Source: Deltaproteobacteria bacterium
GTDB taxonomy: Bacteria; Desulfobacterota; DSM-4660; Desulfatiglandales; B25-G16
NCBI GenBank assembly: GCA_020349945.1
Contig: CP070704.1
Coordinates: forward strand, 748,899-812,898
Reading direction: 5' to 3'
Length of the DNA stretch: 64,000 nucleotides
The notes beneath the pieces were generated by a model. It searched no databases and had not been told where the DNA came from. It worked only from the letters and a program-made list of their open reading frames with translations. The number at the start of each line of letters is the position of its first letter. The stretch's first letter is position 1. Both the position numbers and the translations under genes were made by a program. Of this stretch, positions 1 to 64,000 are shown one piece after another.

Positions 1-1
1 T

Positions 2-196
2 AAGATTCACGGATTCGGTGGTGACGCTCTGGTGCCGGAGACTATCTGGGGTGCCCTCGAAGTGGCACGGGAAAATATCGCGTATGTTCTCGCCGAAAAG
101 GTGGCGATCGGTCAGATGAGCGAATCACAGGCAGTGGTTGTGGCCGATAAGCTCCTCAACGGGAACGCGGGGCAGATATTCCAGTTTGAACCATAA
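2..196 (+). CDS. 3' end of an amidohydrolase-like (metal-dependent hydrolase) gene; 5' part outside window
   Basis: Frame open from the window edge to TAA at 194-196. The tail ...VVVADKLLNGNAGQIFQFEP resembles amidohydrolase-2 family C-termini. Absent from the ORF track because no start lies in the window. Confidence 0.35.
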   Translation, partial: KIHGFGGDALVPETIWGALEVARENIAYVLAEKVAIGQMSESQAVVVADKLLNGNAGQIFQFEP

Positions 197-462
197 GATA
201 GTAAGTGCGACACCTCGATTCGGCCTGTCCTCCCCAGTATCTTGTCGCTTAATGCATGCCATTCCAGAAATCTCCTAGGATTGTGTGAGAAGCTCACCGT
301 ATTTATCAGTTGAAAACGAAGACTTAAGGTATGGCCTTATAACCTGACCCCAAGAACCGGGATTTATGGTTCAAATATCGTAGGGCCTGTTAAATCGTAC
401 TATGAATAAGGGGGCTGGATATTGTATGATGAAGAGGAGGAATTCCTTTATGGAGAGGGAAC

Positions 463-1482
463 ATGATTCAAGAGAGGATTCCGAGCCTGTACAACTTCCA
501 ATTCCGTGATCTGCATCCGAGTGTTTTCATTGGAACAGCCAGCGATAGATATACGGGTTGGATGGGGCAAATCTATACAGAGGAACACTATAGAAATAGA
601 ATATCGATCAGACCTAAAGCTATTGGGGGGAAATCTTTAAAAGAAGAGGTATTACCCGTTGAAAGCGTTGAGGAGTATTTTCAACATTTTTCAGTCCTTG
701 AATTGGATTTCACCTTCTATAGATTGCTTCTAGACGAAGATCTCAGGCCTACTCAGAATTACCATGTGCTACGGAGCTATCAGAGGTACCTGAGTAAAGA
801 TGATCATTTGATACTGAAGGTCCCCCAGGTGATTTTTGCCCAAAAGCTTTGGAGGGGCAGCACATTCATTGAGAATCCCGATTATCTCAATTCGGAGATC
901 TTCATTCGTCAGTTTTATGCGCCGGCGGTGGATCTTTTGGGTGACCTGGTCCACGGATTCATTTTTGAGCAGGAATATCAGCCTAAAGGACGCAGAGATT
1001 CCCCGGAGGAGTTTGTGTCAGCGTTGGGCGAATTCCTTGGCAAGATTCCAGAAGATGGGCGCTATCATATAGAGCTCAGAACTGAGTCCCTCCTTTCAGG
1101 CCGGTATTTCAAGGTACTTGAAAAATATGGGGTAGGACAGGTGCTCTCACACTGGACATGGTTACCTCCGCTGCGGAAGCAATTCAATTTGAATGACCGC
1201 AGGTTCTTGTGCGCTAGCAACCAATGCATCATCAGGCTTATGACCCCTCTGAGGATGCGCTATGAGGAAGCATATATAAAGGCGTACCCGTTCAACAAGA
1301 TGATTACCGGAATGATGAGTCCGCACATGATCGAAGACACTGTAGAGATAATGTCAACAGCGATCGATCAAGGAGTGTGCATAAATGTGGTAATTAATAA
1401 TCGTGCGGGAGGGAATGCGCCACTTATCGCTCAAAAGATCTCTGAGAGGTTTTTAGGAGTTCATTCCAAAGCAGGAAAGTAG
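463..1482 (+). CDS. DUF72 (UPF0759) family protein
   Basis: 339-aa ORF. IGTASDRYTGWMGQIY near the N-terminus and FSVLELDFTFY match the DUF72 pattern (GTSGW..W..fY, vEiN.tFY) as I recall it. Confidence 0.6.
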   Translation: MIQERIPSLYNFQFRDLHPSVFIGTASDRYTGWMGQIYTEEHYRNRISIRPKAIGGKSLKEEVLPVESVEEYFQHFSVLELDFTFYRLLLDEDLRPTQNYHVLRSYQRYLSKDDHLILKVPQVIFAQKLWRGSTFIENPDYLNSEIFIRQFYAPAVDLLGDLVHGFIFEQEYQPKGRRDSPEEFVSALGEFLGKIPEDGRYHIELRTESLLSGRYFKVLEKYGVGQVLSHWTWLPPLRKQFNLNDRRFLCASNQCIIRLMTPLRMRYEEAYIKAYPFNKMITGMMSPHMIEDTVEIMSTAIDQGVCINVVINNRAGGNAPLIAQKISERFLGVHSKAGK

Positions 1483-1519
1483 CGAACCCTCAAGGAGCGC
1501 AATACTGGGGATACCTAGG

Positions 1520-2275
1520 ATGTTCATTGATTCCCATTGCCATCTTTATTCTCTTTCCAACATTGAGGATGCCATTCTTCATGCCCGCGATGCGGGTGTC
1601 GCAAAGGTAGTTGTGGTGAGTGAAGACCTGCAGACGATGGAACAGACCCTAAAACTCAGAGATGATTTCCCGGAATTTGTTCTTCCTTCCCTGGGCATTC
1701 ACCCCGTTAATGTTCTATATATGTCAAACAGTGAATGGGAAAGGGCCTTTTCTTTTTTGAGGTTGCATGCAAATGAGTGCTCATGCATTGGAGAAATTGG
1801 TCTGGATTATAAGTATGCTACAACGGAAAAGGAGAAAGAAAAGCAACGCGCGGCTCTTCATGGCCAGATGGAGGTGGCAGCCGAGAATCATTTACCCATC
1901 AACCTTCACTCGAGAAGAGCTCTCAGGCAGACTATGCAAGAAGCTGTTGCTTTTCATAAAGATACCGGGCTGCCAACCCTTCTTCACTGGTTCGCCCATT
2001 CATTGAAGCTTTTGACAAGAACCAACGAAGAGGGAATTTTTGTCTCCGCCGGTCCTTCCATCCTTTTTTCAGAGGATGCTTTGAGTCTTGCCTTTGCCAT
2101 TGACATCCAGCTCATTTTGGTGGAGACGGATGCACCCGTACCATTCAACGGGAGGCCCTCCTACCCGGCATGGGTAGTAGAGGTGGCCGAGAAATTGGTC
2201 TCCCACTACCCGGAGAAGAAACTATCTAAAGAAAAACTCTTAGATAATGCCCAGCGATACTTAAAGAAACCATGA
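1520..2275 (+). CDS. TatD-family metal-dependent hydrolase
   Basis: 251-aa ORF starting MFIDSHCHL, with internal EIGLDY and C-terminal VETDAP motifs typical of the TatD family. Confidence 0.85.
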   Translation: MFIDSHCHLYSLSNIEDAILHARDAGVAKVVVVSEDLQTMEQTLKLRDDFPEFVLPSLGIHPVNVLYMSNSEWERAFSFLRLHANECSCIGEIGLDYKYATTEKEKEKQRAALHGQMEVAAENHLPINLHSRRALRQTMQEAVAFHKDTGLPTLLHWFAHSLKLLTRTNEEGIFVSAGPSILFSEDALSLAFAIDIQLILVETDAPVPFNGRPSYPAWVVEVAEKLVSHYPEKKLSKEKLLDNAQRYLKKP

Positions 2276-2397
2276 AATATCAGCATTAAAACTGCTTTGG
2301 CCAGGTTTTTAGATCTTACAGAAAGTGATATTTATTGTCGGGTTGTTGAGGTATACTTAAGACCCTATTGGATAGAAGGAGGTGAAGCCGTCAGGCT

Positions 2398-2913
2398 ATG
2401 AAGACAAAGAGGCATAGAATGCCTTTGGTATGCACGATAATGGTAACTGCCCTTGTGGTGATCGGCTGCGCACCGGTGATTTCTCAAGAGGCGTTAAAGC
2501 AGGTTGATCAGAGCCTCCGTTTTGAACAGTTACTGGAAAACCCAGAGGCCTATCGAGGGAGGACCGTGCTTCTGGGAGGCGACATCATCGAGACCGAAAA
2601 CCTTGCCGATAAGACGCTGATTCTTGTGCTTCAGCGTTCGCTCGGCTACAGAAAAAAGCCAGCTGCGGAGGGCGTGTCACAGGGAAGATTTATCGTTTCT
2701 GTACCCGGTTTTCTGGATCCGTCCATCTATCGCCCTGGGAGGAAGATTACCGTGGTGGGTTCAGTTGTAGGAACAGAGGTACGTCCATTGGGTGAAATAG
2801 AATATGCCTATCCCCTCATTGCCAAGAGAGAGCTCTATATCTGGCCCACGGAAGAGTCCTCTGCGGCAGGATCTGGGGTGCATTTTGGTGTAGGGATAGG
2901 AATAAGCCTTTAA
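2398..2913 (+). CDS. Slp-family outer-membrane lipoprotein
   Basis: Signal peptide with lipobox VVIGC. Core YRGRTVLLGG...GRFIVSVPGFLDPSIYRPGRKITVVG...YAYPLI matches the Slp family pattern. Confidence 0.75.
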   Translation: MKTKRHRMPLVCTIMVTALVVIGCAPVISQEALKQVDQSLRFEQLLENPEAYRGRTVLLGGDIIETENLADKTLILVLQRSLGYRKKPAAEGVSQGRFIVSVPGFLDPSIYRPGRKITVVGSVVGTEVRPLGEIEYAYPLIAKRELYIWPTEESSAAGSGVHFGVGIGISL

Positions 2914-2927
2914 AGGCCAACGGAGGG

Positions 2928-3470
2928 GTGCTGATGAGGGGCATTCTCATCGTTGCAACGACTGTCTTGTGTTTTTCCGGCTGCGCCCATGTCATCTCAA
3001 AAGAGGTCCGGCAAGAGGTAAACACGGAGATTGCCTTTTCTGAACTGCGAGAGACCACCCAGGCTTATCAGGGAGAGGTGGTCCTGTTGGGAGGGGTTAT
3101 TGTCAAAACGGTGAACAAAAAGGATGGAACCCTTCTAGAGGTCTATCAGACCGAGATAGACCGCAGGGGCAAGCCCATACAGCTGGATGTATCCGGGGGG
3201 CGCTTCTTGGCTTACTATAAGGGGTTTTTGGACAGCGAGCTTTACCGTAAAGGGCGAAGGGTAACCATCGCGGGGATTGTGCAGGGTGAGCAGACCTTGA
3301 GACTGGGGGAGCTGGATTACCGCTATCCTTATCTGGTAGTCAGGGATATTCACCTCTGGAGGCAAGAACAGCTCCGTAAATATGACTATTACCCCTGGGG
3401 TCTTTGGGATCCCTGGTGCTGGCATCCATGGTACCCTTGGGATCCGGCGTATCCCTGGTACGATCCATAA
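2928..3470 (+). CDS. Slp-family lipoprotein paralog with Trp/Pro-rich C-terminal tail
   Basis: Lipobox CFSGC. Same Slp core (YQGEVVLLGG...GRFLAYYKGFLDSELYRKGRRVTIAG...YRYPYL). The ATG at 2934, 7 nt after GGAGG, is the more likely start than the GTG at 2928. Confidence 0.75.
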   Translation: MLMRGILIVATTVLCFSGCAHVISKEVRQEVNTEIAFSELRETTQAYQGEVVLLGGVIVKTVNKKDGTLLEVYQTEIDRRGKPIQLDVSGGRFLAYYKGFLDSELYRKGRRVTIAGIVQGEQTLRLGELDYRYPYLVVRDIHLWRQEQLRKYDYYPWGLWDPWCWHPWYPWDPAYPWYDP

Positions 3471-3519
3471 TGGCGCTATCGGCGCTCCAGACACTAAGCC
3501 ACGCCTGATTCATGTCTCT

Positions 3520-4149
3520 TCACTTTTTGCATGTTTCATCCAGGGGGCAGAATGGGCATCTTTTCTTTTTGCAAAATTCTAGATTTATCCTTACCAAGCG
3601 GGATTCTAAACCGGGCTCATCTAAGGCCTCCTCTTCTAAATTCAGCCTTGTCATGACCTGTCTAGCCAATGGAGAGATTGGGGGATTTGCCTTTTTCCAC
3701 ATTGATTTGAGCTCCCGCAAGAATATATTTATAGTGGTGGGGCCCACCCCTCTAAATTCGATAAGCCTCTTTTCAAGGTCAATACTATCTTCGGCCTGAT
3801 CATAGAGTTTGTCTAAGGAGCCGTATTTCTTCTTCAATCTTTCCGCCATACTGAGTAGGTTTGACGCTGTTGAGAAGTCATAGCGGACATAGCCACCTGC
3901 ATCCAGCACTTGCACCACCTTATCATATCCAGCATTAATAATGGCCTCCGGGGTTACTAGGTCCTCCTTCTCGAGCTCCCCGTAAGTCGTCTGTGCTATC
4001 TTTGAAGAAATCCTTTTTGAAAATAAGATGGATGCCAAAAGCCATTTAAATCTATGTTCTTCCCTTCCCAAATCTATGCCTAGTTGCTGAGAATAGGTAG
4101 GAAGTGATGAAAGCCTTTGTTTTATGAGAGAAGCCTTGGGATTTTTCAT
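3520..4149 (-). CDS. HhH-GPD / endonuclease III-like domain protein
   Basis: 209-aa ORF with a helix-hairpin-helix-like GVGPTTINIFLREL element and a C-terminal Cys cluster CKKKRCPFCPLDETC. Subfamily not resolved. Confidence 0.5.
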   Translation of the reverse strand: MKNPKASLIKQRLSSLPTYSQQLGIDLGREEHRFKWLLASILFSKRISSKIAQTTYGELEKEDLVTPEAIINAGYDKVVQVLDAGGYVRYDFSTASNLLSMAERLKKKYGSLDKLYDQAEDSIDLEKRLIEFRGVGPTTINIFLRELKSMWKKANPPISPLARQVMTRLNLEEEALDEPGLESRLVRINLEFCKKKRCPFCPLDETCKK

Positions 4150-4344
4150 CTTCTATGCAAAAAAACTACTATAATATAATCCACAAGGGAGGTAAACAGT
4201 GGATCTTTTAGAGATTCTCACCTTCGCCCCCAATTTTCCGCGTATCAATTTAGTCTTGACTTTTATTGTCTAGAAGGCTAAACGAATACGCGCAGTTCCA
4301 TGTTGATTCGACAACGATATGACGATTAAGGCAGGAGAGGGGCC

Positions 4345-4980
4345 ATGAACACTAAAGATAAATTTTTGGGCAGGTCTATGGAGAAGACCTATTCCTTTTA
4401 TTCTCCATTTTATGACTTAATATTCGGAAAAACCCTACAGCCTGGAAGGGAGTTGGCTTTTTCCTATCTTGATAAAAGACCATATCAGAGGATATTGGAT
4501 ATTGGTGTTGGAACAGGGTTGACCTTTAACTTATACCCAGACCAATCTTATATTGTAGGTATTGATATATCAGCCAAGATGATTCAGCAGGCCAAAAAGA
4601 GAGCGGCCATTCTGTCCAATGGACACCAAATTTCCTTATATGTTATGGATGCCTGTAATCTTGAATTTGAGGATGAGTTCTTTGATGCAGTTATTTCGCC
4701 CTATGTAATTACCACAGCAAAAGATCCTCTTAAGCTCTGCCAGGAAATGTATCGTGTATGTAAGAAAGGTGGACAGATTATCATCGTGAATCATTCTAAG
4801 AGCCCCCGAGGCCTTTGCTCCAAGTTTGAGGACTGGCTTTCACCTTTATTTGCCCGGGTTGGGTTTGTTACAAATCTCGATGTCATGGGACTGCTTGCTT
4901 CTACAGAGATTCATGTGGAGAAGGTTATAACCTGTAACACATTCAATTTACATAAAGTTTTCGTGGGCGTGAGGAAGTAA
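4345..4980 (+). CDS. class I SAM-dependent methyltransferase (UbiE/PmtA-like)
   Basis: SAM-binding motif I ILDIGVGTGL. Size and layout are typical of small-molecule or lipid methyltransferases. Confidence 0.75.
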   Translation: MNTKDKFLGRSMEKTYSFYSPFYDLIFGKTLQPGRELAFSYLDKRPYQRILDIGVGTGLTFNLYPDQSYIVGIDISAKMIQQAKKRAAILSNGHQISLYVMDACNLEFEDEFFDAVISPYVITTAKDPLKLCQEMYRVCKKGGQIIIVNHSKSPRGLCSKFEDWLSPLFARVGFVTNLDVMGLLASTEIHVEKVITCNTFNLHKVFVGVRK

Positions 4981-5286
4981 ATCAGATCGCAAGAGACCCT
5001 TCTTTCAAAAACTCCGTGAGAGCCGTTTTCTATGATTCCAGTGTAAATACTTCTTGAATGAAGATCCATACCTGCCTATAATTCCCCCATAGGGCACTTC
5101 CACTGAGGCTGTCTGACACCCGACGTCTTACCAGATTGCTATATCCCTATTTCCCAGCCCCGGAATGGGTGGGCTTTAGATGGCTAGATGTTACGAACTG
5201 CTGCCAGCTGAAGAATAATCCAGCCAACCTTTGAGAGGGATGGCAGTGGGGTGGCATGGACAAGAAAATAACGAAAGGAGTGAGCA

Positions 5287-6369
5287 ATGGAAAAAGCTAA
5301 GAAACAAAAGGCCATTTTGTTGATCTTGGTCGTCTTTTTTCTACTCTGTGCGCACTCGGTTGGCATTGCCGAAACAGAGGACGAAGAAAACAACATTTCC
5401 ATTTATCGCCGAGATGGCCCCGGCGTGGTCAATATCACGAGTGTGGTGATCGAACGAGATTTCTTTTTAAATCCCGTGCCAAGGGAAGGGGCAGGGTCGG
5501 GCTCAATTATCGACACCGCTGGTCACATATTGACCAATCATCACGTGATTCGAGATTCCACAAAGTTGGAAGTTACGTTAAGCGATGGTAGCAAGTGGCC
5601 TGCGCGATTTGTAGGTGCTGATCCAGACAATGACCTGGCCATCATTAAGATTGACGCACCAAACAACAAGCTCACGGTGATTCCTATCGGGGACTCGTCA
5701 AAACTGGATGTGGGCCAGAAGGTATTGGCTATTGGGAATCCCTTCGGTCTGGGACAAACCCTGACAACAGGAATAATTAGTTCCCTTGGGAGATCCATCC
5801 GTTCTGAGGCAGGGGTCTTGATCCAGGATGTTATTCAGACAGATGCGGCCATTAACCCGGGCAACTCTGGGGGACCCCTCCTTGATTCCACAGGAAAGAT
5901 CATCGGCGTCAATTCAGCAATCATCAGTCCGACAGGAGCAAGTGTAGGGATCGGTTTTGCAATTCCTGTGAACACGGCCAAACGTATCTTGCCTGAACTC
6001 ATCGAAAGGGGCTATGTCTCCTATCCTTGGATCGGTGCTACTGTGTATCCGTTAATTCCAGAATTTGCAAAATCTCTGGGTATTAGCGTTGAGCGAGGGG
6101 CAATGATCGGCGAAGTTGTGCAAGGTGGACCGGCGGACAAGGCCGGTCTGATAGGCGGGCACAGACAAGTTCGGGTGGGAAACTCCTTGATATTGGTTGG
6201 GGGTGATGTGATCACGGAAGTAGACGGGGAAAGGATTGTGTCCTCGGATGACCTGATACGAATAATCCGAGATCACCGACCTGGTGATAGGATAGAACTG
6301 AAGGTTTTACGAAGCGGGAAATTCTCGGGCATTACAGTGACCTTGGGCGAGAGGCCAGTCAGAAGGTGA
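5287..6369 (+). CDS. HtrA/DegP-family trypsin-like serine protease with one PDZ domain
   Basis: Signal peptide. Catalytic contexts TNHHVI, DNDLAII and GNSGGPLLD. C-terminal PDZ-like GAMIGEVVQGGPADKAGL. Confidence 0.9.
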   Translation: MEKAKKQKAILLILVVFFLLCAHSVGIAETEDEENNISIYRRDGPGVVNITSVVIERDFFLNPVPREGAGSGSIIDTAGHILTNHHVIRDSTKLEVTLSDGSKWPARFVGADPDNDLAIIKIDAPNNKLTVIPIGDSSKLDVGQKVLAIGNPFGLGQTLTTGIISSLGRSIRSEAGVLIQDVIQTDAAINPGNSGGPLLDSTGKIIGVNSAIISPTGASVGIGFAIPVNTAKRILPELIERGYVSYPWIGATVYPLIPEFAKSLGISVERGAMIGEVVQGGPADKAGLIGGHRQVRVGNSLILVGGDVITEVDGERIVSSDDLIRIIRDHRPGDRIELKVLRSGKFSGITVTLGERPVRR

Positions 6370-6462
6370 GTCCTTTAGAGTCAAGGGCCACCTTTACAGA
6401 ACCTAAAAGACTGTCAGGGCTGCAGGAGGGTTTCTGGATGAACACTTCTTAGGTTAGCGCTC

Positions 6463-7053
6463 ATGGTGGGCAGAAAGAACTGGATCTTCTGGACCACGAA
6501 AACTGCCGGAAGAATACTGCTGCTGCCATTCTTTTGCTTAGAAACACACAGGGTTGAAAACTTGCCCCAAAAGAGCGCCTTTATTCTCTTACCGAAGCAC
6601 CAGCGTTGGGAGGACATTCCCCTGCTCAGTCTTGCTACACCCAGGCCCCTTTACTATGTTGCAAAGTACGAATTATTCAAGAATCCTCTCAGTAACTGGT
6701 CCTTGAGGTCTCTTGGCGGCATTCCGTTGAACCGGCAGCGTCCTCTGGAGAGCAGGCGGTCCCTGCAGTCCATGATTGAGTTCTTAAAAAAGGGGGAGGG
6801 TGTTGTAGTTTTTCCCGAAGGTACCTATTACAGGAATAAAATGGGCACTGGACATGTGGGTATCGTGAGACTCATCCTTTCGCATGTGTCCCTTCCTTTT
6901 ATTCCCGTGGGGATTAATTACTCGCGGAAGGGCGCCAGGACTTTGGTTCGGATCAATTTCGGCAAGGCCTTTTATGCAGACCCAGCAGCATCTGCAAGGC
7001 TGTTTCTTGATAATGTGATGAAAGAGATTGCAGTGCTTTCGGGGCTGGCTTAA
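6463..7053 (+). CDS. lysophospholipid (1-acyl-sn-glycerol-3-phosphate) acyltransferase family protein
   Basis: Acyltransferase H-x4-D block (PKHQRWEDIP) and FPEGT block. Confidence 0.7.
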   Translation: MVGRKNWIFWTTKTAGRILLLPFFCLETHRVENLPQKSAFILLPKHQRWEDIPLLSLATPRPLYYVAKYELFKNPLSNWSLRSLGGIPLNRQRPLESRRSLQSMIEFLKKGEGVVVFPEGTYYRNKMGTGHVGIVRLILSHVSLPFIPVGINYSRKGARTLVRINFGKAFYADPAASARLFLDNVMKEIAVLSGLA

Positions 7054-7086
7054 TTCTTGCTTCAGAGCGAGGCGACGGGCGGCAGC

Positions 7087-8019
7087 TTATCCCCCGTACA
7101 CCGCCAGATCCAGGTACTGTCCTTTTCTCTCTTGCCGCCGCATCTTAAGAAACCGAGGCGCCATTTTATACTGTCTGCGGCAGCCCTCGATGGTCTCGCC
7201 GACTACCTCAATCTTACTGAGGCCCCCCTCGCCGAAGCCCCAATCCCAAAGGTAGTTGAGGTATCTGATATCATCAAAGTCCGCTCCCATGACCTCGGTG
7301 CCCACGCGATCTACGCCAACGTAATCCGTGCCTGCAATCGCCAAGCGGTGGTCTACAGGCTCGCCTTTTAGCGGTCCATTGCCCTCCATGCCCTCGAAGC
7401 CATCGAGTACCCCCAGGTCGATGTGGAGGTGCTGCATGACGGTAAAGAGGTTATAGTCGAGGACTCTGTTACCTGCCTCGCTCGGGTGCATACGAACCTT
7501 GTCGTTGACCATGATGGCGCCCATGATCACATTCTTCGCGGTAAGGGTAACGCCCACCTGGAGGTGACTCTTTAGCCTCGTAACCGAGATGATGTAGTTA
7601 TTCGGGTCCACCATGGTCTGTGCGAGCCTCACCGGATGAGGCTTCATGTCGGGGTGTATGATATAGACCTGTTTCCAGGACTCAGGCGCGTTTAGGTCAA
7701 TAAGCTCGAGATCGTAATCCTTGGCCAAGCTATGATAGCCGTACTCTCGAAAGCCCCTAGAGGTGGTGCCCACGGTAGCGCCTTCAGCTACTGAGACATC
7801 CTTCTCACCGCGGTCCTTGAGGAATTCCACGATCGCCCGCACAGCATCTGGGTGAGTGGAGCTGAGGGGCGTATAGGTGCAAACGAAGTTGACTTTGATG
7901 ACCGGATGCCGACCTTTGAGGTCTATATCATCAGAGATGAGTTCCAGGGCTTGGCGAATGTTCGCCTTGCGGTCATCGCCTTTTACCAGTGCTACTTTTC
8001 CCATGTCTCCTCCCTCCAT
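7087..8019 (-). CDS. DUF362 domain-containing protein
   Basis: 310-aa ORF. MGKVALVKGDDRKANIRQALELI... is a typical DUF362 N-terminus. The start is probably the ATG at 8004, directly behind GGAGGAG, rather than 8019. Confidence 0.65.
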   Translation of the reverse strand: MEGGDMGKVALVKGDDRKANIRQALELISDDIDLKGRHPVIKVNFVCTYTPLSSTHPDAVRAIVEFLKDRGEKDVSVAEGATVGTTSRGFREYGYHSLAKDYDLELIDLNAPESWKQVYIIHPDMKPHPVRLAQTMVDPNNYIISVTRLKSHLQVGVTLTAKNVIMGAIMVNDKVRMHPSEAGNRVLDYNLFTVMQHLHIDLGVLDGFEGMEGNGPLKGEPVDHRLAIAGTDYVGVDRVGTEVMGADFDDIRYLNYLWDWGFGEGGLSKIEVVGETIEGCRRQYKMAPRFLKMRRQERKGQYLDLAVYGG

Positions 8020-8317
8020 ATGGGCTAAGCTTCAAATGAGATGATTGAAAAAATAATGAGGATTCTGTTCTGTCCAGGAAAAGTTTAGGATAGAGATACT
8101 TGTCTGTCAATAGAAAGGAAATCGCAACCTTGGTAGTTGCGCTGGGGTAGCAGTTATCCTTGGAAGCAGGCATGTTAAAAAGTCGAGGTCAACCTTTAGT
8201 GTTCACAATTCAGGGCCGTTCTGGTATGAAATTATAGGGTCTGTCCCTTTGATTTCCCGGGGCCAGTAGACCTGTTTTAAAATCTCTTGACAGTATATAA
8301 GGAGCAAGTGTACAGCC

Positions 8318-8749
8318 ATGTCAGTGCATGAATATCCGGAGGGCCCTCGGAGTGCTGTAGGGGCCATCGTAATCAGAGGCGACGAGGTTCTTCTTGTTAA
8401 ACGTAACAACCCGCCAGGTCAGGGACTGTGGTCCATTCCCGGCGGCTGCGTGGAGCTGGGGGAAACGCTGCAAGAGGCAGCCGAACGAGAGATCAGGGAA
8501 GAGACCGGGGTTGTCATTCGGGCTAAAAGACCAGTATATACCTTTGATGTGATTGAGCGCGACGACCAGGGATGCATTCGCTTTCACTATGTGATTGTGG
8601 ATCTTCTGGCCGATTATATCAGCGGCAAACCGGATCCCAGAAGTGATGCTTGCGAGGCCCGCTGGGTGACGGCTCAGGAATTGGAGGAACTTTCTGTGAG
8701 TCGGATCACAAGAAAGGTCCTGGAAGAAACCATCGAGTTCGGTTGCTGA
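8318..8749 (+). CDS. NUDIX hydrolase
   Basis: Canonical Nudix box GGCVELGETLQEAAEREIREETG. Confidence 0.9.
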   Translation: MSVHEYPEGPRSAVGAIVIRGDEVLLVKRNNPPGQGLWSIPGGCVELGETLQEAAEREIREETGVVIRAKRPVYTFDVIERDDQGCIRFHYVIVDLLADYISGKPDPRSDACEARWVTAQELEELSVSRITRKVLEETIEFGC

Positions 8750-8803
8750 GGCGTTCCAACAAGGAGGTCATATGGGCCTCCATATCTTGCGGTGCTTTTC
8801 CGA

Positions 8804-8832
8804 TTGACACACAAGCTCCTGTAACCTATACT
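8804..8832 (+). promoter_or_regulatory. candidate sigma70 promoter upstream of the abfD-like gene
   Basis: TTGACA (8804-8809), 17-nt spacer, TATACT (8827-8832), about 90 nt upstream of the ATG at 8924. Confidence 0.4.
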
Positions 8833-8923
8833 CCCTTAGCCGATAAGGAGATTCCAAACTGGTGAGGTTGCTGTGATCCGCACAGGATTTTTAGGAACAA
8901 AATAGAGGGAGGTATGTAAGGTA

Positions 8924-10366
8924 ATGAAGACAGCTGAAGAATATCGGAAACAATTGTATGGTATGAGAGCCAATATCCATGTTGGCGGTGAGCGCCTGAG
9001 CAGGGACGACCCCCGCCTTATACAACCGATAAACGTGGTTGCGAGCACATTCGATGCTGCCCAGGAGCCTGAGTTTGAAGGGGTTGCTACGGCTACCTCC
9101 CACCTGTCTGGCGAGAAGATAAACCGGTTTTGCAATATCCACTGTAGCGTGGAAGACCTGCTTCACAAACAGCGTATGACCCGTATGCTTTGCCATAGGG
9201 CAGGGGGATGCATTCAACGCTGTATGGGCATCGATGCTACGAATGCCCTATCTGTGATTACATACGATACGGACCAGAAGTACGGCACCGAATATCACAA
9301 ACGATTCCTTACGTTTCTGGAGTATTTCCAGAAGGAAGATATAGTGGCCAACTGTGCACAGACCGACGGTAAGGGCGATAGGAGCAAACGACCTCACGAA
9401 CAAGTTGACCCGGACCTTTACCTCAGAATAGTGGAGAGAAAGAGCGATGGCATAGTGGTAAGGGGCTCTAAGTGGCATAATACCATGGCACCATATGCCC
9501 AAGAGATAATCGTTGTGCCCACGCGATCCTTAACCAAGGAGGAGTCTGATTGGGCAGTTGCCTTTGCTGTTCCGGGAGACGCGGAAGGCGTTCACCAGAT
9601 TGTCAGACTGGCCAGTATGCGCCCGAGAAAGCACTTGAAGGCCCCCATAGCCACCTTTGGGGATGCCGAGTCTTTTACTGTATTTGATAATGTGTTTGTC
9701 CCCTGGCAGAGGGTCTTCTTGTGTGGCGAAACGGACATGGGTGGTCGGCTGGCCCTGCAGTTTGCCGAATTTCACCGCCATAGCTATACGGGGTGCAAGC
9801 CGTCTATAAGTGACATAATTATGGGAGCCACAGCCCTGGCTGCCGAATATAACGGGGTACAGAATGCCCAGCACATCAGGATGAAGTTGGCTCATCTGAT
9901 TGGTGTTGGAGAATTGGTGAATGCCGCAGGAATAGCTGCAGCTTATCATTCCACAAAAACCCCTTCAGGTACCTACATACCCAATAGCATCTTCGTTAAT
10001 GTCGGAAGGCGCCTGGCAGGCGAGAATATCTTCCACGAGTGGGAGATACTGTGCGACGTTGCCGGAGGAGTATATGCAACGCTACCCTTCGAGGAGGACT
10101 GGTATAGCGAAGATACCAGGAAATACCTGGAGAAATATATTATGAGGAATCCCAGGGTCTCCGCCGAGAATCAGCACCGGCTCTTCAGGTTAATTAGCGA
10201 CCTGCTTGCCTCTCACTGGAGTGGGGTAGAGCTGGCTGGTCAGTATCACGGCGGCGGTTCGCCCATAATGGAGACCATCGGATTACTGAGGGACTATGAC
10301 CTCAGGCCAAAGGTGGACCTCGTCAAATACCTGGCCGGTATTTCATTGGACGACCCGCAGGGTTAA
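8924..10366 (+). CDS. abfD: 4-hydroxybutyryl-CoA dehydratase / vinylacetyl-CoA delta-isomerase family (AbfD-type)
   Basis: 480 aa, HpaB/AbfD fold family. GGCIQRCMG (C-x3-C) and HRHSYTGC (H-x6-C) match the [4Fe-4S] ligand pattern known from Clostridium aminobutyricum AbfD. Confidence 0.8.
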   Translation: MKTAEEYRKQLYGMRANIHVGGERLSRDDPRLIQPINVVASTFDAAQEPEFEGVATATSHLSGEKINRFCNIHCSVEDLLHKQRMTRMLCHRAGGCIQRCMGIDATNALSVITYDTDQKYGTEYHKRFLTFLEYFQKEDIVANCAQTDGKGDRSKRPHEQVDPDLYLRIVERKSDGIVVRGSKWHNTMAPYAQEIIVVPTRSLTKEESDWAVAFAVPGDAEGVHQIVRLASMRPRKHLKAPIATFGDAESFTVFDNVFVPWQRVFLCGETDMGGRLALQFAEFHRHSYTGCKPSISDIIMGATALAAEYNGVQNAQHIRMKLAHLIGVGELVNAAGIAAAYHSTKTPSGTYIPNSIFVNVGRRLAGENIFHEWEILCDVAGGVYATLPFEEDWYSEDTRKYLEKYIMRNPRVSAENQHRLFRLISDLLASHWSGVELAGQYHGGGSPIMETIGLLRDYDLRPKVDLVKYLAGISLDDPQG

Positions 10367-10379
10367 GGGGTCTTTGCTT

Positions 10380-10397
10380 CTGAAGGAAGAAGGGCAT
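10380..10397 (+). repeat. 18-bp direct repeat CTGAAGGAAGAAGGGCAT (copy 1 of 2)
   Basis: Identical 18-mer at 10380-10397 and 23894-23911, in both cases immediately upstream of aminotransferase-homologous sequence. Confidence 0.9.
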
Positions 10398-10727
10398 GAT
10401 GCCAGGGGCAGAAAGGGTGGAGTTCTTCTCTTGTGGGCAGGAAGCCAATATGATGGCGATAAGGCTGAGTCGAATCTTTACCGGAAGGAAGAAGGTCCTC
10501 AGGTTCAGGGAGAATTTTCATGGCTGGGCTGATGAACTGGTGCATGAGGGCTCAGCCGGTATTGTGGCGGATGAGGTCAACGTTATACCCTTTAACGATC
10601 TAAAGCTGGTGGAGAAGGAGCTGGCCACGAAGGAATATGCTGCCCTCTTAACCGAGGGAGGTGGTGCTTATGGAGCGGGCCGAGTTCATATAGATGTTGA
10701 CTTCGTTCGAGCATTACCCGGGCTCAC
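10396..10727 (+). pseudogene. internal fragment of a class III aminotransferase paralog (5'-deleted, 3'-truncated)
   Basis: The translation MMPGAERVEFFSCGQEANMMAIRLSRIFTGRKKVLRFRENFHGWADEL...RALPGL aligns without gaps to residues ~114-224 of the intact gene at 23925-25256. Homology stops near 10727. The rest of the 182-aa ORF (to 10944) has no aminotransferase similarity. Confidence 0.85.
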
Positions 10728-11225
10728 GAAGCGTATCTCAGGTTGGCCTCGATTCCTCCCCCTGGTCGGTTGGGCACTCGCTAACAAGCTAATGGAGCTG
10801 ACGGCGCATACTATATTGCAGTTAAGATTATGCACCCTGCCTGTTGATGTTACGTATAGTAATCGTAAGCCAGGAGACTTGCGGGAGGCTTTCCATTATA
10901 GCAGTAAACTTTACGCGGGCGAAATTTCGATATACTTATCGTAATCGTTATCTTCGGGTAGCACTTAGAATGATAGGATAGTATGAGTAAGCATAAGTGG
11001 TGCCTTAAGGCTAGCGCTCAGAGGCGGCGTTAGGCAGGCTTGGCTGTAGTCTTACCCCATCATCTGTCAAATTCCTTAATACGCTTTCTCGCAGCTTTTA
11101 CTGGCCGATTTGAACGGAATGATCTTATGAGAGGTGCTCAGGTATGTCATCGGAAGGTTACTGCAGGAATGGCTGTTCTACCCTTATCTTGATGGGACAT
11201 ATGTGCACCGCGGTGGAAGAATATT

Positions 11226-12173
11226 GTGACTGATAAGATTGAAGACATAGAAAATGTTGCGATCATAGGGGCAGGACTAATGGGACACGGTATTGCCCAA
11301 GCATTTGCTGTGAATGGATATAAGGTGAACATCTTCGATGCTAACCATAAAGTGCTAAAGAGCGTGCCAGATCGAATTTATCAGAATTTGCAGGTGTTTC
11401 TTAAATTAAAAAAGGTCAAAAAAAGCGAAATAGAAGAATGTATCAGGAATATCGAACTTTGCGACGACCTTAACTCAGTTTGCAAGAATGTGGATTTCAT
11501 AATCGAAGCAATCAAGGAAAATTTGGACGCTAAAGTATCCCTCCTTGAGGAATTGGAGCAGAACGTCGATTCAAATGTGATTATTTCAAGCAATACTTCC
11601 GCCATAAGCATAACCAGGCTTAGCGATGGATTAAAGCACAAGCAAAGATTCTTGGGGACTCATTTTTGGAATCCGCCTCATATCATTCCTTGTGTTGAAG
11701 TCATTAGAGGGGAATACACGTCAGATAGAGTCTTTGAAACCGTTTTTGAAGTGATGAAAAAAATTGGAAAAGAACCCGTAAAAGTCCTCAAAGATGTGCC
11801 GGGATTTCTGGGAAACAGACTGCAACACGCAATGTGGCGTGAGGCGATATCGCTCGTTGAAAAAAAGATTGCCAGTCCGGAGGATATCGATAAGGTCGTT
11901 AAATATGGGTTTGGCCTTCGCCTATCTTTCATCGGCCCTCTGGAGACTGCCGACTTGGCTGGTCTCGATCTCGATTATGATATTCATAAGTACCTTTTCC
12001 ATTATCTCGAAAATGCCTTGGAACCATCTCCAATTCTGAAAGGCTTGGTCGATCAGGGTATATTAGGAGTAAAAACGGGAAAGGGTTTTTATGAATGGTC
12101 CGACGAAAAAATTGACAGAATAATAAAGCAGCGGGATTCAATCCTGTTAAAGATAATGGATCAGCTTTCATAA
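11226..12173 (+). CDS. 3-hydroxyacyl-CoA dehydrogenase family protein (Hbd-like)
   Basis: GTG start. NAD-binding VAIIGAGLMGHGIAQ, HFWNPP motif and C-terminal GVKTGKGFYEW. Confidence 0.85.
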   Translation: MTDKIEDIENVAIIGAGLMGHGIAQAFAVNGYKVNIFDANHKVLKSVPDRIYQNLQVFLKLKKVKKSEIEECIRNIELCDDLNSVCKNVDFIIEAIKENLDAKVSLLEELEQNVDSNVIISSNTSAISITRLSDGLKHKQRFLGTHFWNPPHIIPCVEVIRGEYTSDRVFETVFEVMKKIGKEPVKVLKDVPGFLGNRLQHAMWREAISLVEKKIASPEDIDKVVKYGFGLRLSFIGPLETADLAGLDLDYDIHKYLFHYLENALEPSPILKGLVDQGILGVKTGKGFYEWSDEKIDRIIKQRDSILLKIMDQLS

Positions 12174-12232
12174 GGAGCCGGGTACACCAAAAGGAATAAA
12201 TACGGAACACCAGATTTTATCATTCAACTCGA

Positions 12233-13105
12233 TTGGAAAAATTCATGAGCGACATCCCGGTGTTTTTTCTTCATGGCCTCGTTTATGCGGGACTTCTCTT
12301 TCTGATATCATCAGGTCTGACCCTTGTTTTCGGTATGATGAATGTGCTGAATTTAGCACACGCTGCGTTTTACATGCTCGGCGCTTACTTCTCCTATTCC
12401 CTGCTTAACGCAACGGGTAATTTCTGGCTCTCCCTTATCGTCTGTCCTTTGCTCCTGTTCTTTATTGGTGCGGCCGTAGAGCGTTTCTTGCTGCGCCGGG
12501 TTCACGTTTACGGCCATGTTCAAGAATTATTAATTACTTTTGGTGTGGCCTATATTATTACAGAATCCGTCAAGTGGATATGGGGCAATTATCCTCTGGG
12601 AGTGAATCTAGGAGGTTTCTTGAGCGGGTCCGTAAATTTATTCGGCCTTTTCTATCCTATTTACCGTCTCTTTATGTTCTTCTGTGCAATCTTGATCAGC
12701 CTCATTATGGCAACGGTGCTTTATAAAACCAGGATCGGTATTATTGTCAGAGCTTCTGTAGATGACAGTGAGATGGTCAATACCCTGGGGATTAATGTCC
12801 CACTGGTATTTACCGGTGTCTTTGGCTTTGGCGCTGCGCTGTCCGGTTTTGCCGGAGTGATTGCCGGACCCCTTCTTACGACATATCCCGGTATGGCAGC
12901 GGAGATTTTGGTTGATGCGTTTGTGGTCATCGTAATTGGAGGAATGGGAAGCCTGGTTGGGGCTTTGGTGGCTTCTCTGATGATCGGTGAGCTGCAATCT
13001 TTTGGAGCACTCCTTTTCCCAAAATTATCCTTGGCCCTCATGTATATGCTTATGGCCGCAGTGCTGATCATAAAGCCCTCCGGCCTCTTTGGCGAGGAGC
13101 AATGA
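12233..13105 (+). CDS. branched-chain amino acid-type ABC transporter permease (LivH-like)
   Basis: Polytopic membrane ORF with LivH-like sequence. Alternative ATG start at 12245. The stop overlaps the next start (ATGA). Confidence 0.85.
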   Translation: MEKFMSDIPVFFLHGLVYAGLLFLISSGLTLVFGMMNVLNLAHAAFYMLGAYFSYSLLNATGNFWLSLIVCPLLLFFIGAAVERFLLRRVHVYGHVQELLITFGVAYIITESVKWIWGNYPLGVNLGGFLSGSVNLFGLFYPIYRLFMFFCAILISLIMATVLYKTRIGIIVRASVDDSEMVNTLGINVPLVFTGVFGFGAALSGFAGVIAGPLLTTYPGMAAEILVDAFVVIVIGGMGSLVGALVASLMIGELQSFGALLFPKLSLALMYMLMAAVLIIKPSGLFGEEQ

Positions 13106-14100
13106 TAAACCAAAGAAGTTTTGCACAGTTTTTGGGGTGGGGTATATTTGTCCTTATAGTGGGAGTCGTTTTGCCATTGGGGGTAAGACAGTACCAGGTC
13201 GCTTTGCTCACTGAAATCATCATCTTTGCTTTGTTTGCCGTGAGCTATAACTTGCTCTTAGGCTATGCGGGGCTCCTGTCATTTGGTCATGCCATGTTTT
13301 TCGGTGTGGGCGCCTACACGGTGGCGATAGTCCTTAACCATATTTCGGGACTTTCCTTTTTCGGGGCAGTAATGATTTCTGTAATGGTGACAACCGTTGC
13401 CGGTTTCGCAGTAGGTAGTCTTCTCTTGCGGCATAAAGGAGTCCCCTTTGCTCTTCTCACTCTGGCATTTAATGCCCTATTCTATGCCATAGCCACAAAA
13501 TGGCACAGTATTACCGGTGGTGACGATGGCTTGAGTATTCGTCTTCCGGACATCAACCTCGGTTTCGCGCACTTAAAAACGGGAGATATAACAGTTTTTT
13601 ATTACATTACCTTGCTGATCATTGGATCTGTGATCCTTTTCTGCTGGTATTTCACACGCACGGCCATGGGTCAGACAGTTTTACTGGTGAGGGAAAATGA
13701 GGAGCGTATGAAATTTGTCGGTTACAATACAAATGTGAGCCGTTTAATCCTTTTCGTCTTCACAGGTTTCCTCGCTGGATTAGCTGGGTCCTTTTATACC
13801 CTCCACTACCAATTTACCTCAATCAGTGCCATCAGTATCGACATGTCAACGATCGTTGTCTTGATGGTCATTATAGGTGGTACAGGCTCTTTCATAGGAC
13901 CAATTTTGGGAGCATGTGTTTATATTTACCTACAAGATTTCCTCAGCGACATCACCGACCGGTGGCCATTTATCATGGGGTTGATTTTCATATTTATGAT
14001 TCTTTACGTACCAAGAGGATTATCAGGCCTGATTGATTCTTTTGGTGAGCGCCTGCGTGGACGCTGGCATTTACGAAGCAGCGTTGAAATGGAAGAATGA
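13102..14100 (+). CDS. branched-chain amino acid-type ABC transporter permease (LivM-like)
   Basis: Polytopic membrane ORF (LLGYAGLLSFGHAMFFGVGAY). Translationally coupled on both sides. Confidence 0.85.
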   Translation: MINQRSFAQFLGWGIFVLIVGVVLPLGVRQYQVALLTEIIIFALFAVSYNLLLGYAGLLSFGHAMFFGVGAYTVAIVLNHISGLSFFGAVMISVMVTTVAGFAVGSLLLRHKGVPFALLTLAFNALFYAIATKWHSITGGDDGLSIRLPDINLGFAHLKTGDITVFYYITLLIIGSVILFCWYFTRTAMGQTVLLVRENEERMKFVGYNTNVSRLILFVFTGFLAGLAGSFYTLHYQFTSISAISIDMSTIVVLMVIIGGTGSFIGPILGACVYIYLQDFLSDITDRWPFIMGLIFIFMILYVPRGLSGLIDSFGERLRGRWHLRSSVEMEE

Positions 14101-14864
14101 AAGCAATGCAAGAGCGAAAGGACATTTTGCAGGTAAGAGATATCCATAAGGATTTTTCGGGGCTCAAGGTGCTGACCGGCGTTGACTTTGAGGTGAAGGA
14201 GAACGAAAAGCACGCGATTATTGGCCCAAATGGCGCCGGAAAGACAACGCTTTTCAATATCATCAGTGGAAAATATAAACCCTCCTCTGGGTCAATCATT
14301 TTCAAGGGTGAAGATATCTCTGGTCGCTCTCCTCATGCCCTTACGCGTATGAAGATATGTCGGTCGTTCCAAATGACCAACGTCTTTAAGGAGTTGAATG
14401 TGTTTGAAAATGTTCGTGCCGGGGTACGATGCGATCATGGGTTACGCTATAATTTTTTGAAGAGGCCCGGCAGCATCCCGGAGGTTAATGAAAAAACGGA
14501 AGAGATCCTGGCTCTTGTTGGCTTGGCTGATGCAGGGGAGACACCGGCCAGAGAGCTATCTTATGGTCAACAGCGGGCTCTTGAGATTGCTGTTACCCTT
14601 TCTACGGAACCGGAACTCATTTTGTTGGACGAGCCGACTGCGGGCATGACGCGTGAGGAGACTATAGAGGCGATCAAGATGATCGATAAGGTGACAGCAA
14701 ATAGGACCTTGGTCATTATAGAGCATGACATGGATGTTGTTTTTTCCTTGGCGGATACAATATCCGTTTTGCACAACGGTTCAATCTTGGTTTCGGGGAG
14801 GCCGGAAGAAATCCGTGAGGACCAGAGAGTTAAGGATGCGTACCTGGGCGAAGAGGCTGGCTAA
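14097..14864 (+). CDS. ABC transporter ATP-binding protein (LivG-like)
   Basis: Walker A GPNGAGKTT, signature LSYGQQR, Walker B LILLDEP. Confidence 0.9.
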   Translation: MKAMQERKDILQVRDIHKDFSGLKVLTGVDFEVKENEKHAIIGPNGAGKTTLFNIISGKYKPSSGSIIFKGEDISGRSPHALTRMKICRSFQMTNVFKELNVFENVRAGVRCDHGLRYNFLKRPGSIPEVNEKTEEILALVGLADAGETPARELSYGQQRALEIAVTLSTEPELILLDEPTAGMTREETIEAIKMIDKVTANRTLVIIEHDMDVVFSLADTISVLHNGSILVSGRPEEIREDQRVKDAYLGEEAG

Positions 14865-15577
14865 TGTTGTTAGAGGTTAAGGAAATTCATAGCTATTATG
14901 AAAAGAGTCATATTCTCCATGGCGTTTCTCTGGGACTAAAAGAAGGAGAATTGGTATGCTTGCTGGGGCGGAACGGGGTGGGAAAATCGACGGCGCTCAA
15001 AAGCGTGATGGGTATCGTCCAGCCCCGAAAGGGGAGTATTTTATTCGGTGGCCAAGAGTTGATAGGCAAAGAACCTTATCAAATTTCTCGTATGGGCATT
15101 GGTTTTGTCCCGGAAGATAGGCGGGTTTTTCCCAGTCTCACGGCGAACGAAAATTTGTTGATGGGAATTAGGAGGGGAAAGAATGAGGCCCCATCAAAAC
15201 AGGGATGGACAATAGAAAAGGTTTACGACGCCTTTCCGCAGTTGAAACAACGTAAAAACAGCAAGGGGGCACACCTGTCAGGTGGGGAACAGCAGATGCT
15301 GACAGTGGCGCGGACTTTGATGGGCAATCCGGAACTCATGCTCGTGGATGAACCTACAGAGGGCCTGGCTCCCACTATCGTGAAAGACGTACTAAAGATG
15401 CTTTCAGCCATTCGCGAGTCGGGGGTCGCCATATTGATGGTTGAACAGAATTTTAAAGCTTCCATTAAAATTGCAGATCGGTTTTACATCATGAGTAAAG
15501 GGCAGATTGTTTTCGAGGGAAACGGTGAGGCTTTGGAGGCGGCGGAAGACGTCAGGAAGCGGTATTTAGAGGTATAG
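14864..15577 (+). CDS. ABC transporter ATP-binding protein (LivF-like)
   Basis: Walker A GRNGVGKST, signature LSGGEQQ, Walker B LMLVDEP. Confidence 0.9.
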   Translation: MLLEVKEIHSYYEKSHILHGVSLGLKEGELVCLLGRNGVGKSTALKSVMGIVQPRKGSILFGGQELIGKEPYQISRMGIGFVPEDRRVFPSLTANENLLMGIRRGKNEAPSKQGWTIEKVYDAFPQLKQRKNSKGAHLSGGEQQMLTVARTLMGNPELMLVDEPTEGLAPTIVKDVLKMLSAIRESGVAILMVEQNFKASIKIADRFYIMSKGQIVFEGNGEALEAAEDVRKRYLEV

Positions 15578-15692
15578 GTTTTCAACAAGATAACAACAAA
15601 ACAGGAGGAGAAAACTTAACAAACATAATTTAAGGGCGACGGTTTTGTAAAGGATTTTTTTACCAATTCAAGAAAAAGGGAGGGAATGAAAG

Positions 15693-16907
15693 ATGAAAAA
15701 AAGCATGCTATGTGGTCTGGGTATTTCGGTTTTTATGGTGGCGGTGGTTTTTGTCTCAGCAAGCGCTCAAGCCGCAGAGACCATTAAAATCGGTGTGTGT
15801 GAACCGCTTTCAGGCACTTTCAAGGATATCGGCGAGCGGTACCTCGAAGGTGTGGAGTATGCTGTAAAGGTCATCAATGAACAAGGAGGGCTTCTGGGGC
15901 GGAAAGTTGAGGTTATTCCCATTGACAGTGAGCTTAAACCGGATGTGGCAAGCCGCAAGGCCACAAAATTGATTTTGAAGGATAACGTTCGATACTTTTG
16001 CGGTGGTACTGGCAGCTCAGTTGGCGGAGCCATGTCGGTCTTAGCAGAGAAAAATAATGCATTGATGTTATCCTATGGTATGGCTGCTGCCAGCTTAACC
16101 GGGGAAAAATGTAGCAGGAATTTTTTTCGTGCATGCCTTAACACCGATACCCAGTCATATGCCTTGGCAATGTGGGTTGCTAACAGCGGGTATAAGAAAG
16201 TGTTAGGGATTGCCCAGGACTACTCATTTGGACATGAGGCCGTTGAAGCATTTATGAAAAAAGTGAAGGAGTTGAATCCTTCCATTGAGATCGTTGGCAA
16301 GCTTTTTCATAAGGCCGGAGAAAAGGATTTTGCTCCTTACGTGAGCCAGATTATCTCTTCGGGAGCAGAGGTGGTCTGGACTCCCAATTGGGGGAATGAT
16401 CTCACACTGCTTATCAAACAAGGCAAGAATCTCGGCATGAAGGCCAAAATCGCTTCCTATTTTCTCAATGATGAGTATTTGATCGAGAGCGTTGCAGACG
16501 ATAGTGCCATAATTGGAAACGTCACGGCTGAGGCCTATATGCTTACTATTCCCGGCGAGGAGAATAGGAAATTTATAGAAGGATTCTACAAAGATAAAGG
16601 CTATTATCCCTCATGGCTTCGAGGGAAAGCCTATACGGCAACGATGTTTTGGGCCGAAGCGCTAAAGAAGGCCGGTAAAGACGATACGAATGCGGTAATC
16701 AAAGCCTGGGAGGGCCTTACATATGAGGGCCCGGCAGGGACTTGGTACATGCGTCCCTGCGACCATCAGGCCCAGATTCCGGTCTGGGTAGCGATAATGG
16801 TGAAAGACAGCGAATTCTATAAACACGCCTTTGTGGGAAAGCCGACAATGATCCCTGCAAAGGATATAGAGATTACTTGCGAAGAGACTGGCTGTAAAAT
16901 GAAATAG
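15693..16907 (+). CDS. ABC transporter periplasmic substrate-binding protein (type I PBP, Liv/amide family)
   Basis: Signal peptide ending ASAQA. IKIGVCEPLSGTF... start is typical of LivK-like binding proteins. Confidence 0.85.
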   Translation: MKKSMLCGLGISVFMVAVVFVSASAQAAETIKIGVCEPLSGTFKDIGERYLEGVEYAVKVINEQGGLLGRKVEVIPIDSELKPDVASRKATKLILKDNVRYFCGGTGSSVGGAMSVLAEKNNALMLSYGMAAASLTGEKCSRNFFRACLNTDTQSYALAMWVANSGYKKVLGIAQDYSFGHEAVEAFMKKVKELNPSIEIVGKLFHKAGEKDFAPYVSQIISSGAEVVWTPNWGNDLTLLIKQGKNLGMKAKIASYFLNDEYLIESVADDSAIIGNVTAEAYMLTIPGEENRKFIEGFYKDKGYYPSWLRGKAYTATMFWAEALKKAGKDDTNAVIKAWEGLTYEGPAGTWYMRPCDHQAQIPVWVAIMVKDSEFYKHAFVGKPTMIPAKDIEITCEETGCKMK

Positions 16908-16953
16908 TATGGAAGAACGGAAATAGCAATTCAGGGTCGGGAGAATTAAAGGG

Positions 16954-17007
16954 GGATAAGGCGCTTGATTTCTTTCAACCGTCGGCGCCTTATCCTAACT
17001 TTTTCTT
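16954..17007 (+). terminator. candidate intrinsic terminator after the ABC transporter genes
   Basis: 11-bp stem GGATAAGGCGC (16954-16964) / GCGCCTTATCC (16985-16995) with a 20-nt loop, followed by TAACTTTTTCTT. Confidence 0.45.
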
Positions 17008-17082
17008 GACATGCTTGTTTCCGTATGCGGTTCATGGTTTTTTGTGACGTTAGCAAATCGGTTATTTAAGGAAGTGAACAAC

Positions 17083-18045
17083 ATGTCGACGTTGATTACC
17101 GGAGGAACCGGGTTCCTTGGCTCATACTTAACACGGATTCTGATTGGGGAGGGTGAAAGACCAGTCCTTTATGACGTAGCCCCGGTTCGGGGGATGCTCG
17201 GTGAGATGGAATCTGATTTTGATTTCGTACAAGGTTCTCTCAGCAACCTCTCCGAGCTGATCAACTGTGTGGACAAGTATGCGGTCGACAGGATCTTTCA
17301 CTTAGGTGGCATGCTTTCCCTGCCATCGGAGCACAACCCGTGGGCGTCATTTGAGACCAATGTCGTTGGAACCTATAACGTGTTTGAGGCAGCCCGAATA
17401 AATGAGGTGAAACAGGTCATTTATGCAAGCACCATAGCCACGTATAGCAAAGATATAACCTCTGATGTAATCGATGATTATACTCTCCAGCGCCCTACCA
17501 CCATGTATGGTGTTACCAAGGTCTTTGCTGAGCTTTTGGGGCGTTTTTACTCGAGGAAATTCGGGCTTGATTTTCGTGGTGTCCGTTTACCCTCGGTAGT
17601 TGGCCCGGGAGCCAAAACCGCCCACATGTCCATTTATAACGCCTGGGCAATCGAGGAGCCCTTAAGAGGTCATTCATATGAGCTTCGCTGTGACCCTGAA
17701 ACGAAATGCCCCGTCATATATTTCAAGGATGTGGTCAGAGCCTTAAGGCTTTTGGCTCAAGCTGAAAGATCGCATATCTCGATGATGATTTATAATTTGG
17801 CGGGCATTTCTCCTCCTTTTTCAGCAAGCGAATTGGTAACTGTTGTTCGCGCGCGCATACCGGAAGCCCGGCTTACGTTTAATCCGGATCCAAACGTTAT
17901 GGAGCTTCTACGGGAAATCGGCCGACTCAGGTTTGACGATAGTTGTGCTCAGTCCGAGTGGGGTTGGCATACCGCGTATTCCCTCGAGGAAATGGTAGAT
18001 GATTTTATCAGAGAATTTAATAAGAACAGATCATGGTATGCATGA
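17083..18045 (+). CDS. NAD-dependent epimerase/dehydratase (extended SDR) family protein
   Basis: MSTLITGGTGFLGSYL Rossmann start and YGVTK catalytic Y-x3-K. The ORF-track start at 17011 is probably too far upstream. Confidence 0.8.
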   Translation: MSTLITGGTGFLGSYLTRILIGEGERPVLYDVAPVRGMLGEMESDFDFVQGSLSNLSELINCVDKYAVDRIFHLGGMLSLPSEHNPWASFETNVVGTYNVFEAARINEVKQVIYASTIATYSKDITSDVIDDYTLQRPTTMYGVTKVFAELLGRFYSRKFGLDFRGVRLPSVVGPGAKTAHMSIYNAWAIEEPLRGHSYELRCDPETKCPVIYFKDVVRALRLLAQAERSHISMMIYNLAGISPPFSASELVTVVRARIPEARLTFNPDPNVMELLREIGRLRFDDSCAQSEWGWHTAYSLEEMVDDFIREFNKNRSWYA

Positions 18046-18075
18046 TACAAGGTCTCACGGGTGGAGGTTGTAAAG

Positions 18076-18996
18076 ATGGGTAAGAGAATCATAACTGCGG
18101 CACTTACGGGCTCAATACATACCCCAAGCATGTCGCCTTATCTTCCCGTAACCCCTGAACAGCTCATTGAGGAAGCGGTAGCTGTTTATAATGCAGGGGG
18201 AGCTGTGGCACACGTTCATGTTCGAGACCCTGAAACGGGAATGCCGAACGCAGATCAGGACATATACCGGGAAATCGCAACCCAAGTGAAGAAGCGATGT
18301 GACATCGTTCTCTGTTTTACCACAGGCGGAAAACTGGGGGAGCCAGTGGAGAATCGAGTGAGGGTCGCATCGAATTTGAAGCCGGAGCTGACAACACTGA
18401 ATGCTGGGTCGTTGAATTTCGCCTTGTTCCATATTGTGGATGGGGTCGAAGAGTGGAAATACGACTGGGAGAAACCATATTTGGAAGGCACAGAGGATTT
18501 TATCTTTCCAAATACCTTCAAGACCATGCGCCAGTACATCGAGATCATGTACGCACATGGGGCAAAGCCGGAGCTTGAGATCTATGACACGGGGATGATC
18601 AATAACGTGGCCTTCCTGATCGATAAGGGAATTATTAAGAAACCGGTTTACCTTCAATTCGTTTTGGGGATCCTCGGCGGTATCCCGGCAACCATCCAGA
18701 ATCTTGTATTCTTATTGGAGACGGCCAGAAACCAGATTGGTGATTTTGAGTTCTCAGTATGTGCAGCAGGAAAGCAACAGTTTCCCCTGTGCACTGCATG
18801 TCTATTGCTCGGCGGACATGCCCGGGTAGGCCTAGAGGATAACCTCTATTTGGAGAAAGGCATTCTAGCCAAGAGCAGTGCCGAGCAGGTGGCAAAGCTG
18901 ATCCGGATTGCAAGAGAATTGGGCATTGAACCGGCAACGCCGGAGGAAGCGCGAAGTATTCTAAATCTCAAAGGACTAGACAAGGTTAATTATTAA
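18076..18996 (+). CDS. beta-keto acid cleavage enzyme (BKACE/DUF849; 3-keto-5-aminohexanoate cleavage enzyme family)
   Basis: MGKRIITAALTGSIHTPSMSPYLPVTPEQLIEEAVAVYNAGGAVAHVHVRDPETG is the characteristic BKACE N-terminus. GGAGG lies 7 nt before the ATG at 18076. Confidence 0.85.
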   Translation: MGKRIITAALTGSIHTPSMSPYLPVTPEQLIEEAVAVYNAGGAVAHVHVRDPETGMPNADQDIYREIATQVKKRCDIVLCFTTGGKLGEPVENRVRVASNLKPELTTLNAGSLNFALFHIVDGVEEWKYDWEKPYLEGTEDFIFPNTFKTMRQYIEIMYAHGAKPELEIYDTGMINNVAFLIDKGIIKKPVYLQFVLGILGGIPATIQNLVFLLETARNQIGDFEFSVCAAGKQQFPLCTACLLLGGHARVGLEDNLYLEKGILAKSSAEQVAKLIRIARELGIEPATPEEARSILNLKGLDKVNY

Positions 18997-19089
18997 AGTA
19001 CTCAGTGAGATGGGGACGGCGGCAAAAAAATGGAAAACGATGCGACGAGCCGGCATCTTTCTTCATGAGCTGTAGCCTACGTGACACAT

Positions 19090-19300
19090 CCCGGCACGTG
19101 CGGGGTTGAGATGAACACAGCGTCAAAGCTCCTTGAGCTGGGAGTTCCAAAAGGCGCCCCAGAAAACGCTTCCTGCCCCTGTCGTTCACGAAAATCTTTC
19201 GGCCTTTGATAGGCCGGATCATCATTTGGTGCAGGACACCGGGCGTCTGCCCGCCATCGCGAGCTCAGGCGAGGCGAGCTTGTCTCGGCGTGGCCGCATA
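19090..19300 (-). mobile_element. degraded N-terminal fragment of an IS200-like / REP-associated tyrosine transposase (RAYT-like)
   Basis: Minus-strand translation across three frames gives ...RPRRDKLASPELAMAGRRPV / LHQMMIRPIKGRKIFVNDRGRKRFLGRLLEL / FDAVFISTPHV. This resembles the family pattern RPpR...G..YHV.nRG....IF.dDeDR.rFL.lL.e....AycLM.NHvH. It needs at least two frameshifts and is truncated. Confidence 0.4.
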
Positions 19301-19419
19301 TTCCTCCAGCATCATTCCATACAATCAGCAAGGTGGAAGGATATTATATTGCAGTACTATGCACCCGACCTATTGGTCTTATGTATAGCAATAGTAATCC
19401 AGAAAAGGAGGAACAGATT

Positions 19420-20027
19420 ATGTCAAAGGGGGTTGGTATTGTTGGTGCAGGTGTTACTCCTTTTAAGGGAACCTGGAGGGAGAAGACCTATTATGAATTA
19501 GCTCAGATGGCAACGAGGGAGGCTGCGCTTGATGCCCAGATACAGATAGGGGATGTCGATGCAGCCTTCTACGGAATCTACAATGATATCTTCGAAAGAG
19601 CCGCAATTCCTGAGCATGCCATTCACGGCCTTTTGGGTATGCAAAACAAGTTTGGAATACGGATGACCACAGGAGGGGCAACAGGTGCTTACACGATGTC
19701 AGCCGCTCATGCATACCTTGCAGTTGGCAGGTTTAAGATAGCCTTGGTACTGGGTGTGGAAAAAGCAACTGATTGTTTTGATTTTTCCTCAATGTCAGCC
19801 ACTCCAGAGGTAATTAATAGAGTATCGCCTGGTCCGGTGATAGCTTTTTTGAGCAACCCATCGGCTGGTCCGCCTCCGACAGTTACGCCGAGGTTGTTCT
19901 GGGTTATATGGACGAGCACCCTGGAGACCTGAAACCAGAGATAACCGCCCAGATCTCTGCCCAATTAAGTCAGCAGGTTAAGGGGAATAAATATGCACAA
20001 AAACATGGAATTCAACACAGTTTTTAA
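19420..20027 (+). pseudogene. frameshifted and truncated thiolase (SCP-x/archaeal-type acetyl-CoA acetyltransferase)
   Basis: A good SD (AAAGGAGG) precedes the ATG at 19420. MSKGVGIVGAGVTPF...GVEKATD is thiolase-like. Near ~19850 the similarity moves to another frame (YAEVVLGYMDEHPGDLKPEITAQISAQ...) and ends at 20027, about half of a normal thiolase length. Confidence 0.7.
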
Positions 20028-20189
20028 GTTAGACAGGATGGCTTGATTCCTGAATTTAAGATTCCGCTTATAATATTTCTAATTTTTTAGAGGGCTTGGA
20101 AGAAACAATAAAAAATGTTTCGTTAAAGGCCCTCCGCTTTGGTACCAGAGTACTCATTGCATTAGATATTACTTTTGAGGAGGGATACT

Positions 20190-22145
20190 ATGGCGAAGAT
20201 GCTATGGAAACCATCAGAAGATACGGTCAAAGGCTCTAAGATGTACAAATTCATGCTCTTTATCAACGAGAGATATGGAACTGAGTTTACAGAATACCGT
20301 CCGCTGTACCAATGGTCCATTGATAATATTTCTGAATTCTGGGCCTCCCTTTGGGACTATGCGGATATAAAATACTCAAGGCCCTATGACAGAGTAATAG
20401 ATGACCTCAATAAGATGCCGGGGGCCAAATGGTTCGAGGGTGCACGGCTCAATTTTGCCGAAAACCTTTTGAGATACAGGGATGACCACATGGCCTTCAT
20501 ATTTAGAGGGGAAACCCAAAAATCAGCTACGATGACTTACGCACAACTCTACAACTCCGTGGCACGTCTGGCAAGATCCCTCCGGGAGGCAGGAATTGCC
20601 CCGGGAGATCGAGTAGCCGCCTACATGCCAAATATGATCGAGACGGCTATTGCGATGCTTGCCGCTACCAGTGTTGGCGCCACGTGGGCTTCCTGTGCTA
20701 CTGACATTGGACCAGTGGCGGTCCTAGATCGCCTCGGTCAGATCGAACCCAGAGTGTTGTTCGCTGTTGACGGGTACATTTACAAGGGAAAGGCCTTCGA
20801 TTCCCTTTCCAACGCAGCAGAGATTGCCAAGGACATACCTTCGATTGAAAAGGTGATAGTAGTCTCTTATGTAAAGGAAAAACCCGATATCAGCCAGCTC
20901 CCAAACTCCGTACACTATAATGATTTCGTCTCCAAGGAAGATGGGCTTGACATTGACTTCGAGCAGCTGCCCTTTGATCACCCCGTGTATATTATGTTCT
21001 CTTCAGGGACGACCGGTAAGCCAAAGTGTCTCGTGCAGGGGGCGGGCGGTGTCCTCATCAATCACTTAAAGGAACTGATCCTCCATAGCGATTTAAGGAG
21101 AGACGACGTCCACTTCTTTATCACGACCTGTAGCTGGATGATGTGGAATTGGATGCTCAGCTCCCTGGCGGTAGGAAACAGCCTTATCCTATACGACGGC
21201 AACCCCAATTACCCTGATCCAGATGCGATGTGGCGATTAGTTGAGGATGAAAAGGTGACAATGTTTGGCACGAGTGCGAGCTATATCAATTTCATCAGGA
21301 GCCAGGGACTCAGGCCCGGGAAGGACTACGACCTGTCGTCATTGCGAGAGATATGGCAGACTGGCTCGCCCCTTTCGCCTGAGGGATTTGGGTATGTTTA
21401 CCAGGAAATCAAAAAGGATGTGTGGTTTAACTCCAGCTCTGGCGGCACGGACATCAACGGCTGCTTTTGCACCGGAAGCCCCATCAGTCCTGTGTATGGC
21501 GGAGAGCTGCAGTCCCCTGCTTTAGGCATGAAGATAAATGTATACGATGAGAGAGGCAATCCCGTAGTTGACAAGGAGGGGGAACTCGTCTGTGAGGCAC
21601 CTGCTCCCTCAATGCCCCTTTACTTCTGGAACGATCCGGACAACAAGAAGTATAAAGAGGCCTACTTTGATGTATATGCGAATGTATGGCGGCATGGCGA
21701 TTATGTTAAGATCAACAGTAAAACAGGTGGGCTCATCTTCTATGGTCGCTCAGACGCTGTGCTAAAGCCCTCAGGAGTTCGAATAGGTACAGCCGAGATA
21801 TATAATCAGGTGGAGAGACTAGAGGAGATCGCCGATAGCCTTGCGATAGGGCAAATCTGGAAGGGGGATCAACGCATTGTCCTGTTCGTCAAACCTGCTG
21901 AAGGCTATCAACTGACCGATGATCTGAAAGGCAAGATTAAAAGGACCCTCCGTGAAAAGGCATCACCACGACATGTTCCTGCAAAGATCATCGAAGTCCC
22001 GGATATCCCCTACACTTTGAATATGAAGAAGGTAGAGAGCGCCGTCACGAATATAATACATGGCAGACCGGTCCTCAACAGGGGCGCCTTGATCAACCCT
22101 GAATCGCTGGATTACTATCAAGATATAGCTGAGCTTCAGAGCTGA
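20190..22145 (+). CDS. acetoacetate-CoA ligase (acetoacetyl-CoA synthetase)
   Basis: ~650 aa. MLWKPSEDTVKGSKMYKFM...YQWSIDNISEFWASLWDY is the typical acetoacetyl-CoA synthetase N-terminus, with AMP-binding motif FSSGTTGKPK. The ATG at 20190 follows GAGGAGGG. Confidence 0.9.
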   Translation: MAKMLWKPSEDTVKGSKMYKFMLFINERYGTEFTEYRPLYQWSIDNISEFWASLWDYADIKYSRPYDRVIDDLNKMPGAKWFEGARLNFAENLLRYRDDHMAFIFRGETQKSATMTYAQLYNSVARLARSLREAGIAPGDRVAAYMPNMIETAIAMLAATSVGATWASCATDIGPVAVLDRLGQIEPRVLFAVDGYIYKGKAFDSLSNAAEIAKDIPSIEKVIVVSYVKEKPDISQLPNSVHYNDFVSKEDGLDIDFEQLPFDHPVYIMFSSGTTGKPKCLVQGAGGVLINHLKELILHSDLRRDDVHFFITTCSWMMWNWMLSSLAVGNSLILYDGNPNYPDPDAMWRLVEDEKVTMFGTSASYINFIRSQGLRPGKDYDLSSLREIWQTGSPLSPEGFGYVYQEIKKDVWFNSSSGGTDINGCFCTGSPISPVYGGELQSPALGMKINVYDERGNPVVDKEGELVCEAPAPSMPLYFWNDPDNKKYKEAYFDVYANVWRHGDYVKINSKTGGLIFYGRSDAVLKPSGVRIGTAEIYNQVERLEEIADSLAIGQIWKGDQRIVLFVKPAEGYQLTDDLKGKIKRTLREKASPRHVPAKIIEVPDIPYTLNMKKVESAVTNIIHGRPVLNRGALINPESLDYYQDIAELQS

Positions 22146-22728
22146 TAGACCTCAAACGCAAAAGGATTTATGGATTTAGATTCCGATTCAAAAGGGTGCC
22201 CACCAAACTGGTCCTGCAAGCCGGCTTCAACGGGTTTACCCTCATCTCCTGTGCAGTCACATACTTGCTGGTTAATTCATACCAGTCCGTGCTCGTGGCA
22301 CACGTTGGCAATAGCTTTTTCTAACCCTTCCTCTCGTCAAAATCGTTAATTCTGAGACGAATCCGGAAGCCGATTTTTCTTGATTTCGAAACGCCTTAAA
22401 ATATGCCCACCTTGCTCCTGACAGGGCGTTGTCTGTTCTGTTGGGAACTTAAAAGACCACATCAAATAATCTATCCTGAACTTAGATTAGGGAGTCAATC
22501 TCATTTTTAGTTGAAATTTTGGCGCGGCCCGTGGATTTCAAGATGTATCAAACAGCTCGGACACTATCCCAGTAATCATATGTTTGAATCACTAATAAGC
22601 AGAAAAGAATTAAAACCCCTATTTTTCCAGAACGGCTTAACCTACCCGCCTCAGCAGGACAGCCTGTTTCATCCTCCCATTTTGGGACTTCTTTCCCTCA
22701 AGAATTAATCCACAAGTAAAATGAATAA

Positions 22729-22887
22729 GAAGCCCTCTCCCAATATAGGCTGGCGAAAATAACACCTTTGAATCAGGCGAGGATATCTCTCATCCTTAGT
22801 GGGAAGTGTTTACCAACAGAAAAAGAAACTAAAATCTTGGAGCAATTCTTCAAGCTACCAATAGAAAACCTACTGGAGGAAATATGA
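22729..22887 (+). other. XRE-type HTH-like reading frame lacking a start codon (possible frameshifted small regulator)
   Basis: The frame reads ...LSQYRLAKITPLNQARISLILSGKCLPTEKETKILEQFFKLPIENLLEEI-stop, resembling the second half of an XRE HTH domain. The nearest ATG (22721) is in another frame. Its TGA overlaps the ATG at 22884 (ATGA). Confidence 0.25.
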
Positions 22888-23897
22888 GAGAACAACTCCA
22901 TCTTACGCCTGAAATGAAGCGACTTTTTAACAATGCAGAGATTTTACGAAGACTTGAGGATCTAACCGATAAGACTAGCAGCAAGAAGGAACAGGAAAAA
23001 GACCCGAAGACGTTTCCTCCTGAAGTTGATACCGGCATCAAGCTGTTTCCCAAGGAGCTTATCGAGGCGGTAAGAAGGGAGCGGAGCAAGAGGGTCTATC
23101 GGAAAAGGACAGATGATAAAGTCATAAGGATGGATGATTACCTGCTGCTGGGTTCGGCTCGCTGTTCGCATTGTAATAGAAAGCTCGGCTTACATTCTGA
23201 CCGTGGAGATCCTAAAGAGATAAAATGCTACTATGCCTGCACGGGCAGAAAAGACAAAGACTGTACTTTGCGCTTGATCCGGACTACTGATTTTGATGGG
23301 AAGGTTTGGAGAAGGTTCAGCGAGATAAAGAAAGAGGATCTCCAAGAGGCCATCTTACAGACCTCATACATCTTAGATACTGATGCGGAGTATTTGGACT
23401 CCAGACTTTCCACGGTAGCGCTGGATCTCGAAGAAGTTGAGCTGGAAAGAAAGCGCATGCTCCAACAGCACAGAAAGGGCTACATTGATGACAGGGAACT
23501 TGACAAGGAGATTAAAGGTGTACTAAAGAGAAAGGCCGAATTGGAAGCGGATAGAGAACGTTGTGAAAAAGCACTCTACCGGAGGAAAGACGTTGAGGAC
23601 TCGGTAGAGAGGGCAGTAAATTATCTGGATGATCATATTGACCTCATAGAGCTGCTTGAGCGATATGGTGAAGATCCGAGCATTCATCAAGAGGTTGCGG
23701 AGAGGTTGGATATCCTGAGGGATGTTTATCTTACGGATGAAGAGGTTAGCGAGACGGTCAACAGGTTGAAGAGAAGGTTGATTCAGACATTCATTGATCC
23801 GGAGAAAGGCATACAGATTGAGCATAAGGATCACTTGACTATTCATGGAATAACGGGTGAAGTGCTCGATGGTGAGATTTCAAATAAATCGTCCTGA
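22884..23897 (+). CDS. large serine recombinase C-terminal portion (zinc beta-ribbon + coiled coil); N-terminal catalytic domain absent
   Basis: YLLLGSARCSHCNRKL...CYYACTGRKDKDC zinc-ribbon motif followed by a long coiled-coil-like region. Only ~90 aa precede the ribbon, so the resolvase catalytic domain and most of the recombinase domain are missing. Confidence 0.7.
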   Translation: MREQLHLTPEMKRLFNNAEILRRLEDLTDKTSSKKEQEKDPKTFPPEVDTGIKLFPKELIEAVRRERSKRVYRKRTDDKVIRMDDYLLLGSARCSHCNRKLGLHSDRGDPKEIKCYYACTGRKDKDCTLRLIRTTDFDGKVWRRFSEIKKEDLQEAILQTSYILDTDAEYLDSRLSTVALDLEEVELERKRMLQQHRKGYIDDRELDKEIKGVLKRKAELEADRERCEKALYRRKDVEDSVERAVNYLDDHIDLIELLERYGEDPSIHQEVAERLDILRDVYLTDEEVSETVNRLKRRLIQTFIDPEKGIQIEHKDHLTIHGITGEVLDGEISNKSS

Positions 23898-23911
23898 AGG
23901 AAGAAGGGCAT
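23894..23911 (+). repeat. 18-bp direct repeat CTGAAGGAAGAAGGGCAT (copy 2 of 2)
   Basis: Identical to 10380-10397. Overlaps the recombinase stop codon and precedes the SD of the intact aminotransferase. Confidence 0.9.
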
Positions 23912-23924
23912 AAAGGAGGAAGAG

Positions 23925-25256
23925 ATGGTAACCGGAGATAACTTAGTTGCGGAATACAAGGGAACTCACCCGGGATCACAGAGGTTACATGAACGGGCGG
24001 TGAAGGTATTTGCTGCTCATGGTGCTACCCATACGGTGCGCGTGCTTGATCCCTTTAGGCCTTATTTCACTCATGCTCAGGGTTCGCGAAAATGGGATGT
24101 AGATGGGAACGAATATATAGATTACGTGATGGGACATGGCGGCCTGATATTGGGTCACAGTCATCCTGCAGTGGTACAGGCGGTACAGGAGCAGATGGCC
24201 AAGGGGGCACACTATGGTGAAAGCCACGAGCTGGAACTGAGGTGGGCCGAACTCATAAAGAGTATGATGCCCACAGCAGAAAGAGTAGAGTTCTTTTCTT
24301 GCGGGCAGGAAGCCAATATGATGGCGATAAGGCTAAGCCGAGTCTTTACTGGGAGGAAGAAGATCCTGAGGTTCAAGGAGAATTTCCATGGCTGGGGTGA
24401 TGAATTGGCGCATGAAGGATCAGCCGGTATTGTTGCGGATGAGGTCAACATTATACCGTTTAACGATCTTGTCAAGGTAGAGAGGGAGCTGGCCACGGAG
24501 GAGTATGCCGCCCTTTTGACTGAGGGGGGCGGGGCCTTCGCAGGTGGCCGGGTTCACATAGATACTGACTTCGTTCGGGCGATGCCTGGGCTCGCACACA
24601 AATATGGTACTGTTTGGGTTCTGGATGAGGTAGTCACTGGTTTCCGGGATGCCCCGGGAGGCTGGCAATCTGTAGTAGGTGTCAGGCCTGATTTGACCAC
24701 TCTCGGCAAGTGTGTGAGCGGAGGACTTCCCGGCGGAGCTATAGTGGGTCGAGCTGATATTATGGATGCCTTCGACCCCAAGACCCCCCCTGAGCGACTC
24801 ATCGTACACTCAGGGACTTGGAATGCTAACCCTCTCGTATGTTCAGCCGGCATTGCCGCTTGCGAGCTCTACCAGGATGGTGAACCGCAGAGAAAGGCCG
24901 GTGATTTTGCTGATTACCTTCGGGAGAGAGGGAACAAGGTTCTCAAAGAAAAAGCGATCAATGGTCGTCTCTATAGCAGGACGATAGTGCACCTTTACCT
25001 AGGCCCAATTGACTACGAACCATCTGACGATACTATGCCGCCTACCAAGGATATTGGTAAGATTATGGACCCTGCAAGGCTGCCCGTACGTGCTCGATTA
25101 TGTCTTCACCTGCTTCAGCGGGGCATTGCTACCATGAATGGGGAGATTTTTATCCTTTCAGCGGCACATAGGAAAGAGGATATTGACCAGACAGTACAGG
25201 CACTGAGCGATTCTCTTGATGCTATGATTGCCGAGGGTACCATAGCCCGGCCTTGA
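23925..25256 (+). CDS. class III (PLP-dependent) aminotransferase, glutamate-1-semialdehyde aminomutase-like
   Basis: 443 aa. DYVMGHGGLILGHSHP, VLDEVVTGFR and the PLP-lysine context TLGKCVSGG. Confidence 0.85.
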   Translation: MVTGDNLVAEYKGTHPGSQRLHERAVKVFAAHGATHTVRVLDPFRPYFTHAQGSRKWDVDGNEYIDYVMGHGGLILGHSHPAVVQAVQEQMAKGAHYGESHELELRWAELIKSMMPTAERVEFFSCGQEANMMAIRLSRVFTGRKKILRFKENFHGWGDELAHEGSAGIVADEVNIIPFNDLVKVERELATEEYAALLTEGGGAFAGGRVHIDTDFVRAMPGLAHKYGTVWVLDEVVTGFRDAPGGWQSVVGVRPDLTTLGKCVSGGLPGGAIVGRADIMDAFDPKTPPERLIVHSGTWNANPLVCSAGIAACELYQDGEPQRKAGDFADYLRERGNKVLKEKAINGRLYSRTIVHLYLGPIDYEPSDDTMPPTKDIGKIMDPARLPVRARLCLHLLQRGIATMNGEIFILSAAHRKEDIDQTVQALSDSLDAMIAEGTIARP

Positions 25257-25283
25257 GGGTGAGATAGAGGGTTGCAAAGGAGA

Positions 25284-26375
25284 TCAAGTGGGCTCCCGGA
25301 GGGTCTCAAGCGCTTGCCAGTCAAAGCTGACACCATGTCCGGGCCGATCTGGGGCGATGGCCATCCCATCCTCTATCGTGAGGGGATGGGTAATGAAGCG
25401 TTCAAGCCCGAACCCATGCACCTCCAGGTAGGATGCGTTGGGTACCGCAGCCAGTAGGTGCACATGCAGGTCGTGTACCCCATGGGAAGTAACTGGAAGG
25501 TTATGTGCCTCTGCCACATGGGCTACCTTGAGCCACACGGTGATTCCGCCGCAGTTGGAGACATCCGGTTCGGGAAAGGATACACCGCCCGCCTCGATCA
25601 TGCGTCTGAACTCATACAGCGTGTGCATATTCTCGCCGGTAGCGATAGGGAGCTGTCCCTCTCGGGCAATACGCACATGGCCTGGTACGTCATCTGGGAT
25701 GGTGGGTTCCTCCAACCAAAAGATGTTATGTTCTACCAAGCTGCGTGAGGCTCGAATGGCCTCCTCTACGCTCCATCGCATGTTGGCATCCACCATCAGG
25801 GGGATGTTGTCTCCAATTACCTCACGGATGGCGGCCACCCGGTCCAGATCCTCTCTCAGGCGAGGGAGTCCCACCTTCATTTTGATGGCCTTGAAGCCAG
25901 TTTCGAGATTCATTGCGGTTTGTCGCTGAAGTTCTTCCAGTGTAAAATGCAGATCGATGCCTCCAATATATGCCAAAACGCGAGGGTCATGGCCCCCCAA
26001 GAGGCGCCAGAGCGGCTTGTTTTCCCGACGGGCCTTTAGATCCCACAAGGCGATGTCGATAGCAGATATGGCAAACACGGCCAATCCGCCGCGCCCGACA
26101 TAATGCAATCGCCACCACATGGTCTCCCATAATCGTTCGATGCGATCTTCCTCAGAATCTAGCAGGACAGGTGTGAGTTCGCGCTCAATTAATGAGAGAA
26201 TCGCTGCTCCGCCCATCCCTGTGGTATAGGTGAATCCCACCCCTTCCTCTCCGGAGTTCGTCTCCAGGCGAACCGTGATCAGCTCAAAATTGGTCATTTC
26301 CCCATGAGTGGAGTCGGACAGCGTGACAGGCAGTGGGATGCGATAGAGCCCTGCTTGTATGGAAGAAATCGACAT
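25284..26375 (-). CDS. enolase-superfamily enzyme (mandelate racemase/muconate lactonizing enzyme family, acid-sugar dehydratase-like)
   Basis: 363 aa. KMKVG, MVDANMRW, WLEEP and ATGE blocks typical of the MR/MLE family. Confidence 0.85.
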   Translation of the reverse strand: MSISSIQAGLYRIPLPVTLSDSTHGEMTNFELITVRLETNSGEEGVGFTYTTGMGGAAILSLIERELTPVLLDSEEDRIERLWETMWWRLHYVGRGGLAVFAISAIDIALWDLKARRENKPLWRLLGGHDPRVLAYIGGIDLHFTLEELQRQTAMNLETGFKAIKMKVGLPRLREDLDRVAAIREVIGDNIPLMVDANMRWSVEEAIRASRSLVEHNIFWLEEPTIPDDVPGHVRIAREGQLPIATGENMHTLYEFRRMIEAGGVSFPEPDVSNCGGITVWLKVAHVAEAHNLPVTSHGVHDLHVHLLAAVPNASYLEVHGFGLERFITHPLTIEDGMAIAPDRPGHGVSFDWQALETLREPT

Positions 26376-26693
26376 TGTACCTCGTTATTGAATCATTGTG
26401 TTAGGGTCTAGCGATAAAGGGAGTATAGAGAGATAGAACTTGTGCGTCAAGCAACAATGAGCCTTAATATACAGTATTCAAGAGATCAAGGCTGATGTTA
26501 ACAATCTGACCCAGGCATAAGCTAGTCTAATAGGAAAGGCGGTTTCTGCTTGACATTTATGAGGGTTTGAATTAGCCATGTCCCTATTGGAAGCCAAGAG
26601 GCCTCATTCGACAGATGAGCAGTGACATTTGCTTAAAGATTTCAGCATCATTAACTTATTGGGAACAACACCGAGATAGAGAGGAGTACTGAG

Positions 26694-27836
26694 ATGATTG
26701 ACCTGAACCTGAGTGAGGAGCAGAGGGCACTGCAAAAATTGGCCCGGGATTTTGCTCAGAAGGAGATTGCCCCTGTTGCCTTGCAGTATGACAAAGAACC
26801 TGCCTTCCCGGGCGAAATCATCAAGAAAGCCCATGCTGCAGGCCTGATGAACCTCAGCTGCCCTAAGGAGTATGGCGGGCAGGGGCAGGGGCTGGTCAAC
26901 GCGGCCTTGATTACGGAAGAGCTGAATGTAGGCTGTGTGGCTATTGCCGGGATGATTGGGATCAACTCTCTGGCCTGCGGTCCAATTCTCATTGGCGGAA
27001 GCGATGAACAAAAGCGCCGGTTCCTGATCCCGTTGAACGACGCAGGCAAGACTGCCTCCTTTGGCCTGACCGAGAGGGAGGCAGGATCTGACGCGGGAAG
27101 CCTGAAGACTGTGGCTCGGTCGGCGGGCGATCATTACGTGCTGAGGGGGCAGAAATGCTTTATCACCAACGCCAGTCATGCGGATCTTTACAGCATTTTC
27201 GCCACGCTCGACCCCAGCAAGAGGACCAAGGCCATAACCGCATTTGTTGTCCCTCGTGGATCCCCGGGCCTTTCCGTTGGAAAGGTTGAGGATAAGATGG
27301 GTCAACGTTCTCTGAATGTGGCCGAGGTAAACCTTGATGATGTCGAGGTTCCCCGAGAGAACCGCCTGGGTGAAGAGGGCGAGGGCTTCAAGATCGCCAT
27401 GAAAACTCTCGACGAGGGCCGGGTGAACATTGCCTCTTGCGCTGTGGGACTCTCCCGGGCGGCGTTTCAGGCTGCCCTGGAGTATGCCAAGGAAAGAGTC
27501 CAGTTCGGCAAGCCCATCGGCACCTTTCAGGCCTTGAACTTCATGCTGGCGGATATGGCTGTGGCTGTGGACGCTGCCCGCTTACTCACCTGGTATGCTG
27601 GCTCGATGGCCGATCAGGAAAGGCGGTATAGCAGAGAAGCTGCCCAGGCGAAATTTTTCGCCACGGATGTGGCCGTGCGCGTTACCACAGATGCAGTGCA
27701 AATCTATGGAGGATACGGGTATACCAAAGATTATGCGGTGGAGAAGTATATGCGCGATGCGAAGCTGATGCAGATTTATGAGGGAACCAACCAGGTCAAC
27801 CGGATAGTTGCCGGAGGCGTGCTGATGGGTGGATAG
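26694..27836 (+). CDS. acyl-CoA dehydrogenase (short/medium-chain type)
   Basis: 380 aa. LTEREAGSDAGS, QFGKPIGTFQA and the YEGTNQV catalytic Glu context. Confidence 0.9.
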   Translation: MIDLNLSEEQRALQKLARDFAQKEIAPVALQYDKEPAFPGEIIKKAHAAGLMNLSCPKEYGGQGQGLVNAALITEELNVGCVAIAGMIGINSLACGPILIGGSDEQKRRFLIPLNDAGKTASFGLTEREAGSDAGSLKTVARSAGDHYVLRGQKCFITNASHADLYSIFATLDPSKRTKAITAFVVPRGSPGLSVGKVEDKMGQRSLNVAEVNLDDVEVPRENRLGEEGEGFKIAMKTLDEGRVNIASCAVGLSRAAFQAALEYAKERVQFGKPIGTFQALNFMLADMAVAVDAARLLTWYAGSMADQERRYSREAAQAKFFATDVAVRVTTDAVQIYGGYGYTKDYAVEKYMRDAKLMQIYEGTNQVNRIVAGGVLMGG

Positions 27837-27865
27837 AGTAGATAAGGGCTAAGTCTGCTCTTGAT

Positions 27866-29023
27866 TCAAAGCACAGGCCCAAGTGTAGGGATGTCAAACT
27901 CTCGATGGCCCAGAATTTCCGCCTTGGTTACCTTTCCTGATGCGACTTCACGTAGCTCGCCAAATATCTGTTTTCCAACACTCTGGATGGTGCCCTTGCC
28001 ATCTATTATCACGCCTGCATTTATGTCGATATTTTCTTTCATTCGCTCATAGGTGTCGCTGTTGGTAGATACCTTTATCACCGGGACAGAAGGCGTGCCG
28101 ACTGGAGTTCCCCGGCCAGTGGTGAAAGCAATTACCTGCGCTCCAGAGGCTATTAAACCGATGTTAGACTGAACATCAAGGGCGGTGCCATCCATTATTA
28201 CTAAGCCTTTCTTGGATGGCTTCTCGGCATAGTTGACCACCTGCACAATAGTTGTACTACCGCCCTTACGGATACAGCCAAGCGATTTCTCCTCAATAGT
28301 AGTGAGTCCTCCCTCTATGTTCCCCGGTGATGGCTGTGATCCCCGAATATCCATACCCATAGACTTAGCCTTGGCCTCAGCAGCGGAAATTTTTTCATAG
28401 ATATCCCTTTCAACCTCAGCATCTCCAGCTCTTTTTGCCAGGATTTGTTCAGCGCCCAGCATCTCAGTAGTCTCTGTAAATATGACGGTGCCTCCCTCGG
28501 CGACCAATAAATCGGAGGCAACCCCCAATGCCGGGTTAGCCGTAAGCCCCGAAAAGGCATCGGAGCCACCACACTCGAGGCCCAAGATAAGCTCAGAGAT
28601 ATCTATCGATTCACGCTCAAGACTTGATGCCTCTGCCAAGAGCTTTTCAGCTAACCTTATCCCTTCTTCTACACACTTGCTCGTGCCCCCTGCCTCTTGT
28701 ATACTGGTGGCTTCCACTCTCTGACCATCTTTCACCAACTCTCCAGCAATCACATCAGGCGTTATGAGTTCGCAGCCATTTCCGACCAATAATACACCAG
28801 CAACATTCGGATGCCCGGTAAAACCAACCATAGTTCTGATTACCTGCTCCTTATCTTCGCCAACATGCCCGCACCCGCAACCGTGAATGGCACAGACAGT
28901 GCCTGCCACTCTGCCGCTTATCATCTGCGCCACTGTAGAAGCACATACTATGGTGGGGAATACTAATACGTGGTTCCGCGTTCCAGCTCTGCCATTGCTT
29001 CTACGATATCCGAAAAACTTCAT
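27866..29023 (-). CDS. UxaA-family hydro-lyase, large subunit (altronate/galactarate dehydratase C-domain or SuyB-like)
   Basis: MKFFGYRRSNGRAGTRNHVLVFPTIVCAS... is the typical start of the UxaA C-terminal domain. 385 aa. Overlaps the small-subunit gene by 4 nt. Confidence 0.8.
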   Translation of the reverse strand: MKFFGYRRSNGRAGTRNHVLVFPTIVCASTVAQMISGRVAGTVCAIHGCGCGHVGEDKEQVIRTMVGFTGHPNVAGVLLVGNGCELITPDVIAGELVKDGQRVEATSIQEAGGTSKCVEEGIRLAEKLLAEASSLERESIDISELILGLECGGSDAFSGLTANPALGVASDLLVAEGGTVIFTETTEMLGAEQILAKRAGDAEVERDIYEKISAAEAKAKSMGMDIRGSQPSPGNIEGGLTTIEEKSLGCIRKGGSTTIVQVVNYAEKPSKKGLVIMDGTALDVQSNIGLIASGAQVIAFTTGRGTPVGTPSVPVIKVSTNSDTYERMKENIDINAGVIIDGKGTIQSVGKQIFGELREVASGKVTKAEILGHREFDIPTLGPVL

Positions 29024-29310
29024 TGCTTGTCTCCCCTGCCTTTTTGGCTTTCAACATTGTGGACATGAACATGCTCACCATGCCGGATCTGTTTGGTAGC
29101 GAGGCCTATTGCCTCACCATACTTAATTATAGCCCCTCCCTTCTGAATATCCCTCAGGGCAAACTTATGTCCAAAGGGAATATTCTCTAATAACGCAGTA
29201 TCGCTGGTAAAGTCTTCTACCCCAACCTGGACGGAATCGCCCTTGCCGAGTTGGCATAATGCTGTTGCCACATTATCCCTTTTATCTATTAAGATAGCCT
29301 TTTCCTGCAC
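29020..29310 (-). CDS. UxaA-family hydro-lyase, small SAF-domain subunit (SuyA-like)
   Basis: 96 aa. ILIDKRDNVATAL...GHKFALRDIQKGGAIIKYGEAIG is the SAF/altronate dehydratase N-domain. Confidence 0.8.
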   Translation of the reverse strand: MQEKAILIDKRDNVATALCQLGKGDSVQVGVEDFTSDTALLENIPFGHKFALRDIQKGGAIIKYGEAIGLATKQIRHGEHVHVHNVESQKGRGDKQ

Positions 29311-29496
29311 CTCAAAACCTCCTTATCTTGGCTGAATAATCACCTCTCGGACAAGCTAAGGGAAACGGGAGCTGTTTTTCGACGATGGGATAATAGGAGA
29401 GAGACAGGGGTGTGTCAACCATAAAGTATACCCATGATGCTTTAGGAGGAAAGAGGGGTCGCTGGCTGTTCTCGACAGTCATGATCGATTTTTCCG

Positions 29497-29525
29497 TTGA
29501 CAACCATCAGCTGTTAAAATACTAT
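29497..29525 (+). promoter_or_regulatory. candidate sigma70 promoter (copy A)
   Basis: TTGACA (29497-29502), 17-nt spacer, TACTAT (29520-29525). The same architecture is conserved at 38998-39026. Confidence 0.55.
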
Positions 29526-29573
29526 GCCCCCGATTTCTTAACCCTTTAACCATTCGTTCTGGGGCAAGGAGTT

Positions 29574-29618
29574 ATGGTGATTTTCCGGATGATCAGACGA
29601 GTACAGAAGCCTCCATAG
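29574..29618 (+). CDS. candidate leader peptide MVIFRMIRRVQKPP (14 codons, Pro-Pro-stop)
   Basis: ATG preceded by AAGGAG. Conserved in the paralogous leader (MVIFQIIPIQRPP). The two differ in length by exactly one codon, and both end CCT CCA stop. Confidence 0.45.
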   Translation: MVIFRMIRRVQKPP

Positions 29619-29655
29619 GGGAATAGATAGCCTTTTGGGGGCTTTGGTATTTTTG
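29607..29655 (+). terminator. terminator-like hairpin overlapping the uORF stop (candidate attenuator, copy A)
   Basis: 9-bp stem AAGCCTCCA (29607-29615) / TGGGGGCTT (29636-29644) with one G-U pair and a 20-nt loop, followed by GGTATTTTTGG. The 5' arm consists of the last three sense codons of the uORF, ending directly at its stop codon. Confidence 0.4.
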
Positions 29656-29697
29656 GTGGGAGGCCAGAGAGAAACTTGTAAAAAAGGAGGAAGTGAG

Positions 29698-31161
29698 ATG
29701 GAAGCTCAGAAGATGCCAAATGGTGCACTGAGGCCTTGGAATGTTGCTGATTTGCCGGCACCACCAAAGTTCAATTTTCGCAATGCAATGGCAGTGATCG
29801 GGCCAGGGACCATTGCCTTGAGCATGTCAATCGGCAGTGGTGAGTGGTTGATCGGTCCGAGCGCTGCAGTTAGATTTGGGACCTCCGTGATGTGGATCGT
29901 AATCATCTCGGTCTTTTTCCAGGTTTTCCTGAATCAGGAATTTGCCCGATATACCCTCTACACCGGAGAGCCGGTGCTTACCGGTTTCATGAGGACCAAG
30001 CCAGGGCCCAAGCTCTGGGGTTGGCTTTATCCCCTGTTCGGTATGCTCCAGGTAGCATGGCCCGGTTGGGCTGCGGCGGCAGCAGGATGCCTTTTTGCAG
30101 CCCTCTATGGCCATTTGCCGGACGCGGCCGTTGCTGGTGACCGAAGTACAATGCTTGTACTTGGTTATATATTATTCTTTGCCTGCTTAGTGATCGTCCT
30201 GTTCGGGGGGCGTATAGAGCGCATTCTCGAGTGGCTAGCCTGGGGGATGGTTACATGGATTGTCGTCTACCTCCTCATCGTAGATGTATTCTTTGTGCCC
30301 GCAAAGGCGTGGACGGATGTGGCAGGGGGGTTCTTTAAGTTTGGCTCCATTCCCAGGGGGCCCACAGGCGTGGATTGGCCGCTGATGGGGGCCTTTGCAG
30401 CCTACGCCGGGGCAGGAGGTATCGGCAACTGCTGGATCACCAACTGGCTACGGGACAAGGGCTTCGGCATGGGTAAGGTCATCGGGTTCATCCCCAGCGC
30501 AGTGGCAGGTAAGGAGGTCAAGCTTGCCCATGTGGGAACTGTCTTTGAGCCCACCGAGAAGAATATGAGCACCTGGACGCAGTGGTGGAAGTACCTGTGG
30601 GTGGACCAGGGCATCCTCTTCGGTGGAGGGTGTGTCATAGGGATGTACTTGTGCGTGCTGCTCGCCTACGGGGTAATCCCCCATGGTACAGACATAGCTG
30701 GGCTGGCGACTGGTGCATATCAGGCAGATTACTTGATGAAGAGAGTCGGTCGTATCATGTGGTTCCTGACCCTGCTAAACGGATTCTGGGTCCTGTTTGG
30801 CACCCAGCTCAATAACATGGAAGGCCTCACACGGGTGATCACCGATCACATTTGGACTGGTAGTGAGCGGGCGCGCCGCGTGGGCGATGTGCGTTATGTA
30901 TACTACACCGTACTCGCCATTTTTGTCATCTGGGGATGTATAGCCATCAACATGGCTAAGCCGTTTGTTCTGATCATCCTCGGGGCAAATATGGCAGGAT
31001 TCATCTTTGTGTTCTCGGGGGTCCACATCCTGGTGACACAGCATCGCTTCCTGCCCAAGGAGGTGCGGGCCCCCATGTGGAGGCAAGTGATCATAGCCCT
31101 GAGCTGCATCTTCTTTGCCTTCTTCGTGCTTATGAATATCGTGAAACTGATCGGAGGCTAG
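29698..31161 (+). CDS. Nramp-like polytopic membrane permease (non-canonical; substrate unknown), paralog A
   Basis: The ATG at 29698 follows AAGGAGG. GPGTIALSMSIGSGEWL resembles Nramp TM1 but with GSGE instead of DPGN. Highly hydrophobic, ~11-12 predicted TM segments by eye. The TTG at 29635 in the ORF track would run through the leader and is unlikely. Confidence 0.6.
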   Translation: MEAQKMPNGALRPWNVADLPAPPKFNFRNAMAVIGPGTIALSMSIGSGEWLIGPSAAVRFGTSVMWIVIISVFFQVFLNQEFARYTLYTGEPVLTGFMRTKPGPKLWGWLYPLFGMLQVAWPGWAAAAAGCLFAALYGHLPDAAVAGDRSTMLVLGYILFFACLVIVLFGGRIERILEWLAWGMVTWIVVYLLIVDVFFVPAKAWTDVAGGFFKFGSIPRGPTGVDWPLMGAFAAYAGAGGIGNCWITNWLRDKGFGMGKVIGFIPSAVAGKEVKLAHVGTVFEPTEKNMSTWTQWWKYLWVDQGILFGGGCVIGMYLCVLLAYGVIPHGTDIAGLATGAYQADYLMKRVGRIMWFLTLLNGFWVLFGTQLNNMEGLTRVITDHIWTGSERARRVGDVRYVYYTVLAIFVIWGCIAINMAKPFVLIILGANMAGFIFVFSGVHILVTQHRFLPKEVRAPMWRQVIIALSCIFFAFFVLMNIVKLIGG

Positions 31162-31221
31162 GTTAGGGTATAGGAACTCCCAGATATGCAGTTGACCCGC
31201 GTCAGTCTCGGATCATATTGT

Positions 31222-31267
31222 TGAAGGCGGTTATAGATTTTTGCTTTAACCGCCTTCAGCCTTTTTG
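31222..31267 (+). terminator. intrinsic terminator after permease paralog A
   Basis: 12-bp perfect stem TGAAGGCGGTTA (31222-31233) / TAACCGCCTTCA (31247-31258), followed by GCCTTTTTGG. Confidence 0.6.
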
Positions 31268-31540
31268 GAACAGGGTTGTCGAAGGATGGGGCTGGTAGCT
31301 GTCTGATCTTCATGTCTTGCCCACTCACACTCCTCCTTTTCTTATAAACAACACTCGCCTGGTCAAGGTTTTATGGCAGAATTGAGGTGGACTTTTGATC
31401 AACCGATGTTCTATATGATTATATGGGGGGAGACATGTTTCTAATAGGGGGTAAATGTGGCTTCGACCCCGAGATCTAACTGTCGTATGGGCCGGTAGGA
31501 CCATATAGAAACAGATCAATAACCAATGGAGGGATAGAAG

Positions 31541-33433
31541 ATGACTGGGGGATACATGGGAAGGATTGGTTTTGTGGATCTATCCACGGGGGAGATAAGA
31601 GAGGAAAAGCTCGATGAGAGACTTGCACGGAGCTTTATAGGGGGTTATGGGCTTGGGGTGCGAATCCTGTTCGAGCGTCAGAGAGGAGGAATAGACCCCT
31701 TGGGGCCGGAGAACATCCTCGGCTTTACTGCTGGGCCACTGACCGGGACACAGAGCCCGACCGGTGGTAGATATATGGCGGTATGTAAATCGCCGATTAC
31801 TGGCGGTTGGGGAGATGCCAACTCGGGTGGATACTTTGGCAGTGAGTTGAAGTCTGCAGGCTGGGATGCGATCTTCATTTCCGGCATTGCGGCCTCACCT
31901 CAGTATCTTGTAGTGACAGAGGATGAACTGGAGTTGAGAGACGCATCTCATCTGTGGGGGCGAGATACCGTTGATACTGAGGAAATACTGCGCGAGGATC
32001 TGGGGATCTCCAAACTCAGAGTCGCCTGTATCGGTCAGGCCTCAGAGAGGCGGTCGCTGATCAGCGGCATTGTCAATGATAAGGGGCGTATAGCAGCTCG
32101 CTCGGGTGTTGGTGCGGTCATGGGCTCAAAGCGGCTCAAGGCTTTGGCTGTGTACGGAGGGAAAAAGGTCGCTGTAAGCGATAAGAAAAGGCTTGACCAG
32201 CTGCGCAAGAGTTTCATAGAGGAGCTTCGTGAATCAAAGGGCTTCCCTCGGTTACTTATGGATTATGGAACTTGTGGTCTGACCGATGGACTGGTGGCAG
32301 GGGGAGCAACCCCTATAAAAAACTGGCTTCTTGCGGGCAAGCAAGCCTTCCCGACCCTGGATAAGATAGCCGACTTCGATACTGTTATTCAGCACCAGGT
32401 AAAGCGATATGGTTGTTCCAATTGCCCTATTGTCTGCGGAGGTATCTTCGAGGTCTCTCAGGGGGCCTATCCCGTGGCAGAGGTTCATAAACCAGAATAT
32501 GAAACCATAGCTGCATTCGGCACCATGTGCATGAACGATGACCTGATATCCATTATCAAGCTGAATGATATGTGTAACCGAAGCGGCTTGGATACCATCT
32601 CGGCAGGAAGTGTCCTCGCGTTTGCCATGGAATGCTTTGAAGAAGGGATTATCACCGAAAGGGATACCGATGGGATCAGGCTCACCTGGGGGAACGCAGA
32701 GGCCATGATCGCCATGCTCGAGAAGATCATCCGCCGTGAGGGCTTTGGTGACATTCTGGCTGACGGGGTTAAGGCCGCTGCCCGTGAGATCGGGGAAGGC
32801 GCTCAGGAGTGCGCTATCCACGTTGGAGGACAAGAACCAGGACTGCACAACGCATTGTTCCTGCCGGGCCGGGGCACGGGGTTTGTCTGCGATCCCACCC
32901 CCGGCCGCCACACAGCTGCTGCTCCTGCGGCTCGTATAGATGCAGGTTCGCCAGCCATTATTGCCCCTTACCCGGAATTGCAGTTCCGGGGTTACGAACG
33001 CTATGAATATAAGAGCAAAGGGCCTGCCAGCGCTACAGCCTCTTGCTACTGGCAGGTGGGGGCCTGCGCAGGAGTTTGCCTCTTTCCGGTTATCTTCTTT
33101 GGTAATTACCCGCTTCTAGATTTTCTTAACGCTGTCACCGGATGGGATATGGATGTCACTGAGGCCCTGGAAACGGGGACAAGGATTCAGACGTTGAGGC
33201 AAGCCTTTAACCTTAGAGAAGGGATCGAGCCACGTGAGATAAAGCTGCCTTCCCGCATGGCCGGGGTCCCTCCTAAGAGTGATGGTCCACTTGCAGGCAT
33301 CACAATAGACATAGACACGCTAGCCTCTGAATACCGTAAGGCAATGGGATGGGATCCAGACACGGGCGACCCAACCGAGGCCACCCTTCGGCGTCTGGGA
33401 TTAAAAGAGCTAGCAGAAACCTATTGGAGGTAA
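31541..33433 (+). CDS. aldehyde:ferredoxin oxidoreductase family (tungstopterin AOR)
   Basis: 630 aa. GRIGFVDLSTGEI...GGYGLG N-domain, EYETIAAFG, CNRSGLDTIS and the Fe-S motif CSNCPIVCGG. Confidence 0.9.
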   Translation: MTGGYMGRIGFVDLSTGEIREEKLDERLARSFIGGYGLGVRILFERQRGGIDPLGPENILGFTAGPLTGTQSPTGGRYMAVCKSPITGGWGDANSGGYFGSELKSAGWDAIFISGIAASPQYLVVTEDELELRDASHLWGRDTVDTEEILREDLGISKLRVACIGQASERRSLISGIVNDKGRIAARSGVGAVMGSKRLKALAVYGGKKVAVSDKKRLDQLRKSFIEELRESKGFPRLLMDYGTCGLTDGLVAGGATPIKNWLLAGKQAFPTLDKIADFDTVIQHQVKRYGCSNCPIVCGGIFEVSQGAYPVAEVHKPEYETIAAFGTMCMNDDLISIIKLNDMCNRSGLDTISAGSVLAFAMECFEEGIITERDTDGIRLTWGNAEAMIAMLEKIIRREGFGDILADGVKAAAREIGEGAQECAIHVGGQEPGLHNALFLPGRGTGFVCDPTPGRHTAAAPAARIDAGSPAIIAPYPELQFRGYERYEYKSKGPASATASCYWQVGACAGVCLFPVIFFGNYPLLDFLNAVTGWDMDVTEALETGTRIQTLRQAFNLREGIEPREIKLPSRMAGVPPKSDGPLAGITIDIDTLASEYRKAMGWDPDTGDPTEATLRRLGLKELAETYWR

Positions 33434-33505
33434 ATAAAACACTCAGGGTCAGGATAGACTCTAGAGAAAATAAAAAGCGGTCGCACAGGATAAGGAGGGA
33501 GGATC

Positions 33506-34876
33506 ATGGCAAATGAGAAGACAGCATTAGCAGTAGATCCTTATGCGCGCAAGGTGGAATATATCCTCGCGCCACCTGACACCTTTTGGAAGAGGATAAA
33601 GTTCCTGGGCCCAGCGCTCATCTTAGCAGGGTCTATCGTCGGGTCAGGCGAGCTCATCGCTACTACCACGCTTGGCGCAAAGGTAGGGTTCTACGCCCTT
33701 TGGATGATCATCATCAGTTGCCTGATCAAGGTCGTTATACAGGAAGAGCTGGGCCGGTATACCATCGGCTCTGGAGAAACGGCCCTGCGCGCCTTTGATC
33801 ATATCCCAGGCCGCCTCCACGTGTCGTGGGTTGTCTGGTTTTGGATCATTATGACCATTGCGGTTACCTTTCAGGCAGGTGGCATTGTAGGAGGGGTTGG
33901 GCAGGCCTTGCATTTGGCCTGGCCGCAGCTTTCTGCGAACTGGTGGACTGTCATCATCACGGCCGTTGGCATCGGACTGACGGTGCGGGGCTACTATGGT
34001 ATGGTCGAGAGGATAGCGGTGTTCATGGTGGCTGTCTTCACCTTCATCACTGTAATCTGTGCCTTCTTGGTCCAGTGGACCCCACACGCGTTTTCCCTGG
34101 CAGACTTCGTAGAAGGCTTGACACTGAAGCTCCCCAAGGGCGGGGCAGGAATTGCCTTCGCCGTCTTCGGCATCACCGGTGTGGGTGCCACGGAGCTTGT
34201 GATGTACCCGTACTGGGCTGTGGAGAAGGGGTACGCCCGCTTCGCTGGGCCGACGGAAGAGACAGAGGCCTGGCTCGAACGAGCCAAGGGCTGGGTCCGA
34301 GTGATGCACGTAGACATTATAGTAGCGATGATCGTTTTTACTATCGCCACCATTGCCTTCTACATCCTCGGTGCAGCAGTGCTGCATGGTATGGAGAAAG
34401 TCCCTCAGGGATATGATATGGTCGCCACACTCTCTAACATGTACACGGAGTCGATCGGCAGCTGGGCATTCTACCTCTTCCTTGTAGGCGCGTTTTTTGT
34501 GCTCTTTTCCACCTTCTTCGTGTATATTGCCTCGTTGGCTCGGATGGCGACGGACTGCCTGAAGGTCCTGCGCCTGATCGACTTCGAAGACTACAGGGCA
34601 CGCATGCGGTGGATCGGGTTCTTCTGCATTATCTTTCCCGTGCTGTACTGTATCCTCTACGTCAAGCTGGCGGCACCAGTGTACATGGTGCTGATCGGTG
34701 GGGTAGCCCAGGCCTCGTTCCTTCCGATCATCGGCTTCTCCGCCCTTTACCTCCGCTACAAGCGAATGGACAAACGCCTGCTCCCGGGCCGAGCCATTGA
34801 TATACTGATGTGGATCTGCGCTGTTCTCATCACCATCATCGGGGTCTATGCGGTGTATCAGAAATTCGCCGGCTGA
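33506..34876 (+). CDS. Nramp-like polytopic membrane permease (third, more divergent paralog)
   Basis: 456 aa. LGPALILAGSIVGSGELIATT has the same GSGE variant of the TM1 motif. Hydrophobic throughout. Confidence 0.6.
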   Translation: MANEKTALAVDPYARKVEYILAPPDTFWKRIKFLGPALILAGSIVGSGELIATTTLGAKVGFYALWMIIISCLIKVVIQEELGRYTIGSGETALRAFDHIPGRLHVSWVVWFWIIMTIAVTFQAGGIVGGVGQALHLAWPQLSANWWTVIITAVGIGLTVRGYYGMVERIAVFMVAVFTFITVICAFLVQWTPHAFSLADFVEGLTLKLPKGGAGIAFAVFGITGVGATELVMYPYWAVEKGYARFAGPTEETEAWLERAKGWVRVMHVDIIVAMIVFTIATIAFYILGAAVLHGMEKVPQGYDMVATLSNMYTESIGSWAFYLFLVGAFFVLFSTFFVYIASLARMATDCLKVLRLIDFEDYRARMRWIGFFCIIFPVLYCILYVKLAAPVYMVLIGGVAQASFLPIIGFSALYLRYKRMDKRLLPGRAIDILMWICAVLITIIGVYAVYQKFAG

Positions 34877-34981
34877 GAGAGGCAGCAATCAAAGAAATGC
34901 ATGGGAGCAAAGGGAGCCTTTTTGTTCGTCTTGGTTATAACCATATCATAAAGGCGATCTAACGAGAGGGGTGTCATATAA

Positions 34982-36901
34982 TTGAAACATCTACTTGGGC
35001 CACTTACCGTAAAGGGCATGGAGCTTCGAAACAGACTTGTTATGCCGCCTATGGCGACGAATTTTGCTTCAGAGGATGGGGCAGTAACCAAACAAAGCAT
35101 AGGCTATTACAGAGAGCGCGCTAAAGGTGGGGCAGCATTGATTATCGTGGAGATGAGCTATGTCCACCTAACTGGTAAGGCCTTTCCCTGTATGCTTGGT
35201 GTTTACGACGATAAATTTCTTCCGGGGCTCAACGAACTTGCTGAGGCAATTAAATCATACGGGGCTGGGGCTGCATTGCAGATAGGGCACGCCGGGCGAC
35301 AAACACGCTCTGAAATCTCCGGACATCGAATACTGGCCCCGTCTGCTATACCGTCAAGGGGTACGGCAGAGGTTCCTAAGGAGATGTCAGCAGGGGAAAT
35401 CGTGGAGATTACACATGCATTTGGAAATGCCGCACTGCGCGCAAAGAACGCCGGTTTTGATGCAGTGGAACTTCACGGGACTCATGGCTATTTGCTCAAC
35501 CAATTTCTATCTCCATATACAAATAAAAGAACAGATATATATGGGGGTAGTTTCGAAAACAGACTGAGATTTCCTCTAGAGGTAATCCAGGAGGTAAGAT
35601 CAAAAGCGGGGGAAGACTATCCATTAATCTTCAGACTGTGCGCCAATGAATATATTGAAGGCGATGAGGCCATTACCCTTGATGTGGCCAAAAGGATAGC
35701 CCCGAGACTGGTTGAGGCAGGCATAGATATACTTCACATAACCGGTGGAATGGGCGAGACAAGAGATCATGTGATCCAACCCTTATATTACGGCCATGGC
35801 TATCATGTATACCTTGCAGAGGGGATAAAGCGGGTTGTGGGTAGTATTCCCGTTATTACAGCAGGAAGCATTACAGATCCTTATATGGCTGAGAAGATAC
35901 TGGAGGATGAAAAGGCAGACTTGATTGCTATGGGACGGGGGCTTATTGCAGACCCCATGTTTCCCAACAAGATAAAAGAGGGCAAGATCAAAGAAATCAG
36001 ACGCTGTATCCGTTGCAATGAATGCATCGGTCGCTTCAGGAGAGGCTACCGCATTAGCTGCAGTGTTAATCCCACAGTGGGCAAGGAGACACATAGTGAA
36101 CTGAGGCCAGCAAAAGAGCCAAGGAGAGTTCTCATAGCGGGTGCGGGTCCGGCGGGTATGGAAGCAGCAAGAATCCTCTCCTTAAGGGGACATGAAGTAA
36201 CCCTGTGTGAAAAAGGTGATGAGCCTGGAGGACTTCTTCGGATAACTACGGTTCCAGGGTGGAAAAAGGATATTCTTGCTCTTGTTGATTGGCTAAAGAC
36301 CCAATTAGAGAAGAGTAGCGTAACTGTCCACCTTAATACCGAGGTCACCCCTGAATACATCACTAAATTCGGTCCGGATGTCCTCGTAGTAGCTACAGGA
36401 TCCACGCCCAGGAAACCAAATATTCCCGGGATAGAATCAGCTATAACAGCTATAGATGTCTTAGAGGGTGTGGCTGTGGGAGACAGGGTAGTCATCTGTG
36501 GAGGAGGGCTTGTTGGCTGTGAGATAGCATGGTATCTCGCTGAGCTGAACAAAAGGGTAACTATCGTCGAAATGCTTGATGAGGTGGCTGCGGATATGGA
36601 GACTGGAACCAGAACAGCGATATTGAAGGAACTTCGAGAACATGAGGCAGATATAATCTGCAATCTAAGGATGGAAGAGATTATTCCAGGTAAGGGCATA
36701 CTCGGTGTTGACAAAAAATTGACCAGGAGAGAAATAGAGGGAGATACAGTAGTATTAGCGATGGGTTTTGACCCAAATCGCGCGTTATTTGATGGAAAAA
36801 ATAAATCATATGAGGTGTATGGTATTGGTGACGCCAAAGAGCCACGGCGCATCATTGATGCGATACGAGAGGCAGATCATATAGCCCGCTTTGGGATATA
36901 A
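34982..36901 (+). CDS. OYE-like NADH:flavin oxidoreductase fused to an FAD/NAD(P)-binding domain (2,4-dienoyl-CoA reductase-like)
   Basis: TTG start. N-terminal LRNRLVMPPMATN...GAALIIVE TIM-barrel, Cys cluster CIRCNECIGRFRRGYRISC, Rossmann motif VLIAGAGPAGMEAA. Confidence 0.85.
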   Translation: MKHLLGPLTVKGMELRNRLVMPPMATNFASEDGAVTKQSIGYYRERAKGGAALIIVEMSYVHLTGKAFPCMLGVYDDKFLPGLNELAEAIKSYGAGAALQIGHAGRQTRSEISGHRILAPSAIPSRGTAEVPKEMSAGEIVEITHAFGNAALRAKNAGFDAVELHGTHGYLLNQFLSPYTNKRTDIYGGSFENRLRFPLEVIQEVRSKAGEDYPLIFRLCANEYIEGDEAITLDVAKRIAPRLVEAGIDILHITGGMGETRDHVIQPLYYGHGYHVYLAEGIKRVVGSIPVITAGSITDPYMAEKILEDEKADLIAMGRGLIADPMFPNKIKEGKIKEIRRCIRCNECIGRFRRGYRISCSVNPTVGKETHSELRPAKEPRRVLIAGAGPAGMEAARILSLRGHEVTLCEKGDEPGGLLRITTVPGWKKDILALVDWLKTQLEKSSVTVHLNTEVTPEYITKFGPDVLVVATGSTPRKPNIPGIESAITAIDVLEGVAVGDRVVICGGGLVGCEIAWYLAELNKRVTIVEMLDEVAADMETGTRTAILKELREHEADIICNLRMEEIIPGKGILGVDKKLTRREIEGDTVVLAMGFDPNRALFDGKNKSYEVYGIGDAKEPRRIIDAIREADHIARFGI

Positions 36902-36942
36902 AGGCTGTGCCTCCCTCAGCAGGGCACCATCACAAAAAAAGC

Positions 36943-36971
36943 TTGACTGCAAATTGGTGAGGTAATATAAA
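36943..36971 (+). promoter_or_regulatory. candidate sigma70 promoter upstream of the tandem-cyclase gene
   Basis: TTGACT (36943-36948), 17-nt spacer, TATAAA (36966-36971), leaving a ~190-nt leader. Confidence 0.35.
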
Positions 36972-37167
36972 GCTATGGGATTTTCGTTGATTGTTCCTGA
37001 CACAGGGGCCTGAATTTTTTCAAAGGACGCGATCTTTTTTGGGAAAGGAGGTGGGGGAAAAGCTGTTAAGGGGCCTTGACTGTGTTGGGGCACGTGTTTG
37101 TGTGAGCAGATATCTTTCCTAGTTTCGGGGAGATACCTGTTCGTAAACAATGAAAGGAGGAACGAGC

Positions 37168-38811
37168 ATGAGCCGAACTAAAAGAACTAATCTTATCATT
37201 TCGCTGGGCATTTTGTTTGTGTTCATCCTCGCCGGCTCAGGTTATGCGTATAAGGTGATCGACCTTTCGCAAAAAGTTGAGAATGGGATGCCTGCCTGGG
37301 CTGGCAAGTGGGAAGGGATGAGCATGTGGGCCGGGGCCAAGACTCAGATGGAGTGCTACGATAAGGTGGGGAATTTTTACGGTCACGACCTGAAGTTCAC
37401 GGAGCACACCGGCACGCACATGGATAGCCCCGCTCACAACGCTTACGGACTCTGGCGACTTGATCAGATCCCGATCGACAAGTTCCATGGCAAGTGCATA
37501 ATCATGGATATGCGGCCCTGGGTGAAGGATCGGGACGGCTATGAGGTCAGCTTGGCCGATGTGAAGGCATGGGAGCAGAAGACAGGCTGCGATCTGATGA
37601 GGGATGCGGCACGGTCGATGATCTTCATGTGGACCGGCTGGGACAAGTATTGGAACGACTACATCGCGGGGAAAAACGACCGCGCTATGGGGTATCGCTT
37701 CCCTGGCATTATGGAGGATGCGGCCAAGTACTTCGCCGATTGCCGGATCAAGGGCTTCGGGTTTGATACCCTCTCCATCGATATCTACAAGAGGGTGATG
37801 GAGGGCAAGCCGGTCGCTCACCAGGCGATCTTTTCCAACAACACCTGGGTCATCGAGAACATCAAGATCGATCCCTCGGTGGCGGACAAGTGGGCCTACG
37901 CCGTACTGGCCCCCATGAAGATCTATAAAGGCTCCGGTGCCCCCGTCCGGGTGTTTGTGCTGGATGACACCAGGGCCAAGGGTATGGCCGCTTCACTGGC
38001 CTCTATGAAGGCCTTGGAGAACAAATTCATGGCGGCCCCCATGTACGATCTGGCCAACTATATCGAGAACGGGATGCACATCTGGATGGGTGTGTTTGGC
38101 ACCAACCAGGTCGGATTGGGCAATCTTAATGATTTCCGGGGCATCTATCCCTGGATCGACTATCGGGACGGTGGCTTTTACGGGCAGCAGATTTTCTGCA
38201 ACGAGCACACCGGCACCCATACGGATTCCCCCGCCCACCGTCGGGAGGGAGCGAAGTGGACCATCGATAAGGTCGCTTTGAATCACTTCGTGGCCCCCTG
38301 CCTGGTGGTGAATGCCTCCGGATATGGCCCGGAAGAGGGCGACTGGGACTTCACCATGAGCATGTTCCGGGATTGGATGAAGAAGCACCCGGGTCTGACC
38401 GTCAACAAGGGCGATATCGTCTGCTTCTCACAGAATATGGTTCACAAGTGGGCCCTCCACAACAAAGGCATCCACCGCGAGTGGGTTACCACTCACTTCC
38501 CGGGCATTGGTGGGGATGTAGCCAAGTACCTGAAGGATAAGGGCGTTGTGGGCGCGCTCACGGATGTCACCAGCATTGATGCCGCCATGCACTGCCAGAG
38601 GGGCAAAGGCACCGACCAGGAAAACAATATCACGCATGTGACCCTGTTCAGTAATGGCATCTTTGTTACGGAGAATGTCGGGGGAGACCTGCAGCAGGCC
38701 GCCAATTCCAAGGGTCTGGCCTTCGTCATGCCCTGCATGAATACCAAGAATGGATCCGGTGGCCATAGCCGCATCTGGTACTTCGAGGGCCTGGATATCC
38801 CCATCGAATAG
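37168..38811 (+). CDS. exported protein with two tandem cyclase / kynurenine-formamidase-like domains
   Basis: The ATG at 37168 follows AAGGAGG. Sec-type signal MSRTKRTNLIISLGILFVFILAGSGYA. Two copies of the HxGTHxDxPxH motif (EHTGTHMDSPAH and EHTGTHTDSPAH). Confidence 0.8.
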   Translation: MSRTKRTNLIISLGILFVFILAGSGYAYKVIDLSQKVENGMPAWAGKWEGMSMWAGAKTQMECYDKVGNFYGHDLKFTEHTGTHMDSPAHNAYGLWRLDQIPIDKFHGKCIIMDMRPWVKDRDGYEVSLADVKAWEQKTGCDLMRDAARSMIFMWTGWDKYWNDYIAGKNDRAMGYRFPGIMEDAAKYFADCRIKGFGFDTLSIDIYKRVMEGKPVAHQAIFSNNTWVIENIKIDPSVADKWAYAVLAPMKIYKGSGAPVRVFVLDDTRAKGMAASLASMKALENKFMAAPMYDLANYIENGMHIWMGVFGTNQVGLGNLNDFRGIYPWIDYRDGGFYGQQIFCNEHTGTHTDSPAHRREGAKWTIDKVALNHFVAPCLVVNASGYGPEEGDWDFTMSMFRDWMKKHPGLTVNKGDIVCFSQNMVHKWALHNKGIHREWVTTHFPGIGGDVAKYLKDKGVVGALTDVTSIDAAMHCQRGKGTDQENNITHVTLFSNGIFVTENVGGDLQQAANSKGLAFVMPCMNTKNGSGGHSRIWYFEGLDIPIE

Positions 38812-38837
38812 ATCGGGAATTCCAAATCTCTGACGGC

Positions 38838-38870
38838 AAAGGGGCTATCTTCGGATAGCCCCTTTTGATT
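38838..38870 (+). terminator. intrinsic terminator after the tandem-cyclase gene
   Basis: Stem AAAGGGGCTATC / GATAGCCCCTTT around a TTCG loop, followed by TGATT. Confidence 0.65.
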
Positions 38871-38997
38871 CTGCTAAGGGACTGGCGACCGACTCTGGCG
38901 GAATCCTCTCCTCTGTCTTAGCCCACCCGAGAAATCGTTTCGTGAAGCTTACTGGTTGACCTGTTGCAAGTCTTCTCCGATACAAAGAATTTTTGGG

Positions 38998-39026
38998 TTG
39001 ACAATCATCAGATATTAAAATAATAT
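38998..39026 (+). promoter_or_regulatory. candidate sigma70 promoter (copy B)
   Basis: TTGACA (38998-39003), 17-nt spacer, TAATAT (39021-39026). Confidence 0.55.
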
Positions 39027-39074
39027 CCAGCCGGTCTATTTGTGCTTCAACCATAACTATTGGGGCAATGAGTG

Positions 39075-39116
39075 ATGGTGATTTTCCAGATCATCCCAAT
39101 ACAAAGGCCTCCATAA
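39075..39116 (+). CDS. candidate leader peptide MVIFQIIPIQRPP (13 codons, Pro-Pro-stop)
   Basis: Positional and sequence homolog of the uORF at 29574-29618. Its SD is weaker (AATGAG). Confidence 0.4.
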   Translation: MVIFQIIPIQRPP

Positions 39117-39150
39117 GGGAATATATAACCTTTGGAGGCTTTTTTATTTC
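39105..39150 (+). terminator. terminator-like hairpin overlapping the uORF stop (candidate attenuator, copy B)
   Basis: 9-bp stem AGGCCTCCA (39105-39113) / TGGAGGCTT (39133-39141) with one G-U pair and a 19-nt loop, running into TTTTTTATTTC. Confidence 0.5.
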
Positions 39151-39256
39151 TGGTGGTCGGCCAAAATACAGTCCGTGCCAGTGGGGGGAGCTGGTAATAG
39201 TCTATCGGTTCGGCCAGGATCTGGGACAGAAAAACCTTTAGAAAGGAGGGCGTGAG

Positions 39257-40720
39257 ATGGAAGCTTCAAAGATGCCAAGTGGTGCACTGAGTCCTTGGAA
39301 TGTCGCCGATTTACCGGCACCACCGACGTTCAATTTTCGTAATGTCATGGCGGTGATCGGCCCGGGAACCATTGCCTTGAGCATGTCAATCGGCAGTGGC
39401 GAGTGGCTGATGGGTCCGAGCGCTACAGTAAAGTATGGGACCGCCGTGATGTGGATCGTTATCGTATCGGTATTTTTCCAGGTTTTCCTCAATCAGGAAT
39501 TTGCCCGGTACACCCTCTACACCGGAGAGCCGGTGCTGACCGGTTTCATGAGGACCAAGCCAGGACCAAAGCTCTGGGGTTGGCTTTATCCCCTGCTTGC
39601 TATCCTGCATGTAGGATGGCCTGGCTGGGCAGCGGCAGCGGCAGCATGCCTTTTTGGAGCCCTGTATGGCCACTTGCCTGATGCGGCTGTGGCTGCTGAC
39701 CGGAGTACCATGCTTACCCTTGGTTACATACTGTTCTTCGGGTGTATAGTCATCGTCCTTTTTGGTGGCCGCATTGAGCGCATTCTCGAGTTCGTAGCCT
39801 GGGGCATGGTTATATGGATTGTCGTCTACCTCCTGATCGTTGACATATTCTTTGTGCCCGGAAAGGCGTGGACGGATGTGGCAGGGGGGTTCTTGAAGTT
39901 TGGCTCCATTCCCAGGGGGCCCACAGGTGTGGATTGGGCCCTGATGGGTGCCTTTGCAGCTTACTCCGGGGCAGGAGGTATCGGCAACTGCTGGATCACT
40001 AACTGGCTGCGGGACAAGGGCTTCGGCATGGGGAAGGTCATTGGGTTCATCCCCAGCGCGATTGCAGGGAAAGAGGTGAAGCTCGCCCATGTGGGAAGTG
40101 TCTTTGAGCCCAACGAGAAGAACATGAGCGGCTGGAGACAGTGGTGGAAGTATCTGTGGATGGATCAGGGTGTCCTCTTCGGCATCGGGTGCGTGGTAGG
40201 GATGTACCTGTGCGTAGTGTGCGCCTACGGGATGATCCCCCATGGTACAGACATAACTGGGCTGGCGGCCGGTGCATACCAGGCGGATTACCTGGCGAAA
40301 AGGATCGGTCGTGCCATGTGGTTCCTGACCTTGATAAACGGATTCTGGATCCTGTTTGGTACCCAGCTTAGTATTACCGATGGCTTCACGCGGGTAGTTA
40401 CCGACCACGTATGGGCCTGTAGTGAGCGTATGCGCCGCCTGGGCGATGTGCGGTATATCTATTATGGTATATTCATCATCTTTGTCATCTGGGGATGTAT
40501 TGCCATCAACCTGGCGAAACCGTTCGTCCTGCTGGTCATCGGGGCGAATATGGCAGCATTCATCTTCGTGGTCTCAGGGGTCCACATTCTGGTGGTGCAA
40601 CATCTCTTCCTGCCCAGGGAGGTGCGAGCCCCCGTGTGGAGGCAGGTGATCGTAGCCCTGTCCTGCATCTTCTTTGGCTTTTTCGTGCTTATGAATATAG
40701 TGAAACTTCTCGGAGGCTAG
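39257..40720 (+). CDS. Nramp-like polytopic membrane permease, paralog B
   Basis: 487 aa, gap-free alignment to paralog A. SD AAGGAGG lies before the ATG. Confidence 0.6.
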   Translation: MEASKMPSGALSPWNVADLPAPPTFNFRNVMAVIGPGTIALSMSIGSGEWLMGPSATVKYGTAVMWIVIVSVFFQVFLNQEFARYTLYTGEPVLTGFMRTKPGPKLWGWLYPLLAILHVGWPGWAAAAAACLFGALYGHLPDAAVAADRSTMLTLGYILFFGCIVIVLFGGRIERILEFVAWGMVIWIVVYLLIVDIFFVPGKAWTDVAGGFLKFGSIPRGPTGVDWALMGAFAAYSGAGGIGNCWITNWLRDKGFGMGKVIGFIPSAIAGKEVKLAHVGSVFEPNEKNMSGWRQWWKYLWMDQGVLFGIGCVVGMYLCVVCAYGMIPHGTDITGLAAGAYQADYLAKRIGRAMWFLTLINGFWILFGTQLSITDGFTRVVTDHVWACSERMRRLGDVRYIYYGIFIIFVIWGCIAINLAKPFVLLVIGANMAAFIFVVSGVHILVVQHLFLPREVRAPVWRQVIVALSCIFFGFFVLMNIVKLLGG

Positions 40721-40767
40721 GTTAAAGGGATAGGAACTGCCTTTTCAACGGTTGACTGGCCAAACAC

Positions 40768-40800
40768 AAAGAGGGGGGGCACAAAGCCCCCCTTTCTTGT
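40768..40800. terminator. GC-rich hairpin terminator between convergent genes (possibly bidirectional)
   Basis: GGGGGGC (40774-40780) / GCCCCCC (40786-40792) around an ACAAA loop, with A-rich sequence on the 5' side and TTTCTT on the 3' side. Confidence 0.6.
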
Positions 40801-40913
40801 GAACGTATGGTGAAAAAGGGACATTCGTTCAGAGTGGAATCCAGCTCCTGCAGAATACACCGGTCGTTTAAACCTACCTAAACAATAGAAAAGGACAATA
40901 ACGGCGTGCTCTC

Positions 40914-41384
40914 TCACATACCTTTAGAAATGATGAGGGCAGGCTGGCCTTTGGGATAATAATTTTCTTGGGTGCCAATAACCGTAAAACCAGCCTTCTG
41001 GAAAAACAGATGAGCTACAGTATTCCCCGTGGCGGTATGGAGTAAAAGTCTCCTCAGGCCAAGCTGGTAGGCAAGGCATTCTATATGGTTGAGCAGGGCA
41101 GAGCCGATTCCCCTCCTTTGATACTTAGGAAGCACTGCTATAGCCAGTATTTCTCCACTAAGAACATACAACATAGCAAAGCCTACTGGATGCCTATGTT
41201 TGACATAAATGACGGTAATTACATCCGGATTTACAAACCACCGAGGTATAATCTCACTATAGTCACCAAATATAGAAAAGACTTCACCTGAAAGCGTGCG
41301 GATAAAACTGCGGTCCTCTTTAAGTGCTAAACGAATGAATTCTCTTTGCTTAACATCTCTTTCCCCTTTTTTCTTTCCAGCCAC
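40914..41384 (-). CDS. GNAT-family N-acetyltransferase (RimI-like)
   Basis: 156 aa, GTG start. Acetyl-CoA-binding block QRRGIGSALLNHI. Confidence 0.8.
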   Translation of the reverse strand: MAGKKKGERDVKQREFIRLALKEDRSFIRTLSGEVFSIFGDYSEIIPRWFVNPDVITVIYVKHRHPVGFAMLYVLSGEILAIAVLPKYQRRGIGSALLNHIECLAYQLGLRRLLLHTATGNTVAHLFFQKAGFTVIGTQENYYPKGQPALIISKGM

Positions 41385-41590
41385 CTAATTATTCCACGTC
41401 TAAAGGCCGTTCTTTCTTGAGGAAGATTCTTCTTTAGTCCTTTGAGCTTATCAATGAAGTATACCATTTCGTGGATAATTTTGTAGGTATTCTAAATATC
41501 TTTATCAAAGGGACATTCCACATACTTGGAGATGCACCCTAAGTTACATTTTCGGCAGAATAACCTCCTAGAAACGGGCAACATTTGTGT

Positions 41591-43687
41591 TTATAATCTT
41601 ATACTACATGAAACCCCGCCGACAAAGCCCGTTTCAGGAGAGGGGAAGAAACCTATCCTTGACCCAAAGGGGTATCCGCCAATGCCGCCGAATTCCTCGT
41701 ATTCTTTATCCAGGATATTGTTTACCCCCAAGAAGGCTGAGAAATCCCCCCATGTATCCTCATATGCATAAGATAGTTTTGCGTCCCATACACCGTATCC
41801 TGGAAGTTTGTCGAATGTGTTTGCCAGGTCATTCGCTAAGAATCTCTTCCCGACAAATCGAGCTCGATTCCATAAGGTAAAACCGTAGCCCAAATCTATG
41901 TTTGCTTCAATGTACCCCAGGTGTCTTGGGGTAATAGGAAGGTCCGATCCTTTAAAGGGGCCCTCTTCTATCTCTGTGTCCACAACTGTATAACTTCCAA
42001 AAAGTGTTGTCCTCGGAATGATACTTGATTCTGCCGATATTTCTATTCCTCTGTGTACTACTTCATCAAAGTTCTCATTCTGCCCAAAGGCAAAGGTCCC
42101 CACACTGGGTGGCCTAAATAGTATCTCATCCTTGACTGTCATGTGGTAGAGTGATATTCCACCACTGAATTTGGGTCCAAACCGCGTTTTCATTCCTACC
42201 TCGAAGTTTTGTCCCTTCTCTGGGCCAAGTTCTGGTGTGAAACCGAAGAAGCCTGTTAGTTCGTCCCTGTTTGGAAACCTGAAGGTCTTGGCATAACTGA
42301 AATACCCACTCATATTGTCGGTGAAAAGGTATGTGACACTTGCCTTAGGGCTGAGTCTATCAAAATCCCTCCCGCCTTCTGTTCTCGAAGTCGTTCCGCT
42401 TACCAAGTTTTCAGTTTGGCTGGAGAAATCGAAGGCTGCTCGGTCGAACCTTATCCCTGCACCCAGAATAATTCTATCAGTGATAGAAAAATCGTCATGG
42501 AGGTAAACTCCTAAGAGCTCCCTGTCGTACTTTGTAGCCTGCCTCTGGATAAAGGGGTAAAGGGGGTCAGGAAAGTCAGAAAAACTTGTTGATCCGACTT
42601 CTTCCTTGAGCAAATCTATGCCCAATATAGCCTTGTTTTTCCTACCAAATATTTCATATGTAGATGTATATCTCAATGAAAGGCTGTAGTCATCTTCTTC
42701 ATCGTCAATTATCGTAGAACCAGAACCAGGAATTGAGGTAAGGGAATCACCCTCGTTGTTGTTGTAGTAAAAAAGCAGAGAGAGTTTATTGTACTCATCA
42801 GGGATCATATCGGCGCCGAGGACTGTATTAAATTGGTCTGTCTCCCTTTTATCTTCACCGGCCACTACTGAACCCCTCCTACCAACTGCCTGTATTTCAT
42901 TCTTCGTCAGGCTCCCTGGAAGGTCTCTGTCGTCATTATGGTACCCAGCTTTCAGCGTTAGTTCGAGTGCAGGAGTCAACTGGTAGGAGAGCTTGCCTGT
43001 CCAGTCCCGTGCTGTAAAGTTAGAGTTATCTCTGTATCCATCCTCTTCACTGCGGCTTCCGAACAGAAAATAGCTAGACCTTTGTGTGGAACCCTGTACT
43101 GTTGCTGTCTGACCGTATGTCTGCCAAGTTCCCGCATCTGCTCCCAGCTCAATAATAGGTCTGCCCAGGCCCTTTTTAGTGATGATGTTTATTACAGCAG
43201 CCATGGCGGAATCGCCATAAATGGCCGTCGCTGGTCCTCGAACTACCTCTATTCTATCTATGTTATGCAAGGGGATTAGTGCCCAATCCGGATTGGATGA
43301 ATCCGCTTCATTAGCTTTCCAGCCATCTACAAGCACTAAGGTTCTTCCGCCATTGCCCCCTCCGTTGTTAAACCCGCGCGCCTCCACAGTGATTCCGGTT
43401 GGCGTGGAACCAGAAGTGTTTGTCACCATAATCCCAGCCTCTCCTCTTAGAAGTTCTGTTACTTCCTCAGCTGTTGATCTTTCTATGTCCTCCGCGGTTA
43501 TCACGGTTACATTAGCCGGAATGCGAATGATCTCTTCCCTCTCTCTACTGGCAACAACGACTATTTCCTCTAATACTATTACCTCTTTCTGCTCCGGCAT
43601 TTCCTTAGAGGCTTGTGCCAAGACAAGACCATTCAACGGAGCAAGTATTAAGATAAATAGCCTCATTACAAGGATTTTCCTTTTCAT
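41591..43687 (-). CDS. TonB-dependent outer-membrane receptor (cobalamin/BtuB-like by riboswitch context)
   Basis: Signal peptide, TonB-box-like EEIVVVASR, plug domain (IRIPANVTVITAEDIE...GITVEARGF) and a long beta-barrel region. A cobalamin riboswitch lies upstream. Confidence 0.85.
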   Translation of the reverse strand: MKRKILVMRLFILILAPLNGLVLAQASKEMPEQKEVIVLEEIVVVASREREEIIRIPANVTVITAEDIERSTAEEVTELLRGEAGIMVTNTSGSTPTGITVEARGFNNGGGNGGRTLVLVDGWKANEADSSNPDWALIPLHNIDRIEVVRGPATAIYGDSAMAAVINIITKKGLGRPIIELGADAGTWQTYGQTATVQGSTQRSSYFLFGSRSEEDGYRDNSNFTARDWTGKLSYQLTPALELTLKAGYHNDDRDLPGSLTKNEIQAVGRRGSVVAGEDKRETDQFNTVLGADMIPDEYNKLSLLFYYNNNEGDSLTSIPGSGSTIIDDEEDDYSLSLRYTSTYEIFGRKNKAILGIDLLKEEVGSTSFSDFPDPLYPFIQRQATKYDRELLGVYLHDDFSITDRIILGAGIRFDRAAFDFSSQTENLVSGTTSRTEGGRDFDRLSPKASVTYLFTDNMSGYFSYAKTFRFPNRDELTGFFGFTPELGPEKGQNFEVGMKTRFGPKFSGGISLYHMTVKDEILFRPPSVGTFAFGQNENFDEVVHRGIEISAESSIIPRTTLFGSYTVVDTEIEEGPFKGSDLPITPRHLGYIEANIDLGYGFTLWNRARFVGKRFLANDLANTFDKLPGYGVWDAKLSYAYEDTWGDFSAFLGVNNILDKEYEEFGGIGGYPFGSRIGFFPSPETGFVGGVSCSIRL

Positions 43688-43849
43688 TAGTCTACCCCCT
43701 CACTCCTCCTCGGCCAAAAAATGACGATGCCTTTCTCTTCGTATTGAGATTGTTTAAGGCACACCTTTATCTGATCAATTACCGAACTACCACCCCCTTT
43801 TTCCGTTCTCCTTTTCTCATTAGCTTCCGCAATCTTGCCAGACACGAAC

Positions 43850-43889
43850 AAAAAAATCCCCGGACCGAATAGAACCGATCCGGGGATTT
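43850..43889 (-). terminator. riboswitch expression-platform terminator (minus strand)
   Basis: On the minus strand: stem ATCCCCGGA / TCCGGGGAT followed by TTTTTTT. Located between the riboswitch aptamer and the receptor start. Confidence 0.6.
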
Positions 43890-43948
43890 CCCCTTTTTAT
43901 CCTCAAGATCTTTAGGCTAAACCCAGTCCACGGAGGTTAAGCCTTACA

Positions 43949-44111
43949 TTCAGGCAGGTCTTCTGACTCTCGGATCACTCTACTTGCTGCGCCTTCCCAT
44001 TCGGCCTCGCCCAGAACAGTGGCATTTTGCAACTTTCGTCCCCGATTACAGCGGCGGGCCCATCCCCGATTTTAACAGGGTTCCCTATTAAGCTGCTATC
44101 GAGCACCTGAA
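43949..44111 (-). promoter_or_regulatory. cobalamin (B12) riboswitch
   Basis: The minus strand reads ...AATAGGGAACCCTGTTAAAATCGGGGATGGGCCCGCCGCTGTAATC...GCCACTG...GGGAAGGC...AGTCAGAAGACCTGCCTGAA. It has the conserved core, the B12 box GCCACTG and P1 closure TTCAGG/CCTGAA. Confidence 0.85.
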
Positions 44112-44277
44112 CATAGGAGGATTTCTAGCGAAATGATAGATGAAAGTCAAGGGAAATTCTCAGCACATGATAATCCTTCGACTGAGAACTTCTGGCTAAT
44201 CAGAACTTTTCTTCCCCTATAGGCAACTCATATACAGAAAAATGCACTTAGCTGCTCTATCGCAGTTCTTTGTGTGT

Positions 44278-44324
44278 TGACTTTATATTGCACATTCATT
44301 ATAGTTTGGCACAACATCTTGTGG
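44278..44324 (+). promoter_or_regulatory. candidate tandem NrdR boxes upstream of nrdD
   Basis: GCACAACATCTTGTGG (44309-44324) matches 12/16 of the NrdR-box consensus acaCwAtATaTwGtgt. TGACTTTATATTGCAC (44278-44293) matches 10/16. The centres are 31 bp apart, as is typical for NrdR box pairs. Confidence 0.35.
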
Positions 44325-44556
44325 AAAATGTTAGGAGCGGCGGCCTGAAGGCTGTTCGCTTGCATCGACTGGCCTTAATTTCACCTTGTAATAGCTGCCG
44401 GGGGTTTGCCTTGGATTCCGGAGGCAGCTCTGAGCATGAGCAAGACTACTTTTGCTGCCCCGGCCCTCGATCTACCTAGAGAATGGGAATGAGAGAACTG
44501 CGGGATTTATTAACTCCGCCTGCGGCGGATGAACACAGATATGGGGAGAAGAGATC

Positions 44557-46635
44557 ATGTTTACCGAGATAGAAAAGAGAGATGGCAAGACCGTGGCCTT
44601 TGAGGCAAAAAAGATTACCAATGCTATTGCCAAAGCCGGGAAGGCAACAGGGGAGTTTGACGAAAAGGTCGCTAAGAGGCTTACTATCAAGGTTTTGAAT
44701 TTAGTCGAGCATGTGATTGGTGATAAGCCCCCAACAGTAGAGGAAATCCAGGACATCGTAGAAGAGGTGTTACTTTCCTCTACTTATCGCAAAACTGCCA
44801 AGGCATACATTATCTATAGGGATCAGCATGCAAGGATTAGAGAAATTACCAATAAGGCAAGTGTGGCACTGGTGGATCAATATCTAAAGAAGACAGACTG
44901 GAGGGTTAATGAGAACAGCAACATGGCATTCTCCCTTCAGGGATTGAATAACTATGTTTCCTCAGAGGTTAGCAAGGTCTATTGGTTGAATGAAATCTAC
45001 TCTCCAGAGATTAGGGAGGCGAACATACGGGGTGATTTTCACATTCATGATCTAAACCTTCTGTCTGTTTATTGTGTGGGTTGGGATCTGTTTGACCTGT
45101 TGGTTGAGGGATTCAGGGGGGTATGGGGGAAGGTAGAAAGTGGACCTGCCAGACACCTCAGGAGTGCATTGGGGCAGATCGTAAATTTCTTTTATACACT
45201 TCAAGGAGAGGCGGCAGGTGCTCAGGCATTCTCTAATTTTGATACCTTGCTGGCACCTTTTATAAGATTCGATGGATTAGATTACAAAGGGGTAAAGCAG
45301 GCCTTACAGGAATTTGTTTTTAATATTAATGTGCCCACTAGGGTTGGATTCCAGACCCCTTTTACGAATGTCACGCTAGACCTTAGTGTCCCTGAATACT
45401 ATGCAGACCAATGTGTCATTATTGGAGGTGAGGCCCAGAGTACTACTTATAGGGATTTTCAGAAGGAGATGGATCTATTTAACAAGGCCTTTTTGGAGGT
45501 AATGGCAGAGGGCGATGCCAGAGGGAGGGTCTTTACCTTTCCCATTCCAACATACAATATTACAGAGGAATTTGACTGGGGGAATCCTATTCTCGATGAT
45601 CTGTGGGAGATGACAGCCAAGTATGGGGTGCCCTATTTTTCCAATTTTGTAAACTCAGACATGAACCCGGAGGACGCAAGAAGCATGTGTTGCAGGTTGA
45701 GAATAGATAATCGTCAGTTAGAAAAGAGGGGAGGCGGACTGTTTGGCTCAAATCCTTTAACAGGCTCTATTGGTGTTGTAACAATAAATATGCCAAGGAT
45801 AGGTTATCTCAGTGGAAGTGAGGATGAGTTTTTCAGACGACTAAGACATTTGATGATTCTGGCTAAAGAGAGCTTGGAGATAAAGAGGAAGGTTCTGGAA
45901 AGATTTACCGATGGAGGTCTTTATCCTTATACAAAATTTTATTTAAGGAACGTAAAGCAGAGGTTTGATGAATACTGGAAGAATCATTTTTCAACCATAG
46001 GGCTTGTTGGAATGAATGAGGCCTGCCGAAACTTTCTTGGTAAAACTGTTGGTGATAGACAAGGGAAGGAATTTACCATACGGGTCTTAGATTTTATGAA
46101 GGAAATCTTGATAGATTTTCAGAAGGAAACAGGAAATAATTATAACCTTGAAGCTACCCCAGCGGAGGGTACCTCGTACAGTTTGGCAAAGATTGATAAG
46201 GAAAGGTATCCTGAGGCCATATCTGCAAGCCACAGAGATGGGGGTCAATTTTTCTACACGAATTCTACCCATCTACCCGTTAACTTCACTGATGATGTTT
46301 TCGAGGCCCTGGATTTGCAGGATGACATCCAGCAAAAATATACCGGAGGAACGGTATTCCATATCTATGCAGGTGAGAGGATCGCTAACCCTGGTAGCGT
46401 TAAATCATTGGTACGCAAGATCTGTGAAAATTATCATCTTCCTTATTTTACCTTAACCCCCACGTTTAGTGTTTGCCCTGTTCATGGATATTTAAATGGA
46501 GAACATAGGGTATGCCAGAAATGCGGTACTGAATGTGAGATTTACTCCAGGGTGGTTGGTTATCTCAGGCCTTTAAAACAGTGGAACAGGGGAAAGCAAG
46601 AGGAATTTAGAACGAGAAAGATGTTTAAGGTTTGA
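44557..46635 (+). CDS. nrdD: anaerobic ribonucleoside-triphosphate reductase (class III)
   Basis: 692 aa. N-terminal ATP-cone, C-terminal Zn-ribbon CPVHG...CQKCG and glycyl-radical motif SRVVGYLRP. Confidence 0.95.
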   Translation: MFTEIEKRDGKTVAFEAKKITNAIAKAGKATGEFDEKVAKRLTIKVLNLVEHVIGDKPPTVEEIQDIVEEVLLSSTYRKTAKAYIIYRDQHARIREITNKASVALVDQYLKKTDWRVNENSNMAFSLQGLNNYVSSEVSKVYWLNEIYSPEIREANIRGDFHIHDLNLLSVYCVGWDLFDLLVEGFRGVWGKVESGPARHLRSALGQIVNFFYTLQGEAAGAQAFSNFDTLLAPFIRFDGLDYKGVKQALQEFVFNINVPTRVGFQTPFTNVTLDLSVPEYYADQCVIIGGEAQSTTYRDFQKEMDLFNKAFLEVMAEGDARGRVFTFPIPTYNITEEFDWGNPILDDLWEMTAKYGVPYFSNFVNSDMNPEDARSMCCRLRIDNRQLEKRGGGLFGSNPLTGSIGVVTINMPRIGYLSGSEDEFFRRLRHLMILAKESLEIKRKVLERFTDGGLYPYTKFYLRNVKQRFDEYWKNHFSTIGLVGMNEACRNFLGKTVGDRQGKEFTIRVLDFMKEILIDFQKETGNNYNLEATPAEGTSYSLAKIDKERYPEAISASHRDGGQFFYTNSTHLPVNFTDDVFEALDLQDDIQQKYTGGTVFHIYAGERIANPGSVKSLVRKICENYHLPYFTLTPTFSVCPVHGYLNGEHRVCQKCGTECEIYSRVVGYLRPLKQWNRGKQEEFRTRKMFKV

Positions 46636-46638
46636 GAT

Positions 46639-47337
46639 ATGATCATAGGGGGTTTTCAAAGATTTTCCCTCATCGATTATCCAGATGAAATCTGTGCCGT
46701 TGTTTTTACCCAAGGGTGTAATTTCAGATGTCCTTATTGCCATAATCCAGAGCTTGTCAGCTTGCGGCGGACGGGGTCCGCCACAGGCGGATTAGAACAC
46801 AAAGAGATATTGTCGTTTTTAGATAGGCGGAAGGGAAAGCTTGATGCTGTGACAGTAACCGGCGGAGAACCTCTCTTGCAATCTGGGTTAGGGAATTTTT
46901 TATCAGCAGTAAAGGGGCTGGGATATCTGGTTAAATTGGATACCAATGGAAGTCTTCCTTCGAGGTTAGAAAAGGCAATACAATCTAAATCCATAGATTA
47001 CATTGCTATGGATATAAAGACATCTCTAGATAAGTATGAATATGTGATTAGGAGAAAGGTAGAAAAGACTGAGATCCTTGACAGTATTAGACTGATTATG
47101 GATTCAGGACTGGATTATGAATTCAGGACAACTGTTGTAAGAGCCCTTTTTGAAAAGGATGATTTTTATAAGATCGGCCAGCTAATAAGAAATTCCCGCT
47201 TGTATGTCTTGCAAAGGTTTGTTCCCTCTAAGGCCTTGGATGACCGATTTTTGGATATGCGAGGTTGTTCTGATGAGGAAATAAATTCCCACAAGGAGAT
47301 AATGGAAGGTTTTGTCCAACGGTGCGTTGTAAGATAG
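46639..47337 (+). CDS. nrdG: anaerobic ribonucleotide reductase activating protein (radical SAM)
   Basis: CNFRCPYCHN radical-SAM cluster motif. Immediately downstream of nrdD. Confidence 0.9.
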   Translation: MIIGGFQRFSLIDYPDEICAVVFTQGCNFRCPYCHNPELVSLRRTGSATGGLEHKEILSFLDRRKGKLDAVTVTGGEPLLQSGLGNFLSAVKGLGYLVKLDTNGSLPSRLEKAIQSKSIDYIAMDIKTSLDKYEYVIRRKVEKTEILDSIRLIMDSGLDYEFRTTVVRALFEKDDFYKIGQLIRNSRLYVLQRFVPSKALDDRFLDMRGCSDEEINSHKEIMEGFVQRCVVR

Positions 47338-47414
47338 CGTGTATGTGTTGTTTTTTGTAAGTGCGGCAGGATTTCTGAGATAACAACTGATACATAAAAG
47401 GATTGCGCTGGCAC

Positions 47415-48140
47415 TTATTCCGTGATTGCCATCTCAATCTCACCGAGAACCCTTTCTGTAGCCTCAATCGGTTTTTCGGCAGCCCGGATAGGCCTGCCCA
47501 CCACTATGTAATCCGCTCCCCTCTTTATTGCCTGATGGGGAGTGATAATTCTCTTTTGATCATCCTTTCCTACCAGAGACCATGCAGGCCTGATACCAGG
47601 GGTAACCACGAGAAAATCCTTTCCTAACTCAGCCTTGACTTTTTCAACCTCTAGGCCAGAGCAGACAACACCGGAACAGCCAGCCTCCTTGGCCATTCTG
47701 GCCCTCAGCATGACCAATTCTGTGATGTCGTTAACATATCTATCAAGATAGCCTAGCTCCTTTAAATCGTTACCTTCAAGGCTCGTGAGCACAGTTACAG
47801 CCAACACCTTGGTGCCTGAAGGATTATTTTCAACAACAGAACGAAGAAGGCCCTTCCCCTCATCACAATGTACGGTCGTATAGGTAACCCCATGGGCGCT
47901 TGCTGCCAGAAAGGCATTCTTTACAGTGGCGGGTATATCATGAAACTTGAGATCAAGGAATATACCTGCCCCACCTGTCTCTCTGATTGCCCTGAGGATC
48001 TTTGGCCCAACACTGACAAACAGTTCCAGGCCGACTTTAAAGAGCCCCACGTGCTCCTTGAGGAGTTCTATGTACCGGACTGCCTCCTCATACGTTGGGA
48101 CATCTAGCGGGAATATAAGATAGTCCTTTGCTCCTTTCAC
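47415..48140 (-). CDS. pyrF: orotidine 5'-phosphate decarboxylase
   Basis: LIFPLDV..., FKVGLELF and DLKFHDIPATV motifs. Confidence 0.9.
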   Translation of the reverse strand: MKGAKDYLIFPLDVPTYEEAVRYIELLKEHVGLFKVGLELFVSVGPKILRAIRETGGAGIFLDLKFHDIPATVKNAFLAASAHGVTYTTVHCDEGKGLLRSVVENNPSGTKVLAVTVLTSLEGNDLKELGYLDRYVNDITELVMLRARMAKEAGCSGVVCSGLEVEKVKAELGKDFLVVTPGIRPAWSLVGKDDQKRIITPHQAIKRGADYIVVGRPIRAAEKPIEATERVLGEIEMAITE

Positions 48141-48255
48141 CTTTCCTATCCTGACTTAATCTGCATTTTTGGAGAATGTGATGTGCCTGTGCCCGGTTGT
48201 TTAATAGTGCGGAAAAGGGTAGACTCCCTTTCCTAAAAGACGTATATATAAAAAG

Positions 48256-48331
48256 GCCACCGTAGCTCAGATGGCAGAGCACCTCACTCGTAATGAGGAT
48301 GTCGACGGTTCGATCCCGTCCGGTGGCTCCA
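48256..48331 (+). tRNA. tRNA-Thr (anticodon CGT)
   Basis: 76-nt cloverleaf: acceptor GCCACCG/CGGTGGC, D arm GCTC/GAGC, anticodon stem CCTCA/TGAGG with loop CTCGTAA, T arm GACGG-TTCGATC-CCGTC, encoded CCA. Confidence 0.9.
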
Positions 48332-48394
48332 AGATCAGAAACTTCCCCTGAGCACCCTTATCACAGCTCTTACAAAGGACGGTGGTGGGCAGGT

Positions 48395-49126
48395 TTATTG
48401 CCACAAAGGGGGCGACCATCTGCTTTTGTAACCATTGTAAGACCAACAGCCGGGCAATCCATTATTTGATTGGAATTGAGGATCCTGTGCCCATTGTATC
48501 ATAACTTCATGGGCCATGTTTATTTCCTTAAACCTCTCGCCATCGCCACCTTTATCAGGATGATAAACTTTTGCCATCTCCCTGTACGCTTTTTTGATCT
48601 CTCTCACATAATCTCCAAAGGCCAAACCGTCTATATGTATGTTAAGATGCTTAAGGGCCTTTTTCTGATCAGTTGATAGTTTTGGAATTCTGTTTGTATT
48701 CGGTTTAATGGAGTCAGGGTTGATAGTGTGTTCAACCTTTTCTTCAAGAATCGACTGGGATGAAAAACTGCGAGAAATCCGCCTACGCCGCTTTTTGTAC
48801 CACTCCTCGCCAGCCTCAAGGATTAGCTCTTTTAGGGCATGAGCAGGGGAATAACCTGATTTTCTTTCATAGACAAACCGTGATATCCTGCTTGACCAGG
48901 TAGGCATTACATCAAGGGCAACGTAATGTTTGGTAAATGAAAAGGCTGCATATCGTGTATTGAGGGTTATGAGTAATCCCTTGGATAGAGAAAGGGTCCA
49001 CATCAGCTTCTGCCTGCATTGCCTTGAGCAGTAGCGTCTTCCTGGTTTAATCTCCTCAATTCCACAAGCAAGGCACCTTCTTGCCCTTCTTTTAAGAATG
49101 AGGGGAGATAGCTGGTTTTCGTGCAT
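48395..49126 (-). CDS. J-domain protein with N-terminal zinc-ribbon-like motif
   Basis: CLACG...CSRQCRQKL at the N-terminus. J-domain with HPD (AYREMAKVYHPDKGGDGERFKEINMAHEVM) near the C-terminus. Confidence 0.7.
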   Translation of the reverse strand: MHENQLSPLILKRRARRCLACGIEEIKPGRRYCSRQCRQKLMWTLSLSKGLLITLNTRYAAFSFTKHYVALDVMPTWSSRISRFVYERKSGYSPAHALKELILEAGEEWYKKRRRRISRSFSSQSILEEKVEHTINPDSIKPNTNRIPKLSTDQKKALKHLNIHIDGLAFGDYVREIKKAYREMAKVYHPDKGGDGERFKEINMAHEVMIQWAQDPQFQSNNGLPGCWSYNGYKSRWSPPLWQ

Positions 49127-49340
49127 CTTCTTGTCTCTTCATAACACGGGGCCCATCGAAAAAATATATTCGCGATATTTAGGAAATCCTAAGACAATTA
49201 AGTAGGATATCATAAGAGGCAGGGATATTAAAGCGAAAAATGCTGCTGTCCTGGTATTTTCATTTGGGTTGACTTTTATAGGCTACTTTAAGTAGTGTAT
49301 AATAATTAATTAATATTAATAAGAGGTAGGAATATATCCA

Positions 49341-50105
49341 ATGGTATACGTTTTGCAAATGCTGGGCGCGCTGGGAGCAAGTCCTTTTGCAACTGATATT
49401 GTTCAGATGGTAGTGCATGCCGGCCCAATGGTAAGGTTTGTGCTTTTGTTGCTCTTCTTTTTTTCCCTCGCTTCGTGGACCATAATCTTCATGAAATTAA
49501 GATTGCTTAAGAAGTTCAGAGATGAAAACGAGAGGTTCTTGGACCTTCTCTCCTCTACCCGAGAGATAAGTAAGCTCTATTTGGAGACCAAGGTATTTAG
49601 CTTCAGCCCATTAGCCCAGATCTTCAGGGTTGGTTACGCAGAATTTAGTCGATCTAAGACGCTCCAAGGTAATCCTGATGAGTCTATGGTTTTTCAGTCA
49701 CAGCAAACGATTATGGACAATGTCCAGAGGGCTGTCAAAAAGGCCTTGTCTGCTCAAAGCTCTCGTTTGGAAAGAGGTTTGACCTTTCTGGCCACTACAG
49801 GCAATACCTCCCCTTTTATTGGCCTGTTTGGGACTGTCTGGGGTATTATGACCTCATTCAGCTCCATAGGCATGAAAGGCTCTGCCAGTTTGACGGTTGT
49901 GGCCCCTGGTATAGCTGAGGCCCTGATTGCTACGGCCGCGGGACTGGCAGCAGCTATACCGGCAGTTGTGGCCTTCAATTATTTTAGCCGCAGGATGCGG
50001 GCAGCTCAGATAGAGATGGGAAATTTCATCTCTGACTTTGTGGGCTTGCTGGAAAGAGGGTTAATCAAGAGGGCATCAATCGAAAAGACAAGAGGCGAAT
50101 CCTAG
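49341..50105 (+). CDS. tolQ: Tol-Pal system protein TolQ (MotA/TolQ/ExbB proton channel)
   Basis: Three-TM MotA/ExbB-type sequence (ATTGNTSPFIGLFGTVWGIM). First gene of the tolQRA-tolB-pal-cpoB order. Confidence 0.85.
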   Translation: MVYVLQMLGALGASPFATDIVQMVVHAGPMVRFVLLLLFFFSLASWTIIFMKLRLLKKFRDENERFLDLLSSTREISKLYLETKVFSFSPLAQIFRVGYAEFSRSKTLQGNPDESMVFQSQQTIMDNVQRAVKKALSAQSSRLERGLTFLATTGNTSPFIGLFGTVWGIMTSFSSIGMKGSASLTVVAPGIAEALIATAAGLAAAIPAVVAFNYFSRRMRAAQIEMGNFISDFVGLLERGLIKRASIEKTRGES

Positions 50106-50512
50106 TGGATGTGGGAGAAAACAGGCAAGATCTGATATCAGATATCAATATAACACCGCTGGTTGATGTGATGTTGGTATTGCTCGTCATATTTATGGTG
50201 ACAGCGCCCATGCTGATGCATGGGGTCAAGGTAGATCTCCCTAGAACGGAAAGCAAGAGCATAAAGACCGAGGAAGATCCCTTAATATTATCTATAACTA
50301 AAGAAAGGCTTATTCTTATTGAAGACTATAAAGTTGAATTTGGGGCGCTCCAGGAAAAGCTAGAAAAAATATTTGCCAATAGAGCGGTAAAGGAGATCTT
50401 CTTGCAGGCCGATAAAGATGTACCTTATGGCTATGTCATAAAGGTTATGTCTGAGGTTAAAGAGGCTGGAATTACAAAAGTGGGAATGATAACCGAGCCG
50501 TTGCATAAATGA
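50105..50512 (+). CDS. tolR: Tol-Pal system protein TolR (ExbD/TolR family)
   Basis: GTG start. DINITPLVDVMLVLLVIFMV TM segment typical of ExbD/TolR. Confidence 0.85.
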   Translation: MDVGENRQDLISDINITPLVDVMLVLLVIFMVTAPMLMHGVKVDLPRTESKSIKTEEDPLILSITKERLILIEDYKVEFGALQEKLEKIFANRAVKEIFLQADKDVPYGYVIKVMSEVKEAGITKVGMITEPLHK

Positions 50513-51330
50513 GGGCAACAATTGTTAATTCAGGATTTAAGGAAGAGAGATGGGTCCGGATGATGACCCTATCCTTCTGTTTTCATTTAGCTGTTTTCTC
50601 TACCATCCTCTTCATTCCAGAAACCGCTACACGCTACCCATCGATAGGGGAAACCGTATATCATGTTGAGCTAGTTGGCACTCCATCAGTACTTAAAAGT
50701 GGGGGCAAAGGAGGAGGTATAACCAGTACAGCCAAAACAAAGGAGACATCTCATATGCGGGATGCCAGGACCCGGCGGATCGCCCTTAAGCCGAAAAAGC
50801 CCCTCCCTGTTTTAGCAAAAAGAATTTCTCCTAAGCCTAAAGCAGCGCCCAGAGAGCAAACTTATTCGTCTTCAGAGCTTATTGATAAGGCCATATCTAA
50901 AATTGAAAGAAAGGTAGACAAGACGACAGTCCAAACCGAGAAGACCCAGGATAAACTTGAAGAACATAGTGAAGCTCTCTTTGAGGGGGGAAAAAGGGGT
51001 GGGATGCCCGGGATCTCTTCGGATATAGGTACAACTATGAAACTCTATCAGATGGAGATTGAAAATACCATCAAGAATAATTGGTCTTATCCTGTGGCTC
51101 TTCTGAATTCAAAAAAGGCGAAAATCCCTGAGGCAGTTGTTATAGTAACGGTCAAGAGTGACGGAAAGATTTTAAAGACCTGGTTTAAGAGGCGATCTCA
51201 CAATGCCCTATTTGATGACTCTGTGCTGAAGGCAATAGAGAAGTCAGATCCCCTCCCCGGATTTCCACGTGGTTACAGGAAGAGCTATGATGAAGTTGAA
51301 ATCAATTTTAGTCTCAAAGATCTTGTCTAA
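50509..51330 (+). CDS. tolA: TolA-like protein with TonB-type C-terminal domain
   Basis: N-terminal TM anchor, charged K/E/P-rich linker and a C-terminal TonB_C-like domain (YQMEIENTIKNNWSYP...). ATGA overlap with tolR. Confidence 0.65.
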   Translation: MRATIVNSGFKEERWVRMMTLSFCFHLAVFSTILFIPETATRYPSIGETVYHVELVGTPSVLKSGGKGGGITSTAKTKETSHMRDARTRRIALKPKKPLPVLAKRISPKPKAAPREQTYSSSELIDKAISKIERKVDKTTVQTEKTQDKLEEHSEALFEGGKRGGMPGISSDIGTTMKLYQMEIENTIKNNWSYPVALLNSKKAKIPEAVVIVTVKSDGKILKTWFKRRSHNALFDDSVLKAIEKSDPLPGFPRGYRKSYDEVEINFSLKDLV

Positions 51331-51331
51331 T

Positions 51332-52651
51332 ATGAGGGCCATCTTCCGGATACCTGTATGGATTTTAGTTCTATGGATAGGTATTATTGTCCAGACAGAG
51401 GCAGTAGAGGGGAAGCTTTACATAGACATAACCTCTCCTTCAATGAAGAGGATATCCATTGCTATACCAGATTTTCGATACTTAGGTGAAAGGAATGAAC
51501 ATCCAGACCTAGGCAGCACACTTTCTGGGATCATGTCCAACGATCTTGATCTGAGTGGTTATTTTAGGCCACTGGACAAAGCATCCTTTATTGAGAGGCC
51601 AGGGTCTGGTTTTACGCGTGATAGTATCCATTTCAAGGATTGGTCTGTCATTGGGGCTGAACTCCTTGTAAAAGGTGTTTATGAATGTATCGGCCAACAG
51701 CTCAAGGTGGAGGTGCGATTGTTTGACGTCTTTTCTGGCAAACAACTCTATGGCAAGAGGGCATTAGGGTTAGTTGATCAATCAAGATATCTCATTCATC
51801 GCCTCGGCAACGAGATCATCCAGGCATTGGCCGGTCATGCCGGGCCATTTTTAACCAAGATGGCCTTTGTTGGGACCTCCACAGGGCATAAAGAGATTTA
51901 CATATGTGACTATGATGGACATAATCTGAAGCAATTAACCTCTTATAATACCATAACCCTGTCGCCAAGATGGTCTCCTATAGGGGACAGGATGATCTAT
52001 ACTACTTTCCGTAATTCCGCGACGGTACTTTTCATGAATGATATAGTCAAAGGATCGGCTACAAAGATCTCGGACAGAAAGGGTTTGAATATTGCTGCTG
52101 CGTGGAGACCAAATGGAGAGGAGCTCGCACTGACCCTCACCATTAGTGGAAATCCAGACATCTATCTGATTGACACAACGGGCAAGATATTAAGGAGGCT
52201 GACGAAGCATTGGGGGATTGATGTATCTCCAACCTTTTCCCCTGACGGCAAAAAAATGGCCTTTGTTTCTAATAGGTCTGGCTCTCCCCAGATATACGTC
52301 CTTGATCTCATTAGTAACCAAGTAGAGAGAGTGACCTTTGAGGGAAACTATAATACCTCACCAGCCTGGTCAAAACTTGATCGCATAGCCTTTGCTGGTT
52401 CTTTGAATGCTCAATTCGATATATTTACTATTTCATCAGACGGAGGGGATCTGCATAGTGTTACGCAAGGTCAAGGTAATAATGAGAATCCGTGTTGGTC
52501 CCCAGATGGGCGATACATTGCCTTTAGTTCAAACAGAACAGGTGGCAACTACCATATCTTTATTGCTAATGCCAATGGGCAGAATCAAAGGCAGGTCACA
52601 TTCTTTGAGGGTGATCAATTCTCCCCTTCATGGGCCCAACATTCCAAGTGA
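51332..52651 (+). CDS. tolB: Tol-Pal system beta-propeller protein TolB
   Basis: Signal peptide after the ATG at 51332 (the ORF track starts at 51269, overlapping tolA). Repeated SPxWSPDG-type propeller blades (LSPRWSPIGDR, VSPTFSPDGKK, NPCWSPDGRY). Confidence 0.9.
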   Translation: MRAIFRIPVWILVLWIGIIVQTEAVEGKLYIDITSPSMKRISIAIPDFRYLGERNEHPDLGSTLSGIMSNDLDLSGYFRPLDKASFIERPGSGFTRDSIHFKDWSVIGAELLVKGVYECIGQQLKVEVRLFDVFSGKQLYGKRALGLVDQSRYLIHRLGNEIIQALAGHAGPFLTKMAFVGTSTGHKEIYICDYDGHNLKQLTSYNTITLSPRWSPIGDRMIYTTFRNSATVLFMNDIVKGSATKISDRKGLNIAAAWRPNGEELALTLTISGNPDIYLIDTTGKILRRLTKHWGIDVSPTFSPDGKKMAFVSNRSGSPQIYVLDLISNQVERVTFEGNYNTSPAWSKLDRIAFAGSLNAQFDIFTISSDGGDLHSVTQGQGNNENPCWSPDGRYIAFSSNRTGGNYHIFIANANGQNQRQVTFFEGDQFSPSWAQHSK

Positions 52652-52786
52652 TCACCCATATCTTTTTTAAGAAAAATATTATTTGGCATCTAAATGCTTG
52701 AAATTGTAATTGCGAAATGATAAGGTTACGGACTTATAAAGAATGAGAATTTGTGTGTATAACCTAATAGAAGGAGGTAAAGAGTT

Positions 52787-53398
52787 ATGAAGAGGAACCT
52801 AATCATTGCAACAATGGTGGTCTTTGCAGTTTCATCCATTTTTTTGCTTTGCTCTTGCGCTAAGAAGCAGGTGGTAGCAGAGGAGGAGGAAATTACTGCC
52901 CCTCCTGTGGGACCAGAGGTGGTGATTGTAGAGGAAGAAGAACTGCCAGCTGTGGAAGTAGCCAAGGAAGTCGTAGAGGAAGAAGAGGTAGTCGAGACGT
53001 ATGACATAGGACTGCCTGAAGAAAGGGAGGTCGAGGCAGTCGAAGAGGGCTTGGCAGCCAAATTTGAAGGGAAGTCAATCTATTTTGACTTTGATAAGTC
53101 TTTCATTAAGCCAGAATATAGGCCCGTCCTAGAGGAAAAGGCAGCATTACTGAAAGATAATCCAGATATCCATGTAAGGATTGAGGGTAACTGTGATGAG
53201 AGGGGTACCAACGAGTACAACATTGCCTTGGGGGAAAGAAGGGCCAATAGTGCAAAGAGTTTTTTAGTCTCCCTCGGAATCTCCCCTGACAGGGTAGAGA
53301 CCATCAGCTATGGCGAGGAGAGGCCGCTTTTCTTAGGTCATGATGAAGATTCATGGTCAAAGAACAGACGCGATGACTTCTTGATCATAGGGGAATAG
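52787..53398 (+). CDS. pal: peptidoglycan-associated lipoprotein Pal (OmpA family) with acidic E/V-rich linker
   Basis: Lipobox LLCSC. OmpA-like domain IYFDFDKSFIKPEY...NCDERGTNEYNIALGERRA. Confidence 0.9.
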   Translation: MKRNLIIATMVVFAVSSIFLLCSCAKKQVVAEEEEITAPPVGPEVVIVEEEELPAVEVAKEVVEEEEVVETYDIGLPEEREVEAVEEGLAAKFEGKSIYFDFDKSFIKPEYRPVLEEKAALLKDNPDIHVRIEGNCDERGTNEYNIALGERRANSAKSFLVSLGISPDRVETISYGEERPLFLGHDEDSWSKNRRDDFLIIGE

Positions 53399-53546
53399 TT
53401 TTTCTAAGATTTAGGTATTTGGAAGGCAGGGCCTTCGGGTATAAAGGTGACCTTTGCTGCCTAAGGAGGTGATGGCCGGGTATTGTGCGAAGGAAAAAGG
53501 CTTCTGATGTAACTTTAGGCAGTAAGGGTTTAAGGGGGTTGGGCAA

Positions 53547-54491
53547 ATGAGCACAGGGGTGGCTAACATATTCATAAAATTTGTCGCCTTTCTGCCTGTT
53601 GCTGTTTTTTTTGCAACTTCTTGTGCCTCCCAGAAGGATGTAATTTCCCTTAATAATCAACTCAATGCCCTTTATCGCCAAACAAGGAAAGATGGGAAAG
53701 CATTTGAGAAGTCCATAAAGAAGCTGGAAGAAAAAACTAAAGCAGACGAGGCTAGGCAAAAGGAGATAGAAAGGGCCCTCAGAGAGGATCAGGAGTCTGT
53801 CCGCTTGCAGCTCGCCCAATTTGGAGCGGATCTTGTGGGAATGGCAGAGCATATCCAGATGTTGACCGGCACGGTAGAAGAGAACAGTCACCTGTTGAAA
53901 AGGACTATAGAGGGAGACACTACCAGAGAGGATTCCATGGTATCCCAGGTGAGAGAAATTTCCCTTGTGGTTGATAAACTCAAATCCAGGATAGATAACA
54001 TTGAGAATTATTTTGGTCTTGAAACCTCAGTTAACAAGAAAAAGGCTGGCCTAGAAAAGAAGACCCCACCCCCTGAGCAGATCGGGCCTAAGGATATTTC
54101 GGTTCCTGACAAGGAAAAACTGACAGAGTCAGCTATCTATGATCGGGCATTAGGATATTATCGGGAAGATCGGTATGATGAGGCTATAGCAGGTTTTGAA
54201 AACTTTCTCAAAGTGTACCCCAAATCCGACCTTGCGGATAATGCCTATTTCTGGATCGGTGAGTCCCACAGGGAGTTAGAAAAATACGAGGAGGCAATTT
54301 TAGCCTATCAAAAGGTCATTAATGACTATCCAAAGGGGAATAAGGTTCCTGTAGCTATGTTGCACCAGGCATTCGCGTTTGAGAAAATAAATGATAGGAC
54401 AACCGCAAATCTCGTATTTAAGAAAGTAGTTAAGAATTTTCCAGACACGAAAGAGGCAGAGATTGCCAAAAAAAGACTTAAAGGTGATTAG
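53547..54491 (+). CDS. cpoB: Tol-Pal system protein CpoB/YbgF (coiled coil + TPR)
   Basis: N-terminal coiled-coil region and C-terminal TPR repeats (YDRALGYYREDRYDEAIAGFENFLKVYPKSDLADNAYFWIGES...). Positioned after pal. Confidence 0.75.
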   Translation: MSTGVANIFIKFVAFLPVAVFFATSCASQKDVISLNNQLNALYRQTRKDGKAFEKSIKKLEEKTKADEARQKEIERALREDQESVRLQLAQFGADLVGMAEHIQMLTGTVEENSHLLKRTIEGDTTREDSMVSQVREISLVVDKLKSRIDNIENYFGLETSVNKKKAGLEKKTPPPEQIGPKDISVPDKEKLTESAIYDRALGYYREDRYDEAIAGFENFLKVYPKSDLADNAYFWIGESHRELEKYEEAILAYQKVINDYPKGNKVPVAMLHQAFAFEKINDRTTANLVFKKVVKNFPDTKEAEIAKKRLKGD

Positions 54492-54545
54492 CTAACCATC
54501 GTACCGTATTAGCCTTAAGTCAGCTTATAGCGGAAAGGGTATATA

Positions 54546-55724
54546 TTATTCCTGATAGATCAGGTACGGCTTTCTTGATTCAAGGAAGCCTTCTAGGTCT
54601 TTAGAGCAATAGTCCAAGAGTTCCTCGATATCTTTCCCCTCTTCTAGATTGACCCTTATTGAAGAATCTCCAAAAATGAGATCTATGGGGAGCCTCTTAA
54701 AATCATATTCATAAGGTGGTTTCCGCCAGGCGAACTTATCTCCATAAGTTTCCATAATCGCTTTGAGTAGGGCAAGTGATGTCCGATAGGGTCTATAGGC
54801 GGTGGGGTTTAGGACGTGAATCATAAAACCGGTGCAAAGTTCCCCCTTCCATTTATTGAATGTAGGTCTAAAATAATATTCCTGAACATGACATCCTTGA
54901 ATATCTCTTGATGGTAACCCCTTTTTGATTATAGAGGGGTTAAGAAAAGGCGCCCCAAAAATCTCGAACGGGCGGCATGTCCCTCTTCCCTCTGAGATGT
55001 TTGTACCTTCCCAAATAACCTGGCCTGGATATACCTGAGCAGTTTCTAAAAGGGGCATATTTGGTGAGGGCATGATCCATGTTAACCCTGTATCCCTCCA
55101 TAACATGTACCGACGCCAGCCCTTAAGGGTAAGGACGCTGATATCACAGTCGATCTTAAAGGTATCCTTAAAGAGGTATGCGAGTTCTCCCATGGTCATT
55201 CCGTGCCGCATGGGAAGAGCGAATGGTCCCACAAGGGAGTAAAATTGGGGACGCAAGAGATTTCCCTCCACTATTGATCCACCCAATGGATTAGGCCTAT
55301 CTAAGATAAGAACCCTTTTTCCTGCCCTGGCGGCTTCTTTAAGGGTGTAAAGCATGGTGGCGGTAAAGGTATATACCCTTGTCCCCACATCTTGCAGATC
55401 TATGACAAGAAGATCTATGGTGCTGAGGATATCAGACAGTTTAGCTATGTTGCGGCCGTACAGGTTACATACTGGGATATTGAGCTCTGGATCAAAATAG
55501 TCTTGTGTCTCAACCATATTGTCCTGATCTTCGCCCCGAAATCCGTGCTGGGGCCCGAGAAGGATCTTGAGCTGTCCGGGAAGCAGCGTAGCGATCGCAT
55601 CTCTTGCATTCCGCAGATTATGATCTACAGAGGCCTGGTTGGCTAGTAAACCTAAGGATTGACCTCTGAATCTTTTCCAGGATTTTTGCACAAATTGATC
55701 CAAGCCTGTTGCGACGTTAGCCAT
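54546..55724 (-). CDS. DUF1343 family protein (exo-beta-N-acetylmuramidase NamZ-like)
   Basis: MANVATGLDQF...GLLANQASVD and DLQDVGTRVYT blocks typical of DUF1343. The ATG at 55724 is preferred over the TTG at 55778. Confidence 0.75.
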   Translation of the reverse strand: MANVATGLDQFVQKSWKRFRGQSLGLLANQASVDHNLRNARDAIATLLPGQLKILLGPQHGFRGEDQDNMVETQDYFDPELNIPVCNLYGRNIAKLSDILSTIDLLVIDLQDVGTRVYTFTATMLYTLKEAARAGKRVLILDRPNPLGGSIVEGNLLRPQFYSLVGPFALPMRHGMTMGELAYLFKDTFKIDCDISVLTLKGWRRYMLWRDTGLTWIMPSPNMPLLETAQVYPGQVIWEGTNISEGRGTCRPFEIFGAPFLNPSIIKKGLPSRDIQGCHVQEYYFRPTFNKWKGELCTGFMIHVLNPTAYRPYRTSLALLKAIMETYGDKFAWRKPPYEYDFKRLPIDLIFGDSSIRVNLEEGKDIEELLDYCSKDLEGFLESRKPYLIYQE

Positions 55725-55880
55725 TATTCCCTCTTTGATTAATCGTTGATAAGAAATAGGGATTGTGCCACCAGGCAAATTTTAGTATCATTCCAGCCTT
55801 CCCCTTTCATTATAACGTGTATAACATAACCGACTAGGCTTTTTGGAGGCAAGGGATTAAAAAACTATGGTCTATTTTGG

Positions 55881-57227
55881 GTGAAGAATGTGATAAGTCA
55901 CGCTGAGGACAAGGGAAGGCGGTATTATTCCTATAAAGAGTCGGTTTCCTGGTTATATGGGCTCCAGAAACTAGGGATTAAGTTTGGGCTCTCAAGAACA
56001 TCAAACCTTTTAAAGGCCTTCGGTAATCCTCACCTGGTTGGGAGATACATCCATATTGCTGGCACCAATGGTAAGGGATCTGTAGGGGCTATGCTGGAAT
56101 CCATATTGATGAGATCGGGGCTGAAGGTTGGCTTCTACTCCTCACCGCATTTGGTCAGCTTTACCGAAAGGTTTCGGATTAACAGGGAGTTTATCAAAAA
56201 GGACTGGGCAGACTCACTTATCAGGGAACTGAGAGCGGCAACGAGCCAGACGGAGCCACCAACATTTTTTGAGCTGACAACTGCGATGGCACTTCTCTAT
56301 TTTTTCCGGAGCAATATTGATGTCGGTATTGTTGAGGTGGGAATGGGCGGGCGTTTAGACGCCACCAATGTAATCCATCCAATGGTTTCTGTTATTACCA
56401 ATATCGGTTTAGAGCATCAAGAGTTCTTGGGAACTACCCTGATGGATATTGCAAAAGAGAAGGGCGGCATAATAAAGGAAGGGGTTGACTTGGTAACAGC
56501 CGTGAATCAGCCTTCTGTAATCGGCCTATTTGACTCCCAGTGTAGGAAGAAGGGCGCCCCTGTCTGGAGGGTTGGGCATAGTGTTCGCTATCGCAGATTA
56601 CCATCGGGTCTTTTAGGGTATTACGGCCTTACAAAGAGATACAAGAATCTGGAGCTGGGTCTTAAGGGGAGATTTCAGTATAGAAATGCCGCCTTAGCCT
56701 TATTGACTGTGGAGATACTAGAGAGAAAAGGTCTTACTGTCCCAGATGAGGCTATCAGACTGGGCCTTGCTGATCTTATGTGGCATGGCCGGCTTGAAAG
56801 GATTTCCTCTGATCCAACAATAATCCTTGATGGTGCGCATAATCCACCAGCCATGAGATCGCTTGCCCACACAATCGCTCATGATTTTGATTTCGAGGGG
56901 CTGATTTTGGTTTTGGGTGTTATGGGAGACAAGGATATCTCAAACATCCTTAGAGAGATCTTACCCCTGGCAGACAGGGTAATTTATACCAGGCCGACCT
57001 ACTACAGGGCGGCCAATCCTCGATATCTAATGGATATGGCGAGGGAGTTCGGAAAGGCCGGGGAGGTCCATTTCTCCATACCGGCAGCTATTGATAGGGC
57101 CAGAGATCTGGCTGACAAAAGGGATCTGATATTGATTACCGGTTCTCTGTTTACCGTTGGTGAGGTGAAATCATACCTAGATCCTATACGCTACCCACTT
57201 GAAGATATTTGGAACTATAGGGCTTAA
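55881..57227 (+). CDS. folC: bifunctional folylpolyglutamate synthase / dihydrofolate synthase
   Basis: Mur-ligase P-loop HIAGTNGKGSV, FEL.TAMAL block and C-terminal LDGAHNP. Confidence 0.9.
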   Translation: MKNVISHAEDKGRRYYSYKESVSWLYGLQKLGIKFGLSRTSNLLKAFGNPHLVGRYIHIAGTNGKGSVGAMLESILMRSGLKVGFYSSPHLVSFTERFRINREFIKKDWADSLIRELRAATSQTEPPTFFELTTAMALLYFFRSNIDVGIVEVGMGGRLDATNVIHPMVSVITNIGLEHQEFLGTTLMDIAKEKGGIIKEGVDLVTAVNQPSVIGLFDSQCRKKGAPVWRVGHSVRYRRLPSGLLGYYGLTKRYKNLELGLKGRFQYRNAALALLTVEILERKGLTVPDEAIRLGLADLMWHGRLERISSDPTIILDGAHNPPAMRSLAHTIAHDFDFEGLILVLGVMGDKDISNILREILPLADRVIYTRPTYYRAANPRYLMDMAREFGKAGEVHFSIPAAIDRARDLADKRDLILITGSLFTVGEVKSYLDPIRYPLEDIWNYRA

Positions 57228-57302
57228 GATAAGGGGGTTTTCGCCCCATGAAAACCCCCTCAAAAAATGGATTATCCTCCTGGGTAGGAATTAAGCAGAA
57301 AG

Positions 57303-59531
57303 ATGCCGGAGCCGTTCTCAAAAGCCGTTGTTTTGAATCAGGGTGAGAGAGGTATATCTGGTATCATATTCTGGATCTTTTTTATCACATCAATGAGCCT
57401 TACTGCCATCCCTCTAGCCGAAGGTCATTCCAATGCGGGGGGAGAACTCATACCCTGGCACATTACAGCCAATAAGATAGTCAACCTAGCAGAGGAAGAT
57501 CTTTACTTGGCAGAGGGTGAGGTAATGATCTCCAAGGGAGATGAAACCCTTTGGGCGGACAGGGTGACATATAACAGGAGGTCTGGACTGGTTAAGGCTG
57601 AGGGAGATGTAAAACTGTCAACAGCAGGTGACATCTTAAGGTGTGATAGGGGGTCATTTAACCTGAAGGATAAGACAGGCCACATATCAGATGGAACCCT
57701 CTTCCTTATAACCAATCACTACTATATTCAGGGTAAAGAAATAAGCAAGACAGGCCCAGCAACATATATTATCAAGGGTTGTAGGATTACCTCATGCGAC
57801 GGGGAAAACCCAGATTGGTCCATTACTGGATCGGAAGTAGCGGTTACTCTCGAGGGTTATGGTACTGTCAAGCATGCAGCATTTTTTGTGAGGCATATCC
57901 CCATTTTGTATTTCCCGTACATTATCTTTCCAGCCAAGACAAAAAGGCAGACAGGATTTCTTCCACCAAGCATAGGTTACTCCAGGAGGAATGGCCTGGA
58001 TTTCGAGCTCCCATTCTTTTGGGCTATATCTGATCAAACCGACGCCACTTTTTATGAGCGCTACATGAGTGAAAGGGGTCTCATGCATGGTCTTGAGTTT
58101 CGTTATATAACCGGGGCTGATTCAAGGGGGGCATTCTTATACGATACCATTTCTGATAAGAAAGAGGAAAAGGATATGTACGATGAGGATGACCTTAAGA
58201 TTAGTCCATATCCGAGGGAAAATAAAACGCGGTACTGGTTTCGAGGGCGCTCCGACCAGAGATTCCCCTTCGAGATAGTCTCTCGGCTCGATGCTGATTT
58301 CGTAAGCGACTATGACTACTTGAGGGAATTTGAGGAGCCTACTTTGGGGTTTGAGCACAGGGCGAGACTGGATGAGGAATCCGGGAGACCGTTAGAAGAA
58401 ATTCATTCACCCACGAGGCGGTCGGCTCTCAGGATCAGCAGGGATTTCGACGACTGGTCGCTTCAGGCACTGAGCAGTTATTATCAGAGGCCAGAGCGTC
58501 CAGAAGAGGATACAACTGCCCAACCCCTTGCTGGCTTAGATTTAACAGTTCTTCCAAAGAGGATCCTGAACCTTCCGGTTTTCTTTTCCCTTGATTCTGA
58601 TTATGGCTATATTTACCGGGATACCGGTCAGAGAGGCCAAAGGCTGGCTCTTTCTCCCTCTATCAGCTATTCGCTATGGCCTATTCCCTACGTAGAGCTT
58701 GAACCATCGATTAAGTATTTTGTCACCTACCAATGGCTTGAGGAATTCGAGGGACATACAGGTAAACAGATTAAGGATGCCTATGAGCTGGGGTTAAGGG
58801 TATCCACGATATTAGAAAGGATATTTGACATAAGGAAAGGGAACATAAAGAGCATAAAGCACAAATTTCAGCCAGGTATTTCGTATACCCTGAGACCATA
58901 CCCGGACGAAGAAGAATATAGACCGTGGTTCGAACCGGTAGATACATTAGGCAGACTCAATTCAATTTCACTTTCTCTTGATAATTACCTTGATGCACGC
59001 AGGGAAGATGAAAGAGGTGGGCTTACTTACTCGCAGGTCGCAAATTTCAACCTTATCCAAGACTATGACCTTGATGAGGCCACAAAGGAGAAGGCACCTG
59101 GCGAGAAGAGGGAGCCTTTTGGTCCTCTGAGAGGTAATTTAACTGTAACCCCCTATCCAGACCTTGACCTGCGGGCTACTGCTAACTGGGATCACTATAA
59201 ACATCATATGTTATCGGGGGGTGTGGCCCTGGATTTAACAGTTCAAAGAAGCGGTAATAGACAGGATAGTTACATAATAGATTATGTATATTCCAGGGAT
59301 ACCACCAGGAGTTTAAATTATGAATTGAAGATAAATCTACTCTACGGTTTTGCCATTGGGGCAAGCAGGAAGAGGGACCTCATCATAAAGCACGATATTG
59401 AGAATAGCTACTGGATAGACTACCAATCCCAGTGTTGGGGCCTGAGGCTCCTTCATGAGGATATTGATGAAGATACGAGGACGATGGTTTTCTTTAGACT
59501 TTTAGGGGTAGGTCAGGTAGGTGATTTCTGA
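57303..59531 (+). CDS. lptD: LPS-assembly protein LptD (OstA family)
   Basis: 742 aa. N-terminal OstA-like beta-jellyroll (repeated ...AEGDV.L...) and a large C-terminal barrel region. Confidence 0.75.
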   Translation: MPEPFSKAVVLNQGERGISGIIFWIFFITSMSLTAIPLAEGHSNAGGELIPWHITANKIVNLAEEDLYLAEGEVMISKGDETLWADRVTYNRRSGLVKAEGDVKLSTAGDILRCDRGSFNLKDKTGHISDGTLFLITNHYYIQGKEISKTGPATYIIKGCRITSCDGENPDWSITGSEVAVTLEGYGTVKHAAFFVRHIPILYFPYIIFPAKTKRQTGFLPPSIGYSRRNGLDFELPFFWAISDQTDATFYERYMSERGLMHGLEFRYITGADSRGAFLYDTISDKKEEKDMYDEDDLKISPYPRENKTRYWFRGRSDQRFPFEIVSRLDADFVSDYDYLREFEEPTLGFEHRARLDEESGRPLEEIHSPTRRSALRISRDFDDWSLQALSSYYQRPERPEEDTTAQPLAGLDLTVLPKRILNLPVFFSLDSDYGYIYRDTGQRGQRLALSPSISYSLWPIPYVELEPSIKYFVTYQWLEEFEGHTGKQIKDAYELGLRVSTILERIFDIRKGNIKSIKHKFQPGISYTLRPYPDEEEYRPWFEPVDTLGRLNSISLSLDNYLDARREDERGGLTYSQVANFNLIQDYDLDEATKEKAPGEKREPFGPLRGNLTVTPYPDLDLRATANWDHYKHHMLSGGVALDLTVQRSGNRQDSYIIDYVYSRDTTRSLNYELKINLLYGFAIGASRKRDLIIKHDIENSYWIDYQSQCWGLRLLHEDIDEDTRTMVFFRLLGVGQVGDF

Positions 59532-59540
59532 GTAAAGGAG

Positions 59541-60347
59541 TTAGGTAGTTTCTTGATTGTTAGGCCTAAAATATAATAAGGCTAAGCCCCCGATAGCCAT
59601 CAAGAGGCACAGAATCTGACCCATGGTCAGAAAAGAAAAGACAAATCCGAGCTGTGGATCCGGCTCTCGGAAAAACTCTACAAAAAATCTGAAGATGCTA
59701 TAAAGGAAAAGGAATAAACAGAAGGGCGTCCCTTTTTTAAGGGGGAGATCCTTTATCCACCACAGGATTGCAAAAAGGAGGACACCTTCAAGGAAAAATT
59801 CGTACAGCTGAGAGGGATGCCTTGGAAAATCTCCAGCTGATGGAAAGACCATGCCCCAGGGGAGATTGGTTACCCTACCATAGAGCTCAGCATTAATAAA
59901 ATTGCCAAGCCTCCCAAGCCCTAAGCCAATAGGAGCGGTTACGACAATAAGATCGGCAAGTTCCCAGAAATTGACTCCATGCCTTTTTGCGTACATAGAG
60001 CCAGAGAAAATAACACCTATCACGCCGCCGTGAAATGACATCCCCCCTTCCCATATAGCAAGTAGTTTTAATGGATGGCTGAGATAAAAGGGAAGATTGT
60101 AGAAGATAACATAACCGAGGCGGGCCCCAATAATAAGGCTAATTATCAGAAAAAAGAAAAGATCATTGACGAAATGTATGTCAATATGAAGCCCTTTTTT
60201 TCTTATTTGATATCGCACCAGAAAGTAGGAGGACAAGAAACCAAGGACATACATGACCCCATACCAGCGCATCTCAAGGGGCCCCAGTTTAACTATTGTT
60301 GGATTTAGACTTGGATAGGTCAGCATTTGCCTGAAATTCCACTTCAA
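59541..60347 (-). CDS. lgt: prolipoprotein diacylglyceryl transferase
   Basis: RWYGVMYVLGF, GGMSFHGGVIGV and GRLGNFINAELYGR motifs. Confidence 0.9.
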   Translation of the reverse strand: MKWNFRQMLTYPSLNPTIVKLGPLEMRWYGVMYVLGFLSSYFLVRYQIRKKGLHIDIHFVNDLFFFLIISLIIGARLGYVIFYNLPFYLSHPLKLLAIWEGGMSFHGGVIGVIFSGSMYAKRHGVNFWELADLIVVTAPIGLGLGRLGNFINAELYGRVTNLPWGMVFPSAGDFPRHPSQLYEFFLEGVLLFAILWWIKDLPLKKGTPFCLFLFLYSIFRFFVEFFREPDPQLGFVFSFLTMGQILCLLMAIGGLALLYFRPNNQETT

Positions 60348-60399
60348 GATACCATAACAGGATAAAGAAAAGAATCGAAAACTTTAGCAAAGGCTTGCA

Positions 60400-61788
60400 G
60401 TGGATATAAGAAGGGGAGATACCATAGAGCTGGGAATAGAAAAGGTTGTTTTCGGTGGCAGGGGACTTGCCCATCTCAAGGGAATGGCAGTTTTTGTGGA
60501 TAAGGCCGTTCCAGGTGACAGGGTTAGGGCAAGAGTAATCAGGGTTAAAAGGAATTATGCCGAGGCAAGGATCCTAGAGGTGATAGAGGCCTCACCGCAC
60601 AGGATCAGTGCTGCCTGCCCTTACAGCAATTACTGCGGTGGCTGTAACTGGCAGTTCATTAACTATGAGAAACAGTTGGAATACAAGCAGGCATCAGTTC
60701 AGGATTTACTGAGCCATATCGGTAAGGCTCCTCATTGTCAGGTCCACTCTGCCCTGCCCTCCTCCCAGATATTTGGGTACAGAAACAAGATGGAATTCTC
60801 CTTCTCTGACAGAGGATGCTCCTTACCCGGAGAGGAAGATAAGGCCAGTGGCAATAAGAATTGTGCCCTTGGTCTTCACATACCAGGTACCTTTGATAAG
60901 ATTGTAGACATTGAGGGATGCCTTCTTCAGAAAGAAAAAGGCAATGAGATATTAAGGGGGGTAAAGAGATACGTAGAGGATAGTGGGGTACCCGTCTATG
61001 GGCTTGAAAGTCATCGGGGGTTCTGGCGCTATCTAGTGTTACGGCATTCCTATTGCTTTGATGAATGGATGGTGAATATAGTAACGAGTGATGAGCGGGA
61101 CCCTCCTGTTCATGCCCTGGCCTCAATGCTGAGGGATCGATTCAAGGAAATCACCTGTATAGTAAATGGTATCAATACCAGGAAAGGCGGGACGGCAGTT
61201 GGTGAGTGGGAGAGAACCCTGGCAGGCGATGGCAATATCAGGGATAAAATAGGGGGGTTTACTTTTGAGATATCCGCAGATTCCTTTTTCCAGACCAATA
61301 CCCCTATGGCAGAGAGACTATACAAGTCGGTAAAGGATCTTGCCTCTCTGAGAGGAGAGGAGACCGTTCTTGATCTTTACTGTGGGATCGGCACAGTTTC
61401 TATCTTCTTGGCCCCTGACGCCTCAAGGGTAATCGGAATGGATATATCGAATAGTGCTTTAGCAGACGCCAATAGGAATTGTCTGTTGAATGGGGTGGAT
61501 AACTGTAAATTCCTTTGTGGGGATGTGAAGACTTTGTTGCCTCAGGTTACTATTAAACCAGAGGTGTTGGTCACTGACCCACCAAGAGCAGGGATGCACA
61601 GGAGGGTGGTAGACCAGATCCTTCGATTTTTGCCTGAAAGGATTATCTACATTTCCTGCAACCCTGCCACATTGGCCAGGGATATCGCCTTGTTAAAGGA
61701 GAGGTATAGGGTAGAAGAGGTTCAGCCAATTGATCTATTTCCAAACACCTATCATGTAGAGTCTGTCGCGAGGCTGGAAAGCGTTTGA
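60400..61788 (+). CDS. rlmD: 23S rRNA (uracil-5-)-methyltransferase RlmD-type (TRAM + Fe-S + SAM MTase)
   Basis: TRAM domain N-terminus, Cys cluster CPYSNYCGGCNWQ, SAM motif LDLYCGIGT and catalytic YISCNPAT. Confidence 0.85.
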   Translation: MDIRRGDTIELGIEKVVFGGRGLAHLKGMAVFVDKAVPGDRVRARVIRVKRNYAEARILEVIEASPHRISAACPYSNYCGGCNWQFINYEKQLEYKQASVQDLLSHIGKAPHCQVHSALPSSQIFGYRNKMEFSFSDRGCSLPGEEDKASGNKNCALGLHIPGTFDKIVDIEGCLLQKEKGNEILRGVKRYVEDSGVPVYGLESHRGFWRYLVLRHSYCFDEWMVNIVTSDERDPPVHALASMLRDRFKEITCIVNGINTRKGGTAVGEWERTLAGDGNIRDKIGGFTFEISADSFFQTNTPMAERLYKSVKDLASLRGEETVLDLYCGIGTVSIFLAPDASRVIGMDISNSALADANRNCLLNGVDNCKFLCGDVKTLLPQVTIKPEVLVTDPPRAGMHRRVVDQILRFLPERIIYISCNPATLARDIALLKERYRVEEVQPIDLFPNTYHVESVARLESV

Positions 61789-61804
61789 CGGCAAAAGAAA
61801 GCTA

Positions 61805-61832
61805 TTGACAATTACTGAGTCGCATATATAAT
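61805..61832 (+). promoter_or_regulatory. consensus sigma70 promoter upstream of rpsU
   Basis: TTGACA (61805-61810), 16-nt spacer, TATAAT (61827-61832). Confidence 0.6.
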
Positions 61833-61984
61833 TCGAGGTGTGTTGGGCCACAGATCAAAGGGGGAGAAAGTGCTGGCGCAATTTCCCCACCAATATATTC
61901 TTTAAACAGGGAGGTGAGTTGTAAGAAGGGCTGAGACTTGGAAGAGGGAGCGATCTGAGCGCTTAGCTACATGCAGTTAACACT

Positions 61985-62182
61985 ATGAAGGTAATTGTAT
62001 ATAATAATCAAATAGAAAAGGCCATACGAGATCTGAAGAGAAAACTTTCAAAGGAGGGTTTCTACTCGGAGATAAAGGAGAGAAGGTTTTATGACAAGCC
62101 GAGTGTACAGAGGAAAAAGAAACAGGCGAAGGCTGCCAAGAGACTCCGAAAAAAGATGAGAGGTTTTAGCTTTAGTAGGTAA
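61985..62182 (+). CDS. rpsU: 30S ribosomal protein S21
   Basis: 65 aa. ...EKAIRDLKRKLSKEGFYSEIKERRFYDKPSVQRKKK... matches bS21. Confidence 0.9.
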   Translation: MKVIVYNNQIEKAIRDLKRKLSKEGFYSEIKERRFYDKPSVQRKKKQAKAAKRLRKKMRGFSFSR

Positions 62183-62300
62183 CAATCAGTTATAATTACA
62201 CGTTAGAGGTAACCCATTCAATTGTAAGTCCGCCTGCAGCGGACTGGGTTAGCCCATTTTCCTTGTAGACGAAGGCCAAGGCTTTTAATCTTTGATCTAC

Positions 62301-62487
62301 TATCGGTGGTACCGAAATGGTTTAAAAGGGAATCCCGTTAAAAGCGGGAACGGTCCCGCCGCTGTAACCCTGTCCCTTCTTGTTTTGTGAGAAAAGGGAG
62401 CCTTTTTAGCATGTGTGTGCCACTGTTCCGAAAAGTCGGGATGGGAAGGTAGCTAAAAGGGCGGGGGAGTCAGAAGACCTGCCCCGA
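62301..62487 (+). promoter_or_regulatory. cobalamin (B12) riboswitch
   Basis: AAAAGGGAATCCCGTTAAAAGCGGGAACGGTCCCGCCGCTGTAACC...GCCACTG...GGGAAGG...AGTCAGAAGACCTGCC. P1 closure ATCGG/CCGAT. Confidence 0.85.
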
Positions 62488-62545
62488 TGGTAATATTTTG
62501 TCGGTACTGAGCCGGCTGTTTAAGGATCAAGGAAACAGGGTGCAG

Positions 62546-62579
62546 TCCTTAAATCCACCTGGATTTAAGGATTTTTTTT
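62546..62579 (+). terminator. riboswitch expression-platform terminator
   Basis: 11-bp stem TCCTTAAATCC / GGATTTAAGGA, ACCT loop, eight T residues. The upstream TTAAGGA (62520-62526) can pair with the 5' arm as an antiterminator. Confidence 0.75.
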
Positions 62580-62747
62580 GAAATTGTGCTGGTCAGAACA
62601 TGGCAATGCCCTATCATAAATATGGGTTGGGGCCTTTTCTCAATAAGAAATTCCACTCTTCTCTCGGCCGATAGATATGGTCAGGGGGAAATTGGCCCAG
62701 CCCAGTTACGAGATCGCTGGTAAACCGCTAGGGGATATCAGTATACT

Positions 62748-63650
62748 ATGAGTAAAACGGTTTATGTAAAACTATCGTTCATTATTCTCCTGTTTTCTTC
62801 GCCTCTGTCCTCACATGCAGGTGTCTTCTATGATTCTTTGGGCAGGGAAGTGATCCTATGCTCCATGCCTATGAGGATCGTTTCTTTGGCGCCAAGCATT
62901 ACAGAGATGATCTATTTTCTCGGGCTAGGAGATAGGCTTGTGGGTGTAACCCAATTTAGCTATTTTCCTGAGGAGGCCCGGAACAAGCCAAAAGTGGGTG
63001 CCTATACGGATATAGATGTTGAAAGGGTCATAACGCTTAATCCTGATCTTGTTATTGCTACGGCTGATGGAAATAAGAGGGGGGATGTAAAAATGCTGGA
63101 GGAGGGCGGCATTCCTGTTTATGTTATCAATCCTCGAAAGGTAAATCAACTCCTCGATACCATAGAAAGATTGGGAGAGATCTGTGGCGTACCTGATAGG
63201 GCAGAAAGGCTGGTTAATGATCTCAGAGAAAGGGTCATGAGGGTCGTGAAGGCAGTAAGGAATAAGGGAAGACCGCTGGTACTTTTGGTGATAAATGTGA
63301 GGCCCCTTATGAGCGTAAATCGAAACACCATACACCATGACATAATCCAGCTGGCTGGTGGGAGGAATATGACTGGGGATCAGCCCATTACCTATCCAAA
63401 ACTGAACATGGAAGCAGTAGTAAAGAGAAGACCGGATGTGATAATCATCTCATGTATGGAAAGAGGAGGGGAGTACGAGAAGGCCAGAAACCAGTGGTTT
63501 CGATGGTCTGCCCTGCCAGCTGTCCAAAAGGGGAATGTCTATCTTATTGATTCTGACCTGATAGACAGGCCAGCCCCGAGAGTAGTGAGCGGGTTAGAAG
63601 CAATGGCCAGATTAATACATCCAGAAATACAAGGGCATGAGAGGCAATAA
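62748..63650 (+). CDS. ABC transporter periplasmic binding protein, cobalamin/siderophore type (BtuF-like)
   Basis: Signal peptide. RIVSLAPSITEMIYFLGLGDRLVGVT is a typical BtuF/FecB-family start. Lies downstream of the B12 riboswitch. Confidence 0.8.
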   Translation: MSKTVYVKLSFIILLFSSPLSSHAGVFYDSLGREVILCSMPMRIVSLAPSITEMIYFLGLGDRLVGVTQFSYFPEEARNKPKVGAYTDIDVERVITLNPDLVIATADGNKRGDVKMLEEGGIPVYVINPRKVNQLLDTIERLGEICGVPDRAERLVNDLRERVMRVVKAVRNKGRPLVLLVINVRPLMSVNRNTIHHDIIQLAGGRNMTGDQPITYPKLNMEAVVKRRPDVIIISCMERGGEYEKARNQWFRWSALPAVQKGNVYLIDSDLIDRPAPRVVSGLEAMARLIHPEIQGHERQ

Positions 63651-64000
63651 TGAAGATCAGAGGATAACCCCTGTAAGGGTAATAACTACAGGGCTTATCT
63701 TATCAGGGATACTTCTTGTTATCATCCTTATCTCTCTCAGTTTGGGTCCTGCCAGGATTTCTTTAAAGGATATTCTTGCCTGGGTCACTGGCTATAAATC
63801 CGTTGATCGAACGGCATGGATGATTTTGTTTAAGATAAGGCTGCCCAGGATCTTGCTGGCTGGGTTGGTTGGTTTTGCGCTCTCCCTTGGTGGAGTTGTA
63901 TTCCAGGCCCTGCTGAGAAACCCCCTGGCAGAGCCTTTTATACTTGGTGTCTCAAGTGGAGCCGCAGTGGGAGCCATTATAGGAATTGTTTTTGGTCTTG
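63637..64000 (+). CDS. FecCD/BtuC-family ABC permease, 5' part (continues beyond window)
   Basis: The ATG at 63637 overlaps the btuF-like stop. The translation ...LGPARISLKDILAW...ILFKIRLPRILLAGLVGFALSLGGVVFQALLRNPLAEPFILGVSSGAA is the FecCD signature. Open to the window end, so absent from the ORF track. Confidence 0.8.
   Translation, partial: MRGNNEDQRITPVRVITTGLILSGILLVIILISLSLGPARISLKDILAWVTGYKSVDRTAWMILFKIRLPRILLAGLVGFALSLGGVVFQALLRNPLAEPFILGVSSGAAVGAIIGIVFGL

Follow-up and report, generated by a model that had tools for sequence, protein, structure and literature searches.

The roughly 15-kb gene set at 25284-40720 of the window (the whole stretch of DNA analysed, 64,000 nucleotides) probably represents a gene-accretion hotspot in the genome of an uncultured Desulfobacterota, a deltaproteobacterial MAG, and not a single pathway operon; we put the probability of this reading at about 0.55. 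Compared with related sediment bacteria, the locus is a patchwork on a small conserved core of an aldehyde:ferredoxin oxidoreductase (AOR), a flavin reductase and a permease, and not one dedicated pathway.

Gene content

All genes of the set are catabolic in type. Those named in the preliminary description were all confirmed at their coordinates by open reading frames and family matches, and two genes overlooked there have to be added, an acyl-CoA dehydrogenase (ACAD) and the SAF small subunit of the UxaA-type dehydratase. The left boundary drawn at 25284 also cuts off a backbone aminotransferase.

8924-10366, + strand: AbfD-like gene (4-hydroxybutyryl-CoA dehydratase / vinylacetyl-CoA isomerase family; Pfam HpaB_N/HpaB)
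23925-25256, + strand: class-III aminotransferase (AT3), backbone gene (Pfam Aminotran_3)
25284-26375, - strand: enolase-superfamily MR_MLE enzyme (mandelate racemase subgroup), backbone gene (Pfam/NCBIfam and PDB matches)
26694-27836, + strand: ACAD, variable gene (AcrC-like, 402 bits, below the cut-off of 640)
27866-29023, - strand: UxaA/GarD-type dehydratase, large subunit, variable gene (family matches)
29020-29310, - strand: SAF-domain small subunit of the UxaA-type enzyme (ORF and match to the N-terminus of the GarD model)
29698-31161, + strand: Nramp-like permease 1 (perm1), paralogue of perm3 (NCBIfam match)
31541-33433, + strand: AOR-type oxidoreductase, backbone gene (CxxCxxxC motif; 1aor, 381 bits)
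33506-34876, + strand: Nramp-like permease 2 (perm2), variable gene (NCBIfam match)
34982-36901, + strand: OYE-FAD-[4Fe-4S] reductase, backbone gene (OYE and FAD/NAD domains, CxxCxxC...C motif)
36943-36971, + strand: promoter-like site ahead of the cyclase gene (TTGACT-17-TATAAA, read by eye; the promoter scan did not list it)
37168-38811, + strand: double-cyclase hydrolase, putatively exported, variable gene (two PF04199 domains, Sec-type N-terminus)
39257-40720, + strand: Nramp-like permease 3 (perm3), backbone gene (NCBIfam match)
40914-41384, - strand: GNAT acetyltransferase, convergent with perm3, a conserved neighbour in relatives (family match)

The set maps to no described pathway, as had been proposed, because no gene in it scores high enough for an NCBIfam equivalog assignment to a characterised enzyme. 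The enolase-superfamily enzyme matches 2ovl with 463 bits and anhydrogalactonate cycloisomerase with 376 bits, and stays below the TalGalacDh equivalog cut-off (290 < 500). The nearest solved relatives of AT3 are D-phenylglycine aminotransferase, GSA aminomutases and beta-transaminases; the best PDB match of the AbfD-like product is 1u8v (355 bits). In the double cyclase, whose ORF is listed at 37150-38811 with a likely start at ATG 37168, the motif HxGTHxDxPxH is intact in each half. The SAF small subunit comprises 96 aa, its gene overlaps that of the large subunit by 4 nt, and its counterpart in the sister genome L158 gives a faint PF08666 SAF match. Separate small (SAF) and large subunits recall the (R)-sulfolactate sulfo-lyase SuyAB, the only heteromeric member of the UxaA/GarD superfamily with a described function (PMC6336799). 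Four cysteines are conserved throughout this superfamily except in SuyB (PMC6336799), and the window large subunit, unlike SuyB, has Cys at the mapped positions C27, C49/51, C84 and C151; a sulfite exporter and sulfolactate dehydrogenase are absent near the window genes.

Perm1 and perm3 share 84% protein identity, whereas perm2 is only 22% identical to either; in L158, perm2 is in two pieces. The perm1 ORF is listed from 29635, and the start in common with its paralogue is ATG 29698, preceded by AAAGGAGG. The permease family, with over 1800 members, occurs in uncultured anaerobes, Acidobacteriota, Poribacteria and cyanobacteria; G46, E49 and W50 are invariant in it and G48 nearly so.

Mosaic synteny among related lineages

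We observe the full set intact only in a near-identical sister genome, while five related lineages, recovered from different metagenomes, share in synteny a subset made up of AT3, the enolase-type gene, AOR, OYE and the permease with its leader. The gene order of the window recurs in L086 and L158, but at 94-99% identity to the window these two offer no independent test of unity. Four other related lineages carry a shorter backbone (AbfD-like, AT3, enolase on the opposite strand, AOR, OYE, leader plus permease, GNAT on the opposite strand) and lack four to six genes of the window set. In L090, L091, L092 and L101 the order is AT3, enolase(-), AOR, OYE, permease, then GNAT(-) where the contig reaches; in L087 it is AOR, OYE, permease, GNAT(-). 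ACAD replaces AOR in L110 (AT3, enolase(-), ACAD, OYE, permease), and a 44%-identical cyclase replaces OYE in L088 (permease, AOR, cyclase, permease, GNAT(-)). This second double cyclase also lies between AOR and permease, which suggests that cyclase-type genes entered the slot twice. The AbfD-like gene stands immediately 5' of AT3 in L091, L092, L101 and L158; a 13-kb insertion separates the two in the window.

Orthologues of the backbone enzymes have these identities: 81-86% for AT3, adjoining the enolase gene in L090, L091, L092, L101 and L110; 86-90% for the enolase-superfamily enzyme (six contigs); 85-99% for AOR (L086-L088, L090-L092, L101, L121); and 78-95% for the OYE reductase (eight contigs). 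Apart from the window, ACAD occurs in L158 and L110 alone, and the UxaA large subunit in L158 alone. The proposal of one dedicated 15-kb unit does not survive this comparison, as the occurrence of ACAD, of the UxaA subunit pair, of perm1, of perm2 and of the cyclase varies independently from one related lineage to another. With a nucleotide identity of about 80-87%, the five lineages themselves form a narrow clade, and their common gene order may therefore be inherited without functional coupling.

The components also occur outside the locus. Cyclase orthologues of 74-77% identity are located after secDF-recJ, in an unrelated context, and AOR orthologues of 73-82% stand alone elsewhere. Among 100 more distant permease-family loci (80 genome loci plus metagenome loci), whose neighbours are heterogeneous, none has AOR, cyclase or UxaA homologues within 10 kb, and only a few have OYE or ACAD homologues nearby. 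The adjacency of AOR and OYE is limited to one narrow clade.

The window probably holds at least six transcription units. Three genes of the set lie on the opposite strand (enolase-superfamily, UxaA large and SAF small subunits), and perm1, the cyclase gene and perm3 have promoter-like and terminator-like elements of their own, among them a hairpin with a T-run after perm1 (31223-31267) and a strong terminator downstream of the cyclase gene (38838-38870). The site at 36943-36971 may serve the cyclase gene as promoter.

The leader of perm1 and perm3

Two of the three permeases had been placed under a conserved leader, and this is borne out: the leaders of perm1 and perm3 share 76% identity across 179 nt (29488-29666 versus 38989-39163; blastn E = 2e-28). 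From sequence comparison this similarity is far beyond chance, though it is also an expected remnant of duplication. The leader consists of a sigma-70-type promoter, an ORF of 13-14 codons ending in (K/R)-P-P-stop and an intrinsic terminator, with the ORF's stop codon inside the 5' arm of the terminator.

29497-29525, + strand: sigma-70-type promoter, perm1 leader (TTGACA-17-TACTAT, promoter scan)
29574-29618, + strand: putative leader ORF, perm1, MVIFRMIRRVQKPP-stop (read from sequence)
29603-29654, + strand: intrinsic terminator, perm1 leader; the 5' arm holds the leader stop codon (stem conservation, folding)
38998-39026, + strand: sigma-70-type promoter, perm3 leader (TTGACA-17-TAATAT, promoter scan)
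39075-39116, + strand: putative leader ORF, perm3, MVIFQIIPIQRPP-stop (read from sequence)
39103-39149, + strand: intrinsic terminator, perm3 leader (stem conservation, folding)

All 13 aligned copies of the leader retain the promoter, and every one lies upstream of the permease clade of perm1 and perm3 and nowhere else. The terminator stem is preserved through a G-C to G-U change and two double changes. The ORF keeps its frame across an indel of 3 nt, and its stop switches between TAA and TAG; of the 7 distinct variants with a terminator, 6 have this stop at an unchanged position, and no other segment outside the stem is as conserved as the start block ATG-GTG-ATT-TTC. The ORF is only putatively translated, because most substitutions among its variants are non-synonymous, a 1-nt deletion breaks the frame in L110, the L088 and L089 leaders have no terminator, and the Shine-Dalgarno sequence is degenerate in perm3-type copies. 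An Rfam search of the leader matched no family. Upstream of the terminator there is no stable fold, the sequence folding no better than shuffled versions of it. Both results argue against an aptamer. No conserved alternative antiterminator pairing was found in the leader. The leader appears to be an attenuator-like element and not a recognised riboswitch; the inducible uptake suggested earlier is plausible.

Discussion

What might the backbone accomplish? The permease would import an organic acid, probably amino- or ammonium-bearing, the aminotransferase would convert its amino group to a carbonyl or aldehyde, AOR would oxidise the aldehyde to an acid with ferredoxin, and enoyl or dienoyl intermediates would fall to the OYE/FAD/FeS reductase together with ACAD or the AbfD-like enzyme. 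Substrate class and reaction order in such a scheme would resemble omega-amino-acid fermentations of the GABA (4-aminobutyrate) or 5-aminovalerate type, which are matched by the succession of AbfD-like gene and AT3 in relatives and by the dienoyl-CoA-reductase-type OYE and ACAD nearby in the window. Against it counts that the aminotransferase belongs with the GSAM / D-phenylglycine / beta-transaminase enzymes and not with GabT. A CoA-transferase and a hydroxyacid dehydrogenase are absent here; the backbone likewise has no CoA ligase, alcohol dehydrogenase or regulator, and the scheme gives the enolase-type enzyme no role. Neither AOR nor an enzyme of the enolase type is known to belong to the described pathways. 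Clostridial 2-enoate reductase with tungsten AOR / carboxylic acid reductase offers another parallel: both enzyme families stand side by side here, the window AOR being nearest to P. furiosus AOR and the OYE being a FadH/NCR/BaiCD-type three-domain reductase, but the window enzymes meet no equivalog cut-off and their adjacency is confined to the one clade.

That all genes at 25284-40720 form one dedicated inducible pathway for the stepwise breakdown of a single compound is improbable, as is its specific version, in which the exported cyclase opens an amide or lactam outside the cell and the permeases take up the product, whose degradation is completed by the dehydratases, AOR and OYE. The dense packing of catabolic genes, the recurrence of the entire set in L086 and L158 and the double cyclase of L088 speak for such a pathway; the near-identity of L086 and L158 to the window, the four to six genes missing from the other four lineages, the cyclase and AOR orthologues in unrelated contexts (the former closer than the L088 copy), the mixed strands with several promoter- and terminator-like sites, and the split perm2 of the sister genome all weigh against it.

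The leader could act through a ribosome that pauses at (K/R)-P-P-stop: since this position sits inside the terminator's 5' arm, the hairpin would not form and RNA polymerase would read through into the permease gene, while transcription would terminate without the paused ribosome. It would resemble the TnaC, MgtL and pyrBI attenuators, which depend on where a ribosome stands at or near a stop or proline codons: the leader has a short ORF between promoter and terminator, with a Pro-Pro-stop end and a stop within the terminator 5' arm. It has no sequence similarity to those leaders, however, its putative ORF has only 13-14 codons, and its termination is intrinsic, not Rho-dependent as in tna and mgtA. 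A tentative alternative is that the leader is untranslated, being either a terminator/antiterminator controlled by protein or RNA, such as an RNA-binding antiterminator protein whose gene lies elsewhere, or a constitutive promoter with a leaky terminator left by recent gene duplication. The amino acid changes, the broken L110 frame, the weak Shine-Dalgarno sequence, the restriction to one narrow clade and the conservation of AAGCCTCCA, for which the terminator stem alone accounts, favour it; the conserved start block, the 3-nt indel, the retained stop and the missing antiterminator pairing do not. In Salmonella, MgtL is known to govern a cation transporter, and the permeases might be Nramp-kind Mg2+ or metal transporters unrelated to their neighbours, with a leader of this type that switches their transcription on when a ribosome paused at its proline codons signals low cytoplasmic Mg2+ or poor translation. 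We consider this unlikely, despite the Pro-Pro end of the ORF, the heterogeneous neighbours of distant members and the similarity to Nramp/SLC11 proteins, including NRMT Mg2+ transporters and B. subtilis YcsG: the window permeases pass the NCBIfam model NF037982 'Nramp family divalent metal transporter' (Nramp_1; 182-184 bits, cut-off 50), the N-terminal piece of L158 perm2 matches Pfam Nramp, and a predicted permease structure (pLDDT 87.6) has the LeuT-type fold, with Nramp structures as best matches (DraNramp, EleNRMT and the YcsG model closest; TM 0.63-0.80) at 13-16% identity. The metal-site segment DPGN, however, presumably corresponds to GSGEW in perm1 and perm3 and GSGEL in perm2 (placed by reading against the Nramp TM1 sequence), no MPH-type motif was seen on reading the sequences, PF01566 matches none of perm1, perm2 and perm3, and the family profile has no sequence-level match in PDB, Nramp included. 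An organic substrate fits better with the operon-like neighbours in other taxa, namely ACADs, enoyl-CoA hydratase and a corrinoid/URO-D methyltransferase pair in other Deltaproteobacteria, and an Ldh_2 dehydrogenase gene directly upstream of the permease in Poribacteria.

The accretion reading would thus have a backbone of AbfD-like gene, AT3, enolase(-), AOR-OYE, attenuator-controlled Nramp-like permease and GNAT(-), and self-contained modules acquired in the lineage of the window, namely ACAD, the split UxaA-type dehydratase, perm1 with its leader, perm2, and the exported double cyclase with its apparent own promoter and terminator. The hotspot is built from known enzyme families, and its least ordinary part, the attenuator-like leader, is potentially the only new element of the locus.

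Gene content and transcription signals

Every gene named in the preliminary description was recovered (ORF list, Pfam and NCBIfam scans) at the positions listed below, although that description had overlooked an acyl-CoA dehydrogenase (ACAD) and the SAF small subunit of the UxaA-type enzyme.

Genes between positions 25284 and 40720 of the window.
25284-26375 (-), enolase-superfamily enzyme (ORF list, Pfam/NCBIfam)
26694-27836, ACAD (Pfam scan; absent from the earlier list)
27866-29023 (-), UxaA/GarD large subunit (ORF list, Pfam/NCBIfam)
29020-29310 (-), SAF small subunit, 96 aa (4-nt overlap with the large subunit; absent from the earlier list)
29635/29698-31161, Nramp-like permease perm1 (passes NCBIfam 'Nramp_1', not Pfam Nramp)
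31541-33433, aldehyde:ferredoxin oxidoreductase, AOR (ORF list, Pfam/NCBIfam)
33506-34876, Nramp-like permease perm2 (passes NCBIfam 'Nramp_1', not Pfam Nramp)
34982-36901, OYE + FAD/NAD reductase (CxxCxxC...C motif)
37150-38811, double PF04199 cyclase protein (ORF list, Pfam/NCBIfam)
39257-40720, Nramp-like permease perm3 (passes NCBIfam 'Nramp_1', not Pfam Nramp)

The G+C content is 0.49-0.54 over positions 24000-40000, against 0.43-0.48 downstream and mostly 0.44-0.50 upstream. Both perm1 and perm3 have a promoter and a putative attenuator of their own, and perm1 is followed by a hairpin with a T-run. The cyclase gene has TTGACT-17-TATAAA ahead of it and, behind it, a perfect GC-rich hairpin with a T-run. 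The enolase and UxaA genes lie on the opposite strand. These elements point to several transcription units. Between perm1 and AOR, a gap of 379 nt holds a 56-aa ORF (31158-31328, minus strand) that may be an insertion remnant, and only the ~28 nt upstream of AOR can be aligned to L101, a related locus.

Enzyme families

The AOR matches AFOR_N (PF02730, 1.3e-71) and AFOR_C (PF01314, 3.9e-102) over its full length in Pfam, and its translation carries the CxxCxxxC motif for a [4Fe-4S] cluster, YGCSNCPIVCGG, which places three of the cluster's cysteines. Among PDB sequences it scores highest with 1aor, the P. furiosus AOR (381 bits), followed by FOR (259), BamB (221) and WOR5 (190). These scores put it in the AOR branch, nearer to AOR proper than to FOR, GAPOR, WOR5 or BamB; it is a generic AOR-type enzyme of a populous Desulfobacterota clade. 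The OYE reductase combines a PF00724 barrel, a PF07992 FAD/NAD(P) domain and the cysteine cluster motif CIRCNECIGRFRRGYRISC. Its top PDB match is 2-naphthoyl-CoA reductase (NCR, 6qkg; 328 bits), with FadH next at 264 bits, and it stays under every NCBIfam equivalog cut-off (BaiCD 521 < 825, mycofactocin OYE_2 517 < 793, bilirubin reductase 462 < 750).

The cyclase consists of two PF04199 stretches with the metal motif HxGTHxDxPxH in both halves (HTGTHMDSPAH and HTGTHTDSPAH), and its N-terminus is of the Sec type. Translation probably starts at ATG 37168, with AAAGGAGG ahead of it. A start there matches the 547 aa of the database protein P0001, a sequence of 100 % identity from a 'MAG: Deltaproteobacteria bacterium'. 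The arylformamidase equivalog TIGR03035 is not reached (81.7 < 223), and the protein is remote from kynurenine formamidase and from isatin hydrolase, the latter at merely 72 bits. The enolase-type enzyme has the MR_MLE_N and MR_MLE_C domains of the mandelate racemase subgroup (Pfam); it falls short of TalGalacDh (290 < 500) and, among known dehydratases, racemases and cycloisomerases, has no equivalog. Its closest PDB entry is 2ovl, a 'putative racemase' with no assigned function, and 3,6-anhydrogalactonate cycloisomerase is also among its near matches. The class-III aminotransferase AT3 (23925-25256) is closest to D-phenylglycine aminotransferase, GSA aminomutases and beta-transaminases, and is not of the GabT type.

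The SAF, GD_AH_second and GD_AH_C architecture of the UxaA-type enzyme is divided over two ORFs, and the galactarate dehydratase equivalog TIGR03248 is not reached (259 < 731). Separate small and large subunits (29020-29310 and 27866-29023) recall SuyAB. SuyAB is heteromeric, and SuyB is missing four cysteines of the other superfamily members (PMC6336799). Unlike SuyB, the large subunit in the window has Cys27, 49/51, 84 and 151, mapped to the PMC6336799 numbering by offset and hence provisional. We did not adopt the SuyAB identity because the cysteine pattern, on this provisional mapping, does not fit.

All the enzymes belong by sequence to known families and none is an equivalog of a characterised enzyme in NCBIfam, which bears out the earlier statement that no described pathway fits them. 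Our literature search found no paper on a cluster of AOR, enoate reductase and aminotransferase in sulfate reducers.

Synteny in related genomes

A genome scan and a metagenome scan were queried with the permease, and the cluster proteins were then compared by tblastn with every fetched locus (149 loci); L158, a contig of the near-identical sister genome, provided wider context. The contigs stem from several sediment metagenomes, one of which is labelled SMTZ. Five lineages can be told apart among the close relatives, and between them they show four gene arrangements.

Gene arrangements in the five lineages.
Lineage 1 (window, L086, L158): full set, 94-99 % identity
Lineage 2 (L101, L087, L092): AT3, enolase(-), AOR, OYE, [leader] permease, GNAT acetyltransferase(-), within contig reach
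Lineage 3 (L006, L090, L091, L121): same order as lineage 2, within contig reach; L006 has leader, permease and downstream genes
Lineage 4 (L110): AT3, enolase(-), ACAD, OYE, [leader] permease; without AOR
Lineage 5 (L088): permease, AOR, 44 %-identical double cyclase, permease, GNAT(-); without OYE

In the relatives AT3 is preceded by an AbfD-like gene, whose top PDB match is 4-hydroxybutyryl-CoA dehydratase (1u8v, 355 bits), and GNAT is followed by nrdDG. The five-lineage arrangements reveal a conserved backbone (AbfD-like gene, AT3, enolase, AOR, OYE, leader with permease, GNAT) in which AOR and OYE are flanked on both sides by variable slots. The full gene set is confined to the near-identical L086 and L158. 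The proposal of one functional unit therefore fails in the neighbourhood comparison, since the same set is not syntenic in independent genomes; what is conserved is subsets, syntenic in the four other related lineages, and not the whole.

Outside the close relatives the genes part company. Cyclase orthologues (74-77 %) come after secDF-recJ and remoter homologues occupy three further unrelated contexts, so that a functional tie of the double cyclase to the cluster was rejected: the six contexts of its homologues (L001-L005, L150-L152) bear no relation to it, L088 excepted. AOR orthologues (73-82 %) are stand-alone genes, and a wider AOR-OYE adjacency was likewise rejected, as the three AOR orthologue contexts are without OYE. 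Homologues of AOR, cyclase and UxaA occur in none of 100 permease-family loci (38-70 % identity, fetched flanks), and those of OYE and ACAD in a few. With only sporadic ACAD and short-OYE neighbours in the tblastn comparison with the 149 loci, a general link of the permease family to AOR, OYE, UxaA or cyclase was discarded.

The second double-cyclase gene (L088 3828-5480), 44 % identical to that of the window, sits in the AOR-permease slot, which implies that cyclase-type genes entered the hotspot at least twice; the mosaic reading does not explain this repeated entry. In the sister genome perm2 is split into 183 + 291 aa (L086 4252-5621; L158 13810-15182), either by a frameshift or through an assembly error, which suggests that the gene may be dispensable. 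A 196-aa PF01553 acyltransferase follows the 82 % AOR orthologue in its context L153 (9071-9661), and a PF01553 protein of equal length lies at window 6463-7053, ~24 kb upstream of AOR; this shared neighbour hints at an older, rearranged AOR neighbourhood.

Insertion and adjacent regions

The AbfD-like gene (8924-10366) and AT3, contiguous in L091, L092, L101 and L158, are divided in the window by a ~13-kb strain-specific insertion (10390-23897). At its start lies a piece of an aminotransferase gene, 338 nt long (10390-10727), which matches the L101 allele at 97 % identity but the window's own full-length AT3 at only 82 %. The insertion ends with a recombinase-like ORF (22884-23897) weakly matching Zn_ribbon_recom. 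The cargo (11226-22145) comprises a 3-hydroxyacyl-CoA dehydrogenase, Liv-type ABC permeases, a periplasmic binding protein, an SDR/epimerase, thiolase-like fragments (19133-19932), an acetoacetate-CoA ligase (921 bits, over the cut-off) and a BKACE enzyme whose 399 bits fall slightly short of the 430 required for '3,5-dioxohexanoate:acetyl-CoA acetone transferase'; from these families it looks like a beta-keto-acid or triacetate-type module. On the other side, between GNAT (40914-41384, minus strand) and nrdD, both the window and L086 carry a TonB-dependent receptor with a cobalamin riboswitch (41591-44125; riboswitch at 43936-44125 on the minus strand, 112.7 bits), which is missing from this place in L006, L087, L090, L091 and L106. 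A further cobalamin riboswitch is found at 62289-62500 on the plus strand.

A leader ahead of two permeases

The preliminary description was right about a conserved leader before two of the permeases: the upstream regions of perm1 and perm3 are 76 % identical over 179 nt. From 5' to 3' the leader comprises TTGACA-17-TA(C/A)TAT, ~50 poorly conserved nucleotides, a GGAG-type SD followed by an ATG-GTG start, an ORF of 13-14 codons (MVIFRMIRRVQKPP / MVIFQIIPIQRPP), a long hairpin and a T-run. The final codons and stop of the ORF (AAG/AGG CCT CCA TAG/TAA) are included in the 5' arm of the terminator. Across 13 aligned copies (window plus related contigs) conservation lies in the promoter, the terminator and the ATGGTGATTTTCC block, and a nhmmer profile finds the element solely upstream of this permease clade.

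Two kinds of RNA control were set aside. A known riboswitch was rejected, because Rfam 15 yields nothing at gathering score (chance-level matches, E >= 0.7) and upstream of the terminator the sequence is no more stably folded than its shuffled versions (z = +0.7 to +1.2). An antiterminator pairing of the ORF start with the 5' arm, predicted in L101, was dropped as it is not kept in the window copies. With a promoter, a short ORF and an intrinsic terminator upstream of the permease, we read the leader as an attenuator on its layout.

Is the short ORF translated? The frame and the PP-stop are kept in six of seven distinct terminator-bearing variants, one copy has an in-frame 3-nt indel, and the stop is TAA in some copies and TAG in others. 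On the other side, substitutions in the ORF are mostly non-synonymous, a 1-nt deletion disrupts the frame in L110, and the leaders of L088 and L089 are without a terminator. An untranslated leader, a rival that concerns the leader alone, seems to us rather unlikely. A C-terminal Pro-Pro slows translation termination, and from this, together with the analogy to the TnaC, MgtL and pyrBI leaders, we infer that in the simplest mechanism a ribosome paused on Pro-Pro-stop would occlude the terminator. In a bolder and unlikely version, the nascent peptide of 13-14 residues ending in (K/R)-Pro-Pro would stall the ribosome at the stop inside the 5' arm and so switch on the Nramp-like permease; a small molecule, Mg2+ or the capacity for translation might modulate the arrest.

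The permease family

The permeases perm1 and perm3 are 84 % identical, and perm2 is just 22 % identical to both. The perm1/3 family counts > 1800 database proteins and 566 genome matches, with NC10, Aminicenantia, Acidobacteriota, Poribacteria, cyanobacteria and others as hosts. All three permeases pass NCBIfam NF037982 and give no match to Pfam PF01566, and a family profile found no sequence in the PDB, Nramp included. The AlphaFold model is confident (pLDDT 87.6) and closest to Nramp structures, DraNramp first (Foldseek TM 0.63-0.80, 13-16 % identity), with further resemblance to EleNRMT and a YcsG model, followed by APC amino-acid transporters; the modelled fold is the LeuT-type Nramp fold.

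The metal-binding motifs of Nramp are DPGN in TM1 and MPH in TM6. Reading the perm1-3 sequences for these motifs, as we take them to be defined, we found neither. In the family G46, E49 and W50 never vary and G48 almost never does, and the GxGEW segment presumably occupies the DPGN position, a placement made from the motif rather than from a residue-level structural alignment; the segment assigned to TM1 is SIGSGEW in perm1/3 and IVGSGEL in perm2. On a bolder and unlikely reading, the family would have exchanged the metal site for GxGEW and would carry organic cargo, perhaps quaternary-amine or amino-acid-like.

The neighbours of distant perm1/3 relatives are possible clues to the substrate. 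An Ldh_2 (type-2 malate/lactate dehydrogenase) gene lies directly upstream in 14 loci, those sampled being from Poribacteria (loci L057-L084; for example L084 8954-9982), and a VWA protein adjoins family members in 11 loci. Deltaproteobacterial loci carry a corrinoid protein with a URO-D-type methyltransferase, a GyrI-like protein, two ACADs, an enoyl-CoA hydratase and a NUDIX protein. Further examples are L100 2592-4354 and L118 12759-13772. Heterogeneous as they are, these neighbours tilt us towards an organic substrate, with a cation as the less favoured alternative.

Discussion

We favour the view that the region is a hotspot of gene accretion around a conserved backbone, which plausibly degrades an imported amino-bearing acid, and give this view a probability of roughly 55 %. 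The architecture is observed in the relatives; the chemistry is our inference. The aminotransferase would yield a carbonyl or aldehyde from the imported acid, AOR would convert the aldehyde in a ferredoxin-linked oxidation, and the OYE reductase, ACAD or AbfD-like enzyme would handle enoyl-type intermediates. This scheme is weak: the backbone contains no CoA-activating enzyme, the enolase-type enzyme has no role in it, and the aminotransferase falls outside the GabT type.

The single dedicated pathway first proposed draws its appeal from the density of catabolic genes in one MAG, which resembled an orphan pathway; relatives reveal a hotspot of independently inserted modules, and we consider such a pathway improbable. 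The case counsels caution with dense gene runs of this kind. As a combination the genes do not form a conserved unit, and there is no sign of a new biochemical principle. A different rival treats the permeases as transporters of cations that have nothing to do with the enzymes and are regulated through proline codons in the manner of MgtL. It accords with the Nramp fold and the proline codons of the leader and sits less easily with the motif reading; we regard it as unlikely. We are equally doubtful of the boldest combination, in which a new kind of PP-stop ribosome-occlusion attenuator would control a mis-annotated, non-metal Nramp-like permease family carrying organic substrates. Two of its ingredients nevertheless merit follow-up in their own right: the PP-stop leader and terminator before a permease, and a family of > 1800 members annotated 'divalent metal transporter' that by our reading is without the metal-site motif. 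If the backbone of the accretion hotspot is a functional unit, it would point to a ferredoxin-linked route, so far undescribed, in sulfate reducers of marine sediments, by which an amino compound would be degraded via an aldehyde and an enoyl intermediate.

Follow-up and report, generated by a model that had tools for sequence, protein, structure and literature searches.

The leader analysed here raises the question of whether a short upstream ORF (uORF), ending on one arm of a terminator-like hairpin, decides if the permease gene behind it is transcribed. The original prediction held that it does: a ribosome paused at the terminal Pro-Pro-stop of the uORF would cover the 5' arm of the hairpin, prevent it from forming and so allow read-through. 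The leader (copy A) lies in a window of 64,000 nucleotides, which is the whole stretch of DNA that was analysed. From its anatomy and its conservation, we tentatively read it as a ribosome-dependent transcription attenuator of the direct-occlusion (pyrBI-like) type in the leader of an Nramp-like permease, and give this reading a little under an even chance.

The uORF, its Pro-Pro-stop, the hairpin arm and the T-rich tract were all found in copy A where the original prediction had placed them. Copy A begins with a promoter (TTGACA-17 nt-TACTAT, 29497..29525, + strand) that matches the consensus at 10 of 12 positions, and transcription probably starts near 29532-29534. The uORF, MVIFRMIRRVQKPP-stop (29574..29618, + strand), has 14 sense codons, starting with ATG at 29574 and followed by TAG at 29616-29618. 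Upstream of it lies a purine-rich ribosome-binding region, CTGGGGCAAGGAG (29560..29571, + strand). The predicted SD, AAGGAG, is present in this region (29566-29571), but the gap between it and the ATG is only 2 nt, which is too close for good initiation; the gap to an in-frame GTG at 29577 is 5 nt. The two Pro codons are CCT (29610-12) and CCA (29613-15), and the 5' arm of the hairpin (29606-15) corresponds to the K-P-P codons of the uORF.

The terminator-like hairpin (29606..29645, + strand) has an outer stem formed by 29606-15 and 29636-45, an inner stem formed by 29617-20 and 29631-34, and a loop at 29621-30. The stop codon of the uORF sits between the outer and inner stems. In the stem of the original prediction, AAGCCTCCA (29607-15) pairs with TGGGGGCTT (29636-44) and one pair is G.U; ViennaRNA lengthened it to 10 bp and added the 4-bp inner stem. 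The folding energy was -21.4 kcal/mol (z = -2.9), and one of 200 dinucleotide shuffles was as stable. The T-rich tail, TTTGGTATTTTT (29643..29654, + strand), overlaps the hairpin, its first three T also closing the stem. Seven of the ten bases after the stem are T (4-9 of 10 across leaders), and the tail is interrupted, as it is in the homologous leader L021. An alternative small hairpin at 29629-29643, returned by a scan, was rejected as the functional terminator because it is not conserved in copy B.

Permease A is encoded at 29698-31161 (+ strand, 487 aa) and is preceded by the SD AGGAGG at 29685-90, so that the whole feature spans 29685..31161. Its start codon is the ATG at 29698, not 29699. 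An in-frame TTG at 29635 was rejected as the start, since the resulting extension is absent in copy B and the SD and ATG (29685-29700) are conserved. The protein was assigned to the Nramp family by NCBIfam NF037982 (1.6e-53), and a comparison with Pfam gave no match at E ≤ 0.001. Since only about 30 nt lie between the T-tail of copy A and the permease SD, permease A must be transcribed by read-through of the hairpin. Cluster genes nearby encode an aldehyde:ferredoxin oxidoreductase, an enoate reductase, a cyclase and a B12-dependent methyltransferase, and these neighbours suggest that the substrate of the permease clade is organic rather than a metal.

A second instance of the whole arrangement (copy B) was found 9.5 kb downstream, before a paralogous permease. 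Permease B (39257..40720, + strand) is also 487 aa long and is 84% identical to permease A. The copy B promoter is TTGACA-17 nt-TAATAT (38998..39026, + strand), and its uORF is MVIFQIIPIQRPP-stop (39075..39116, + strand), with TAA at 39114-39116 and a weak SD. The hairpin and T-tract (39103..39149, + strand) consist of an outer stem (39103-13 with 39133-43), an inner stem (39115-18 with 39129-32) and a canonical tail, TTTTTTATTT (39140-49). The hairpin has an energy of -23.2 kcal/mol (z = -3.9), and none of 200 shuffles was as stable.

Homologous leaders were gathered by protein searches and contig look-ups. Thirteen distinct leaders were collected from metagenomes or MAGs named Desulfobacterales or Desulfobacteraceae. 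Each lies directly upstream of a permease at least 73% identical to permease A, always in the same orientation as that permease and always within one Nramp-like clade. A profile search of contigs returned nothing with a single-protein query; with an alignment query, only L036 and L049 were added as relevant. The upstream regions of permease homologues of about 50% identity were unrelated to the leader. For L053, a homologue of 74% identity, no element was detectable in the 157 nt of upstream sequence. A covariance model (R1) was built from the collected leaders and run over 259 kb, giving 11 matches at E ≤ 4e-15 and weak partial matches on two hairpin-deleted leaders. Nothing beyond the known leaders was found in these 259 kb, which included the homologues of about 50% identity, and there were no free-standing copies. 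The leader element is therefore specific to the permease clade, since R1 matches nothing outside it in these 259 kb and the more distant homologues have unrelated upstream regions.

The promoter is conserved in all 13 leaders. The hairpin and T-rich tail are present in 11 of them, with folds of -17 to -24 kcal/mol, an invariant stem core (GCCTCC/GGAGGC) and variable loops. In RNAalifold on the 11 leaders this hairpin was the sole consensus structure, and no aptamer-like or antiterminator structure was shared. Covariation in the stem had been proposed as a check. Pairing itself was well kept, with 95.5% of stem cells paired across the 11 leaders, but compensatory change was scarce: double changes were seen at 2 of 10 pairs, and 46 of 500 shuffles reached the observed score. 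One closing pair shows AU, GU and GC among the leaders. Folds of leaders truncated before the 3' arm differed from leader to leader, with no common alternative pairing. In some leaders the SD of the uORF pairs with the CCUCC arm, inconsistently. A generic terminator scan of 40 kb was not enriched over shuffles and is therefore uninformative on terminator use in this genome.

All 11 hairpin-bearing leaders have the uORF start codon 32-36 nt before the GCCTCC core, a distance that is kept though the spacer sequences are unrelated between subclades. The start codon is preceded in these leaders by a purine block, CTGGRG or AAGGAG, and the CTGGRG motif is the upstream part common to the distant leaders. 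SD quality is uneven, being weak in copy B, L034, L028 and L049, and strong but 2 nt from the ATG in copy A. In the two hairpin-deleted leaders (L002/L003 and L016/L035) a stretch of about 38 nt that includes the hairpin has been lost; the homologous start codon is retained, and a uORF of 12-13 codons now enters the T-run.

Homologous leaders had been expected to conserve both the uORF and its Pro-Pro-stop. The start codon was found in 13 of 13, but Pro-Pro-stop only in the seven closest leaders. (K/R)-P-P-stop stands at the arm in copy A, L001, copy B, L034, L021, L022 and L033/L036 (7 of 13 distinct leaders) and is absent from L002, L016, L018, L025, L028 and L049. The seven are closely related, and their arm-and-loop, GCCTCCATARGGGAA, is nearly invariant. 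Among them the stop codon swaps between TAG and TAA, L022 starts with GTG for ATG, and copy A differs from L001 by an in-frame 3-nt indel. The peptide pattern MVIFxMIPxQ(K/R)PP recurs in these close relatives, with copy A lacking the otherwise conserved Pro8. The synonymous fraction was 0.18 in the frame of the uORF versus 0.17 and 0.30 in the other two frames, and compared with those frames there was no signal of codon-level (purifying) selection on the peptide. Given the arm GCCTCCATAG, a start in the Pro-Pro-stop frame without an earlier stop was estimated to occur by chance in about 1 in 5 cases for a single lineage.

In L018, L025, L028 and L049 the hairpin, tail and start codon are kept, and the uORF reads through the hairpin in the other two frames of GCCTCC. 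These read-through uORFs are 34-55 codons long and span both the hairpin and the T-tail. Their peptides are unrelated to the Pro-Pro-stop peptides. L028 and L049 share MKRFPRKT, followed by indels of -2 and +2 nt, yet the two ORFs have the same length (102 nt) and stop at an aligned TAA. In dinucleotide shuffles, the chance that the ATG frame is open through the terminator was 0.23-0.41 for each distant leader and about 0.01-0.04 jointly, and in the four distant leaders the other frames through the terminator are mostly closed. CCTCC also forms the unvarying core of the stem, so the pair of Pro codons may merely follow from the sequence that the stem requires. On the leaders sampled, Pro-Pro-stop is a feature of a subclade and does not define the family. 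The family-wide trait appears to be a leader ORF whose translation would bring a ribosome onto the terminator's 5' arm, whether the ORF ends at that point or continues across it.

We infer the following sequence of events from this arrangement. Transcription from the strong sigma-70-type promoter would give about 170 nt of transcript before the permease start in copy A, and about 230 nt in copy B. The short ORF would begin about 40 nt into this transcript, and 32-36 nt further on would come the stable hairpin with its T-rich tail, an intrinsic terminator in form. A ribosome translating the uORF close behind RNA polymerase would sit on the 5' arm, or melt it, while the 3' arm and the U-tract are made. 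With the 5' arm occupied, the terminator could not fold and the permease would be transcribed. With the uORF untranslated, or the ribosome lagging, the hairpin would form and transcription would stop near 29650-29656 in copy A. Because the stop codon in the A site lies 10 nt inside the hairpin, a terminating ribosome would have to prevent folding. In E. coli, shifting a stop codon closer to the terminator tR2, from 28 to 5 bp upstream, lowered termination from about 90% to less than 10%, an effect that required translation; for a hairpin to fold, about 10-15 nt of RNA between it and the A site must be free (PMC4824070). Ribosome occupancy at leader stop codons also alters the outcome of attenuation (PMC5373646), and consecutive prolines stall ribosomes, such stalls changing intrinsic termination in vivo (PMC5021804).

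In the Pro-Pro-stop subclade, the ribosome may be kept on the arm for longer, as the Pro-Pro bond forms slowly and release at a stop codon after Pro is slow too; Pro-Pro-stop would then be the means by which this subclade parks its ribosome. Termination is poor at stop codons that follow a C-terminal Pro-Pro. In the more distant relatives the uORF would instead carry the ribosome through the whole terminator. The signal being read may be the capacity for coupling or translation, the status of proline or EF-P, or a ligand. The general idea of a translated leader ORF masking the 5' arm holds up, with a layout that recurs in 11 leaders and no aptamer or antiterminator among them; the specific role given to Pro-Pro-stop does not. 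The interpretation put forward in the original prediction is partly supported, the absence of Pro-Pro-stop from part of the homologous leaders counting against it.

The hairpin could instead be a leader terminator, or an RNA-stability or processing element, beside which the uORF is incidental; the hairpin would then be constitutive and leaky, or else a trans-acting factor would control it, such as an antiterminator protein that binds RNA, an sRNA, or a CsrA-like protein bound to GGA-rich sites. This is possible, though we doubt it. It would suit a hairpin that is conserved far better than the content of the uORF, with Pro-Pro-stop missing in 4 of the 11 hairpin-bearing leaders, codon-level selection undetected, SD quality uneven and Pro codons possibly derived from the invariant CCTCC/GGAGG core. 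An ORF of at least 12 codons from a given ATG is also common by chance, and the two lineages that have lost the hairpin yet retain the uORF count against occlusion. An incidental uORF accords less well with a start fixed at the same distance from the hairpin across subclades with unrelated spacers, and with an ORF open through the terminator in 4 of 4 distant leaders. A Pfam scan of flanking ORFs revealed no regulator gene, and no conserved protein-binding or RAT-like element was found outside the stem by RNAalifold. A strong promoter with a terminator about 120 nt later is also the anatomy of an sRNA gene, and promoter and hairpin might make up an independent sRNA of about 120 nt, possibly a dual-function one encoding a peptide of 13-14 aa, with the permease transcribed by leakage or, in copy-B-type leaders, from another promoter. 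Attenuator-derived sRNAs and trans-acting leader peptides are known, as illustrated by rnTrpL and peTrpL (PMC6614838, PMC7298713). An independent sRNA is nevertheless quite improbable here: the element always stands directly upstream of one permease clade in the same orientation, copy A has no room for a separate permease promoter, and the covariance model found the element nowhere on its own in the 259 kb. Other Nramp-family genes are known riboswitch targets, and a leader terminator before a transporter is typical riboswitch anatomy. Control of the terminator by a metabolite-binding aptamer is even so highly improbable. Roughly 75 nt separate the transcription start from the hairpin; across subclades they share no structure and little sequence, and they are too few and too variable to make up an aptamer. 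At Rfam gathering thresholds the window contained only two cobalamin riboswitches and a tRNA, all elsewhere. Scans of both leaders in E-value mode gave only sub-threshold, chance-level matches to hairpin-like families, the best being Phe_leader, which scored 23 bits on copy B where its gathering threshold is 55.

The remaining alternative takes the Pro-Pro-stop pause itself to be regulated and essential, through sensing of proline or EF-P or through a nascent peptide stabilised by a small molecule as in TnaC. Pro-Pro-stop has been kept in seven leaders through TAG/TAA and ATG/GTG swaps and an in-frame indel, the pattern MVIF-x-MIP-x-Q-K/R-PP recurs, and consecutive prolines are known to stall ribosomes and alter intrinsic termination in vivo (PMC5021804). 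These seven leaders are however close relatives, and with GCCTCCATARGGGAA nearly invariant such conservation says little. Pro-Pro-stop is absent from the distant leaders, the TAG/TAA change is equally a change from G.U to A-U in the inner stem, and the peptide shows no synonymous excess and has lost Pro8 in copy A. Moreover, any ribosome terminating at this place should mask the arm (PMC4824070), and a special stall is unneeded. We regard an essential pause as unlikely. It is rather improbable, too, that the peptide of 13-14 residues, MVIFxMIPxQ(K/R)PP-stop, is a true arrest peptide that directly masks an intrinsic terminator and whose release is tuned by a small molecule, perhaps the permease substrate, or by EF-P or proline status; such a peptide would amount to a TnaC-like sensor that acts on Rho-independent termination and controls an uncharacterised Nramp-like organic-substrate permease in Desulfobacterales.

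Direct occlusion by a translating ribosome, the reading preferred here, resembles the control of pyrBI and pyrE in E. coli, where a leader ORF enters or crosses an intrinsic terminator and no antiterminator hairpin is needed. Read-through there depends on a ribosome close behind RNA polymerase, as is proposed for the present leaders, and the four distant leaders with an ORF spanning the whole terminator match the pyrBI layout closely. The pyr leader hairpin has been described as prevented by the ribosome during translation of the leader ORF (PMC5021804). The layout expected of such occlusion was found here in both its forms, with the stop between the stems in seven leaders and the ORF crossing hairpin and T-tail in four. 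There is no sequence relationship with the pyr leaders, however, and what lies downstream is the gene of an Nramp-like permease, not one for pyrimidine biosynthesis. No conserved U-rich or homopolymer-rich, UTP-sensitive pause region is seen in the stretch from the uORF start to the hairpin. In seven leaders here, unlike pyrBI, the ORF stops inside the hairpin at Pro-Pro-stop.

The trpL, hisL, pheL and ivbL leaders are similar in that a short, SD-led leader ORF stands before an intrinsic terminator in the operon's 5' leader and the position of the ribosome decides termination (PMC5373646). They differ in having a run of regulatory codons, which is not seen in MVIFRMIRRVQKPP, MVIFQIIPIQRPP or MKRFPRKT... 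apart from the terminal Pro-Pro of one subclade, and a 2:3 antiterminator, which is not conserved here. The sense of control would also be opposite: trp-type leaders terminate more readily with a ribosome at the stop codon, whereas in the present leaders such a ribosome would prevent termination.

TnaC, MgtL and MgtP share with the Pro-Pro-stop leaders a short leader peptide with a proline at or near its C-terminus, where a slow step could hold the ribosome and change downstream transcription. TnaC and MgtL work through Rho-dependent termination or through alternative stem-loops, whereas the target proposed here is an intrinsic terminator that is masked directly. The stop codon is followed at once by a hairpin and T-tail, not by an unstructured, C-rich, rut-like spacer. 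A P-site proline at the stop is not family-wide, and conserved sensor residues could not be shown. The parallel with MgtL and TnaC drawn in the original prediction is one of analogy only, no defining feature of either family having been found. At vmlR-type leaders and at toiL of topAI, stalling redirects RNA folding or blocks Rho. In the present leaders no alternative fold is conserved and there is no antibiotic link, and the regulated gene is a putative uptake permease in a catabolic gene cluster. The likeness to those leaders is a very short uORF before a terminator, at which a stalled ribosome switches the gene on (PMC9226507, PMC12121999). The element seems to work like a pyrBI-type attenuator, yet it falls outside every described leader family and has no Rfam model.

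Besides being compact and conserved, the element occurs twice in one genome and accompanies a transporter clade that is uncharacterised. If confirmed, it would be a clean and very compact ribosome-occlusion attenuator, in which a promoter is followed by a uORF of about 13 codons and by a terminator whose stem encloses the stop codon. It would be an example from a poorly studied lineage, the Desulfobacterales, controlling an uncharacterised clade of Nramp-related permeases. Both versions, Pro-Pro-stop inside the hairpin and an ORF running through the hairpin, occur among close relatives, and together they would provide a natural experiment on how much a pause at termination contributes to anti-termination.

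Related leaders precede the two Nramp-like permease genes, permease A (29698-31161, +) and permease B (39257-40720, +), and homologous permeases at other loci. In leaders of the copy B type the T-tail is additionally separated from the permease Shine-Dalgarno sequence by a G-rich segment, 60-90 nt long, located at 39150-39245 in copy B and with equivalents in loci L002, L016, L021 and L034. Leaders of the copy A type (copy A, L001, L022 and L033/L036) have no such segment. A TTG within the 3' arm of the copy A hairpin lies in frame with permease A and adds 21 codons (29635-29697), so that the mechanical ORF list gives a protein of 508 aa instead of 487 aa; this extension is an annotation trap. 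The annotation of the permease homologue in L034, P0012, errs in the opposite direction and falls short by 28 codons.

A divergent promoter of near-consensus sequence, TTGACA-17-TATTAT (29390-29418, -; 11/12 matches), and the copy A leader promoter have -35 boxes whose starts are 79 nt apart. Downstream of the divergent promoter lie a SAF-domain gene (29020-29310, -) and a UxaA-like dehydratase gene (27866-29023, -).

The uORF/hairpin leader was absent upstream of the permease homologues of ~50% identity (L005-L008, L012, L038-L040, L042, L043, L046 and L050). These share an extended Shine-Dalgarno-like conserved motif, GGAAAGGAGGTGGTG, ~90-110 nt before the start of each permease, often preceded by a small membrane-protein gene whose product ends in LSPILQRGWQG, and no properly spaced ORF was obvious after the motif at these loci. 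The motif may be a separate leader element.

Cobalamin riboswitches (RF00174) were located at 43936-44125 (-, 112.7 bits) and 62289-62500 (+, 86.8 bits), the former preceding a TonB-dependent receptor gene (41591-43687, -). A direct repeat of 300 nt with 83% identity (10390-10689 and 24258-24557) probably represents paralogous genes, because its second copy falls inside a class-III aminotransferase ORF (23925-25256).

The gene neighbours of the permease clade vary from locus to locus. In the window (31541-38811) they include an aldehyde:ferredoxin oxidoreductase, an OYE/enoate-reductase-like flavoenzyme, a second Nramp-like gene (33506-34876) and a 553-aa double cyclase-domain protein, in whose gene the HxGTHxDxPxH cyclase motif is duplicated internally (37375-37437 and 38176-38238). 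URO-D-like methyltransferase and B12-binding genes flank the permease in L028, and DJ-1/PfpI and Zn-alcohol dehydrogenase genes flank it in L018 and L025. These neighbours suggest that the substrate of the permease clade is organic rather than a metal.

Follow-up and report, generated by a model that had tools for sequence, protein, structure and literature searches.

The locus raises a question of gene control. In the window (the whole stretch of 64,000 nucleotides that was analysed), two paralogous permease genes are each preceded by a leader in which a very short ORF runs into a predicted transcription terminator. We propose, with a probability of about 0.5, that the leader is a cis-acting, ribosome-dependent transcription attenuator of the permease, of the kind in which the ribosome directly occludes the terminator. 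The leader is not homologous to any described leader and would most probably work like a known kind of control. The features on which the proposal is built are collected in Table 1.

The two leaders and their permease genes

Upstream of the copy B promoter, a cyclase-family gene ends at 38811 and is followed by a hairpin terminator (38838-38865), and from the position of the promoter, transcription of the copy B leader would start near 39029-39034. The SD of leader ORF B is weak, with GGGG lying 9 nt from the AUG, and the GTG at 39072 could serve as the start instead. Translation of 39075-39116 confirmed that ORF B encodes MVIFQIIPIQRPP-stop, as had been read from the sequence in the preliminary description. 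Codons 11-13 and the stop codon (39105-39116) fall in the 5' half of the predicted hairpin, whose stem of 11 bp and 4 bp is interrupted by a bulged U and capped by a 10-nt loop. A simple terminator scan missed this hairpin because it allows loops of at most 8 nt. Its folding energy is -22 kcal/mol, compared with -8.5 +/- 2.3 kcal/mol for dinucleotide shuffles (z -5.76; 0/200 as stable). The 9-bp stem that had been described as using the 3' codons of the uORF for its 5' arm is present, AGGCCTCCA (39105-39113) pairing with TGGAGGCTT (39133-39141), and it does run into a U-rich tract, TTTTTTATTT at 39140-39149, which directly continues the hairpin and holds an uninterrupted U6.

Table 1. Positions of the leader elements, permease genes and neighbouring features, numbered from the first letter of the window.
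Feature	Coordinates	Strand	Description
Copy A promoter	29497..29525	+	TTGACA, 17-nt spacer, TACTAT
Leader ORF A	29574..29618	+	MVIFRMIRRVQKPP-stop, by translation; one codon longer than ORF B
Terminator hairpin, copy A (predicted)	29606..29645	+	extended stem 29599-29652, then UUUGGUAUUUUU; -25.9 kcal/mol, z -5.3
Permease copy A	29698..31161	+	identical to NCBI UCF73595.1; 84% identical to copy B
Aldehyde:ferredoxin oxidoreductase, copy A cluster	31541-33433	+	
Second, more distant Nramp-like protein, copy A cluster	33506-34876	+	22% identity
OYE/FAD "enoate reductase"-type flavoenzyme, copy A cluster	34982-36901	+	
Tandem cyclase/arylformamidase-family protein, copy A cluster	37150-38811	+	
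Copy B promoter	38998..39026	+	TTGACA, 17-nt spacer, TAATAT; sigma-70-type; 10/12 consensus matches
SD-like purine motif, copy B	39061..39066	+	UGGGGC (family consensus CUGGRG); aligned column block
Leader ORF B	39075..39116	+	MVIFQIIPIQRPP-stop; 13 codons; ATG 39075, TAA 39114-39116
Intrinsic-terminator hairpin, copy B (predicted)	39103..39143	+	fold, shuffle z-score, conservation
U-rich tract, copy B	39140..39150	+	TTTTTTATTTC; partly inside hairpin 3' arm, then beyond
Spacer, terminator to permease SD, copy B	39151..39242	+	~90 nt; holds ~62-nt segment absent from copy A
Permease copy B	39257..40720	+	487 aa, Nramp-family-like; SD AAGGAGG 39243-39249; identical to NCBI UCF73601.1
Cobalamin riboswitch 1	43936-44125	-	112.7 bits; own terminator near 43850-43900
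Cobalamin riboswitch 2	62289-62500	+	86.8 bits

The copy A leader unit (29497-29697) has the same layout. A site at 8774, found by a search for the stem/stop pattern, was considered as copy A and rejected, as it is not upstream of a paralog; tblastn and blastn placed copy A at 29.5 kb. The two leaders are 76% identical over 179 nt, so that their divergence of about 24% exceeds the 15-20 percent first given. As described, the two peptides share their first four and last two residues and differ in length by one codon (MVIFRMIRRVQKPP and MVIFQIIPIQRPP), and the stem has a U-A pair in copy B where copy A has U-G (alignment columns 70/97: UA 11, UG 3, CG 1). The further claim that copy B has the stronger terminator holds for the U tract, which is an uninterrupted U6 compared with the interrupted UUUGGUAUUUUU of copy A, and fails for the hairpin, which is less stable than that of copy A (-22 vs -25.9 kcal/mol). 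Because the U tract of copy A is interrupted, the termination efficiency of its hairpin is uncertain. From the end of the ORF, inside the terminator, the permease start codon is about 140 nt away in copy B and 80 nt in copy A; the extra spacer noted earlier in copy B exists, and by pairwise alignment its size is 62 nt rather than the ~55 nt claimed.

The protein encoded by permease copy B is a divergent member of the Nramp family (NCBIfam NF037982 at 184 bits; no Pfam match). Its TM1 (residues ~35-50) reads GPGTIALSMSIGSGEW, with an apparent GSGE at the position where canonical Nramp/MntH proteins have the metal-binding DPGN motif. Because GSGE appears to replace DPGN, the family may not be a divalent-metal transporter despite its annotation. 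The permease copy A gene is the first of a co-oriented cluster (29698-38811, + strand), closed by the terminator at 38838-38865, and the enzymes encoded there (Table 1) suggest an organic-substrate pathway rather than metal uptake. Downstream of copy B, and convergent with it, a TonB-dependent receptor gene (41591-43687, - strand) is preceded by cobalamin riboswitch 1, and the neighbourhood of a GNAT acetyltransferase and a TonB receptor recurs in L145 and L146, two of the metagenomic loci introduced below.

A leader shared by close relatives of the permease

A protein search yielded 17 permeases at 74-90% identity, the next ones being at 61% or less, and no permease relative above 57% identity was found in a species-representative genome collection. 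The leaders of the close group come from metagenome assemblies and were collected through a metagenome scan and exact-protein look-ups, which after deduplication gave 18 distinct leaders, those of copies A and B of the window (winA and winB) included (winA, winB, L081, L082, L083, L085, L105, L145, L146, L147, L148, L151, L154, L158, L159, L164, L165, and L166). One member of the permease 90% cluster is labelled Desulfatiglandales, and, like the window, the metagenome contig pair L081/L147 has a copy A and a copy B. The uORF/terminator arrangement recurs in these 18 distinct leaders, which bears out the preliminary view of it as a conserved unit rather than a coincidence of two paralogs.

The upstream elements are highly regular. 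The TTGACA -35 box is present in 16/16 leaders that extend that far, and a 17-nt spacer with a TAnnAT-type -10 box in 15/16, the exception being L158 (AATATG/TATGAA-like). A CUGGRG SD-like motif followed after 5-9 nt by AUG or GUG lies at one aligned position in 18/18 leaders; the start codon is ATG in most of them and GTG in L159. The divergent leaders L151, L154, and L165 have GGAG or AGGAGG as the SD, at an ideal spacing of 5-6 nt. The start codon is located 31-39 nt upstream of the hairpin position in all 18, despite a diverged intervening sequence. The promoter spacer itself, ATCATCAGATATTAAAA in copy B (39004-39020) and ACCATCAGCTGTTAAAA in copy A (29503-29519), is conserved beyond what a spacer needs; the sequence conserved among leaders, CATCAGATATTAAAATA, suggests an operator for a DNA-binding regulator that would overlap the promoter.

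A covariance model (R1) built from 15 leaders matched leaders only where they adjoin, in the same orientation, a permease with an identity of 74% or more; 108 loci whose homologs are roughly 40-70% identical gave no match. A match in the window at 43846-43948 (- strand, 25.9 bits) was discarded, being merely the terminator of the cobalamin riboswitch. In a home-made terminator scan, most loci of the distant homologs had no upstream terminator and the few that were present are unrelated in sequence, and an Rfam scan of 19 such loci returned no family. The restriction of R1 to the close permeases, together with the lack of a terminator at most distant loci, argues that the leader element is a lineage-specific invention. 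The most divergent permease that bears a leader, that of L158 (3001-4470; 74% identity), has a B12-binding corrinoid protein and URO-D-like methyltransferases as its neighbours. Since that metabolic context differs from the one in the window, the leader travels with the permease and not with a pathway.

The association with the permease also bears on a reading in which the leader is a stand-alone small gene or sRNA, with a promoter, a transcript of ~110 nt and a terminator of its own, and the permease is expressed from elsewhere or by incidental read-through. The complete promoter-to-terminator unit is indeed present, and terminated attenuator RNAs, such as rnTrpL, can reportedly act in trans. 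We nevertheless consider this reading decidedly improbable: the unit occurs only directly upstream of the close permeases, the stretch from hairpin to permease showed no second promoter in copies A and B, and two leaders that have lost the hairpin (L083 and L145) keep the order of promoter, ORF and permease. The A-type spacer 3' of the hairpin, at only ~35 nt, is too short to hold a promoter, and since no second promoter was found either, transcription of the permease has to pass through the hairpin.

The hairpin and the small ORF that enters it

Between the ORF and the permease, a conserved hairpin with a U-rich tail makes up a predicted intrinsic terminator, several of the U tracts being interrupted. 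The hairpin, GCCUCC...GGAGGC with an upper stem and U-rich tail, is present in 16/18 leaders at -17 to -26 kcal/mol, and 92.8% of its alignment cells are paired, with exchanges among UA/UG/CG, AU/GC, and GC/GU. Covariation is modest, with few compensatory changes, because the core of the hairpin is nearly invariant. RNAalifold on the leader alignments recovered the terminator only, with no conserved pairing upstream of it, and a search in which each RNA was folded up to the 3' arm yielded no antiterminator, that is, no shared partner for the 5' arm. Pairings that could act as an antiterminator or sequester the SD were seen in single sequences (e.g. CUGGRG with UUUCCAG) and were rejected, none being consistent across the alignment. 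An alternative structure that avoids the 3' end of the uORF, named at the outset as what would speak against the arrangement, was favoured neither by folding nor by the alignment.

Such an architecture (promoter, ~70-nt conserved leader, terminator) is typical of a transcriptional riboswitch, and transporter genes are common riboswitch targets, so that the 5' leader might be a ligand-binding aptamer with the hairpin as its expression platform. However, the 68 nt that precede the hairpin do not fold more stably than shuffled sequences (z -0.1 and +0.5 for two 5' leaders), and the RNAalifold and antiterminator results just given point the same way. Rfam scans gave no family for the leader, either at the gathering threshold over the whole window or at the E-value threshold over 38800-39300, the best match being Phe_leader at 23.3 bits compared with a gathering score of 55. 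Because the 5' leader is unstructured and non-covarying, a riboswitch is very unlikely, and the least likely of the four rivals to the occlusion model that we weigh.

Three further structural observations were made. In L083 (2766-3000) and L145 (about 360-593) the whole hairpin is cleanly deleted, from after ...CCGATA to the U-run, and the promoter, the SD, an ORF of 12-13 codons (MVAGFQEMPIFFD and MVAIFQEMPVFF, respectively), the U-run and the permease are retained. The ~62-nt segment of the B-type spacer (window 39151-39242) is conserved in L081, L105, L166, L083, L145, and L146 and apparently contains a long-range stem, e.g. CUGUCC...GGACAG in L105. A small CCUUU...AAAGG hairpin adjoins the permease SD in all leaders, and together with the stem of the B-type segment it may constitute a second, translational layer of control.

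The ORF meets the hairpin in a consistent manner, ending before it in none of the leaders, within its 5' half in 11 and beyond it in 5 (including L105). Specifically, (K/R)PP-stop lies inside the 5' arm in 11/12 distinct leaders of the subclade to which the window belongs. The peptide is MVIFRMIRRVQKPP in winA and L148, MVISRMIRVQKPP in L147, MVIFQIIPIQRPP in winB, MMVIFLIISIQKPP in L081, MMVILWVIPVQRPP in L146, MMEIFQMIPIQKPP in L166, and MVIFRMIPAGKPP in L082, L085, and L164, and that of L159, which has a GUG start, is otherwise as in L082 (VVIFRMIPAGKPP as translated). The exception is L105 (contig Ga0114921_10004836), in which one A is lost from the A-run at the junction of ORF and hairpin, so that the shifted ORF reads through the hairpin; this 1-nt deletion may be an assembly error, since the ORF is intact in its close relative L166. 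L151, L154, L158, and L165, the four more distant leaders, have an ORF that starts at the conserved AUG, continues across the whole hairpin and ends 5-100 nt past it, in two different frames relative to GCCUCC. The AUG frame of these four is open across the hairpin and 1-2 of the other frames are closed, with a joint chance of about 0.05.

Purifying selection on the peptide was not detected by the Nei-Gojobori method in this small sample (14 sequences, 10 codons), where pN/pS in the uORF frame is 1.02 for the close clade and 1.03 for the wider set. With 0.41-0.81, both remaining frames lie below the uORF frame, and a column-shuffle control gave a pN/pS similar to that of the real uORF frame, with no coding signal. 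Apparent synonymous changes at Phe, Gln, and Pro codons, noticed on inspection, failed both the pN/pS and the shuffle test. A longer ORF of 57 codons in the -1 frame (MSDGDFPDHPNTKASIRE...; 39068-39241, + strand, in copy B) overlaps the leader ORF and spans the hairpin almost to the permease SD. It was considered as a gene (GDFPD...): the frame is open in many leaders, and one test gave it a lower pN/pS. Most leaders have no start codon for it, however, so that it is probably not a gene.

The preliminary description took the conservation of the peptide as an argument for translation, and that step does not stand. The conserved PP-stop is the stem sequence itself (G CCU CCA UAA) and is limited to one subclade, MVIF is a conserved nucleotide sequence among close relatives, and the pN/pS of about 1 is no better than that of the other frames or of column shuffles; for these reasons the inference from peptide conservation is unsound. 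The case for a translated leader ORF comes instead from the SD and start codon, their fixed distance, the indels, all multiples of 3 nt, within the alignable stretch of the ORF that precedes the hairpin, and the fact that the ORF reaches the hairpin, which together suggest that ribosomes would use it.

The same facts can be weighed for a different reading, namely that the hairpin is a real attenuator or partial terminator under some other control (an RNA-binding protein, an sRNA, NTP-sensitive pausing, or a constitutive damper) and that the ORF is incidental. The pN/pS of about 1 in the ORF frame fits it, as do the coincidence of the PP-stop codons with the stem, a PP-stop that is not universal, and the unusual conservation of the promoter spacer CATCAGATATTAAAATA, a hint of additional control at the protein level. 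An incidental ORF would not account for an SD-like motif and start codon held at a fixed distance in 18/18 leaders despite divergent flanks, nor for an ORF that reaches the hairpin in every leader; moreover, the 5' leader has no repeated protein-binding motif or conserved structure, and no regulator gene is conserved beside the loci. We regard this reading as unlikely, though deserving serious consideration.

Codon content bears on yet another proposal, in which the ORF is a hungry-codon attenuator and stalling at Pro (codons 8, 12, and 13) or Ile (codons 3, 6, 7, and 9 of copy B) under tRNA limitation blocks the terminator. The permease would then be induced to take up the limiting amino acid, much as with mgtL/mgtP or ilvL, though with no alternative hairpins involved. 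All PP-stop leaders have 2-3 Pro codons, copy B and L081 have 4 Ile codons among 13-14, and any ribosome that stalls at codon 9 or later would lie over the 5' arm. On the other hand, there are no tandem runs of a single codon, the number of Ile codons differs between leaders (2 in copy A and L082), no codon enrichment is common to the divergent read-through leaders, and ATA and AGG are not rare in the host genome, so that we judge the proposal improbable. A pause at AUA/AGG as rare codons was likewise set aside, both being common in the host genome.

A proposed mechanism of direct occlusion and its relation to known leaders

Based on these features, we put forward a hypothetical mechanism in which translation of the leader ORF decides whether the permease gene is transcribed. 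We propose that transcription would start at the conserved promoter, with the leader ORF beginning about 45 nt later and ending inside the 5' arm of the terminator or, in some relatives, reading through it. The ribosome itself would be the antiterminator, a role that we assign to it because no competing antiterminator hairpin was found. A ribosome at the last codons would cover the 5' arm and the loop and, with the UAA in the A site, its footprint would extend to about 39126-39128. The hairpin would thus be blocked during the passage of RNA polymerase over the U tract, and the permease gene would be transcribed. Conversely, if the leader ORF is untranslated, or the ribosome is lagging or already gone, the hairpin would form and transcription would stop, yielding a leader RNA of ~110 nt. 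Peptide release is poor at a C-terminal Pro-Pro (PMC3985003), and we propose that (K/R)-Pro-Pro-stop would slow release and so plausibly lengthens the occupancy of the 5' arm by the ribosome. The progress of ribosomes through polyproline alters read-through of intrinsic terminators, and EF-P affects this read-through (PMC5021804). The candidates for the input signal would be the efficiency of coupling, the status of Pro-tRNA or EF-P, or a tunnel-bound ligand. What the sequences show is the promoter, the SD and start codon, the geometry of the ORF and the hairpin, all with their conservation; from these we infer that the ORF is translated, that the hairpin terminates transcription, that a ribosome occludes it and that a physiological signal exists.

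Direct occlusion is the simplest reading because no antiterminator or aptamer was found and the permease is transcribed through the hairpin. Several findings count against it: the PP-stop codons lie in the stem, so that RNA structure alone could explain their conservation, the peptide gives no sign of purifying selection, the frame is shifted in L105, the SD of copy B is weak, the U tract of copy A is interrupted, and L083 and L145 are without the hairpin yet keep the ORF. In addition, no RNA polymerase pause, which kinetic coupling would need, was identified in the leader.

The closest parallel in logic is found in the direct-occlusion systems pyrBI and msrDL, in which the ORF ends in or reads through the terminator; here the stop codon at 39114-39116 lies inside the hairpin at 39103-39143. 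The pyrBI (and pyrE) attenuators of enteric bacteria have a leader ORF that overlaps or reads through the terminator, and a closely following ribosome prevents the hairpin from forming, without any antiterminator. Exactly this geometry is seen in the read-through leaders L151, L154, L158, and L165. The pyrBI system relies on UTP-sensitive pausing of the polymerase in U-rich stretches before the hairpin, whereas no such U-rich tract is evident here and the ORF of the window's clade stops inside the 5' arm. The msrDL leader of mefA/msrD (streptococcal macrolide resistance) likewise has a very short ORF whose stop codon adjoins a Rho-independent terminator. There, a ribosome held at the leader stop codon was shown experimentally to occlude the terminator directly, and deletion of the terminator makes expression constitutive (PMC10314930). 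Unlike the leaders described here, MsrDL (MYLIFM) stalls only with a macrolide bound and without Pro-Pro, it regulates an ABC-F factor in a host of another phylum, and the leaders have no sequence similarity.

Other leader systems share some of the elements. As with trpL, hisL, pheL, and ilvL, a promoter-proximal leader peptide and then an intrinsic terminator precede the structural gene, and the short leader ORF with SD and start codon upstream of the gene, by which classical attenuators are recognised, is found in 18/18 leaders. However, the present leaders have no tandem regulatory codons, the composition of the peptide varies, there are no 1:2, 2:3, and 3:4 alternative hairpins, and the proposed logic is opposite, in that completed translation of the leader would favour read-through. 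The mgtL and mgtP leaders of Salmonella act via alternative stem-loops and Rho. In these, as in the coupling of polyproline with EF-P and as proposed here, Pro codons set the position of a ribosome that decides the transcription of a downstream transporter gene, although in our case the Pro-Pro is at the very C-terminus and inside the terminator stem. In TnaC and SpeFL, arrest of the ribosome at the leader stop codon reportedly prevents premature transcription termination, and the peptide of TnaC, like the one here, ends in Pro-stop. They block the loading of Rho, while the proposed target here is an intrinsic hairpin.

The comparison with TnaC and SpeFL leads to a variant of the mechanism in which M-V-I-F-x-x-I-P-x-Q-(K/R)-P-P is a metabolite-sensing arrest peptide, with arrest at Pro-Pro-stop masking the terminator and inducing the Nramp-like permease. 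The substrate of the permease or a related metabolite would, in the exit tunnel, block release at Pro-Pro-stop. This variant is a long shot: the TnaC and SpeFL sequences are strongly conserved, as befits ligand sensing, while the peptide here is without detectable constraint, and the conservation at the amino-acid level that marks an arrest peptide was not found (pN/pS 1.0). If it were true, a peptide of 13 residues would provide a natural small-molecule sensor and a handle on the cargo of the transporter clade; the leader would then report on the substrate of an orphan Nramp-like clade.

Whichever signal the proposed attenuator might respond to, the leader offers a concrete regulatory element of transporters that belong to an uncharacterised, non-canonical Nramp/SLC11 branch. 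The hosts are uncultured bacteria related to sulfate reducers, from which, to our knowledge, almost no cis-regulatory RNAs or leader peptides have been described. The natural variants form a ready mutational series, with PP-stop leaders, read-through ORFs and leaders in which the hairpin is deleted; if the attenuator model is right, the hairpin-less variants L083 and L145 should be constitutive. If the occlusion model is true, the leader would be a compact natural attenuator that needs no antiterminator, with Pro-Pro-stop as a release delay built into the terminator stem, and a condition that alters read-through would point to the substrate of the permease.
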